Source of the DNA: Balanoglossus misakiensis
Taxonomy: Eukaryota; Animalia; Hemichordata
Direction: 5' to 3'
Assembly (NCBI GenBank): GCA_040954595.2
Contig: CM082582.2
Span: 5,564,303 to 5,628,302, forward strand
DNA length: 64,000 nt
Part shown: positions 1 to 64,000 of the stretch, piece by piece
Layout of the letters: each line of letters starts with the position of its first letter
How positions within the stretch are numbered: the stretch's first letter is position 1
Position numbers and translations under genes: made by a program
The notes under the pieces: model-generated
The model's database searches: none
The model's input: only the letters and a program-made list of their open reading frames with translations
Told to the model about the DNA's origin: nothing

Positions 1-1094
1 CTTTTACAATGAATTCTTGTTTTTAACTCGCACATGCAGGCATGGTGTAGACTTGGTGGTGTAACCACAGCTGTTCATATTTTCCTGTAATTGTTCCACC
101 TTTATTAGTTACACAATAAAATACAATGTTGCCATCTGTGGTGTTTGTGATTTTCTTTAAGTATGTACCCGCAGAACATAGACTGGAAAACTGCGCTCTT
201 TCGCCCTTTCCCATAGGTTTACATTGAGAATAGCTGGAAACCCCAACTTTACTCATAGCTCAGTCAAGCAAAAATAAATTCATCGGTCAAATAAAATCGT
301 GCGGTCACCGCTGTCTATTTGAGATAATTTTCGCTAAAATATTTGCCCATGGACAAACCATTGGTGGAAAATGCTGACTCAGAAGTTTTCTTCATTATCG
401 ACGAAATTCGGGCTTTGTATTTCAAACTGACAAGACCCCTATATTTTATAACAGTACGGATGTTCATCATCATCATCAACCGCCCCCCCCCCCCTCCCCC
501 GCTTTGATTTGTTCAGGCCCTAGCAGTTACACTTTACTGTGAGCATGGTGAGTCTGATCGCAGTTTCGTGGGTCGCGAGCAGGTCGCGTGTCCCGGACCT
601 GACCCGGGCTTCCTTGATCTGCTCTATATCACATGCAATGGTAAAACAGGATATGATCTGCACATGCGTCGTGCGAATGTAACCTTTCGGCGACGGAAGT
701 TGCGATCACGTGTGTGTGTGTGATTCTCCGGCAAGACTCAGTCAGGAAAGGCGCTGGCACTCTTTTTCCATCAAATCTTGGCGTGAGGTCGATAATCACA
801 GCCTAGTCATTTCTACTGTCGTCACCTTGTAGCAAATCACTGTAGATTTCTTCGCAAATGGTTGAACTCCCGACCGACCGGCGATCGACCCGTGTCCGCG
901 CATCACAGCCATGTGCGTGTGTAAAGACCGGCTCTTCTCAATAGCCATGCGTTGTTCGTTCACAACTGGCCGGGTTGTGTAAGAGGTCTGGCGTGACTTG
1001 GCAGTTTATTGTCCGCCCTAACAAAGCGGTATTTAGTTCCCATGCCAGCGCGTTATGCTAATGAGCTGAATATTAAAATCCGGCGTTGACCGTC

Positions 1095-1205
1095 ATAGTT
1101 GCACTACACACGCCTTCGCCTTCAGTAAGTCAACCGGTACCATCTTCCAACTCGTCAGCTTGCTGCTTTCTCAATCTGGTCTCCCAGTGTAACTAGCCGG
1201 TTACG
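1095..1205 (+). promoter_or_regulatory. Putative non-coding first exon in a CpG-rich promoter region, possibly of the SDR gene
   Basis: CpG-rich stretch at about 540-1200 and a consensus donor CG|GTAAGT at 1206. No other + strand coding exon lies before 13907. The start coordinate is approximate. Confidence 0.35.
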
Positions 1206-4200
1206 GTAAGTCGCTTTTCTCCCTTACGTCATCATTCGAGGCACACTTACCGTTTATCCAAACATGCACATGTTTAGTTATAATATAACGGTATCACATG
1301 TCAGATGAACTTGATTTTTATTTTCCTGGTGTGAACTGTTTTGTTTTGTTTTTATCATACCAGATATTTATATATTTATAAAGTAATCACAATGATATAG
1401 CTTTCTGTCAGTCAGGGCGTGCCGGCCGGCGTTTCCAAGGATAAGAGACAATGATCGATACAATGTAGCCATCAATTTGTAACATTTCTGAAATATACCA
1501 AGCGGTCATCATTGCACTGTAATTTAAAAAGGGCGAGATATTTAATTAATCGAAAATTGGTATGCGACGGTTTTAGCTGCATGGATGATCACAATGCCAT
1601 TTGAAAATTTTAAAAGGTACCGGTTCGCGAAGTCGCCGATAGTAAGTGGTGTACTGTGACACGCACATGGTGAATCTTTCCGGGTGACAGACTCGAGGCG
1701 CTACTCGCTGCGGATCGGTCGTTGACCCAGCCCACCTTGTTGAGAACCACTGACGTTCTTCCCGTCATGATCACCTGGTAATTTTTTGCAGACGGCCACA
1801 GAAAACCTTTTTTTGCTGAAATTGGCCATCAATAACCACGGAATTTCAGTCGTCCGACTGACTGTGCGCGGTTGCCATGCCAAGATCGCCTGACAGCGTG
1901 GGGGAATAATTCGCCCCGGTGAATGAACACGTGAAAGTTATATAATCACTCATGATTTGGCCGGCGTAAGCTTTCATAATGGCTTCCGCAAGGATTGATT
2001 GCGCGCGAGACGAGGAGGGGTGGTTACATAGTATCTAAATGCAAAAAGTTAGGGCCCATGTGCATGTCCAATGTTTGTCTTGTCTCCCCCACCCTTTTCC
2101 TTATAGCAGAAGTTTCTACTGTCTACGGTAAATTGATGAAAAAACAACAACTCAGAATCTGATAGCGAATACTTGCATGTACATATGTTTTCATGTCAGT
2201 GTTAGTAGTTACACACCCTGTATTCATAGATTGGTTTCAGTGTAATATTTAAGTTATGTAAAAGCATGTTTTTATGTAAAGTAAGAAAGAACGTGAATTC
2301 AAATGTTGCAAACAGCAAGACAAGATGTCGGAACAGGACAACCCATACTATATTGCATTTCAAGTACATGTAGGTCAGTATTATTGTCATCAGTTTCATT
2401 TAGTATTCAATAAAAACCACTGATCTCAAATTACGTTTTTTTATCAGTCAAACGTAACCATAATGTAATGAAGCTATTTTAATTTTTTTTACTGTTTTAA
2501 GCAAAAAATTATTAAAGAATATTCCAGCTGATTTTCCTCATTTCAAATGAAAGTGTGTGTTTCGATTCGGTCACATCACTATAGTAAACTGGGAGGTTAT
2601 TAACCCTGGATGTGTTATATAGTCGATAGGAAATGAGATGACCTTGCCTGTTACGGTAATGCAATGGGAGATTGATGCTATTAAGTGATTGGTCTGTACA
2701 TGTGCTGGGTGTATTTCATAAAGAGATGAATTTGCATGTACCAGATGGACCAATCAGAGATTGCCGCCTTTCCCCCAGTGTCAGTGGCATGATGGTCCTC
2801 TACAATAACCACTCTTACATAATTGTTACAAAATCTTGTAACACTGGATATTACGGCTGTTTCACATCTCTGAAAATGTGTTGTAAGATGCATACATGGG
2901 AGGGATTAAGTATACACACCCACTTAAGTTGGCACTGCAGTTTACACCAGCAATCTTGGCCAAATTTCACAAGTTGAGACAAGTTGGTTTGTCATTAATG
3001 CTACTAAACATATCCTAAAAATGAGACTATATAGTCAACATGGCATCCACTGTCAACATTGAATTACGTGGAATGACAGAGAAAAAATGAGGCTCGTATT
3101 TTGTATTAATGTCATTTTACAGAATTTAAAGTTGACATTTAGGGTGTGTTAATTTTGGCTTAGAAGCATCCAATGTCTACTGTTGAGTAAATTAATTAAC
3201 TTCATCAAGGTAAACTTCAGATAATCAATTGGGATGGTATATACGGTAGTAAGTTTGAAGGTATTTTCACATTGTCTTTGGTGAGAAATTCAACTTTGAC
3301 AAAAAATTCTGCAGGTGAGATGCAGGACCTCCGTAAACACTCAGTGATGTTAAAAGAGACGGCAGACAATAAAAAAATGTCTATTGTCGTCGGCCTTTGT
3401 ATTTTCTTGATGCCTGGTTGGCTGAAAAAGTTTCTTTTCAACGTTAATAAAATTCCAGCCCTGAATGTTGGCATCGGTAATTGTTTTATTTCCTTACAAC
3501 TGTCAGGAATATCGAGTCTGCAATTAAATACTGCCCTTCTGATACTCAGCTCCAAATGCTAGACTCTTTCTCAAAGACCTCTCAACATTTCAACGAAGCT
3601 GGCCTTATTTCAGTAAATGCAGACTGATTTCCCCTTCTTAGAAGCATCGCTGTACAGCAGAGACTATTCTAGCATCTAGCCGTGTTTTGTCCGTAAGTTT
3701 TGAAGTGAAACAGACAAAACACGGCAGATACTAGACTAAGCAGAAACCAGTGCAGCAAACTAGGACTACGAGGGTGTCTATTTTAGTGCAGAACACATAT
3801 TGTGCAATGCAGAAATTTACAATCATAATATAATCTGAATTACACGGTGTTTAAATCCATTTTATTGCTTACTGGTGTAATAACTAACAAACTATTTCTG
3901 GTGAAATGTGGTATATTATACAGGTAACCCAGTATATCACTGCACAGAGAGATGTCTTTGTTCATTTATATGACATGGGCTGGTGGAACCTAAAACCAAT
4001 GGCTTGCATAATTTGTCATTGTCATGGAGAAAGGTCAAACACTTATTTATACTATTACTCACATCAACTGCAATCATAATTTTATCTGATGAAATCATAA
4101 ATGTGCAATTTACAAAATGACAGTGAATGTAATTGGATGTAGGCCATCTGATACCGTACATATGCGTCGGTTAATTTTATCATTGACATAAAATTAATTG

Positions 4201-6099
4201 TCGGATGTGGGTCGTAATTTTGTGACTCCATATAGCACTCAGAAAATTGTGCTCTTTCACAAAGAACACAAAGCGTAGACTCTCGTATCGAAGATATGCA
4301 GGAAATCGACTGTCTGCAGAATGAACAGTGAAAGAAATTCAATGCCAGTGTATTGTGGCATGCACAGGCAAGGAATGAGACGCAATGCATTGTGGGAGCT
4401 TGGCACTTTCTGTTTTATATCGTCACAGTGACTTGTGTATTCTGAAAGTATTCGTTTTTTCTTGAAGGACGCCTTTGTCATGCACTAGAAATAACTTGGC
4501 CGCCCTTGTGTAAAGTACACTTACCAGGTCATTGGCCTCATTTCATAACTGTAGCAATGATTCAGCAAAATAAAACCCCAACAACCTGAGATTGAAACTG
4601 CTGCTTTTGAAGAACAAAGCACTTTCAGTTTCACATGGATACCAGTGAGATTTAAAGATGCAAGTACGCTTGAGAATATTTTAAATTTTCTGCTGAGGAA
4701 GATTTGTCATTTTCGGTGATCTGTGTACATCAACAGATTTACCCAGAGGTTTGGTATTAGAATTGACCTCTGCCTCTGTTATGAAAGAATCAAGGTCACC
4801 ACAGTGCTTATGGAATCAGTAGTAATGTCTGGGTCATGTTTTTACGATTTTGTGATTTGCATTGTAGTCTATAGTAGAGGTGCAGAATGGGGGAATACAC
4901 ATAGGACAGACATCGTCCGTCAATTTTAAAATTAATTTGATTATAGACAGCTGTTCTTGATTTAGTACGTACTGGTAATATTAAGACAACAGGTCAGTGT
5001 TAAATGTTGGCATCTATGAAGTTTTTTTTTTGGTTTTATTCTGTGAGTCATACCCTGTTGAACAATTAAAACAGTTAACCTTTTCTTTCCATCTGATTTG
5101 AAATAATAAATCATAAAAACAAACATTGAGATTTGCCATTGATTGGTCAACGTCCTTAAAGATATAATCTTCAGGTATCAATATAGCAGATATACTTTAA
5201 AGTTTGACATGCACTAGCTGATAGACTCCCTGAACAGATTTACAAGGAATAGAGAGAATGTTTTTCAATGTGTTATTTCGGTTGTATGACATCATTTCTT
5301 CTAAGTCAGCCACACGTAGATGCTGGCGAAAGAGAAACTAAAATTTTTATCAGTATTTTGTCAGTTGCTTGTTTCTAGGGCAGACACCCCCTGGGCATTG
5401 CCGACTGGATGGACACTCAATAACTCCAACCCTGACTCTAACTGATGAGTGGGGAAGTGTCCAGGGGGTGTCCACCCTATAGGAATTGTTAGTATCCCTT
5501 ATTCTCAGAATGCAGGTACATGCCAGTCATGTTTCCTCTGTACGAATGAGACTTGGAAATCGTGATACAGAAAAAGCTTTGCTCTAGCAGTTCAGTAGTT
5601 GCATAGACTAATGACGTGAAAGTAATTATATCGTACAGTCATGCAACTATTCATTTCACTTTCATTCAATGAATGATGTAATGGCAGTAAGACCCTTCCA
5701 ATAATGAAATCAAAGTCTGGGTTTTTCCTCCGTCCATCTGAGATCACGCATCAAATTTCCTCCTCCACACAAATTGGTTTTTCGGACTTCAAGAAGCACG
5801 GTAAAAGACGGTAAGAGCTATACTCTTGAAGAGGTCTACCAATCAAAATCTTTGAACTTGTAATATTTTCGGTAATTTTCAAGAATTTCCCCACAGAACA
5901 GGCATATTAATACACGTGACGTTGAAATAATTAAATATTCAATTTACAATGCATTGTTACAGCTACAGTAAGTTGTAAAGTTCTCATCAAACTTTACAAT
6001 CAGCAAAAGTGTCTCTGTGTGTGCAGCTTTTTCTAACACGGACAAAAATATCTCTACACATAAAGCATACTTTGTCGAGATACTAGAGTCCTTGCGATG

Positions 6100-6480
6100 G
6101 ACCTCCGCTATATTTGATGGAGAACAGTGTCCCTTCCTCCTTTAGAGATATTAATGTTCATTGCTATATTTTTGTACAGATGTAAATTTCCTTTGCATAT
6201 TCATAGAGATATGACTGACTGCCCTTTGCTATATTTGGTAGAGAAGAGTGTTTTGGTCCCATCACTCTACTTTAGAGATATTAAAATGTTGTTCGCTGTA
6301 TTTTGTAGAAATATGTGACTTTTTCTAATTTTGGTAGAAACCTAAATGTCCTTTGCTGTATTTGGTAAACAACGGCATCTGTTTTTTTCTCTGTTTTAGA
6401 GATCTAAAATGAAAGATGTCCTTTGCTCGGTATTTTATGAGAAATACAAGTGTCCTTCACCCTAATTTGTAGAAATAACA
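6100..6480. repeat. Degenerate minisatellite
   Basis: Recurring ATGTCCTTTGCTxTATTT(G/T)GTAGA units of about 30-35 bp. Confidence 0.6.
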
Positions 6481-8578
6481 CTGGTCTTTCGTTTTGGATA
6501 CACCAAACCACAGAATATGTAACATGTAGCGTGTGGTGGACAGGGAAATATGTACATGTAGTATATTTCTGCTGGTGACATAGGCATATTTACCCCTAAA
6601 TATACATACAAGTTTAGGCATGAGAAGGTCAATAGGAATCAGGTTTGCATTGCTTTGCGTGAATCTGGGTCATGACCTACATGCACACATGTGGTTTGAG
6701 TGAATGACGTACGTTGCTTAGTTCAATCTTTCAAAGTTAAGAGATTATTGTCGTGTAACAACCCACGTGTGCCTATACACCCTGAAAGTACACTTACCCC
6801 TGACCGCTATGTATAGTTACTATAACTATGGTTGAGGTGCTAAAACAAGTTGTCCTTAATTGTGGGGGTTGGGAGAGGAAATGGTGTGGATCTGCCACTA
6901 TTGAACTTGAATGTGCAGTCGTCGAATGCACTGTATATTTCCTACTGAGGGGAAAATTGGAAGTAAATGAAGGCGATTCAAGATGTTGAAGAATCATGAA
7001 AATGGACAGAACAATTAAGTTTACAAAAAAAAACTGTCAAGGAAAAGGCTCTTGTAATGGACAAATTCTTAGGTTCTTGTTTGAAATTATACTATCTTTT
7101 TTTAATGCGGGGACCTACTTCCAGGCAAACGTACTATAGCCTTTGTCGATCCATATCCACATTTTAGTTTGAACTAATTTTAGTCTGAAAGCTGACTCCT
7201 CGTGAAAATAATGACGGAATTAGCAACTTGAGAGAGCTTTCTAACCATTCTGCCCGTGTCCTACAAAAATAACAGCAGTCTGGATACGTGTACATGTACC
7301 TACATGTGCAGTATATATAACCAGTCTACCTCTGCTTGCCGTGGGAATTCTAAAATTGGTGCGGAAAATACAATTGCAGGGTGCTTCATTGTTCTTCAAG
7401 AGAGATTTGTTCTCACTGAATACTTGCGATGTGTGAAGTGTTTCCCCAAAAATTTGAATCCCGGAGACAATTACAATGCAATACAGGTTTGTGATAATTT
7501 GATTGCATTCAAAGCTGATAATCATATGCAAATTAGCAGTACCTAAATTTGCATAATTGTCGCTGTCCTGGAATTGAGAGTGATGGCATGATTTATGCTT
7601 TCTATTATGAGATTACCTGAGGGAATTAACAATGTTGGAATTCAAGTACTGTGTATTGTAGTTGAAACTATTTTAAGAACCTGCTAAAATTAGGGAGTTT
7701 TGATATTTTTAGATCACCAAAATACGTATTTGCCTAGAGCAGTGATTGGGGGCAAACTACTACCTCCAGCAAGTCACTGCAGTTTTTTTTTTTTTTAAGA
7801 ATGTGAAGTCCCTAGTTTTTTTATTTTCTGTTTGCATTATTCTGTATATAATGTTTACAGTGATAATGATATCCATTGTCTTTTTACAAAAACACTCATT
7901 GTTTTGCATTGTTTATTTTTTTCTTTCATTGCCTTTGTATGATTACCACTAAAGAAATGCTGCTTAACACATTGGGTGTGAGCTAGATTAAAATAAAAAC
8001 GAGCTAATTTCTGGCTACGTTTTTTTACATCAGCTCACTATCTGTTTTCACTGAACTAATTATAAGAGAAGTTATCTGCATCAGCGTCAGAATTGTTTGA
8101 GATAACTCTTGGTAGCCCAGAGAATCGAAACTGAAAGTGTCTCAATTCAAATCTGATCCCACATAACCTGCACACACACTTGACCAATTCACACGTGCAA
8201 AATTTTGCAGTCTCGCTTCTTTTATCAGTCTGGGAACCCATTTCCTTCAACGAAAAAGCGTCGACTTCCACCGATGTCGCTGAGCCGAATCGGCGCACAG
8301 GAAATAGAGAGTTTAATTTAGGAAGTCTGAATTGAAGGGAAATAAACTCTATTCATAGTTTACGCCGGATGATCTGCAGCCATCACCTGTCAATCATTGC
8401 CCTGGTACCATTTCATTCCGGCCATAGGGGTGGGGGCTACTCAAGCTGGTGTGAGATACTGTTGGGCATGTGAATTGGGAGAAAGGTGCGAAGCATGATG
8501 TGTTCGTGAATATTCAGATTCAAATGAGGCTTCAGCCAATCAGGTCTCTGACAAAAGTGATTGGTTTTTCAATTTCAG

Positions 8579-8672
8579 GTATTTGGTAAAAGTTTTTAGT
8601 CCCGAGTGGCAGAGCATCCAGTCAGTCAACTTCTACTCTTCACAGCTAGAGACAGCTATCAATCCCCACAAG
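8579..8672 (+). other. Putative 5'UTR exon (or alternative first exon) of the SDR gene
   Basis: Acceptor TTTCAG ending at 8578 and a perfect donor AAG|GTAAGT at 8673, with CCAAT/ATTGG boxes at about 8536 and 8560. Confidence 0.35.
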
Positions 8673-8926
8673 GTAAGTTGATGTTTTTTCTTTCTCATGT
8701 GGGTACATGTATATCTCTACATCTTTCAGTGCCATCCCTCATGCGAGATCCAGACCTGAACATCTTGGCATGGACATTTCTGTGTGAAAGGGGAAAAAAG
8801 GGATGCCGGTATGCTAGACTCCATGTACAATCTACTTGTATCTCTCATCTGCAGCACACAACAAGTTTTGTCCTCCTCGGATGTTGAGTGGAAGTTTAAA
8901 CCTTTTGTCAAAGTTTACAACTTTAA

Positions 8927-9271
8927 AGGGACAAAGTCTCTCTCTCTCACTATCCTTTTTCTATCAATCATGTTTGGTACAAGACTTCCTTTATGTTAAT
9001 GTACATGTGGATATATAGTGTATGTTCAACCACACACATCTTCCATCCCACTTGTAGACATGAGAGTGAAAAACTCTCCAAAACGAATAGTCAGTGTTTA
9101 CCGTTTATTCATTTCGGTAACATTTTTACTCTCATATCCTACAAGCGGGATGGAAGTTGTGTGTTGTTGAACGTTGATTCACTATATCTCCACATGTAGA
9201 ATAACATAAACGGTGTCTTGTATCAAACATAATTAATGGAAAAAGGGCAGCGAGAGAGAGACTTTGTCCCT
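8927..9271. mobile_element. MITE with TTAA TSD and AGGG termini (Kolobok-like)
   Basis: TTAA|AGGGACAAAGTCTCTCTCTC ... GAGAGAGAGACTTTGTCCCT|TTAA. Confidence 0.7.
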
Positions 9272-12200
9272 TTAAAATACGTATTTGCCACTTTTTCTTC
9301 TAAAACGTATTTTGACTGTCTTGGCATGGCTCTCATACGTACTTAGACAAACTTGGCAGTTTGAACCCTCTGTAAAATGTCCCAAATCTTACTAGTAAGT
9401 AGTTTACACTATTAGTCTGAGGGTCTTGTATAGGTCCTACTGAGTAGCACAGGCCTGAGTGCAAGGATTCTAGGCACCCTGGAAATCAAAACATTTTCAA
9501 CTGACTTGGCAGCATTAGGGACTTTTAATTAAATTCTTTGAGATTCTCCACAAAATATGTAAACTCCTTAGTTATGTGTTGTTATCAGCTCTGGTAGAAC
9601 ATATTGCTTTGCATTATGGATTTCCGTTGCATAATAACTTGCTGCGACAGAAAATTAATATATACTAGCCGATTACGTTAGGATACTTATTATGACAATT
9701 TATAAAAATGAAAAGCCACAAATAAAATTAATATATATGCATTGCTAGCCGATTACTTTGAGGTACTTATCATAACAATTTAAAAAATGATAAACCACAA
9801 TCTGTCTATCATCACCACTATCGGTGTTTTAGTGAGAAAAAAAGTGACATATAAGTCATTTTTGGTCTAAGCCCAGTAAATTTGCATATAGTGTATATTA
9901 CCAGAAACTCACTGGCCTGATAGGGTGAAAGGACCATATCTGGTAATGTTGGCATTTCTTTTCTTTCCTTTTGTCTTAAATTGGAACTTTTAATTAGGAA
10001 ACAAACAGGATTCAAAAGATCATTTGGATCAGACTAGTGGTGTTTTGGCAAACGGTCAAAATATCGCCACCCCTGAAAAGGGGGGATTCCGGGAGTGACC
10101 ATGTTGCATGCATACAGCACGGGTATCAATGCAGACGTTTGATGTTTTTGAGTACTGTAATGTATCTGTTCTGATGTTGTGTGGTCTGTCCATGTACACC
10201 TAATATTCAGGTACTGGTGTGTATATATGGTGTCGCAATATGTTTACTGCTGACAAAACCATCTGTCACTCGCACAATCCTCACCTATAATCGAGTTATC
10301 TTTGTATTAGTTTGCTGGGATTATTCTTGATGATTCTGTCAGTGCAATGCGTTCTGTTTGTGTCAATGTCGTAGAAGCTAGCTAGTACATAGGCACTGAA
10401 ATGAGATGCATTTTGGACAGGCTCAAAATTCAGTGAAGCTTTATCGATGCTTATGCGCATGACCCTCAACCATCTGTCATAACATGCAGGCAGCGGTCGT
10501 TCAAAACTGCATAATGATGATATCACAGCAATCATATCATCATGCAAGAACCAACGCCGCAAAACGGAGATGAACATGATCTTGTCATGTAACCGTCAGC
10601 ATGGTCAGATTCTATTCATTCTTCAAGTATGAGCTTCACCAGAGTGTTATGGGTTCCCAGAGATGCATTTTATTACGTGTAGGAAAGATATAGATGACTG
10701 ACAAAATTCCCCCTCTTGGTGTGAATGATGTAGATCATTATTTTGGCTACTACATGGTATATATAGGAACATTAACATTTAGAAAGTGGCCACTCACTGA
10801 AAATATGTAATTTGTGCATTATTTTGCCTAGGATGTCTGGTATACATGCAGACTGTATATCTACAAAAGTTCAAAGCCAGTCGTTGGACAGATTCTTCCA
10901 AACCCGTACAGGAACGATAAATGTCTTTCAACAAAATCGTTCCTTGTGTTTCGCAGATAGCTTCACTCGCACTCGTGTGTCAGAACTGGGATGTACAAAC
11001 ATTGCCTTTGTCGGTTTTTTGTCTCGGCCAGAATTCGGATGACAATAAGTTGTATTGTTATGCATGAGTTTGTCGCCAGGGTTGTCATTCTTCATTGTAA
11101 TGGGCAGTCGGGCTGTGTGCATACTTGAAGTTGCCAGTTGAAGACATGTCCATGCTTGTCTACTCTCCACAGCAGATCCTGCAGTCTTTTCTGAAGGCTT
11201 TATAGAAATACTGTAAAATATTCTTTTTTAGCTGGCGCGTTCTTTTAGCTAATTTACAACATCTGAGCTGTTGGTATAAAGAGTGAGAGTAAAAGCAAGC
11301 GTCTTTTGTTCGTAAATGTCAATGTTAACACAGCAGGCATGTGATGATTCGAAGTCATGGAATATGGAAAATTTAAAGTTATGGTTTTGGTGAGAAAAAG
11401 ATCGATCATGTATTTCCCTAATGGATACACTTTTGATCTGTCAAGTGGAAGTTAATAATGAAATGAAATGTTGTAGGCTGTTTGACATGTGGTCATGTGT
11501 ACGCACTTGGCTGTCTGTATAGTTGCTCACTGTCGTAAAAGCCCAGGAGTAAGAAATTCCCATGCTGTAATTGGCTATGCATTAATTAATTGACATGCAA
11601 ATTAGGACCCCAAGGCCATCCTCGTCGCATTCAGGTGGAATTTTCCCACTAGTGCATGTTTGCTCTGTAATCATGCATACAATTTCCTCATTGGTCACCA
11701 TCACAACAAGAAAAGTTAGCTTCTTCATTTTTTTAATAAATTTTTCAATGGGAAATGAAATTGTTACTGATAGGTGTACCTGAACCCAGCCATTGTTGCA
11801 GACCTATGCAGAAAACCTTTTTTACGGATTAAATGCATAACAAGGAAAATTTGGACTTAAGATTTGTGTCTGCAGAACTTTTAAGATTGGTTTTCTGATG
11901 AACAAGCATAAATAAGATAAACATGTTTCTGTGAGAGAAAAAAAAAACTTGTTTGATCATTGATTCAGTAAATGAGATTCTACAACATGTACCGTATGGC
12001 AACAATTATTTGCTGGCGTGAATGTATAGAATTGAACCGGATGCAAATCTCCATTTGTGCATTTGTAGATGATCATGTGCATGTAGTTATCTAAATTACC
12101 CAGTACACACACACACACAGACCCGGTACCTGTGGCTATTTTCAGCCACAATTTGGCATGCAAATCTCACGTCTGCTGTTTATGGTGGCAGGTACTTGCT

Positions 12201-13066
12201 ATGGAAATCTTTTTGATAGGGGCTCTTTTCTCTAATTAAATAGAATAAATTATCGCTTGTACTGGTCACTGCGGGTCTTGCGATTTTAACTCCACCCTGT
12301 AAAAAACAGAAAGACAAAAGAGAAAGTCAGTTGATGCAGTCAGTGTGAGCAGTTTATTCTAGTGGCTGTGTTACTTGGCACATCAAACTCCCTATATATT
12401 TTCAACTACTTAAATTAAGGATAAAATTTGATGACATCTAACAGCAATTTGCTCAGTCAGTAGAATATCACTCAGTAGAATAGGATTGTAAAATTTGTTC
12501 CAAAATTTTACCATGTTTTAGTTGTAGACATTAATTGACTTGTTTTGATGGCAACATCCGTGAGTTAAACAATGTCTGGAAACAGATTTATTAAGTCACC
12601 AGTGAAAGTGCTAGCTGCTGATAAAAGGGATCTCAGTGGTCAATTCCAGACATCCTTTTGTTTTATCTGTTGTCTTTGCCTGTAGGTCCTTGCCCCAACC
12701 CAAGTTGTATGTTAAAAACTAAACATGCTAAAGTTAGGAACAAACCTTATTCTAACAAGTCAGCAACATATTGCTGTGTACCGTTGTCAAATTTTATCCT
12801 AATTCAGTGTAAGTAAATTGCTAAATTCTGCTGTGTCTACATGTACATATTATGTATCCATGCAACTGGGGAGCTGTCTGGTTATTCAAGCTAGTACATA
12901 ACAGGACAGTATAGATGTTTGCTTTTTCGCTTAACAGGGAAGACAGAATTGTCTACAACAATGGTATTTGTAATTGTACTGTGCTTATACTGTTTGTGGA
13001 TTGACTGATCTGATTCATAGCAACATTCACTGTTAGGTTTCCCTGTGTAAATATTACCATTGTTAA

Positions 13067-13370
13067 CCCTAATGCTACTGTGTGTCATACCTGTTTAGAG
13101 TGTCAAGTCTAAGTACTTGCCACTTTTTCTTCTAAAACGTACTTTGACTGTCTTGACATATGGCTCTCATACGTACTTAGACACACTTGGCAGTCTGAGC
13201 TCCCTATAAACTGTACCAAATCGCACTGGTTTGCACTGTATTGGTCTGAGGGTCTTGTATAGGCCCTACTGATTAACACACACTTGGCAGTCTAACAGGC
13301 CTGGGAGCCAGGATTCATTCTAGGCACCCTGGAAACCAAACCAGTTCATACTGACTTGGCAGCGTTAGGG
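13067..13370. mobile_element. piggyBac-like MITE (TTAA TSD, CCCT...AGGG termini); partial copy at about 9279-9520
   Basis: TTAA|CCCTAATGCT ... AGCGTTAGGG|TTAA. The internal sequence aligns with 9279-9520. Confidence 0.7.
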
Positions 13371-13906
13371 TTAAAACACAGCCTGTTAAGATAGGACTGA
13401 CATGGCCTATAAGGCAATCTTTCAACGTATCCAACTCCAGTGATTGATAAAGGATCACTTTCGGACTGTATTTAAAATGCAAAGGCTGGACTATACACTA
13501 TCATCCCTGTGTGTCATCTTCAAAGATTTACACGTCTGTTTTCTTTTCTGGGAACCTGGATAAAAAATTTGCATTTGAATTCTAATTGAATCGTGGTGTT
13601 GAAAGAGTGCAGATGTAATTGATGCATTATTCATATCAAGTTGGGAAAAAAACGTTTGTGTAAAAAATATATTCAGAATTCTAGTGCCATAACTGACACA
13701 TATTGGCTGATCTGGAGTTGTCTGATGAAGCTGTCCCTGATTGGTCAATTGCTTTATGAAGGCCTGTCGTAGTACAGGTGCACATCAGATGCATTGATGT
13801 TAAAAACCAAATGAGTATAGGTTTGTGCGATGAAATGTTTCATCAATTTCTGACGTATTCCACTTTCTTTTTTTGCCTTTCCCGTTAGGTTTTCAATTCC
13901 TCTGCA

Positions 13907-14980
13907 ATGGCACAGAACGGACACACCCCCAATGGCTTGACCAACGGCAGATCCAACGGCACATCCAATGGCTACCACATCATCGAGAACGGAATCAACG
14001 GCCACGAGAACGGCCGAGTCCAGAACGGTTTCCACAACAACAACACCACGCACGTGCTGGTGACGGGCGGGGCCGGCTACCTGGGCTCCACCCTGGTGCC
14101 AATGCTGCTGCAGGAGGGCTACCAAGTGACCGTCTATGACATCTTCAGCTGGGGCATCGCCCCCCTGCTGCCGTTCGTGGGCGACGCCAACCTGCACATC
14201 GTCAGGGGCGACGTGCTGGACGAGGCCCACCTGGCCGAGGTCATGAAGGAGGTGGACGCCGTGGTCCACCTGGCGGCCATCGTCGGGTACCCAGCCTGCG
14301 AGAAGGAGCCAGACCACGCCCGGCAGGTCAACGTGGTGGGCACGGAGAACGTGGTCAAGCACCTGCAGCCGCACCAGAAGCTGGTCTACGCCTCCACGGG
14401 CTCGTGCTACGGGGCGGTGGACGGGGTCTGCACCGAGGAGACGCCCATCAGCCCGCTGACGCTCTACGGCAGCACCAAGGCGCAGGGGGAGCAGCTGACG
14501 CGGGACGTGGGCGGCGTGGGGCTGCGGCTGGCCACCGTCTTCGGCGTGGCGCCGCGCATCCGCCTGGACCTGCTGGTCAACGACCTGACGCACAAGGCGC
14601 TGAACGTGAAGCACTTTGACCTCTACCAGGGCGGCTTCCGACGCACCTTCCTGCACGTGCGGGACGCGGCCCGCAGCTTCGTGCTGGCGCTCAAGCGCTA
14701 CGAGGTGATGGGCGGCCAGGCCTACAACGTGGGCCACGAGAGCATGAACATGACCAAGTCGGAGGTGGCCCAGCAGATCCAGGCCAGCATCGAAGACTGC
14801 AAAATCACCGAGTCCACAAACGGGGAGGACAAGGACAAGCGCGACTACGAGGTCTCCTACGAGAAGATTCGAAAGCTCGGGTTCAAGTCCACGCTGACCG
14901 TCAAAGAGGGCATCATAGAACTGTTGAAAGTCGTGCCTCATATGACTGAAGCAGACGTGAAACGGGCCAAAAACGTTTGA
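13907..14980 (+). CDS. Extended SDR / NAD-dependent epimerase-dehydratase family protein (357 aa, single coding exon)
   Basis: Rossmann motif VLVTGGAGYLG, acidic residue after beta2 (VTVYD, NAD preference), HLAA, YASTGSCYG, catalytic YGSTK (YxxxK) and RLATVFG. A splice acceptor (pyrimidine tract, then TTAG ending at 13888) lies 18 nt before the ATG. AATAAA occurs at 15095 and 15125. The N-terminus is Asn-Gly-rich and low complexity. Confidence 0.93.
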   Translation: MAQNGHTPNGLTNGRSNGTSNGYHIIENGINGHENGRVQNGFHNNNTTHVLVTGGAGYLGSTLVPMLLQEGYQVTVYDIFSWGIAPLLPFVGDANLHIVRGDVLDEAHLAEVMKEVDAVVHLAAIVGYPACEKEPDHARQVNVVGTENVVKHLQPHQKLVYASTGSCYGAVDGVCTEETPISPLTLYGSTKAQGEQLTRDVGGVGLRLATVFGVAPRIRLDLLVNDLTHKALNVKHFDLYQGGFRRTFLHVRDAARSFVLALKRYEVMGGQAYNVGHESMNMTKSEVAQQIQASIEDCKITESTNGEDKDKRDYEVSYEKIRKLGFKSTLTVKEGIIELLKVVPHMTEADVKRAKNV

Positions 14981-17829
14981 GGGGGCCTCGGATCAACCGG
15001 GAGATATTATAATTGTATCGGGTATTAAATATTCAAAACGACAAAATTATGATTACTTGTAGTTGTCAAACCTATGCTTGTTGCTACCCCCCAAAATAAA
15101 CATTGAGCTACGAGTGTGATAGATAATAAAGCATTATTTGTTATTTATAAAGTATTCATCATTTTCTTTTAGCCCTTTTTTTGTCAGGAAAATTTTATCT
15201 TTCACAGAGGAAACCGTTTCTGCATGTGTTGTGCAGTTCAGCATGCATTGCAATGCCACTAAAATTCCATAACGATGTTTTGTGCAACATGGATTAGCAA
15301 ACGATGGTTTAAACTGCATTGAAAATGGCTTTTTCATGCTATTTAAGTATCGCTTAATGTTTCATGACTTTGGGGTGATCTCTAAATCTGGCCACGTTTT
15401 CAACGAAAATCCTCCGATTTTCGAAACCACCACACTGGCCATTGGAATCCAAATCAAACCGCTTTAATGAGCCGATTATCAAAACGCTTCAAGCTCTTTG
15501 TGCAAATGTTCATTGGAATCTGTCATTACAAGACGCACCAAGACCGTCTTGAATTGACCCCCAAGATTCTAACATATCATATTTATATAGGAGAAAAAAC
15601 AGGGTCATTTCTTGAGAAGTATCAACTTCATTTCTGAAATTAGAATATTCTATACAAGACTTCCAGTTTTTTGAGCAACTGTATAAAAGTATTAAGAATT
15701 TAAAACATTTATAATCATGCTCCATGCAGTGATAAGGTAGTACTTTATAATCTTAATGTGTAGTGTACAGTGGTGAATGAGGATTAAGAATTTCTGAGCA
15801 GCAAAAAAAAGTCATCCCGATTTCTGAGATTCGCATCAAGTAGTCTACTCTGGGACGGTTCAACTCTGTCAATGCACTACACCGAATGTGACAACTTTAT
15901 TCAACAGTGAATATCAATGGAGTTGTAGATTGTACAATATTATATATATATGCTCCAACCAAAAATCAAATGTAACAAAGTGTATCAAAATCGACATTTT
16001 TTAACTTTTACAGAGGAAATTTTGATTCATGTTTCTAAATCTTTGCAGTAGAACAAGACCGGCAGACGACAAAGGCCACAAAAACGATCTTCTTTCCAGC
16101 AGCAAACTAGTATATATTGCATGAATGATATATTAGCTTTGTAGATGTAACATACGTATATTTCAGGATTTTCAGCTTTGTAAGGGAAGTGTATATACAT
16201 CCCAATGCAATGGTCAAACGCACATTTTTATTTTGTTCTCTCCAAATAAAACTTATATGCTGGCGTTTTTTGTCATCGCAAGTATTTTTTGTAGATGCCA
16301 ATCAAATGGTAGATATTATTGTGCACATGTATTGTGAATGAAGTGAAACTGTATTATGTAAATGAATTATGAATGGTACCGTAACTGCCAGAGGTTCTAG
16401 ACTATGCAATCTGCATGCGTATCTGAATCTAATTCAGAGTTTTCCAAAGGGGTGGGATGGGATTTTGCTGTAAACCAGAAGCTGGTTCGCTAGTTTTGCT
16501 CAGCTTGTCTGCGTAGATTTTCAACAAAAAAATGAAGGTTTAAGAATCTCTTCTGTTTTTTTATAACTCATGGATATTGCAGAGTCTAGTAACTTTTAAC
16601 AAATTTAAAGACTTTACGATAATGATTGTAATGGAAATTTTCCCCCGAAATTTTGAAGAACAAAAATTGAATGTGCTGTATCTTAATACTAGTGCTGTAT
16701 ATTTAAGTGACATTGAAAAGTGGTTAATCCACATTTCGCTGAATTAAAAAAAATGACAATTATTGAGCAATCGTATAGATTGCCGACTATTAAAGGGTGA
16801 TAATTGATATCTGACTCACTGTGTTTTGTGTAATTCTCTGCCTTTGACTTGAAACTCCAAAAATTTTAGTACCTCCACCAAGCCTATGGAATAGAGACAT
16901 TTTAAGTGACCCCCCCCCCCCCTGGCCAAAAATAATGACGACTCCCTTTGTTGAACTATCCCTGGTACACCTGTACCATTTTAGTTCGAATTGTCCCTGG
17001 GGATAAAATACCATATAGTAGAGCGGATGTTAACGAAATTATGGGATTGATGAAGTTGGCCTACGAAGACTTAAAATGTGCATTCTACAAGACTATTCAA
17101 ATGCAATACGATGTCAGTGGTCTTTAAATCATTCGTTTTATTTTTTTAAAACTGTGCTTACACGAGGACCTGTAAATGTCTCGCCGTACGTTTAATAGCG
17201 GTCTCTTTTCTAACTGTCTTATATTAATGGGAAATCGATTAGGCCTACAGAAAACGAAACGAACTGGCATTGGTGTTAACAATTATCGCGGGGGTCCACA
17301 GGGCTTTATTTCTCCGTTGCTATGCCACTGTTGCTCGTTAATATTTATCGACACAGAATTTACAGTGGCATGATTTATCACCGTTGAAGGTTTCCACGGT
17401 ATCTTTGTTGCCAAAAAAAGTTTATATCATTCGCCGGGAGAAATGTGGCAGGTATTTTCAATACACATATGACACAAAATATACTGGCCACGTCACACAC
17501 AACGTTCCTGACACATGCTACATCGTTAGCATGGCGATACTTCGACAAATCATAAATCGAAATTAATTGAAACAGCTTATTGGCATGAAGACCGAACAAA
17601 TCTTGATGAGATTACCTAGATAGTGCAATATTGTACCTGCCTATGAATTATTGATTATTTTTTCATATTTCCGATATCTGACAGATTTACATAAGTTGAT
17701 CCGGCGTGAGTTGATTAAAATTTGTCGGAAATTTCATTGCATGATCCGAAAATCTCTCTCCCTGGAATGACAGGTGTAATATATTTCTTTGCCCACATAT
17801 TTGATTAATTCGTATAAAGAATTACGTAA

Positions 17830-18230
17830 TCTATCTCATAAATGACAGGAAATGTAAACGACTAATTCGTAAAAAGAACTGCGTGATCGGATAACAGTTT
17901 CAATCGACAAATCGTATCTCATAAATGCAGGAAATATAAACGACCAACAGAAATTTGTGCAGAAGTCACAGTTGCGTTATCCAATGCGGTGCTGTCGTGG
18001 CCACTTACAAAATAATGTTAATTCGTTCCAATTGAGATACGACCACTGAATTAAATCTAACCCATTCCCCATCTTCATAAAGCCAGCAAGCCTGTAAAAG
18101 AAAGGAATTGAGTAATCAGATAACAGTTTCAATCAACAAATTCTATCTCATAAATGACAGGAAATATAAACGACCAACAGAAATTTGCGCAGAAATATGC
18201 GCAGAAGTGACAGGCTGCGTTATCCAATGC
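17830..18230. repeat. Local direct duplication
   Basis: GATAACAGTTT...TATCTCATAAATG...GGAAATATAAACGACCAACAGAAATTTG...TGCGTTATCCAATGC occurs at about 17890-17988 and 18119-18230, with a partial third copy at about 17832. Confidence 0.7.
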
Positions 18231-21204
18231 CTGTAAAATCGCTCGTTTCTACCCATATTTGTCATCATGGGCCCAAATTGGCCTTCATCGACGCAGGAGT
18301 TTCTGGGTGAGCGTGTACATTAAGATGAAACCAAAAAATTTAATTGGAAAAAACGTCCGCTCGTTTATGATGATGGGTTTCACCTATTTAGAAACCTTTA
18401 AGATTTCTCAAGATAAGAGTTAGGCCCGCTAATTACATTTTTATATTTTGGTTCTTTCGTAGCATATTACTGTAAAAAATGTCGGAGTCTGTGGGCTGCA
18501 GTAGAGTTTTAGGGTTTGCACCGTGGGAAAATCGCTCACAACTACCGCATAGGGGGACAAGACTACCGTTTTTTCTCTGAACGACAATTTTTAGGTGCCC
18601 CTGATAGTAGATATGTAGATTGTTTCTGGGTGTAGAGGGAAGGGTGCATTGAATTGTCTGTACCCAGGTCTGTCTTAAACAGTTCACAAAATGCGATCCT
18701 GTCAAGATTTACATGACACTGAACTGTTTATGCTGTAGAAACCAGCGACTTTCTCTTCAACTCTTTAACTGTTTTGGAAAGGAATTACAAGTCAATCCCG
18801 TTGAAAGGCTATAATCCCTGACGGATTAGACAGCTAATTACGTCCGAGTGCTTTCAACGAGAACACGTCAAAAGATGCTTCAATACGGATACCCACCATG
18901 TTTGTGGACACATGAAAATGTTAGTTACTGTCATTATGTTGTGTGTTGTGTTACATGCAATTCAGAGAGGGTAATATTTTCCTCCCAAGAAGGTATTGTT
19001 ATCGAGACATTGTACATGTACTTGTATGTTGTTAGTTCAACTGAATGAGTTTATTATTGTTACATCTGTATGTATAGGCAGTATCCTTGTACTGTCTATG
19101 CTTTATGTCCTATTGCTGTCAATGGGATATAAAGGGATATAACAGACAAACTGACTGTCCACGAGTGCGAAGTGTGCGTGTCCTACATCTATTGGTCTAA
19201 AGTTTGCATTAATTAGCATATGCAAACACGGTGGGTATTGTCGGGGAAGTGACTAGTGATCATAGGATCGTGCATTTCAATCTCCGAGACGATAAATAAA
19301 ATAATTTATTTTACAATTTATTTTTACAATTATAATTTATTTAAATAATTTATTTAATTATTTTATTTATTTATTTTAAGAATAACAATTCTTAGTATTA
19401 TTAATAGCAGTAAATGTACTATTATTAGAATTAGCATTACATTCTGCTTCATTCTCAGCGAAAGCCATCGTTCAAATACAATGTGATGAAGATATGTTCC
19501 TTAAAACATTGTTCTGTCTGCGCTTTAAAATGGTTTATGGAAGGCAAGTAACGCCCACTGCTTCACGTCACCAGATGACGTCGGATGATGCAAATTCACA
19601 GTTGGTTTTGTCACGTTGAACTCTGTTGAAATGGCGCGAGATTAATCCACAGACGTAAAAACGACGGGTTGCTGTGGAAACGACGTCCTGCATAATCCGC
19701 CTTATTACATTTTCCTCGGGTTGTTTTTTTTTTTCTTCGGCTATGTCGGTTTTCTGAAATGTGCTGCAGAGTCGGTTGTTGTACACGTGCGCCTACGTCA
19801 CAGATTTTGATCTGGCGTCATCATTTTCTCTGTTACATCATAGTTGGTCGGGATAAGACAGTATTCCGTCGCACGGTTGTATTTGTGTCTATTTTACCTT
19901 CTGTCCGCGCGTGCATCCAGGTTTTAGTATTTCGCACAGTCTCTCGTATTGCTGTTCAGTTACTATAATGGTTATATCGTTGATAATTTATAGGGTGAGA
20001 TTGGTGTCTACGTCACGCAAAACGGTAATCAGCTTTTTGAGAGTCGAACCATCGAACTCAGCTCCTTGCAGAGAGAGAGAGAGAGAAAAAAATGTACGTC
20101 CTGATCAAATAGTAACCACCTGCATATGTTTGAACTCGTCGCCCCTTCCAATCAAGATTGTGATTTATTTTCAGTACGAATGCGTTGAGATGACTTCGAT
20201 TACAGCTCTGCAATACCCAATTCCGAGAAAATTCAGTCGAGTTTTCACGAGAGGAGATCAGCAGACCGCTCGTGTCAAGCAAGAGTTCTCCAGAAAATCA
20301 TTGACGCACGCACTGACTACTTTATGCATGTACTAGATTCAGACTCAATCTCGACTCCTAAATAAATCATGTACAGTGCATACCAGCCACGCTCATATGT
20401 ATACGCACGGCATCGCGATCAGAAATTCGTGGATGTTTACTTCAACTAGTCATCTGGGTAAATTCCCAAAACAAAAACAAAGACACAAGCTGGCTGTCTC
20501 CCCAAATACTATGCTCCATAGTATCATAAAATATGGACGAACTTTCACTGCTAACTGTAATAATTTTATTATGAAAGAATAAGCACCGGGTACACCTATT
20601 TCGCCTATTCCAAAAAAACGACACACGGTCCTTCATTTCCACCTCCTCATTGGGCAGATGATTGTTTTTAACCCACCCTGCCAAAAAGTTACCTGCCCCA
20701 TCAAATGGCGACTTCCTTCACGTTGTTTTCCTGTGTTAGTACCACGTTTCGTTCGAATTCAGTGCCAAGTCAGAATATTTTCACTTCAAAAATAATCAAA
20801 GCGTAATGAATTATCAAAAACCAGTTTATTAATCATCTGAAGCCAATATCGCGATATTTGCATAACATTACATTCGATTCCAACGATTTCTATTTTAAGT
20901 ATGGTATGTAAAAATTGTTATTATCAAAATACATAATTAGTGTGACAGGTTAAATAAGCAAAGGTGAATGGACTTTGCTTTTATTTCCCGCCTTTTCGTA
21001 CGGTCTATGGCGATTAAACACTGTTATTGTGTTGCATTCGATTGAATTCTTTCTCCTTTGTTAATAATTTGAATTGATTTTCCCGTTGGGACTATACTTA
21101 ACAGACTTCAGATTGACGCGATGAATGAATAATTTGTAATGCCACTATTGATTGCCCTTTGTAATCGATTGCGACGTAACAAGGAAAACTAACAATCTCA
21201 TTCC

Positions 21205-21325
<121 letters not shown>

Positions 21326-23441
21326 ATACTGACAGAGATGGAAATGGAATTCATTCATATATTCATCAATTCTATCACCAAATACTAGTAGTGTAAGTCA
21401 TCACAGTATGAAAGAAAATATTACGATTGGATCTACATGTATTAGTCATGTACCATTCTCGTGGGCGCTGTGCCACGCGTATACATGCATGCCACGCTAT
21501 ACACGCGCTCTCACCCACGTTTCGCTTTCTCCAGATCCCAACGAGTAGAACAGCATACATGTAAAACAGAAAATCGAAGTAAAATAACCGATATAAAGTC
21601 AAAATTCGGAGACTTTGTCCCCTTGAAGTTCGTTCGTACTTTGCTCAGAAATCATCTCAAATGCCTATACTGTTACAATACAGACACACGGCGAAAGGGG
21701 TGATAACATAACAGCGTCTCCGCTCTTGTTTTAACACGATCTTCGGGGCGTAATGTTGCAGCCCTCGTCCTTCACACCCCATCTACAGTCCCCGCGTCCC
21801 TTTGTGATAGACATGACTCTAACCTCCCTCCCCGAAATGACGCCTCGTTTGAGCGCCGGAACTCTTTTTCAAAACGCACACGTAACAAAGACCTGTGGAA
21901 TCCTTTGTTGTCAATTCATTCCCACGGTCACAATGTCTGGGCTCGTCCCCTCTCATTGCATTTGCAGGTCCCTGGTGTGTTGTTGGGTGGTGAAACGCGC
22001 GGTGCCACCTTAGCTCCCTAGCAGTCTTGCTATTGTTCTGGTAGTTCCCGCGCAAAAGTATGGCGCGGGATCTTCGTCTTTGTCTAAAAGCATAGAGATT
22101 AACTTGATAACGATGCCAATGGACAACAACTGGTCTTCACCATGATTTAAAACATCCAATATCAGCAAGAGTACTATTGAATGCGAAAACTGCCCTTCGT
22201 CACCAGGAGATGCCCCCCCCCCCCGAGGATTGACTGTCCGCAATTCCAATTCAGTAAAATACAGAATATTCGGGAAATGGTCACTTTCTTCTGCCTAGAG
22301 TTCGCTGGTTTGGTGGGATCGAATCCCATTGAAAATTTTCAAATGTACATCAAATAAATACAACCTGTATATCGTATCATATCATATCGTCCCTGAATTG
22401 AACCACCTGTTGCCAAATGCTCTATTCGGGGGGGGGGGGGGGGGCAAACCCCTTCCGAAATCCCCTTCAATTAAATAACAAATATTCGAATTCGTACGAT
22501 GTACACAGCCCGAATAAGAGACATGGACGAGATTTGAACCTTGGAATGACAGGCACACACAAAGAAAAGACATCGACGATATTGTCTTTGCTAATTAAAA
22601 GAATGTGCAAATTCACGCCCGAATAAAGATGTGTGAATGCGTGCCTTCTTAGGGACGAGCTCATGATGTTTGCGTATTTTGTCGGCGGAGGCGCAGTTGC
22701 GTTCTGAATTTTCTGCAACGACCAATGGAGGTGTGGTACCTCCATTTATGAACGAACCAATCGCACACCAAAAAATAGCAAAAGCATAGACTAAGTGCTG
22801 TAAGGCTCGTGGCGAAAAAAAGTTACATGTACGTTACGAAAAGTGTGGCGAAAACCGTGCAATCACTGTGATTTTCGCTAGCCACAATTGAAAATGAAGA
22901 TACGCAGAATGTACATAAAATGTCAGGAATGAGCATCTTCTTTCGCCGGGGATTGGTTGGTCGTTTTAAAAGAGTTAGATTCATTTGGACAATCCATTTC
23001 TGAACTTGGGCATTGTGCACTGATGTTATGTGGTATGGAATAGACTGCTTGTCCTAGCAGTAGGCTAAGTGTTACAATCCGGAAAGAGAGAAAGCGATTT
23101 TCCCGCCTGTGATGAGAACGAAACCACTCTGCCGGTTCAATCACCTGCGATGGATGGCCATCTCCCCTTATCCCATCATCAATAACTGCACAAGAAAAGC
23201 GATGACTAACACACGCTTGCACCGGCAAAATCCAATGAAGCTGTAAAGTGTCTCCCTTTCAATAATCCACGGTTGATGTTTAAACGCGTCCATTGCTCAT
23301 TCGCGTCACAAATCTGATCACTGGTTTGATTACTTCGGTGACGTGATAGAATCAAATGCCATTGGTACAGTATACGTGTAATGTTATTATAAAAACACTA
23401 GACTGTTCAATTTGTGTTTAAAAAGGGGGGGGGGGGTTGAC

Positions 23442-23578
23442 AAATCTGATTCAAATCAGATCTTGGGTACGGCTACGTATTTTACTTAAAATACGCGGTA
23501 CTGTGGGGCGACAGAATTAGAGAATACCGCGCAGGTAAAAGACGTCGCCGTACCCTACATCTGATTGGAATCAGATTG
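23442..23578. repeat. Short inverted-repeat element; related copy at 51940-52018
   Basis: Both ends carry AATCTGATT..AATCAGAT self-complementary motifs, and the same structure recurs at 51940-52018. Confidence 0.55.
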
Positions 23579-25384
23579 CAGGTTGAATTGACTGTGCGAT
23601 TTTCACTCCTTTCAAAATGTCACAGTTCACGTGCTTTGAAGGTTAATCGATCAATGTTTTACTATTTAATCGGTGCATGGTTAGAAATTATTGTACAAAC
23701 ATTACAACCATCGTGCAAATTGCCAAGAAATGAGGCAATCGTAGTTAATGACAGGACAACGTTTAGACTCAAAATCTCTATTTAATTATTCGACTGTGAT
23801 ACGGGCGTAATGGAAAAGGTAAGCACGCACGCCCATTTCACATCGTCCAATGAAACATTCACCAAATACTTCATGCTGTCGAGTGCCAGTCAAGATACCT
23901 CGTGACGATCGGATATGATGCAATTGAATTGCCATGGTAACGTTCAGTAGGCAGTGGGTGAAAGGTTGTGCGCGTCAAAAAATCAAATGTAATGTTTACC
24001 AGATATATTTTATCTGGTAATCTCGTCGAGAGTTCAATTGACACGAGAGTATAATAAGAAATACGAGACAAACCGCCACGTTAGGGGAAACCAAACCAAG
24101 TAATACGCCACTTGATCAGTTACACATGGGGACATTTTCGTCTATGTAAAAGTTAACGAAAATCAATGAAAATACACACGTGGAAACTATGCATAGTATA
24201 TTTGTCATTTCAGTTTAACCACATTGTTCTTATACGAAGCAATATTCTGGTTTGAAGTGTAATTTGATGTAAATGTGTACTCGCCAATATTTTGCCCAGC
24301 AATAATTGCCATCTCTTGCTTCTATAAGATTCCGGATGTTGGATAGACAATGACAATATATAAGCCTTGACGATTGCAAACCCGTTTGCACTTCAAGACT
24401 CGTCTTGTTCATATTGTTTGCTGAACCACCCTTGGGTTGAAACGAGTGATTTGTCACTTTTTTCTAGATCACTTTGCAAATATTCGCCTTTCAATTGTTA
24501 TCGTGTAACAGGTACGTACGTATTAGCTTTCTGGTCTGTGTGAAGGGCAACCAAAAGGGCGCCCTCAACTACAATTATTCTACAAAGTTTTTGGTTCATA
24601 ATTGAACAATTGAAAGAATCCCCAATTTGTGTAACGACATGTCCGTTTCCCGTTGTGTGTAGTTGTCAAGTCAACTAGAACATTAAGTATCATTTCTGAG
24701 AAATGGTTGAATTTTATATGATTATCGGCGAAAGATGGATAATTGCCACTAAACGGTAGAAATGGTCAAGGGCACCGGCGTCGGTATCCAACATCGTTGA
24801 CCTAAATATTCTGATAGTCGCAATGGTGTTCTCTAATACAAATAACCGGTTCAGCCACTGAAGGACAAATACAAACCGATCAATCAACAGTCCAGAAGTT
24901 GCGTGTCAACTTATGCATCGATATTTCACGTTTTCACCTGTCCTCCCTCGTGTCCGAACTATATTCGTCGTTTCTATGCTGTGCTAAGGCGACTTTTTAC
25001 TGTAACAGTTCTGCATCGATTCTGATGCGATTACTTCACTTTTCAACATGTCCCTGTTCGGTGATAATTACAGTAAATTTTGCAGTTAAATGATAATCTA
25101 AAGAACGTCGTGATATTAGCATTTTGACATGTTTACCTATTACTTATATATTACTGTCAGAATTGGCAAATGTTCCCTACTTCTCTGCATAGAAATATAA
25201 ACAGTGGGCTACGCGGTTACATGGTCGGTAGAGGGCTCTATCAAACGTTCCCATGTACTTCGCCCTCAAATGCGCCCTCTTCCTAGCCTATTTATGTAGA
25301 CTTTTCTTTTTATAGTTTGCGCACCCATTGCAGTACTTGACAATGACGCCCGGTCGAGTTCACACAAACAATCAAACAGCCAGT

Positions 25385-25432
25385 CAAACAAACAAACAAA
25401 CAAACAAACAAACAAACAAACAAATAAATAAA
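25385..25432. repeat. (AAAC)n/(AAAT)n microsatellite
   Basis: Read directly from the sequence. Confidence 0.95.
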
Positions 25433-25728
25433 TCCCATTTCAGAACTTTTATTACTGAATCAGGGTGTTTTACAAATAATAATAGTCAGAAAGAAAACCA
25501 ATTTCTGGTGTATATTTTGATGACCGTTCAGATTGATACCGGTTAGCGAAGTCATCATCGGCTCAACAAAATTGTAGAACTTCATTTTGACTTCAGTAAA
25601 TAAATTAGTACTGCTTATACAAAGGAAGAGAAAACTACTACAAAACTTCACAAATTAAAAATTCGCCAAAAGTTTCCTTCGCGTGTATATTATTCATCCC
25701 ACCAACAAAAATGCAATATCCGGTTTGA

Positions 25729-28700
25729 TCATTCCACTAAACCGAGTCTACATTCCGATTTCACCATCTTGCCGGCCAGTTCCACTTTGCGTTTGTCTTC
25801 GATCTCTTCTGGAGTCCAAGGTCTGTAATTCTTCTCCCATTCTTCCTGTGGGAAGAGTCTCTCGAAGTGGTCGCCACGCCCAAGGCCGATCTGGTGGTGG
25901 AAAGAACAGAAGAACGCCAAAATTAATGTGTGCACATGTACAAACTGACAACTGTACCGTCTTTTTTATTTTTGTCAAGATGTGTGAAAATAGCACAGTC
26001 CATTGTGAAGCGCAAGGTGGATATTCATTATGAACATACCTGTCTATGTAGTAGATTCTTGAGTTTATTGGTGAACCTGTCCGGATTGTTGTCGCCAACA
26101 AAGATCCCCTTGTCTGCTCTGACCACCAACGAACCGCCCAGGTGAAGTCGTTCTTGGAGGACGCCGCGTTTGTACGAGGAGTAGACCCCCTGGGGGAAGG
26201 CTGTACATTTGCAGTCACGTGGGTTCATGTCACCTGGTTTGAAGAATTCTGTCACGCTCATTTTAGGAAAGCTGAGAAGAGAAACAAAAATTATGGTGGT
26301 CATTTGTCTGTAGACGTAGACACATGGCAATAGAATTGCTCCTCAAAAACGGTGTACATTGTCTTGTATTTTGAAGGGAAGCGAAAGAAAATTGACCGTT
26401 TGTAAACTTCTGCACCCTGAAACGATCGAGGCCTCTCCTAACACTGTGTCGATATTCTTTGTTATCAGAACTTTCGTTTTATCAGTCAACTGCAATATTC
26501 AGGATCAATAAACTTACCTATGGTGATTATCTTCTATGGTAACAATGAAGACGTTCTCTTGACTCATGAAATAATCATTCTTCAAAACCCATTCCTGGGG
26601 TAGCTCATAATAATATTCCGCTGTTCCGACCATCTTTTCTTCACCCTCTGAAAAAATAGAGCATTTCGATACAAGTTTAGTTCAGATACATGTAGTTTTC
26701 TGTCTGGGAGGGTCGGTCAATATGTAAAGTGAAAAGAAGCCGTGTCTTTCGATCAGATCAATTGTTACTTGGATGTATAAGATCGCACAATATGTGGTCA
26801 AACGTAACAGCTGCGCTGATTGGCGGAAACGATATGTCCGCTTTATTACTTACTTGCTGTGTCGCCTGCTTCTGGTTTGAGAACCATGACGTCACACAGG
26901 TAGCCCTGTCCCATCTGGTATAAAGCGGATGTTGTGCTCACACGTTCTGAAAATAAAATGACGCAATGAAGAGTACACCGTCAAACCGAGAGAAGGAAAC
27001 GTGATACATGGAGAATGAAACTGCGAAAAATGAATCAAGGTTTAACTGAGACGACAGATGTTTGTGGTAAAAAGTCGCCGGCCACTTGACCACGATCGCT
27101 TTCGTAGATTCTAGACAAACCGCTTCAGATGCCATGGGCTTTGTGGCCAATGAAGAAAAATGTAAGGTTCAGTAAATTTTGTCTCCCAGGGTTGGAGGTA
27201 AGAACGTACCAATCATGAACTTGGAAAGCTCTCCAGCGTCGAGCGATAGGAAAATCTTCTTCGGCAGGTCATCGTCATCGTAGCGGGCGCCAAGCATGTT
27301 TGTCAGGGTCTTGACGTTGTATCGGAAGCCGTGGATGAAACCAGAGGCGGCTCTTCGATCACGTGACTGCATAACTGTGCCGATGAAGTAGAGATCGGGA
27401 ACGGTCGACTGCCAGTGTTCGTCGAGGACGACGTATCGACCGTCGGTGTGGGTTTCTAGCAGAGATGGAGATCAATAATTACAATCAATGTGTGTTTCAA
27501 TCAAAGGTTTTATCACATGACGAGAATGGATTGATGGGGAAATGGCGTGTTTAATTTAATGAGTGAAAATTACTAGTAATTTCTGGAAAGTAAAGCGTCT
27601 TTCTCAGCCAAGTATTGCACATTATCCTCTCTGGAAACGATACATATTTTTTATGAATGTCTGATTTTAACGTATCTGTTCTCCACAACAAGTAAACTAT
27701 CAACATGCAATGGTCACGGCGCCACCAATCGGCGATGTGAGACTGGCTTACCTGGCTTACAAGTTTCGTCAAACATGTCAATGTTGATGAACTTCCATCC
27801 TGTCGCCAGAATGACTTTGTCGTAGCCCTTGCTGGTGAAAGTTGCGGTGCCTGGTGGGTCCCAGTGGGGCAATTCCATCTCGAAGGTCTGAGTGATTGTA
27901 CCGTCTTCCTCCCTGACGAACTTCTTGGTGTCGCACTGGCGGAGAGCGTGGAGCGATTTCAGATGGTACATGTCGAGGACGTTGTTGTTGACGGCTCTCA
28001 GATGACCCACGAAGTGAGTGTCCCACGCCAACTTGACGGGTGTGCGCGTGCACATGTGAATTATTGCAGCACTGCCTGCTAAGTAATCTGAACACTGCAA
28101 GTTGAGAGCATAAAATATGTTTTAGTTGAATGATTTTAAAAAATTCTGGTAGGAAATCGTATGCTTCATTAGCATGGTACAGTTTCCGAGGCAAAGTAAC
28201 TGATTTATTAAAGGCCGTTTTTTTTTTATACAAAACTTACCTCAAAGGCGCTGTTTCCTCCTCCAAGAATCAAAACCTTCTTGTTTTCATACTCCTTCAA
28301 ATCCAGACTATGTTCTTGATAGGTGTCCGCCACCTCGATGCCTTCAATATCCGGGACATTGGGCAGGGCTGGACCGGTGCCAACAATCAGAACTTTACAG
28401 GTGAATATTTTCCCGTTCTGGTCGGTGATGGTGAAACGTGACGGGTGTCTTCTGTCCTGGACGGCTTCTCTGTTGACCTTGACTATGTTTGTGTTGAGAC
28501 GCACCTTCAGATCGAACTTCTTGGCAAAGTCGCGTAAATAACTGAAAATGACAGGACCACCCCATGAATTATATTACACCGGTATTCGTCATCATCTGAT
28601 GCAAAACACGGAGAGTGTAAATCTTTGAGAAAATAAGTTGTTGCATTGTGCAATCTGTGGGCCATGGATATTTTGTTACCAACATTATAAATATATTCAA

Positions 28701-29197
28701 CAATATGATTATCATTTTAGATTTCTTGACAAAGGAAAAAAAACTTACTCGACTAAAAGGCCTGCATCCGGGAACAGATCGTCTGAATAATCACAGAAAG
28801 AGATGTCGTCTTCGTCACAGACCAGAGAATTCCAATCATGGCGGAGATTGAATTCTCTCTCCTTGAAGTAGTTGTGTTTCTTGTTGATGGAGATCAGAGT
28901 GCGATGACGCGGATACGTCTGGTAGAAGGAACCAACGCTGTCGTTCTTCTCCAGGACGATGTAATCTTTTCCCGCCTTCTCCATGCAGTAGGCCATCTGG
29001 ACACCGGCGGGGCCCGCCCCGATGACGATGTATTCGTAATCTGAAAACAAAAATGCAGAAAAGTTGAAGAAAACTAAATCGGAGCTATAGTACATGTACC
29101 GCAGCTAGCTTGAACCAAAGTCGACTTGGACGGTTACTGGCATACTTTTTGAGGCGAAAACTATTTGAAAGAAACCCATCTTACCTGTTTTCTCCAT
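25729..29197 (-). CDS. FOXRED2-like FAD/NAD(P)H-dependent oxidoreductase, copy A (603 aa, 9 coding exons), no signal peptide
   Basis: Exons 29197-29185, 29040-28749, 28541-28241, 28094-27752, 27455-27210, 26946-26854, 26647-26518, 26271-26040, 25890-25729; all GT-AG, 1812 nt in total. Motifs: GAGPAG (FAD), YPRHRTLISINK and FNLRHDWNSL (FOXRED2-family signature), GGGNSAFE (second dinucleotide site), [23 protein letters not shown]. Confidence 0.9.
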
Positions 29198-29410
29198 ATT
29201 TCGCTTCTTCTATGGCAGATGTCAGAAGACAGCAAATAATCTGTGAAGAAAAATATGTGAATAACTTCAAATTCGATTCGAGTTGGTGGCAATATCAAGA
29301 CAGTCGTGCGTGAGATTTTTTGGTACAGTTCTGTTCTAGTGGCACAGAAAGCCTCGCTCGTCTGTCTTTGGCTCCAAGCGCATAACTGCATATGTCGGAC
29401 TGGTACTCAC

Positions 29411-29499
29411 CCGTCGATGCTGAACAATATGAACGTGTTGCTGAGTACAGACGGTCACAATAAATGCACCAGATTGACCAAACGAACCCATTATTTATA
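29411..29499 (-). promoter_or_regulatory. TATA box and non-coding exon 1 of FOXRED2-like copy A
   Basis: TATAAATA on the minus strand at 29499-29492 and donor G|GTGAGT at 29410. The exon 2 acceptor CAG is at 29243-29241. Confidence 0.55.
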
Positions 29500-31814
29500 A
29501 CCAAAGCCAAAAAGTCACATTTACATAATTTGTGTTTTTTTGCAAACAGAACTTCGTGGAGATAATCCGTCGTCAGGTAACTTGACGGACGATTAACAAC
29601 TGCCAATAAACAAGGATTTCTTCTGATAGCGTCAATCACACCCCCTTCTAAAGCATATTTGTCTTAGAAAGTCACATTTTGGTACATCCCCCGACATCTA
29701 CCAAAAGTTGCATCTGCATTAATGTTTCTGCTGATGGTTTTAGTCAGGCCTGATATGATCTGGCCATGACCGGTCTGGGAATGAATAAAAGAATGATAAT
29801 TGGCGGAATGCACGGATACAAATTTATTTTTTTGTCTGTTGATATATCAATCATACGCCGGCAACTTGCCCGTGTACACAGACAACGGAGAAGTAGGAGG
29901 GTGGAGTACCGAGAGTGTACTTCTCGGCCGGGGAATGGAGGCATGACCGGGACAATATAAAAGCCCGGTTCTCTTGTGCGGAGGGACCGTGATCAAAGCT
30001 TCGCGGGAGGTTTTGACACCTTTTCTTGGCGTGTTGTGGCACTCAGCCGCACCTGGCCAGCTTCCTGTGTCTTCGATAAACGTGCATGTACACGCGTAGG
30101 GCTTCCTTGATGACGAAGCCTCAAAGGGCGACGTTTCTTGTCCACGTGTTGCGGGGAACGTATACAATAGCTTCCACAACACTTCTTACAGTGAGTTTCA
30201 TCGAAATATGCCGATGTAATAATCAAAAGTCTGATATAAGTTTTAAAAAACTGCAGAGTAGTTGTACGTAGTGATCAGAAGTCGAAATACTGGTAGTTTG
30301 ATAACAAGGTCATAAGGTTTGTGGTTGCATAAGCCGGCAAACTCCACGTGTAGTTGGCAGGTATTCTCTGTCGGTCACGGACGAGGTGCAAAAAAGATGG
30401 GTGGAGTGTTGATAGTGACAAGGACGAGGTGCAAATAGAAGTGTTGATGGTGCCTGGGAAATACATGTATCAAAGCACGATCTTCGTGTGTTGATCAACG
30501 CTTCGCGTGAGGTTTTGTCACCTTCTCTTGGCGTGTTGTGGCACCTGATCCACTTCCTGTGTCTTGAAGAACGTGTGTAGGGCTTCCTTGACGAAGCCTA
30601 GTCCACGCACGTGTTGCGCGGAACACAGAAATCTCTATTCTACAACTATGAGGAAAAAATATATATACTATAATGTACTGTGCTAGTATCCAGAGACGAA
30701 ACGTAAAAATAAATTTAGCAACATAAGAAACATGCATCGCTACGCTATCTTTAAAATTTGAAACTTTAGTAAATATCCCCCTCTTCTCCCTGATAAGAAG
30801 TTCATCGATAATTGCAGATGTAAAATACAACCCCTGAGATGTGTATTTTCCATACAAAAAGTGAGTTTTACATTTAATAGGTGCATTCTCATGGCATATG
30901 CGCATTCTCATAGAATATTCACGTATTGGTCACACGCATGACGCCATTTTCTGTAGGAATGGACGCGCCGTGAAGAATGTGAATGAAGTTTAATTTCACC
31001 GTAGCTCCTGGACTAGCCCACTAGTCGCTTGGTGTATGGTTTCGTGTGTGTGTATTTCATGTCACTTTTGTGTCTCAGAAACTAATAAGTCGTTCAATTT
31101 TAATTATTTTATCTTTCACTGCGGTTCAAAGGTTTGCTTTGGCTGGGCTTACTTATCGTCATCACACCAGTCTTCGCGATCACACATTCTGAACACGCTC
31201 ACTCCAGTCATGCTTTCGGCCTGTATTAGCAAATATTTCTCAAATGCGCTTTATAATATTCCGACATATTTTCAATAGACTTTGGATCATTCTATGCAGC
31301 TTCGGAATATCCCATGTGATTATAATACAACCAATAGTAATATATTATGCCAGACCTTAACATTTTATTTGTAATTAATAAGGCCCAAACAGTCCGATAT
31401 AAGTTATTGCATGTGCAGTGATCATAAGGCGACTCACGTTGGGTATTTTTCAGTGTTACACAAAATTTAGAACACTGAATAATGGAGTCAGAAAGGAGAA
31501 ACAATGATTTGCAAAACGAAATATCTTTTTTTTTTCAAAATTTCTATTTACAGACTATAGTTCCGTTGACTTTCTCTCAGAAGACCACCGAAGACAATTA
31601 TTTTAAATGTCAAAGTTGAGGCACAACACATACGTCACTTGACGCCTCTGCTAATCCGCCCAGGGTCTCGTCGTCACACTTCTCTGAATGGTGTTGACAA
31701 AACTTCTCCGACGCGTATGCTGATTGGTTGTACAGGGCCGAAATAAACATTCTATGTGCAGCTCCGCCTATCAGCGGATTTGTAACTTATGAAACCACGA
31801 AGGTGTGAACTCCG

Positions 31815-31971
31815 CCCAATCGGGTTCGGACAAGCTCTAACCTCTATATAAAGCTCGACAATTTTTTCATTTTCACTCATCTCTCTTGAGACGCTGACTT
31901 CGTGCACGTCAGAGGAACTCCCATTTCCGTGTCGCTGAATCTTTCGTTACCGAAGTATTTTTGGAACGTTG
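31815..31971 (+). promoter_or_regulatory. CCAAT/TATA promoter and non-coding exon 1 of FOXRED2-like copy B
   Basis: CCAAT at about 31816, TATATAAA at 31845, an Inr-like TCACTC about 28 nt downstream, donor G|GTAAGT at 31972 and the next acceptor ending at 32130. Confidence 0.6.
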
Positions 31972-32162
31972 GTAAGTATTCCCCATATCTTAGCCTGTCG
32001 TTTGCTTGTGGCCTATGTGCATGAAGCAACTACCTTTGGTGTGTGAGAATTGTACTCGTTGAAATTCCGTACTTTATTCTACCCGAGCTAGCACTAAACA
32101 AAATTATTTGCATTCTATTTTATTTCTCAGGTTTTCCGGTGAATTATAAACATCTCCTGAAA

Positions 32163-35117
32163 ATGGCTGAAAAGACCGGTAAGTGTTTCATTCAGACCAA
32201 TCTTATGACGAAATGAACAATTCCCAAAATATTCCTGAAAATTTGAGCCTAAATTTGATTCCCACAAGTTGCACATTTCCAAACGTTTGTTGGCTTGAAT
32301 TCTCTACAGACTATGAATACATTGTCGTTGGCGCTGGCCCTGCCGGAATACAGATGGCCTACTACATGGAGAAATACAAGATGGACTATCTGGTTGTGGA
32401 GAGAGCCGACGGGCCTGGCTCCTTCACTCGAAAGTACCCTCGCCATCGCAAGCTCATCTCCATCAACAAGAAATACAACGTGTTCCCCGAACCCGAATTC
32501 AACATGCGTCACGACTGGAACTCGTTGCTATGCGACGAAGAGGATCCGCTGTTGTTCACTGACTATACAGATGAACTCTTCCCTGACGCTGATTTCTTAG
32601 TCAAGTAAGTAAAAATGGCCTTAGCTGAAATTCCGATATTGATAATGCTACTGCTCTTTTGGCCATTCAGTCCAGTGAATCACATTGCAAATGTCAACTT
32701 GAGGGATTAATCATCCACAGAATAGTTCGAAATTAAAACTCATCTTGTCATGTCATTCTTACAGGTACTTTGAGGATTTCTGCAAGAAATACAAAACCAA
32801 CATCCGCTACAACACCAACATCACCAACGTGCACCGAGACGGGAAGAGCGATGACCACAAATCCAGATCGAGGTTCACCTTGACCGACGACAAGGGCAAC
32901 AAGTTTACCAGTCGAGTTTTGATGATTGGTACCGGGCCGATCGTGCCGCATCACCCGCAGATCCCCGGCGTTGAACTCATCGACACGTACCAGGATCACT
33001 CGCTAGACTTGGAAGAGTACAAGAACAAGAAAGTTTGCATTCTCGGAGGTGGCAACAGTGCCTTTGAGGTGAGTACACCAGAACGCCACCAGCGGTACTT
33101 TTTGTAACAGTCTTTTGTTTTTATTGCCAACTTTTTCGAAGTTATCACGAACGCACGACTTACGTGTTTTTGTTTTGTCCATTCTTTCTCAGGTCGCCGA
33201 TCATCTCGCCGGATCTGCTGGTCTTATTCACATGTTCAACAGGCACCCAGTCAAATTCGCCTGGGACACTCACTTCGTGGGTCATCTTAGAGCCGTCAAC
33301 AACAACGTCCTCGACATGTACCATCTGAAGTCTCTCCACGCCTTGCGTAAATGCGAGGCCACCAGAGTGTGGAAGACAGAAGACGGCAAATTCAGCATCG
33401 AATACGACATGCATCTGCCAAACTGGGATCCACCAGGCACCGGTCGCTTCGTCACCAGCGGATACGACAAGATCATCACCTGCACTGGATGGAAATTCAT
33501 CAACATTGAAATGTTTGACGACTCCTGTAAACCAGGTAAGATCTTACTTTTAGAAATAAGGACAGTTTTTGGTCGATTGAAAAAGCACGACAGTCAATAT
33601 ATGCTCGACTTGATAACGTTATCGATACAGAAACTGACTATCATTTATTTTTGTTTCAGAAACACACACGGAAGGCAAATACCCAATCCTGGATGAACAC
33701 TGGCAATCCACTGTCCCCGATATGTATCTGATTGGAACAGCCATGCAGGCACGTGACAGACGAGCAGCTTCAGGATTCATCCACGGTTTCCGCTACAATG
33801 TGCGCACTCTCACAAATATGCTGCGCAGCACTTACAATGGCCACGAATTGAACAGAGAAGTTTTCAGTCCTATCGACCAGGAAGAAATCTGCAGCTCGGT
33901 CATCAGTAAGTGTTCCAATTTTGTTTAATGAACGATTCATGTATAAGGATTTCGTTTTGGCCGCTGAAGTGTCGAATCGCTATTTAAAATGCAATGCAAT
34001 ATATATAACCAGCAAGTTATTTCTTGTATTTTTTGCAGAACGGGTCAGCGTTGTCTCGTCCCTCTACCAAATGGGCCAGGGCTTTATGTGTGACGTCATG
34101 CTCATCCAACCGGAGGAAGACGCCAAGACAGACAAACCCACAGCCGGTCGGATAGACTACATCCGGGAACTTCCACAAGCCTGGGTGAAGAAACAAGACT
34201 GGTTTATGGATGCAAAACTGGCGGTCGTAGTCACCATTGAAGATACCATTAGCAAGTAAGTTAAGAAATATTAATAATTATATACCAAAATGTATACGTG
34301 TACCAGTCAAACTTATGTTGGGACGTGACAATCACACCACTGGTAATAAAATAACCACGGCAGCTAAATCTGTTCAGTACCGGTGTCGCCTTATGAAGTA
34401 CAAATGGCACTACATGTATATGGATGTAACTAAACAGCCACATCATTTTCCCAGGTATCCTAAACTGAGTGCTCCAGAATTCTTCACTCCTGGCGACGTG
34501 AACGTCAGCAGCAGCAAATGCTCACCGTTCCCACAGGCCGTGTTCAGAGTCTACAAGAATGGCGAGATGGCGGAGGAACTTTATATTGGCGGTTCGCTGG
34601 TGGTGCGTGCGGACACCAGGAACTTCGATGGAGACACAAACCCAGACAGATACGTCAACAAAGTCAAGAATCTGTTCCATCGACATGTAAGTTACCGGTA
34701 CTTGATTTTGCGGGGTTTGGACGAAAATCCTAACGTTTCAGCAGCATTTTGTCGTTTGCAATAAAATGTAGGACTATATTTGAGAATCTAAAACCTAAAG
34801 CACTGACGAAGGGACATGTTTGCGATACGGCGTCCTGTCTTTGACAACTATGAACTTCGTCACTATTGGTGATCGATGACCCCTCAAGTTAAAATGCATA
34901 ACTCAATGCGTGTCTTCTTTTCCAGACTGGCATCGGTAAAGACGGATTCTACGAGCAGCTGTTCACACCAGACATGTGGCCCAAGGTGTACCGTCCCTGG
35001 ACGCAGGAAGAGATCGCCGAACAGACCAAGATGGAAATGGAGAAGATAAGCAGGGAGTCCAAATATGAATGCAGTATATCCATCCTGAGACCAAAGATCG
35101 ACGTCAGCGATATGTAA
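32163..35117 (+). CDS. FOXRED2-like FAD/NAD(P)H-dependent oxidoreductase, copy B (614 aa, 8 coding exons), no signal peptide
   Basis: Exons 32163-32178, 32310-32604, 32765-33068, 33193-33535, 33660-33905, 34039-34255, 34455-34686, 34926-35117; 1845 nt in total. Same motifs as copy A ([49 protein letters not shown]). AATAAA at about 35320. Confidence 0.9.
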
Positions 35118-37867
35118 AACTAACGCCGAACAAATTTTCGTAAACGCCAAACTTTTTGCCACAGAAGTCCACATCGACTGTAATGAGTTTTCACATCGTT
35201 TAGCAAGACGAACGAACACTATTTTTAATTCTATTGAATATTCGTAAGAAGAGCAGAGGGCTTTTTGTATACACGGCTAAATAAGTTGCCTATTTTACAT
35301 TTCAACTTTCACTTTTTTAAATAAAGTACAATTTTAATCGTATATTTTCTTGTTGTGTGGTCATTCACATGTTGTTTAAAACCAGTAACATCCTCGGCAA
35401 ATCAACTGATTGCAATCATGCTCAACCACCTGTTCCGTTGTTGACCTTATCATTGATAAGCGCATGCGCAGTAGAATCTATTGTGCAAAATCACGGGCAT
35501 GGGGGTAAAGGTCTAATCTTCAGACGGGCCTTCCTAGTTTGATATAAAACTTCCGATTATAAATTCCTCTATTCTTCATGGTTCTAAAATTCTAAAATGG
35601 TTTCAAGAATCTGTTGATATATAGTAGCATGGGTTCCCCATCACCTAGACATGAAAATCGTCTAACACTTTGGATCCACAAATACTATAGCACCCTGGCT
35701 CCGATTCAGAGACGACATATCCTTACAACCGAATGTGTACTGCTCAACCCCAATACCCAAACATTTCTCAGCTCAAAACACCTGTCAAAATTCAGAATCG
35801 GGTTCATAAATAGTAATATATATCAAGTTTCACAAATGAGGTCAACCAGATGTGACAGTAATACGTAAATAGGGGTTATTCATTCAACACGGAAAGCCAG
35901 CGCAGGTGTCGTCCAGCGAACGTCTCCATTCCTGCTTCTGCATTTCATGGAGAGCTGCATTTTCTACGACTCAGTATCTTCTCAGTAAGCTAAGAGTGTT
36001 TAGTTATAAATAATTTGATTGATATGATTCAGCGGATGTCAAATGAAAGAGCGTGTTGCTGGTGGTTACTGCTGGTGCGCAGACACATTGTTCTCTTCTG
36101 GTGCATGCCGGGAGTGCACGACTTCAGGCTGATCAGCTGATCGCAGCTGCAGAGGAAAAGTGCGTCTTATGTGAGTGCAATACAACGACATTTTGCCTAG
36201 ATTAACGTGACTTGGGACGTTTCTCAGTGTTCGCTCGTGCTCAAAGTCACCCTGACCTTGAAATGTTCAACGCTCGCCGCAGGGGGAAGCCAACGTGACC
36301 ACATTTGTAAGCAAAGAAACTTTCTACACGACCTGTAATCACCTCTTCCGGATATATATTCTCAGTCTGTGGTGGGTGGATTTAGCAATATTGGCGGATG
36401 ATCTGGTAAGGCCAAAGTAAGTGTAAATTGTGTTTCGGGTCCTCGCACATTTTTTGGAGGTTTATGAGAAAGACGGGGCATTTGAGAGGTAACCGCTCAA
36501 TGACACGTTTACATGCTAGCATTGTGTCAGTCCAAAGCTTACGTGTGATGCATCACGTGCGGCTGTACTATTTCAAGAGAGGGTTGAGACGTCATGTCAC
36601 ATGTCATCCTTATCTAAGGCAACGAACACAATTAGTGACGGGGTTGAGAGAGACGAAGGAATGGAACATGAATACAGAAACACTATAAACTCAGACAGAC
36701 ACCAAACAAATTGAAGTACTGTACTACGAATGCACAGAATTTAAATATCAGTGGTGGATGAACAATAAGGGTGTACGTCATTAACATAGCGTTAGCTGTA
36801 GTAGCCGTACACCTGGGTATTTTGAATATTACGTAAGGGTTTTTGATTTTTGACTCTCTGCAACGGCAGTCAAGTGGCGTGAGCCGACCAGAAAACAGAC
36901 AAGTTGAGCTCGGCCATGAGCGACGGGGACTGGAATCTTGTAATCCACGTGTGAGCTCGGTGTTGAAGTTCGGCTCGCCCAGGCACGTCGGGTATGTCCT
37001 GTTGGTTTGAATTCAGCGTTGCTCTCGGACTTAAAATGCATGTCTACGCCAGCAACTGTAAGTAAAGTGAACCCGTTAATTTCTTCTGAGAGGACTTCAG
37101 GAAAGAACTTTGTGAGAAAGCAGCACGCCAGCGTGAACCATCGTCGGGTCGGTGCGGCGAACTCACGGAACACTGAATTATCGCGTCCGCTCACCACGCG
37201 TGTAATATTACCGCGGACCTTATATAAGTTTCTTGAGGACATTACAATATTTAAGTATAAGAACCCTTGTAACATATAAGTTTCAGTGCTTGTACTATGA
37301 TATTATTTTTCTTCCTGTGACAAATAGTTTCGCAGTGAAACGTATAACTTTGGGTGTACTGTGTATCATTGTTGTTGCTGTCTGGGTGTTTGTGTTGCGA
37401 GATTTTGGTTCGTAACAGTACTTCGCAGCAAAACACTGGGACTTTCTCCCTCCCACACGTACTAGACAGGCCAAGGCACAAGGCTATAGGTCAAAACAAA
37501 AGAGACTACCTTCTACATAGTGACACTTACTTTCTTGACCCGTCCATGATGTGATTTAGAGCTGTGTGACAGGCGTGGAGCACTTGTCTTTAGACAGGAA
37601 ACACCCAAAAATTTACAAAAACTAGGACTGCGAGGGAAATTAACTTGGAGTAGTAACTGATGCATTTTCTTATTCCGTCAAAGGCGAGGTTTGTCCCATG
37701 ATTTTAATATATACATTTGTATCTGATTAACTTTCAAGTAACATTAATAAGTTAAATGTGAGTTTCTTGCTACGTATGGCGACATTTTTGCACCCAACAT
37801 GAATTATCGATTCATTTCTAAATATTTCGGTTTCTTTTTCTCTTTTTAACGCAGGCGATCGATCGCG

Positions 37868-38569
37868 ATGGACAACACCACTTTTATAACACCAGTTGGG
37901 AAAATGGTTTTACGAAGCTTTCGCGAAACAGACAAGACGGCTGTCACGAGGCTCTTCCGAGCGGGAATGTGGGAATACATGGCAGCCATGTATAAAGACA
38001 ACTTGAAAAATGCTTCGGTTTGGATTATTTGCTTAATAACACTTTCTGTCTGTAGTATTTTTGTGTCAGCGTTTGGTGTTTGCGTAGCAGCGATTGCTCT
38101 GGCAATTTTACTGTATGTCTTGTGTGTAACTGTGTTTCAGTTGTATATATTTTCCCGCCTAAACGGCGACCTGCGCGACATCAAGGCGTACTACATAGAC
38201 CAGCCAAGAAATCACGCGTGGGTTGTAGAGCTTAACGGGATCATGGTGATTGGTGTAGTGTGTGTGCGAGAGGACAGTCAAGACCACACGAAGGCGCGGC
38301 TTCTGACCATGAGTGTAGACAGGGATTATAGAAAATTGGGAATAGCAAGCAAACTGGTAGACATAGTGGTTGAATTTTCAGTGAAACACGAATACCGAGA
38401 ATTGTGTCTGGCCACAGGACGATGCATGCACGCCGCGAACAGGCTCTATAAAAGAAAGGGTTTTCATTTGAAGGAGATCCAATGTGTGTACAATTTCGTA
38501 CTGATGAAGCCAGTTGGGTGTTATTATGTTTTGCCTCTCAGATCCAACAGAAATGTGACAACTGAGTAA
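37868..38569 (+). CDS. Camello/NAT8-like GNAT N-acetyltransferase 1 (233 aa, single coding exon)
   Basis: Hydrophobic membrane segment inserted in the GNAT N-terminal half; DLRDIKAYY; WVVE..G.VIGVV; acetyl-CoA motif A MSVDRDYRKLGIA; A..LYKRKGF. A splice acceptor (GCAG) lies just upstream of the ATG. Confidence 0.88.
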   Translation: MDNTTFITPVGKMVLRSFRETDKTAVTRLFRAGMWEYMAAMYKDNLKNASVWIICLITLSVCSIFVSAFGVCVAAIALAILLYVLCVTVFQLYIFSRLNGDLRDIKAYYIDQPRNHAWVVELNGIMVIGVVCVREDSQDHTKARLLTMSVDRDYRKLGIASKLVDIVVEFSVKHEYRELCLATGRCMHAANRLYKRKGFHLKEIQCVYNFVLMKPVGCYYVLPLRSNRNVTTE

Positions 38570-38699
38570 ACAACTTTTACTGTGGATTACCGAGTTTCTT
38601 ATCATTAGATTGCAAACAGTGTCCATTTACTTTCCAGTGCCATGCCCTTGATTTCCAATAGAAATCTCTATCGTAGGATCATTTTCAAACTATTGCCTA

Positions 38700-39226
38700 C
38701 GTGTTGTGGGTATGGGCATGGCACTGGCCCCTTTAATGATCGCCTGTCCAATCCCATGTATACTTCAACTGGATCTCTGTAGAGTCAGCGTTGTGTAATG
38801 CCTCCTCTTCTCTACATACTTTGCACCGATGATTGTGGAAGTAGGTATGATAGTTATCATCGTGTGACATTTGCGGATGGCAGTGCATTCAAGTTATTTT
38901 CACTCTTGGTTATTCCTCAGTGAGAATCACAGCCCCGCTCTCTCTATGGGTAAACTTGTTCATTGGTGTTTAAAACCAAAGAAACGGTCAATGATTTTAG
39001 GAGACTAAGGACGTGTGCGGAATCAGACCACTATACAAGAAGAAAGGTCCATCTGGTCAATTGGACCTTTTGAGAGAATTTACATCCGCGTTCAGAGTGG
39101 ACAGGAAATCACATCGTTATTTTTTTTATATAAAACATTCATTTGGAAGTGTTCTTAAAGATTGTTTCAATCAGTTCAACATTTAACTGCCCTGTGTTGG
39201 AATGAATATTATTGAATTGAATTGAA
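38700..39226 (+). mobile_element. Highly decayed non-LTR RT remnant
   Basis: Frameshifted traces of STGS..QxCV..PLLYIL.TDDC and TFAD at about 38760-38880, and an (ATTGA)n tail at about 39210. Confidence 0.5.
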
Positions 39227-41135
39227 GTATGTGTATATATTTTAACAAGGTACCGAGAAATTGTAAATGGGCGATTTATCATCTGTACGCGATTTGATTT
39301 GGCCATGATAATTTGAATAAAGTAAGTAACAACTGTACTGACGTACGTGATTTTATACAGTCAAAGCTGTGTTAGTGTCCGCCTCTATACAGTGAAACTT
39401 GTGTGTAGTGGCCACTTTGTTACATTCCATGTACCTGTGCATTAATAGACCTGATGTCTATAAAGGCCACCTGTCTGTAAAGAACGGATAGGGCCAAGTT
39501 CCTTGACAGGCCGCTATAGACAGGTGTATTATAAGGGCCAGTGTAGTTGAATTCAAAATTGTGCTGAAGGTAAAACGCCACGCAATAACTCCTTGCTGTT
39601 TGCACACCGGTGTATACACTGATTTGCTGCTTGACGTTTGACCTGGGAAGGTATTGTAAAGGTATTGTAAATCAAAGATTTGGCGACAAACGGCTGCCCT
39701 ATTTCGCGAGAGGGGTGAGAAGGTCATGGACTCGTGACCCACGTCACACAAACTTCGGTTCTTATCTGAGAGAGCACAAAATACTGAACTCAAACTGACA
39801 CCAAATACTCCGCAGCAAATTATTCTCCCTCCCCACCTGCCCCCCCCCCCCCACCCCGACCCCTCCCAGGCAATCACAAGGCACTAGTTCAAAACAATGT
39901 AATTCTTCACAATGTGTAGTTTAATAATCTTCAATGTTTTAGAACCAACTGAATATTTAAGACAGTCACAATTAATATTGTCATTTATGTTCTGCTAAAC
40001 CCCTGCAGCCAAACATTTCTCTGCCACAAACACCTGTCAAAAATTCAGAAACTGGTTTATAAATAGTAATGTATCGCAAGTCTCACAACCAATATGAGGT
40101 CAATCAGATGCAACTGTATTACTTCAACAGGGGTCAATTCATTAATATTCATCTCGGAAACCCAGCACACTGGTGTCGTCTGGTCACGTCCAGCGAACGT
40201 CTCCACTGTTGCGTCTGAACTTAGTCGAAGATCTGTATTTTCTACGGCTTAGTATCTTCTCGGTAAGCTATTACGTGTGTTAAGTTATAAATAGTTTTAT
40301 TAATATGATTCAGTGGATGTCAAATGAAAGAGCGTGGTTACTGCTAGACGCTGCAGTACAGTGAACGTTACGCTGACTAGACATAAAGTTCTCTTCTGGT
40401 GCATGCCGGGAGTGCACGACTTCAGGCTGATCAGCTGATCGCAGCTGCAGAGGAAAAGTGCATCATATGTGAGCGCAATACAACGACATTTTTCGTCGAC
40501 AAAGTGCCTAGACGCGACTTGGGACGTTCCTAGGTGTTCGCTCGCGCGCAAAGTCACCGTACGGTGACCCGGAAAGGTGTCAAGGCTCGCCACAGGGACG
40601 AACAAACGTGACCACATTAAGCAAGCAAGCAAGCAAACAAACAAATTAACTAACTTTCTACACGACCTGTAATATTGTTATTGTAGGAACCGGTTGCTGT
40701 TGAGGTCACCTCTTCCGGATATATATTCTCAGTCTGTGGTGGGTGTATTTAGCAATTGGCGGATGATCTGGTAAGGCCAAAGTAAGTATAAAATGTGTAT
40801 TATTTCGGGTCATCGCCCGTTTTTGGAGGTTTATTTGAGAGGTAACCGCTCAATGCTAGCATTGTGTCAGTCCAAAGCTTACGTGTGATGCATCACGTGC
40901 GGCTGTACTATTTCAAGAGAGGGGTGAGAAGTCATGTCACATGTCATCCCAATCTAAGGCAACGACCGCAATTAGTGACGGGGTTGAGAGAGACGAGGGA
41001 ATGGAACATGAATACAGAAACACTATGTGAGTTTCTTGCTACGTATGGCGACATTTTTGCACCCAACATGAAGTATCGATTCATTTCTAAATATTTTGAG
41101 TTTTTTTCGTTTTTTAACGCAGGCGATCGTTCGCG

Positions 41136-41822
41136 ATGGATAACACCACTTTTATAACGCCAGTTGGGAAAATGGTTTTACGAAGCTATCGCGAAACAGA
41201 CAAGGCGGCTGTCACGAAGCTCTTCCGAGCGGGAATGTGGGAACACATGGGAGCACTGTGTAAAGACAACATGAAAAGTGCTTCGTTTTGGGTGATTTGG
41301 TTAATAACACTTTCTGTCTTTGGTATTTTTGGGTCAGCGTTTAGTTTTTGCTTAGGAGCGATTGCTCTTGCAACCGTACAGTATCTCTTGTGTGCAACTG
41401 TGTTTCATGTGTATATATTTTCCCGCCTAAACGGCGACCTGCGCGACATCAAGGCGCACTACATGGACCAGCCGAGAAATCACGCGTGGGTTGTAGAGCT
41501 TAACGAGATGGTGATAGGTGTAGTGTGTGTGCGAGAGGACACTCAAGACCGCATGAGGGCGGAGCTTCTCACCATGAGTGTGGCCAAGGATTATCGAAAG
41601 TTAGGAATAGCAAACAAACTGGTGGACATAGTTGTTGAATTTTCAGTGAAACGCGAATACCGAGAATTGTGTCTGGAAACAGGACGATACATGAACTCCG
41701 CAAAAAGGCTCTACCAAAGAAAAGGTTTTCATTTACTGGAGGTCCTATGTGTCTTTAATTTTTTAGTGATAAAGGGATTTGCTTGTCGCTACATTTTGCG
41801 ACTTAGAAACAACAGAGATTAA
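41136..41822 (+). CDS. Camello/NAT8-like GNAT N-acetyltransferase 2 (228 aa), tandem paralog of NAT 1
   Basis: Alignable to 37868-38569 at the nucleotide level by eye; motifs MSVAKDYRKLGIA and LYQRKGF. Confidence 0.88.
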   Translation: MDNTTFITPVGKMVLRSYRETDKAAVTKLFRAGMWEHMGALCKDNMKSASFWVIWLITLSVFGIFGSAFSFCLGAIALATVQYLLCATVFHVYIFSRLNGDLRDIKAHYMDQPRNHAWVVELNEMVIGVVCVREDTQDRMRAELLTMSVAKDYRKLGIANKLVDIVVEFSVKREYRELCLETGRYMNSAKRLYQRKGFHLLEVLCVFNFLVIKGFACRYILRLRNNRD

Positions 41823-42276
41823 AAATCATCAATTTGAGATAAATCTTGGGACAATAATGAATTATGGGACCTTTCAAGCTGCTGTTTGTTATTGAAGCTG
41901 CTCCCTTTGTTCATGGTAAAACAACATATATGGCAGCCATTGGGGCTTTAACTATAATTCAAATTTTATTAACAATTAAGAACATCAATTTGTATTGGTT
42001 TGCGGAAACAGTATTCTTCCTCCGTGTAAGGGTCTTGATATACCAGAAATTTGAAAAAGTACAATTTCCAATTACATATACACGTGGCTTGTTGACAAGC
42101 AGGGAACTGGTCGTGTTATTGGGATACTATGTAGTTTCATAATTTTATTGGCATTTTAAAAATGTTGGGATACTACGGGGGGGACAAGAAGGCGTATATA
42201 GTTCATCCAAATAATCAGACGTCACAATGGTGCCACGCGAGGTCGCACAGCGTGATGTGTACAAAAAGTGATGACG

Positions 42277-45200
42277 TCATCCAGTGATGCGCTCCCGTGC
42301 AATCACTTCGTACGGAGGACACCTGCTGGTACCGCCGTCGAAATTGGGCTTCAGGCTCGGCTTCTCTTTGCCCGGCACCGGCGAAAAGGTGAACTGCTGG
42401 AACAAGCTGACAAATATGAGGAAGAGCTTATTCTTGGCGAATACCTCTCCCAAGCACACGCGACGTCCAGCGGAGAAGGGAAGAAAGCTGTCCGGCTTCG
42501 GCAAAGCCCTGCCGTTCTCGTCCAGAAATCGTTCTGTGGGCAGATTGAATAAGAATGAAAAATAATGCTAATCCTGTCTTGGTTAAACATGCCGGCATCT
42601 ACGTGCGTACCAAACTAGTGCGGCCGATTTACGGCACACGAAGTGGATAAAGAGTCTTATTATTTCCTCATCAACGATATGACCAGCACGCTCAGCCGCG
42701 CCGCGGTCACTTTTCTGAGATACCTCACCGCAAGGGCGTTTCGGGTGTTCATCTACGCGGTAAACAAGTCATGCAGTGATATGACATTGCATTTGTATGT
42801 ATAAGGAAATACACCTGTACTGTTGTGTACCATTAGAGACGGGTTATTCCCATCCTTTAATATCTACAACATACCTGGTCGGAATTCTTCGGGGTTCTTC
42901 CACACTCTTTCGTCCATGTGGAGGTGCCACAGGTTGGACCAGACTTGGGTCCCCTTCGGTATTTTGTATCCCCCTATACGTGGCAATTGAAAGATGTTAA
43001 AGTCCCTAATAGCTTCCAAATTTCACATATTTTTTCCACAGTAAAATACTTCACATAATCTATTAAACAGTTTTGTTTTGTGAACTTCTAAAAGCATTTT
43101 GATGGCTGCGTGTCCGATCGACTCCTGTTGAGTGAAAGTGTTCAAAAGGAAGTTGAGGTCGGAGCCCCCCCCCCCCCCCCCCCACCACTACCACCACGTG
43201 GATGCAACGCACTTACCAACCGAAGTATCCACGGTAGTTTCACGAGGGACACCTACTGGAACAACCGTCCTTATTCTCATGACTTCGTGGATGGCCGCCT
43301 CGCAGTACGGCAAAGTACCCTTGTCAGAGAGCAGCGGCAGACGATCTCGCCCGATGACGTCATCGATCTCCTGCTGGCATTTCACTTGAACATCCGGGCA
43401 ATTCACCATGTAGGCCACGCTCCAGTTTAGTGTGTGTACTGTTGTATCGACCCCAGCTGCATTTCAAGGAACGGGTAGAAATGATAAAGCCACGAGTAGT
43501 GTGATCAAGCACTTGGTTTCATATCATGTCAAAAATACAAATATCAGCGTGAATATAGGAAGGGTGAAGTTTCAATGGTCAGCACGTCACCTCTTATTCC
43601 TTCAGTATATCTTTGTCTGAAGGTCGTATACACCACTTGAACCGCGGGTTTCATAAAACAAGTATATTCCTCCAAACCTTCCAATTCTTTGCTATATTAA
43701 AGCGTGTATGGAATCTTTTTGAAAACGGAGAAGAAACGTGGGTGTTCACCTCCACTTTAAATTATCTTCATCATGACTTACCACAAAGATTGGCGGCCAT
43801 TTTGAATTTCGAATTTTAGACAATTTGACACAATTTTTCTGTCACATTCAAAATTTTGCAGGTTGACCCCAGTTGTTACTCTCATTTTGAAGAAAGAATA
43901 ATTTTAAGTCGACTTGATCGAAATATGAGAGAAAGTTTAATATTTTCAAGGCGAATCTTACCTCCAAATATATCACCTAACAACTGCCGAACGTTCACGT
44001 CCGTCAGTGTATCAGCCTCTTCTTCACCTGCTGCCGCAGATTCTCTTTGTATCTTTAGAAAATCGTTGATGAGATTATGAGCCTCTCCTTAACAGAAAAC
44101 AACGAAGGGAAATTCTCAATCAATAGATCAATCATACAATAATCCAGTTTTTGTAGAGGTTTTAGTCAACCCGACATGAATTCTTACCAACGGAAGTTGG
44201 AGGATGTAGGCTAAGGTCATGTATGGATCAAGGTCATGTATGGGTCCAGTGTTCCCTTTTCGCCAAATATCAGTGATATCAGCAATGGCAACCGAGCTTT
44301 CAGTGCACTGTTGAACAGCATTACTTGAAGTAGAGTGCATTTCTCGACTTTACCTTCTTCGTTTCTCTTCTTGATGTCGTCAATCTTCGATTGGATGAAG
44401 CCATTCCAGGAATCGGCCGCTTTCCTGACTGCGAGCAAGCTTTTGGTTTCAAACTTCCGGAAGATTGGTATAACATCAGCCAAGAGGCCATTTCCCACGA
44501 CTTCTGTCAATTCATCGATCAACTTCATGATCCTCTTAAATTCGGGATCATCGAGTTCATACCTGGAATGACGGGGTTTATTTGTGGACAAAATATATCA
44601 CAATTAATAGATGTCCTTGTACTACTGTTGTGCACGCCCGGAAAAAAAAAGTTTTGATTTTCATCATATGCTGCATCGGTGCACGTTACTGTGGCAAAAC
44701 CATCCATTTAAATTTTTTTAACATGGTACTGCTGGACCTCGTCCGCTTTGTCGTGGCGCCGCTTGCGGGGAGGCGAGAAGTAGAGCAACGTTTCCTACCG
44801 CTAGTGGCGCACTATGCATAAGCGAAGCGAACGATCGAGGTCTAGAAATACTGAGACTAGGTGTCGACTTACTGCTGATCAAAGCACACGGAAGCGACCA
44901 CATTGTTTACCAGCAACAGCAGCAAAGCCCTTGGGTCGATCGGCTTCCCATCCTTCTCTCTGATGGCTCTTTGCAGACGTGGAAAGGCTTCCTCCCTCAC
45001 CAGACGTTCCAAGTTAGGGCCAGTGCCATAGTCCCTGAAACGTACACTATAGGTTATCGTCTGACACTTTTCCCGCCACTTCTACTACGTGCACGATCAT
45101 TTTGATCGGAAGTTTGAATCAAGTTTGCTTCTCGCAAAGATAACAAGGCATTCCACAGAAGATTATGGTAAGAAAACTAAAATCTATTTTTTGATATGGT

Positions 45201-45694
45201 GCTTTTCTCGGAGAAATGTTTTTTTTGTTACCTGATTGCTTTGTGACCGATTTTACGCAGGGCCTTCCACTTCGGGGTGAAACCTCCAAAAGCAATGTCT
45301 TGCCCGCCTTCAGTGAACAGGTCAACTTCCGATTTAAAAAGAATAATGTGTAGGGTGAGAAATTGTCAGCCTGAGGGTTACGCGCGAAGTTTTGCCTTGT
45401 CTTTTCATTGGAAACTACAGATCTTCCTTGAAAAGCATAGTCAAATAAGAAACCATTTTGTTGAGAGTTCTCAGGTGATGTAGTACACGGTCAATAACGC
45501 ATTAGCTGACTCATACCGAAGCATACTAGTAAAGACTGCAATGAAAGTCGTTCAGGCTCAATCTGTTGTTAATCTTTCCAAGTCTTCTAAAGATTTCAGA
45601 CGACCAAATTGTAGTATCCCGAAAGATGTTGCCACGTGCAAATCACTCAACGGAAAACAAATGCTTCTCACGAAAAGTGATGTGTAGAGCTGCC

Positions 45695-45756
<62 letters not shown>

Positions 45757-46702
45757 CCATCACCATCATCATCATCATCACCCCTGCTGAGGTGAAACTT
45801 ACTGGAAAATATCCAGGGTCTCCCTGCAAAGTCGTTCTGTTTCTTAACCAGCGCTTCTCGTACAACTTCGATGCTGCTGAGCACGACAAGGCGCTTCTTC
45901 CCGAGTTTCATGGAGCATACGTCGCCATATTTTTTAGGCAGCCCTGAGATCTGCCCTACGGGGTCTCTGGCAAAAGCTGAAAAAGAACACATTGCTTGAC
46001 TTGGCTTGGCTTGTCGAGTATTCGGCGGCCACACTACGACCAGTGTTTGCCGGCCATGTTTTGTTTGTCAACGCATGCGCGGGGACACATTCGGCATGGG
46101 GACGAATTCGGCATAACACCTGTTCCGGGTCGACACTGTGGTGAAAACAAACTACACAACTGCCCGTGCAGTTCAACGACACGTTTTAGCGATTAGGTCT
46201 ACCATTCAAATTTATATCTTTCCCACTCACCAGGCTGAATGCAATTGGTGAGGCTTCCAGTATATTACCACACCCTTTTAAATTCAGACAAATGTGATAT
46301 CACCATTTATAGATAGAATACTTTGCTCTAATATTAGAGTAGCTTTCAGACCGAATCTCTACAAGTTAGATACTGCAAAGACTGGACAATTTTAGATAAA
46401 ATGTTGAACTGCATGTAACTCAATGACTGAACACATGCACTCATTATCTCATACCCCGGCCATAAAACTTGCAACGAGTCCGAGGTCGGTGAGCATGAAC
46501 TTCTAGAACGCCCACAGTTCCAAGAACGGGCGGCCACCAACTTACCAACAATGCTACCAAGGATTGGCAACCCTCTCGGTCCTGGCGGAAATCCAGGCGG
46601 CACACGAGTGTTCCGATACGCCAATACCACTATCAGTATCAACAAAACATAGGTCGGACTGGTGAGGACACTCAGAAGTATTCCAAAAAGTTCGGAAATC
46701 AT
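42277..46702 (-). CDS. Cytochrome P450, clan 2 (CYP17/CYP2-like), copy A (505 aa, 9 coding exons)
   Basis: Exons 46702-46546, 45976-45803, 45325-45232, 45034-44873, 44562-44354, 44087-43962, 43456-43217, 42973-42875, 42533-42277; 1518 nt in total. TM anchor plus [12 protein letters not shown]-helix WKALRK, I-helix AGVDTT, K-helix EVMR, FRPERF and heme motif [10 protein letters not shown]. Confidence 0.93.
45694..45781. repeat. (CAT)n microsatellite in intron 2 of CYP copy A
   Basis: Read directly; it lies past the splice donor at 45802 on the minus strand. Confidence 0.97.
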
Positions 46703-48526
46703 TCTGTTGACTAGATAAGAATATGTAAACTGTGTCGGTTATTTTGGACAAAAACAGGTGATATCATATTGGGCTGTTTGTCCAAACCGGTCGATTCATG
46801 GACACGCACTACCCTCACAGTCTTATCGGGGGGAAAATCAGAATAGTAAACGTACTAAGCACCTGTTGGGGTCAAAGGTGCTTCGGTGTCAAGTTCTACT
46901 TGTTAATTGGTCCCTGCGTGAACGCCATATCTTAGGCCAAAGGTGATTGGTTACATAATTTGAATGGACGATAGGTCATGCATCGTTTCAACCACGAATC
47001 CCCACGATCGATTTGCGAAAGCATCATCGTGTTTCAATGTAATTTCGCGTTGAGCTCCAGTTTGTCCAGCGCCTATGCTGCCCTGTACAGTTATGTACAT
47101 AGTGTCGGCCCATAGCATTGGTGCTGGGCGAACTGGAGCGCGCAGACGACTGTAAAATTCAGCAACGTTCTCCAAATGCCGAAAAAGGTCGGTGACCTTT
47201 CCGTCGTCGACCTTTTTATGCTACGGATTACCGAAGTGATGGTACTACCATGGAGGTTCTATTTCCTCCATGGTACTACTAACCATTACCATTACCTTGT
47301 ACTACTGAGAATCTCTCTTCAGAAACGTATTTTATATATTACTAAAATAAGCTATTATAACATATAGTAAAGCAGGCGGTGGTGTCGATATAGGCTCGGC
47401 ACATTTCTGAGGCCATCACCTAGTGGTTAGAAGTGGCATACATAATTTTTAATCACTTTACAATTAATAAAAAACTGAAATAGCGTCTATACAAGCGCCT
47501 GTGCACAGCATAACCTAAAACGAAGGAAACCGAAGGAAACCGAAGGACACTGATTTTTCCATATTTTAGTGCGAAGGACACGGTTTTCTGTATGCTAGAG
47601 GCCGAAGGACTGGTTTAGCTTCGAATTAAACGCCGAAGGACGGGTGTAGCTCCGTAATTTTGGCCGAAGGAAAGCGAAGGACGCTGATTTATCCGTATTT
47701 TAGTGCGAAGGACGTGGTTTTCTCTATGCTGGGGGCCGAAGGACTGGTTTAGTTCGGTAATTAAAGCTTAAGGACGGGTGTAGCTCCGTAATTTTGGCCG
47801 AAGGAAACCGAAGGACACTGATTTTTCCATATTTTAGTGCGAAGGACACGGTTTTCTGTATGCTAGAGGCCGAAGGACTGGTTTAGCTTCGAATTAAACG
47901 CCGAAGGACGGGTGTAGCTCCGTAATTTTGGCCGAAGGAAAGCGAAGGACGCTGATTTATCCGTATTTTAGTGCGAAGGACGTGGGTTTCTCTATGCTGG
48001 GGGCCGAAGGACTGGTTTAGTTCGGTAATTAAAGCTTAAGGACGGGTGTAGCTCCGTAATTTTGGCCGAAGGAAACCGAAGGACACTGATTTTTCCATAT
48101 TTTAGTGCGAAGGACACGGTTTTCTGTATGCTAGAGGCCGAAGGACTGGTTTAGCTTCGAATTAAACGCCGAAGGACGGGTGTAGCTCCGTAATTTTGGC
48201 CGAAGGAAAGCGAAGGACGCTGATTTATCCGTATTTTAGTGCGAAGGACGTGGGTTTCTCTATGCTGGGGGCCGAAGGACTGGTTTAGTTCGGTAATTAA
48301 AGCTTAAGGACGGGTGTAGCTCCGTAATTTTGGCCGAAGGAAACCGAAGGACACTGATTTTTCCATATTTTAGTGCGAAGGACACGGTTTTCTCTATGCT
48401 GGAGGCCAAGGGATTGGTTTAGCTTCGAATTAAACGCCGAAGGACGGATGTAGCTCCGTAATTTAGGCCGAAGGAAAGTGAAGGACGCTCATATCTCCAT
48501 ATTTTAGGGCGAAGGGAAGCCAGTAA

Positions 48527-49309
48527 GGTGCGGAATTGCGTTTTATCGTTTTTAGAAAGTTTAGCTACAAGTGTAGTAAGCTAAATTAGCTGTAGCTAAA
48601 TAGTTCTAAACTATCTAAGTTTTAAGGATAATTATCACTACGATAATTATCGCTTTCTAAATATCGTTCTAAATTTATAAATTAGCCACAGTTTAGAAAG
48701 CCCCCCCCCCCCCCGACTAAAATTTTCTGCCGACGATATAAGTGCTGTATTTCCATTCCAATATTTGCGGAATTTTCATGTATGATTTCAATTGGTGCAT
48801 TTCAATTTCAATATTTGCGGACGGGAGAATGTTGGGAATCGTTTATTGCCCAAATCAAGCCTTATCTCAAAACTCCTCTCAGTTTATTGAGATATGGGCT
48901 TCGTTTATATGACACCATTGTTCTGTGCAACGACTGAAGTCTCAGGTTAATCAATGTCTTAACACCATTGTTCTACCATTATGAGGTGTTGTAAAATGTC
49001 AGAGTTAGAACTTCGACTATATATACTGTTAAAATAAAACAAAGATCACATTTGACTTCCCACCGAAGTACTGGCCATCCCGTCTCTCTCTTCATTCCAA
49101 GCCTACTTCCAAAGTGTACGCCGTACATTTGTAAACGCCCAAGTAGTCCAACTTTCTAAACTGCTGCTAGTTTAGAAAGTTTAGAACGATATTTAGAAAG
49201 TGATAATTATCTTGAAAAAAGCCGTGTTTATCATTATTAGCTAAATTAGCTTCCTTAGACAATACATGTAGTTTAGAAATGCCCCTTCAATAAGACACAA
49301 TTCCGCACC
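48527..49309. mobile_element. PIF/Harbinger (Tourist-like) MITE nested in the foldback element
   Basis: TIRs GGTGCGGAATTGCGTTTTAT and ATAAGACACAATTCCGCACC, flanked by TAA on both sides. The foldback subrepeat resumes after it at about 49316. Confidence 0.75.
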
Positions 49310-49432
49310 TAACTCAGGAAAGCGAAGGACAGTGATTCTCCATATTTTAGGGAGAAGGACATTAGTATCCCTCTCTCTGTATCTCGGAACTAGGATATCA
49401 ATAGTGTGATCTTGTGTTGAGATCGTTTTTTG

Positions 49433-49618
49433 TCAATTGTTTTTCATTTCCAGTTCATGGAACGTAATGTCGGCTATTCCCGGTGAAGCATTTGAGCCCA
49501 CGGTACAACTGCATGTTTGCTTGTAGAATTTGTTGTTTAATTCAAAAGTATTGTTACGTAGAATTAGTGATAGCATTTCTATGAGGTATGTTTGTTTAGA
49601 TTTGTTTCGTGTAAACAT
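49433..49618 (-). mobile_element. Penelope-like reverse transcriptase fragment in the foldback spacer
   Basis: LSLILRNNTFELNNKFYKQTCSCTVGSNASPGIADI resembles the PLE RT motif L..NxFxFNxxFYxQxxGxAMGSxxSPxxAN; degenerate. Confidence 0.6.
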
Positions 49619-52600
49619 GACACTCTACTTAAGATCTCGACATTGATATCAGTAACTCTGGTCAGACGTGTACTAGCTGACGCCAAGTCTCTGATAATCG
49701 TGAGAGAATCGTGTCCTTCGCCCTAAAATATGGAAATATGACTGTCCTTCCTTTTCCTTCGCCCTAAATTACGGAGCTACACTTGTCCTTCGGCCTCTAG
49801 CATACAGAAAACCTTTTCCTTCGCACTAAAATATGGAAAAAACAGTGTCCTTCGGTTTCCTTCGGCGTTTAATTCGAAGCTAAACCAGTCCTTCGGCCCC
49901 CAGCAAACAGAAAACCTTTTCCTTCGCACTAAAATATGGAAAAAACAGTGTCCTTCGGTTTCCTTCGGCCAAAATTACGGAGCTACACCCGTCCTTTGGC
50001 TTTAATTACTGAGCTAAACCTGTCCTTCGGCCTCTAGCATACAGAAAACCGTGTCCTTCGCACTAAAATATGGAAAAATCAGTGTCCTTCGCTTTCCTTC
50101 GGCCAAAATTACGGAGCTACACCCGTCCTTTGGCTTTAATTACTGAGCTAAACCTGTCCTTCGGCCTCTAGCATACAGAAAACCGTGTCCTTCGCACTAA
50201 AATATGGAAAAATCAGTGTCCTTCGCTTTCCTTCGGCCAAAATTACGGAGCTACACCCGTCCTTCGGCTTTAATTACCGAACTAAACCTGTCCTTCGGCC
50301 ACCAGCATAATTAATTACCGAACTAAACCTGTCCTTCGGCCACCAGCATAGAGAAAACCCTTTCCTTCGCACTTAAATATGGATAAATCAGCGTCCTTCG
50401 GTTTCCTTCGGCGTTTAATTCGAAGCTAAACCAGTCCTTCGGCCACCAGCACAGAGAAAACCATTTCATTCGCACTAAAATATGGAAAAAACAGTGTCCT
50501 TCAGTTTCCTTCGGTTTCCTTCGGTTTCCTTCGTTTTAGTCTCACCCCCTGTGCACTGACCGTCACTCTGCAATCTAATCACGCGATTCCACATTCATTA
50601 CAGGCGAGGTTCATATATGTGAGTGACAGTGTGGATACTTACCGAAAAAAGGTCTCAATGCAGCTCTAAAGATACCAGACTGTTGGCCCTCGCCCCAGAT
50701 CGTGCACCTGCGTTCCCGTATACAGAAAACGCGTAGCTCTTTTATATACGTGTATACAACTGTGAGTCACTCTCATATGTTTGCACTGTGACACGCCATG
50801 GCTATGACGTCAGCTGAATACACATCACGAACATGCAAATCGAAATAGTCGAAGTATGTTCTCTGCGTTATTGAATAAGCAAGTCATAAAAAAACATTCC
50901 GCATAATAAATACCACTGCAGTCAGAACGTAAGTGGGGTAATTAAACAGCAGGGGATCATGCAATGCAAACACTCGAACTGGCCAGTAACGTTTGAATTG
51001 CTCATTTGCATACAGTTTTTCAACTTTTTTCACAACGAAAGTTAAGCAACTTGCAACCCATTTCTGACAATGATTTCACCCCAGGCACATTACTGGTACT
51101 ATGAGTGTACTACATGTGATTTTTCATGAAGTTTTATCGAGAAGAATTTATTTACTTCCACTGACAAAATTGTGATCACGAAATTCAAAGTGACCTTGAA
51201 GTTAAAAAATAAAAAAAAATATCAGCCATACCCACACAAAAATTAACCCCCTCAGGTTTTAGAAACATTATTAAACTCCTCTATTCATAATTTTGACATG
51301 AATATATCCATGCCGAGAGTCAAGGACCACAATTTACAGTGCCATAGGTCAGTCCTGAGAAGTCAGTCAGCGTGAATAGTGAATAGACTCCGTATGTAAT
51401 ATGCTAATGAGAGTTAACGACGCGTTGAAAAGGAAGCCATTACGTCATGGGTTAACATGCGTTGACCTACTTCAATGCATACACATATGGCAAACACGGC
51501 TGTACTCGTCGATGGCGAAGGCAATTTTTACACCGTCATTACTCCACAACGGAGCGGCTCACAACATTATAATTTCACGGTAACTTAGTTCAATATCTTC
51601 CTAACCTACCCAATTTTTTTCAAGACAAGAAATCTTTGCCGAGAGTCAAGGACCACAATTTTAACCAACATACCGAAACTGTCTATCTCGGGAACGCGTC
51701 GTTAAAACTTCACGAAAAATCATCCTATCATTGACTATAGTGTTTCATACACGTCTTAGAAAAATGGATGCACTACGATCACTTGTAGTACCGAAAATCT
51801 CCGTTTGAAAATTTTTCGAACTGGCCGTAACTGCCACTCAGTGACGTTCACATTCAAATAGATCTCTTTGATCTCACCGTCGTAATTAGTCTGCCTCCGT
51901 TCTGACTGCTGTATCCACGCAATGCACATCAGAGGCCCTCAATCTGATTAAAATCAGATGTAGGGAACGGTGACGTGTTTTTTTATGCTGTCGCCTACAT
52001 CTGATTTTAATCAGATTGCAGGGGCCCTGTGCCTAGGTAACGATATTTTTGTCCGATAAACCTTCCAATCAAAATTTTTAAGTAGGATGTGGATTTTAGT
52101 TTAATTTATTTAGCCACTGCTGTCCCAATGACGTCAAGGACAATATCGTCCCTGAATCTTGGCCAGACTAGTACGTCCATGCTTTATTAAAGCAAGAACC
52201 ACCGCCGAGGGCAGTATAGATATATGACTCGGTCTGGTTCCCTGCTAGTCTGGTTCCCTGCCCCAATCCCACCACTGGGAAGGGTCGGTGATGGCATAAT
52301 GAGACAATTACCGTGTGATGATAACCCATGCCCAACATGACTGCCTCAAACGTTCGCACACGGTGAAGCTGGAGATCCCGACCTGCAACCGGCGCGTGTT
52401 TGTCTTCAGTGTTCGTTTTTGGATTTCAACAATGTTGTGATCTTTCATAGAATGAAGTTGAACTTCGGTAGCAACTATTATATTGGTGGTTTCTCTATTC
52501 TTTTTTTCGTTGCGTGTTCCCACCTCGTCGACCATCCGTCGAACGCAACTAGATACTGGCATGTCTTGACGTTGTCTTGACGATTCCTTTCGTCCAACTG

Positions 52601-54023
52601 TAACAATGGGCACGGTCACCTCCAATTTACATGTGTCCATAAGTGGCAAAAGGGCGTATCTGAGTGTTCCAAACTGAAGGACACATGGTGGCGCTCTTTT
52701 TTCGTGTGTGCCACCCACTGAAAATCTGTGATTGACTATTGCCACGGTAATTGTAGCTAAATTTCCTTAGGTGACCGTATACCTTTAAAGATGTAAGGTC
52801 ACCGGGGTCACGGTCACTCGAGGTCACCATCCACTAGGGGAGTGACCTTGCCCGGTTGAACTTGTACACATTTAGCCACAGAAGGTGTAGTTGAGATCTA
52901 GCCAATCGCATGTTTTCAAACTGCGCAACGACTTGGTCATTTGAACCCATTTTCTAAAATAGATCATTGTACTCGGCCTGCGCACTGCGACGTACATGTA
53001 CATTATTGAATGGTTTCTTTCAGACCCGGAAAGTTCGTTACACCCTGTCCCCATTCTCCGAAGTGGCTTTTTATTCGGGGTTCTATCGACCTCTGCCAGA
53101 ACACGGTCACCCCTGGTAACAACCTGCAAATATGCAAATGTCCTCATCCCCCCCCCTCCCCCGGCACAATGTCAATGCACTCGGTCGGATCGGCTTTTGC
53201 CACAAACGTCCGCAGAAAACGGTTTTATTCGGTAATTCGTAAGCAATGAATCAAATTATCATCCGATCTTTGACATACATTTATGACTTTTGTGGTGTTC
53301 GGTCCATACAAGGGGTTACAGTGGACTACTGCGATGTTTATATATAATTTGATTTTCCATTGAATTCATCCATTCAGTCCCTCCTTGGTTTGGTTTGGTT
53401 TGGTTTGGAATCGTATTTCGAGTCCGACATTGGTTTAACATTTACCATGATATAATTGACGACACTTGATTATATTATTGTATTTCTGGTTTCTTTAACT
53501 TTACGGTTGTAAATACGTAATCTTCTCAGCATAGGCCATGCATGCACAATCGACAGTGATATTGTTTAAAAGTGGTATTCCTTGAGTTCCGAACTTGAAT
53601 GCGTCTGACAACAATAACAATGATTAATATACATATACCTGCCTTCTTGACAAGCAGAAAGACACAGCGCGTTGGTACACTACAGGGAGGAGAACCAGAA
53701 AAATGTATTTCATAAGCAAAACTTTCCTAAATAATAACATAGCCAATTTGTGGTGGCCTTGTAACATCTACGGGCATTGAGCATAATTTTTTACTAAATT
53801 GACTCTGTACATGCTCATAAAGTGACCTTGTTTACTTTTTGTATTCTTATCATAATTCTTTTGTTTTTATGTCCACTGTTCGAATCTTGCATAAATTAAC
53901 TCGACTGAAGGGGATAGGTGGCGGTCTCCAGCCAGTCAGACACTGCATCTACACGAATGATAGCATAGTGCGCAGAAACCAATGATTCAGTTACACACAA
54001 TTAACATATTCTATATTAAGGTT

Positions 54024-55541
54024 CAATTGTCCACACGGGGTCAGACAGGGTTGCATACTCTCCCCATTTCTTTTCTCTTTTTTTCTGAACGATTTACATA
54101 AAGAATTTACTGAGAATACTTGGGTGAGTGGTTGTTCTGTGGGCTTGGTTCAAATTTTCTATCTGTTATTTGCAGATGACATGGTTTTGATTGCTGAAAC
54201 GAAAATCAAATTGCAGAGATTACTTAACGAGCTAGACTGTTATTGTGTAAAATATAAGCTCACTGTGAATCTTGAAAAAACAAATATTGTTGTTTTTAGA
54301 AGGGGTGGACGCTTACGTAACAATGAAAAATGGTTTTTCCGGGGCCAGCCTGTCAAAGTGGTTACTTATTTCAAGTATTTGGGTATTGTTTTTTCATGCA
54401 GTGGTATATGGTCTAAGGCACAAAAAGTGTTAGCGGATCAAGCTGCTAAAGCTTTATATTCTGTTACCTCCCGACTCAAAGCTTTGGGAGATGTTCCAAT
54501 CAAAACATGTTTAAAGATTTTTGATATAAAAATAGCACCCATTTTGAATTACTGCTCAGAGGCGTGGGGGTACATACAAGCGCCTGATATTGAAAGAATT
54601 CATTTAAAGTTTTGTAAGTTTCTCTTACACCAACATGGTCCAGTTGTCAATATTGCAGTAAGAGGGGAGTTGGGAAGATTTAGCATGAGAACGCTAAGAC
54701 TTCCAAAAATGAAAAAGTTCTGGTTACGTTTAACAAACGCTGATACTAAGAGATATATTTTTCATGCGTACCAAGAGCAATGTAAACTGGCTGAAAGAAA
54801 TTGTGAATGTTGGGCAAAAGCTGTGAGATCTCTCCTGTTCTCATATGGGTTTGCGGAGGCATGGTATAATCAGGGAGTGGGTAACGAGACAAAATTCCTT
54901 TCGGAATTTAGACAGCGTTGTACAGACATAGAACTGCAAGACTGGAACGTGGAAATTGGTACTTACAACAGGCTGCAATCATATAGACTTTTTAAATCTA
55001 CTCTATTGATAGAACCATACCTCCTCACCACCCTGAAGCCTATTTTTAGAGCTACCTTAACTTCTTTTCGATTATCTAACCATCCACTTCATATTGAACA
55101 AGGTAGACGAAATAACACCCCACGTGAAGACAGGTTGTGTATTTGTAACGATGGGTACATAGAAAATGAATACCACTTTTTATTACAATGTAAGTTATAC
55201 GATACCATCAGGGTAAAATACTTACCTGCTCAATTTCTTACCAACCCTTCTATTGATAAATTTATTCAAATTATGTCAACACAAAATCCGAATATCTTAA
55301 GAAAGCTAAGCCTTTACTTATTTTATGCCTTTAACAAAAGGAAGGAGTTGGTGAACTGACTTCCGGGAAAGTGCTGGTTCTTGTTTTCAATGTAAAAGAA
55401 ACCCCCTGCAAATCTTAACAATCTCAAGGTCACTGTGTTCTGTAACATTTAATTTTTTCCTGAAATGTATTTAAAATATTCCAGTACATTGGGCTGGAGG
55501 CCTGTAGTGCAAGTGGAATAAAATTATTATTCATATGGATG
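54024..55541 (+). mobile_element. 5'-truncated non-LTR retrotransposon (LINE ORF2 C-terminal part)
   Basis: Open frame to 55359 with GVRQGCILSPFLF, LFADD, FKYLG and a C-terminal Cys/His motif RLCIC...ENEYHFLLQC. AATAAA and a short TTA tail at about 55517. TSD TATATTAAGGTT at 54012-54023 and 55542-55553. Confidence 0.9.
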
Positions 55542-56413
55542 TATATTAAGGTTACCGAGTTCTTCAAAAGTGCCTGTCCGGTCAAGGTGACAATCTTCTC
55601 GCAGTACTCGCCACCCGCGGAAAGTCTGCCTGACACGCAGATAATCACGCGTCATCTTCACCTAAAACGGACTCAACCGGTGAAAAAGGTAAAGAAAAGT
55701 TTCCTTAAATATTTGCTATAGTGAAAAAAATGTCTCCTGGGGGGAAAGTGCCTAATGAAAGTTTGTTGAACTTCCGTAGTGTGATGACCTTTTAATCATC
55801 ACGCGAAATTCACGCCAGATAATGTAAAATATGGCATTGGACTTGGACTATTTTATATTCCAGATTTCCATGTGCGTATAGATTATCAGCAATATTGCGC
55901 CATTTTGGCGTTCTTTCGAGAACAGAACCATATCCTTACATTTCATTAGTAAGAGATATCTGTATCAGTGTTTGTCATCGTAATGAAAAAAAAATATAAC
56001 CACTGTTTTGATTTTTTTACTGGAAAAACTCCGAGGCTATACTACCTCAATGGACATTGAATTGTACATTGTTTCAGAGAGACGAAGATATTTTAGAAAA
56101 AACTGTGCGAAATGAAACGAGAAAGGTGTGTTGATGAGAAGGACTGAGAACAATGCCAATCCGCTTGTACGTCATGGAAACTATTGGTCCTTTGTTGTTA
56201 TGTGGGACAACCTAACCTATACATAACGCCGATTCTTGCATGGACGGTGAAACATTACACGGTTGGTTATGTTTCATGTCAACGAACTATGTGTACACTT
56301 CGAAGGGCATGACCGTTACTTCATAGATTAAATACAATGTACATACAATAAATGGCAATATATATTTGTGATGCGATATAAATGTGCCTTTTTCCCCGCC
56401 AGAAAACATCACA

Positions 56414-60731
<4,318 letters not shown>

Positions 60732-61575
60732 CGGAACTAGAGAATGAGATGGCCATTATACAGCAAATTACTTTTTGAGTTGATCAGAAATTAACCATCC
60801 ATTGATCAGTACTTGACTACAAACTACAATTGTAAACTTTGTTAATTGTGTGTCATGCCCTATATCATTTGGTAAACGTGAAAGTTGTGACGAAAAACAA
60901 ATCTATTTCTTTTGCAAAATTAACCCGAAAGAATAATACACGTATAGATATATTTTGGTCGTAATGTTTGTTAGTAACGAGTGAACCTACATGTTTTGAT
61001 CTGTGCGACACCGTCAAACCGATCTGATTTGGAGATTTTAGCGTGTGGGGGGGGGGGGTCGTATGCTTTTGTCTACATGACCAATCAATATGCGCGCATC
61101 ACCTTTGACAATGAAGGTTAATGTGCGATATTAGCAAGACCGCCGCCATTGTTTAGAATGTGGAAACCCCATTACCTCATACGACTCAGTACGCAAAGTA
61201 TTTTGTCTGTTATTTACAAATCTTCAGTTTATGAATCAATCCTTAACCACTGTTTTGTCGTTTCTTGTTCTGTTTAAGCTATCTAGATGGGTGTGGTGGA
61301 ATTCAGAAACACGTGGATTGTTATAAGATCTTCAATAAATGTGGATCTTTTATTACAACACGGCAATTCCTCTACATGGTCGAGATTTGTGTAAAGAGAC
61401 TGCACGAACTCAACTTCAAGACAAGTTTGCATGGAGAGATCAGAAATTCTGTGCACAATTATGCGTTTGAATAACTTGTGAATACCGTGTACATGTGTAC
61501 GTACATCCATCACTGGTTATTGAAACAAAAATAGCGACTTTGATAACAAAAATGGTGTGTATGTTGGCGCGGCAT

Positions 61576-62283
61576 TTATTTGGTGATAATCGCGTTGCCA
61601 TTGCTTTCCCGCAGATCCATGGAGTACTGGCACAAGAACACTCGGAAGACTAAGAGATTAAGGTAACAAATTTCACCACTAGACTGAAACCCTTTCCGTC
61701 GGTACAGGCCGCGTGCAGGGACCATCCACCGCCCGGTGTCCAGGAACAGTTCCGCGTAGCCGTTTCGGGCCGAGAATTCGACCACTGTATCTGTTAGTTT
61801 ACTTGCGATTCCCAGCTGTCTGTAGCCTTTAGCGACACTCATGGTCAGAAGCTCCGCCCTCTCGCGGTCGCGGCCGTCTTCCCTCACGCAGACCGTACCG
61901 ACCACTTTCCCGCCATACTCCGCCACCCACATGTGGTTTTTTGGCTTGTCCATGTAGCGCGTCCGGATGTCGCGCAGGTCGCCACTTAGTCGCTGCGATA
62001 CGTACCTGCGCAACAAGAACAGGCTTAGAAGATAAGGCACCACCAGCAAACTCGCCACTGCAGTGAACAATGTCCAGACCGGCGACTGAAAAACGCAGGA
62101 GATACACACGGCGGCAATGGTGACTAGCCAATACGACACATTTTGTGCATTATCTTTGTACACGAACCGCACGTATTCCAACATCCCAGCTCGGAAGATT
62201 TGCTTGGCTCTCTGCTCGTCCGTGCCGCGGAAGCTTCGAATCACAATATCACCCGCTGAAGTTGAAAATTCCCGGTAACTCAT
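61576..62283 (-). CDS. Camello/NAT8-like GNAT N-acetyltransferase 3 (235 aa, single coding exon)
   Basis: Motifs DLRDIRTRY, WVAEYGGKVVGTV, MSVAKGYRQLGIA and LYRRKGF. The start is placed at MSYREF (ACCATG, 15 nt after a CACAG acceptor), consistent with the paralog N-termini. Confidence 0.88.
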   Translation of the reverse strand: MSYREFSTSAGDIVIRSFRGTDEQRAKQIFRAGMLEYVRFVYKDNAQNVSYWLVTIAAVCISCVFQSPVWTLFTAVASLLVVPYLLSLFLLRRYVSQRLSGDLRDIRTRYMDKPKNHMWVAEYGGKVVGTVCVREDGRDRERAELLTMSVAKGYRQLGIASKLTDTVVEFSARNGYAELFLDTGRWMVPARGLYRRKGFQSSGEICYLNLLVFRVFLCQYSMDLRESNGNAIITK

Positions 62284-64000
62284 GGTGCAGAATCCGATCT
62301 GTGTGAGAGATAGACATGCGAAACGGGTGACTTTTTTTAGTGGAGCCAATATATCAAAATTGATAGCAGTGGCCTATCGTGAGGGAAGGTCCACCACCAA
62401 CCCCACTTAGCTCATTAGGCCCATGGAGGTACTAGAGTACCTCCATGTTAGGCCTAACTAAAACTGCAAAGTTTGAAACAAATGACGTCGGCCCACGAAT
62501 GCAGACGACCAAAGTTTTCATCTCAGTCATAAATCCTTACACGAGGAAGAACAAATCCATAAGCATAAAACATGGGATAGACATTCGCTGATGCCGGTTT
62601 AAAACTGGCGCGAAGGCAGATATTCAACGTCAATGTCGACCGTGACTTCAACTGATAAGGCCAAGGGAGCTAATATGTTCCAGGCAATGTTGGTGAAATT
62701 CATCGCAGCAGCTTTTGGCCACCCTGGAAGCAAACTTCTCTTTCTCTTGCTCTCAGTGCAGATACAGACTTGTTTTACTAGCAGCAGTTTTCTTCTCAAA
62801 AATCCTCACCCCACCCCAACGGATGGTACGATCCACCCACTTAGCATAATTTAGCACATTACGCAAGGCAACCGTACACACGTTACATAACATTTTATCA
62901 CTGGCAATCTGGCAAAGTTAATTCACGGCCACGTCTTCGTTTGTGTTTGTCCCTGCAACAAGTCGTGTCTTAGTATAATTTCTGTGAGTTTTTGGCCGTA
63001 TATACCAAAGTCGCGCGAGGGTTGCACACGGCGACTGCTCCAAGATCCTATGACTAATAGGAGCAATCACCGTGTGCAAAAACGACTCCCAAGCGTCGAT
63101 GACTCATGCCTAATTTCATATTCAAGAACTGAGGACCGAGGCGTAACATCGCAGTCACTCGTTAGATGTACGCGGGACTCAACGAATTCACCCTGTTAAA
63201 CATTTGATCATTCCCAACTCACCAGAACGAGGATTTCCGAATGACAGCCAGAAATACAGGTCGACAATCGATGTACATGTATATTATACGACGCACCTGC
63301 AGTTCAACGTCTGCAGTCTTATAATGTGTCGAGAAATTGAACGGGGTTCCTCAATTATGATTTAGGGGTGGACCTTGTGATATTTTCGGGGGGGGGGGAT
63401 CCGGAAGAGTGGGATACTGCAATTTACCTAGGGTCTACATCGAATAGTTTTCTTCAAGTCTCTAAAATTTGCCCGATATATGTTCAAGCCGACGCTTCTC
63501 CAATAATTTTTTGGGTGTAAAATACACCAAGTCTGCCCGAGATGAAAGTTTACGAGTATCACACTTGTGAGCTATCTTTGGTCATAGACCCTAGAGAAAG
63601 AAGGACGCGCAACTGCGGCAAAGATCAAAGGGTTTGGGGATTATTGGTATGACTATGTTCTTTTGCATATAATTAACACCTAGGACGGTGGCAAGAGTGA
63701 ATCTCCACTTTGGCGTCGATGTCATTAGCATATCATTAACATATCACCAAAAAATAAACGCAACTCTGTGATGCGCGACAGTAACCAAAACTGGCACTCC
63801 TATATTTCAGCAGCCACTGCGTTTTTTTCTAAAATTCAAAAAGTATTACGTTGTCTGTGCTATTTATTATGGTTTGGTGTTCGTTTTTCGGTTGAACGGT
63901 CATTTCTAGTGCCACAAGCTTCATTTAAAAATTGTAAACAAATCATCCATGTTTTTTGCATGTCCAACTGGGCACTCATATATCTTGGTAATGCTGACAC

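Follow-up and report, generated by a model that had tools for sequence, protein, structure and literature searches.

A likely head-to-head flavoenzyme cassette beside two P450-NAT8 pairs in an acorn-worm enzyme locus

Eight intact enzyme genes of four families lie side by side in 48 kb of the genome of the acorn worm (enteropneust) Balanoglossus misakiensis, which raises the question of whether they act together as one biosynthetic cluster. Each gene was reconstructed one exon at a time from the sequence of a 64-kb window (the whole stretch of DNA analysed); every model has open frames, GT-AG introns and catalytic motifs, with no internal stop. With Pfam confirming the four families, the gene content given by the first-pass annotation was upheld. 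Between the genes only transposon remains were detected, namely a foldback-like element in which two inverted arms, built of 134-bp satellite units, flank a 1.2-kb core (47517..50527) and a LINE-type reverse-transcriptase fragment (53986..55356, forward strand; PF00078, E 2e-17). None of 95 other stop-to-stop frames of at least 72 aa outside the genes matched Pfam at E 0.01 (genes made of short exons only would escape this search), and Rfam gave no matches in the window. The locus has the contiguity of at least three non-homologous enzyme families that marks an animal biosynthetic gene cluster of the octocoral type. As in the octocoral terpenoid clusters (briarane, cembrene B), an animal locus here holds adjoining non-homologous oxidative enzymes, P450s and an SDR (available text of PMC12685057). 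Unlike those clusters, it has an SDR of nucleotide-sugar type and is known from its genes alone, and Pfam and frame searches of the 64 kb found no terpene cyclase or other scaffold-forming enzyme. Were the substrate an aromatic derived from an amino acid, the pathway might do without a scaffold synthase.

The SDR gene (13907..14980, forward strand) encodes, in one coding exon of GC3 0.91, a 357-aa extended SDR resembling the nucleotide-sugar dehydrogenase Cj1427 (PF01370, E 1e-38). The TGGxGYxG motif, the catalytic S and YxxxK and a full-length match to Cj1427-like extended SDRs are all present. Its Ptychodera flava orthologue found its best solved relative in PDB 6vo6, the Campylobacter GDP-heptose dehydrogenase Cj1427 (E 3e-74), a match far exceeding those to other SDRs. 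The gene is of a single conserved type, 83% identical to P. flava and 59-75% across invertebrates, and its probable Schizocardium orthologue was found in about 42% of cells. Upstream (1..13889, forward strand), CpG content and a donor motif predict a promoter, a 5' exon with its donor at 1205 and a long CpG-depleted intron: CpG o/e is 1.07 at 1-2000, 0.49 at 2001-13880 and 0.91-1.05 in blocks from 16.5 kb on. As a nucleotide-sugar dehydrogenase conserved among invertebrates and set in a CpG-depleted domain, the SDR is probably a bystander. Together with the 6vo6 match and the broad Schizocardium detection, these properties gave no support to the tailoring role first proposed for it.

The other seven genes, all for redox or acyl-transfer enzymes, occupy 36.5 kb over which the CpG regime is uniform. 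Two encode FOXRED2-family flavoenzymes: type A (29197..25729, reverse strand; 603 aa, nine coding exons) is 86-89% identical to P. flava A genes, and type B (32163..35117, forward strand; 614 aa, eight coding exons) 85-89% to P. flava B genes. Their start codons are separated by a 2,965-bp divergent promoter region (29198..32162) in which consensus matches place putative TATA-like boxes at 29499 (reverse) and 31845 (forward), with a 5' UTR exon donor downstream of each. A and B are 59% identical, with dN/dS 0.13 and saturated dS. Both keep two intact Rossmann motifs, GxGxxG for FAD and GxGxxA for NADP (residues 12-13 and 195-198), which is the arrangement of group B flavoprotein monooxygenases. 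The first motif begins too early for a signal peptide, which is absent (top 19-residue hydropathy 1.15), and the two enzymes are predicted to be cytosolic group B flavin monooxygenases. In agreement, a structure model of a relative 88% identical to A has this fold (pLDDT 88) and matches the flavin monooxygenase 4a9w (Z 30.6, rmsd 2.6 over 319 residues) and N-hydroxylases (Z 24-28). The bacillithiol disulfide reductase YpdA matched as highly as the monooxygenases (Z 30.8), which counts against the monooxygenase assignment. The family has a C-terminal domain of its own with no clear structural match (best Z 4.7). In an insertion of the NADP domain, Lys248 is invariant in 57 of 57 aligned sequences, and its motif recurs in 85 of 99 bacterial ORFs. 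A canonical two-component flavin halogenase was ruled out, as WxWxI is absent from A and B and PF04820 from the domains of their relatives.

The remaining genes are NAT8-like GNAT acetyltransferases and clan-2 microsomal P450s. NAT1 (37868..38569, forward strand; one coding exon, PF00583) starts only 2,750 bp from B, and NAT2 (41136..41822, forward strand) is its recent tandem copy, 74% identical in amino acids and 87% in nucleotides with dN/dS 0.65; the block 35736-36686 upstream of NAT1 is likewise duplicated at 39988-41026. NAT3 (62283..61576, reverse strand; PF00583, E 3e-17) is 45-47% identical to both, and its nearest Atlas clusters are NAT8/NAT8L at 0.98. The GNAT domain and internal hydrophobic segment (seen in NAT1) are those of NAT8/NAT8L. 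P450A (46702..42277, reverse strand; 505 aa, nine exons, CYP17/CYP1-like) and P450B (56414..60731, forward strand; 514 aa, nine exons) are 43% identical with the same intron phases, and carry an N-terminal anchor, AGxDTT, ExxR, PERF and the heme Cys. The exon 3 acceptor of P450A is an atypical AAG, and its exon 7 has CYP17A1 as best PDB match (E 4e-21). NAT2 and P450A lie tail to tail across a 454-bp gap, as do P450B and NAT3 across 844 bp, with poly(A) signals at 61334 (forward) and 61354 (reverse). Tight linkage of P450 with a non-homologous NAT, proposed earlier, is thus seen twice. Because NAT1 and NAT2 are a recent tandem copy, A and B one cassette, and P450A, P450B and NAT3 older paralogues, the count of eight overstates the number of independent events.

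Trees and gene positions in other acorn worms point to A and B as a unit. The A clade and the B clade each have 100/100 support and members from Ptychodera, Glandiceps and Saccoglossus, representing three enteropneust families. In P. flava, A/B genes number at least 22 and are spread over six chromosomes. Judged from accession numbers rather than coordinates, as throughout for relatives, eight of its ten A genes have a B gene no more than three numbers away, and same-type neighbours do not occur (label-shuffle p 0.006); four of 12 B genes and two of ten A genes are partnerless within that distance. Glandiceps has one A-B pair with adjacent identifiers, and in Saccoglossus A and B share a scaffold and have consecutive UniParc ids. 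The partner sub-trees match for six P. flava pairs. Accession adjacency and matching partner trees argue that the pair moves as a cassette, and the head-to-head pair has likely been copied as one unit across acorn worms. This cassette is the strongest signal of the locus; neither it nor the halogenation lead appears in the first-pass annotation. Our literature search, which reached few subscription journals, found no account of the A/B pair or of a halogenase role for it.

Accession records (not coordinates) put the closest P. flava A/B orthologues on chromosomes of 48.2 and 40.1 Mb and the relatives of the SDR and P450A on one of 42.4 Mb; P450A is 58-61% identical to P450s there. Linkage of all eight genes is therefore not conserved in relatives. 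Parts of the locus may have been linked for longer, since the chromosome shared by the SDR and P450A relatives also carries one B gene, and in Glandiceps the SDR and the best NAT match share a chromosome. Three parts, each inherited on its own, likely make up the locus: a bystander SDR, two P450-NAT8 pairs and the A/B cassette. What remains of the eight-gene cluster first proposed is its gene content, its P450-NAT linkage and its connection to specialised metabolism; the SDR as tailoring enzyme and the eight-gene linkage found no support. Expansion of the families across the genome, named at the outset as evidence against a cluster, was found in part, in the P. flava A/B genes and in Schizocardium numbering that reaches Fxrd2-20. 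That all seven non-SDR genes serve one pathway is doubtful.

The connection to specialised metabolism is supported by bacterial relatives of the flavoenzymes, which lie in biosynthetic clusters, in many cases as a paralogue pair accompanied by a P450. Among 78 bacterial loci, dominated by related actinomycetes and so not independent, 50 contain a P450-family gene, 46 an FMN dehydrogenase, 42 a Na+/H+ antiporter and 19 an aromatic amino-acid lyase. Two paralogues 58-74% identical occur in 21 of the 78, and a single copy within 10 kb in the other 57. An actinomycete operon (lyase, two family members, AMP-ligase, FMN dehydrogenase, P450, Na+/H+ antiporter) resembles our locus in joining two paralogues about 60% identical to a P450, but it is bacterial and of a separate clade, and its flavoenzyme pair is not orthologous to A/B.

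We consider it unlikely that the locus is a haloaromatic cluster, in which A and B would brominate in turn, the P450s would hydroxylate or epoxidise a bromophenol or bromoindole, and acetylation of the product or its cysteine conjugate would fall to the NAT8-like enzymes. The animals' chemistry suits it: enteropneusts are rich in bromophenols, haloindoles and bromoquinones, whose synthesis by the worms themselves is stated as unknown in the available part of PMC6315191, and P. flava luminescence is tied to tetrabromohydroquinone (accessible text of PMC4208949). Like the single-component halogenases AetF and Bmp5, A and B have a group B architecture with FAD and NADP Rossmann folds and no WxWxI. 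The catalytic Lys of AetF and Bmp5 also sits in an NADP-domain insertion (available section of PMC10306068), and the invariant Lys of A/B, a putative counterpart of AetF Lys258, lies in the same region. Relatives of A/B adjoin AetD-like oxidases: of 31 such loci, ten have a PF04820 halogenase beside the oxidase and six an A/B-family flavoenzyme (4 of 29 once two seed loci are removed). This slot is indecisive, since the skt cluster has both a halogenase and a separate monooxygenase next to its AetD homologue (PMC11869266). Na+/H+ antiporters do occur in clusters for chlorinated products (available parts of PMC3158105 and PMC4249514). Against this reading, a canonical halogenase accompanies the flavoenzyme in three of the 78 bacterial loci, and in P. 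flava, itself known as a producer, A/B orthologues and P450A relatives are not linked. Among the matches listed, the closest solved folds are a Stenotrophomonas FMO, YpdA and N-hydroxylases, a difference from AetF and Bmp5, as is the family's own C-terminal domain; for A/B, halogenation is a candidate activity. Bmp5 itself acts together with a P450, Bmp7.

Mammalian NAT8 acetylates cysteine S-conjugates. This favours a gut detoxification neighbourhood, in which A, B and the P450s would carry out phase I oxidation of electrophiles from the sediment or of the worm's own making, and the NAT8-like enzymes would complete the mercapturic acids. The fast evolution of NAT1/NAT2 fits, as do Schizocardium Fxrd2, Cp17a-13 and Cp1a5-1 rows enriched in endoderm clusters 0, 7 and 9 (among the clusters listed, read at family level). 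Strict A+B pairing over three families and repeated duplication better fit a fixed two-step reaction, however, and the window holds no GST, UGT or sulfotransferase, leaving this account improbable. A chance neighbourhood, with a mobile cassette in a gene-poor, repeat-rich stretch beside expanded P450/NAT members and without shared function, is rather unlikely too. The dispersed P. flava copies, a Schizocardium paralogue flanked by Atrap and Foxj3 ids, the transposon remains and the orthologues on different chromosomes speak for it, whereas the density of seven such genes in uniform CpG and the short B-NAT1 spacing speak against it, and it is silent on the cassette itself. Very unlikely, finally, are A/B reductases like ER-luminal FOXRED2/ERFAD, or A and B as subunits of one heterodimeric enzyme. 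By NCBI name and by Atlas cluster (0.98), A and B group at family level with FOXRED2, an NADPH-dependent reductase in ERAD according to the available text of PMC7563561; the YpdA match agrees, and head-to-head co-inheritance would suit subunits. A and B lack the signal peptide of the ER-luminal vertebrate enzyme, though, both keep all cofactor motifs and the invariant Lys, and most bacterial loci manage with one copy. They also differ from vertebrate FOXRED2 in having expanded to at least 20 copies and in coming as an A/B pair.

The reading we prefer, at about even chances, is the three-part locus with a mobile A/B cassette predicted to oxidise a small aromatic in two steps. To our knowledge no activity is known for any family member, which counts against it. 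Given the intact Rossmann motifs, A and B would each bind FAD and NADPH, reduce their own flavin and form a C4a-hydroperoxyflavin with O2. With a probability just short of even, they would pass the oxygen to a phenol or indole that derives from tyrosine or tryptophan; alternatively, and rather less probably, they would oxidise bromide and brominate it. They would act in sequence in the cytosol under the shared divergent promoter, probably in gut endoderm; in Schizocardium two Fxrd2 paralogues are jointly enriched in endoderm cluster 7, an observation at the level of the family as a whole. The cassette probably landed next to a resident P450-NAT module in the B. misakiensis lineage. The P450s might then hydroxylate and the NAT8-like enzymes N-acetylate the cassette's products, a tentative step, or act on unrelated dietary compounds.

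It is an unlikely but consequential proposal that A and B are an animal-encoded single-component brominase pair of a new halogenase family, newly assembled with P450s and acetyltransferases into the host source of acorn-worm bromophenols, haloindoles and bromohydroquinones. If true, it would put a name to an animal flavin halogenase, point to where the brominated chemicals of these worms come from, and assign a role to a family that uncharacterised bacterial clusters often contain. The two predicted enzymes are soluble and free of signal peptides, and can be expressed and assayed directly. Even without halogenation, a two-gene unit that has persisted in three enteropneust families and been copied from chromosome to chromosome is an unusual, operon-like linkage for an animal, and can serve as a model of metabolic cluster assembly in animals.

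All eight genes of this enteropneust window were modelled from the sequence; each reads through from start codon to stop codon, introns are GT-AG and the catalytic motifs are preserved. Outside the genes, 0 of the 95 remaining frames of at least 72 aa matched Pfam, and Rfam searches found nothing in the window. The first-pass annotation of eight intact genes side by side is confirmed. None of the 7 proteins searched against NCBIfam scored above a curated cut-off; the closest named relatives were from Ptychodera flava (83-89%), Glandiceps talaboti and Saccoglossus kowalevskii. The same annotation had proposed one candidate animal metabolic cluster or a phase I/II detoxification module. This proposal is partly supported: the gene content is real but the linkage of the whole is not conserved, and the genes resolve into three parts: the SDR, the flavoenzyme pair, and the P450 genes with the NAT8-like acetyltransferase (NAT) genes. 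A palindrome of 355 bp and a direct repeat of 94 bp were also noted in the window, at 8922-9276 and 17872-18194, respectively.

Adjacency in relatives was judged from accession numbers or ids, a proxy for gene order rather than coordinates. In P. flava, the SDR orthologue is on the 42.4 Mb chromosome together with three genes of the P450A clade and a B gene that is more distant (78%); the accession numbers of these genes differ by hundreds. A and B have their nearest orthologues (85-89%) on two further chromosomes, of 48.2 and 40.1 Mb. The P450 comparison covered 50%-cluster representatives, so closer P450 orthologues may exist. In Glandiceps, the SDR shares a chromosome with the sole NAT match, which was the single hit (44%) among 402 candidates in the NAT3 search. 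The simplest reading of these sequence comparisons would be that the flavoenzyme cassette moved, in the window's lineage, into a chromosome already holding the SDR, NAT and P450 genes; its arrival beside the resident genes may be either recruitment or chance.

The SDR (13907-14980, + strand) lies 10.7 kb from its nearest neighbour. Among 120 matches listed, relatives 59-83% identical came from enteropneusts, echinoderms, molluscs, tunicates and cnidarians, and the P. flava orthologue matched a Campylobacter nucleotide-sugar enzyme (PDB 6vo6) with E 3e-74, the next SDR giving 7e-26. CpG o/e was 0.49 over the 12 kb 5' of the coding exon and 0.91-1.05 in blocks beyond 16.5 kb. A low CpG o/e pattern is usual for methylated, broadly expressed invertebrate genes. 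The abrupt shift from about 0.5 to about 1.0 falls at 16000-17000, at the 3' end of the SDR, and is likely a methylation-domain boundary. In the available part of the Schizocardium californicum single-cell atlas (PMC13554239), a gene with the same Campylobacter annotation turns up in about 42% of cells, its fold changes not exceeding 0.3, and Vat1l lies two ids away. We read the SDR as a bystander. Its coding exon has a GC3 of 0.91, far above the 0.48-0.65 of the other seven genes, and its N-terminal extension is Asn/Gly-rich.

The type A (25729..29197, -) and type B (32163..35117, +) FOXRED2-family flavoenzyme genes are divergent, with 2,965 bp and TATA-like boxes between them. They share 59% identity and are under strong purifying selection. 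In a 37-protein tree, for which, as for the other A/B trees, the type A model was six C-terminal residues short, the A and B clades each had 100/100 support and each contained all three enteropneust genera; the A/B split is therefore older than the divergence of these genera. P. flava has at least 10 A and at least 12 B genes on six chromosomes, counted from the clusters looked up. By the accession-number proxy, a B gene lies within three RefSeq numbers of 8/10 A genes, no two same-type genes lie that close, and label shuffling of this proximity gave p 0.006. Six P. flava pairs on two chromosomes form the same groups in the A sub-tree and in the partner B sub-tree. Glandiceps has one A/B pair, two numbers apart, and the Saccoglossus pair sits on a common scaffold with consecutive UniParc ids. 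These sequence patterns point to a cassette that was duplicated as one unit, between chromosomes too. Paralogue names in Schizocardium reach Fxrd2-20. An inverted repeat (29990-30599) is found between the A and B promoters. A horizontal origin of the acorn-worm genes was considered and is not demonstrated: in the unrooted tree, A/B is surrounded by a nested bacterial clade, by a third enteropneust clade and by long-form relatives. That third clade (family proteins P0138, P0139 and P0152) shares about 43-46% identity with A and B and is encoded on other chromosomes.

The remaining genes run NAT1 (+), NAT2 (+), P450A (42277..46702, -), P450B (56414..60731, +) and NAT3 (-), so that two P450-NAT pairs stand tail to tail across gaps of 454 and 844 bp. 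P450B and NAT3 have their poly(A) signals 20 bp apart on opposite strands. P450A and P450B have intron phases in common, but recent sisterhood was ruled out: in the tree, Saccoglossus P450s fall between the two (AU p 0.009). Because the P450s are not sisters, the P450-NAT link reflects either an old inverted duplication retained in both copies or formation on two occasions. NAT1 and NAT2 are a young duplicate (dN/dS 0.65), and a 1.07-kb insertion (36686-37756) is present in the NAT1 copy only. A metagenome scan for NAT returned two bacterial GNAT loci. Between P450A and P450B lie a foldback-like inverted satellite (47517-50527), in which 134-bp satellite units make up two inverted arms on either side of a 1.2-kb core, and a LINE reverse-transcriptase fragment (53986-55356, +), open for 457 codons and missing the domain start. 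The foldback core also contains a short inverted repeat of its own (48642-48700 / 49152-49211).

A model of a type A protein 88% identical to that of the window (pLDDT 88) best matched group B flavin monooxygenases (4a9w, Z 30.6, rmsd 2.6 over 319 residues); the disulfide reductase YpdA tied with 4a9w (Z 30.8) and N-hydroxylases came next. A and B each retain both Rossmann motifs, and signal peptide and WxWxI motif are absent from their sequences. When bacterial versions of the C-terminal domain were folded in isolation (pLDDT 91), Foldseek gave 0 matches at E 0.001; the top Z was 4.7, with no clear solved relative.

Bacterial relatives were taken as the best 78 loci from a scan of 10 of the 64 parts of a genome collection, with genes called by our own script. 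With family names resting on one or two representatives each, these loci held a P450-family gene (50/78), an AMP-binding enzyme (48/78), an FMN dehydrogenase (46/78), a Na+/H+ antiporter (42/78), two flavoenzyme paralogues (21/78), an aromatic amino-acid lyase (19/78), an AetD-like oxidase (4/78) or a canonical halogenase (3/78), counts that are non-independent because many loci come from related actinomycetes. Loci L032, L036, L037, L048 and about 45 more from actinomycetes show a widespread operon that combines an AMP-ligase with one or two FOXRED2-family flavoenzymes, an FMN dehydrogenase, an atypical P450, a Na+/H+ antiporter and a two-component system, frequently joined by an aromatic amino-acid lyase; we know of no product. 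A plasmid search gave two full-length, unannotated matches. As a whole, the evidence makes the family look like an oxidase of specialised metabolism acting on aromatic amino-acid derivatives. A tryptophan halogenase stands between two family members (74% identical; L005:6301-11566) in an acidobacterial cluster that also has a large adenylation-domain gene.

In the reverse test, an AetD homologue was found in 49/301 cyanobacterial genomes. When 31 such loci were read with flanks of 1.5 kb, a PF04820-type halogenase adjoined in 10 (Pfam confirms 5) and the FOXRED2-type flavoenzyme family in 6, including two seed loci. Across these loci (L081-L111), the partner of the AetD-like gene is a PF04820 halogenase, a FOXRED2-type flavoenzyme, an alpha/beta hydrolase or another enzyme, and a large kinase gene is often beside it.

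As proposed, the locus would behave as a group B flavin monooxygenase reaction with P450 and acetyl-transfer steps after it. Oxygen transfer by the A/B pair is the safer, if tentative, guess. Bromination is the strong alternative, though rather doubtful in itself, and reduction or something else takes the remainder. By sequence alignment, the invariant Lys of the family falls within the NADP-domain insertion, in a motif that vertebrate FOXRED2 also has. The catalytic Lys of the single-component halogenases AetF and Bmp5 is located in such an insertion, according to the available text of PMC10306068. AetF was absent from the sequence matches listed and from the best 50 fold matches, and comparison with the motif list in the accessible part of PMC13519999 does not establish A/B as AetF/Bmp5-type halogenases. 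In the portion of PMC11869266 available, the oxidases AetD and SktA take tryptophan brominated by partner halogenases, and the skt cluster has a separate monooxygenase besides; SktC was rejected as the family's identity, its gene start in the supplement resembling, by eye, a classical FMO. A brominase cluster at this locus is unlikely. Nor is membership of the octocoral-type cluster class established: in contrast to those clusters, as given in the available text of PMC12685057, no scaffold enzyme was seen in the 64 kb of the window, and its whole linkage is not conserved.

In the Schizocardium marker table, of which rows up to cluster 13 of 56 and 60/62 Fxrd2 places were available, endoderm cluster 7 is jointly enriched for Fxrd2-5 (log fold change 1.73) and Fxrd2-7 (1.08), and endoderm cluster 9 is enriched for Fxrd2-17, Fxrd2-18, Cp17a-13 and Cp1a5-1. 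No NAT8-like row occurs among these rows. One Fxrd2 paralogue has Atrap and Foxj3 ids on either side. The available rows show gut expression for the families only, as Schizocardium genes are not mappable to the window orthologues, and this expression is equally compatible with biosynthesis and detoxification. The main texts of PMC11175523 and PMC4729200, as available, do not mention bromo, halogen or P450. Enteropneusts are rich in halogenated aromatics (PMC6315191, PMC4208949), and PMC6315191 describes their origin as an open question. This makes the cassette a direct and cheap candidate to assay.
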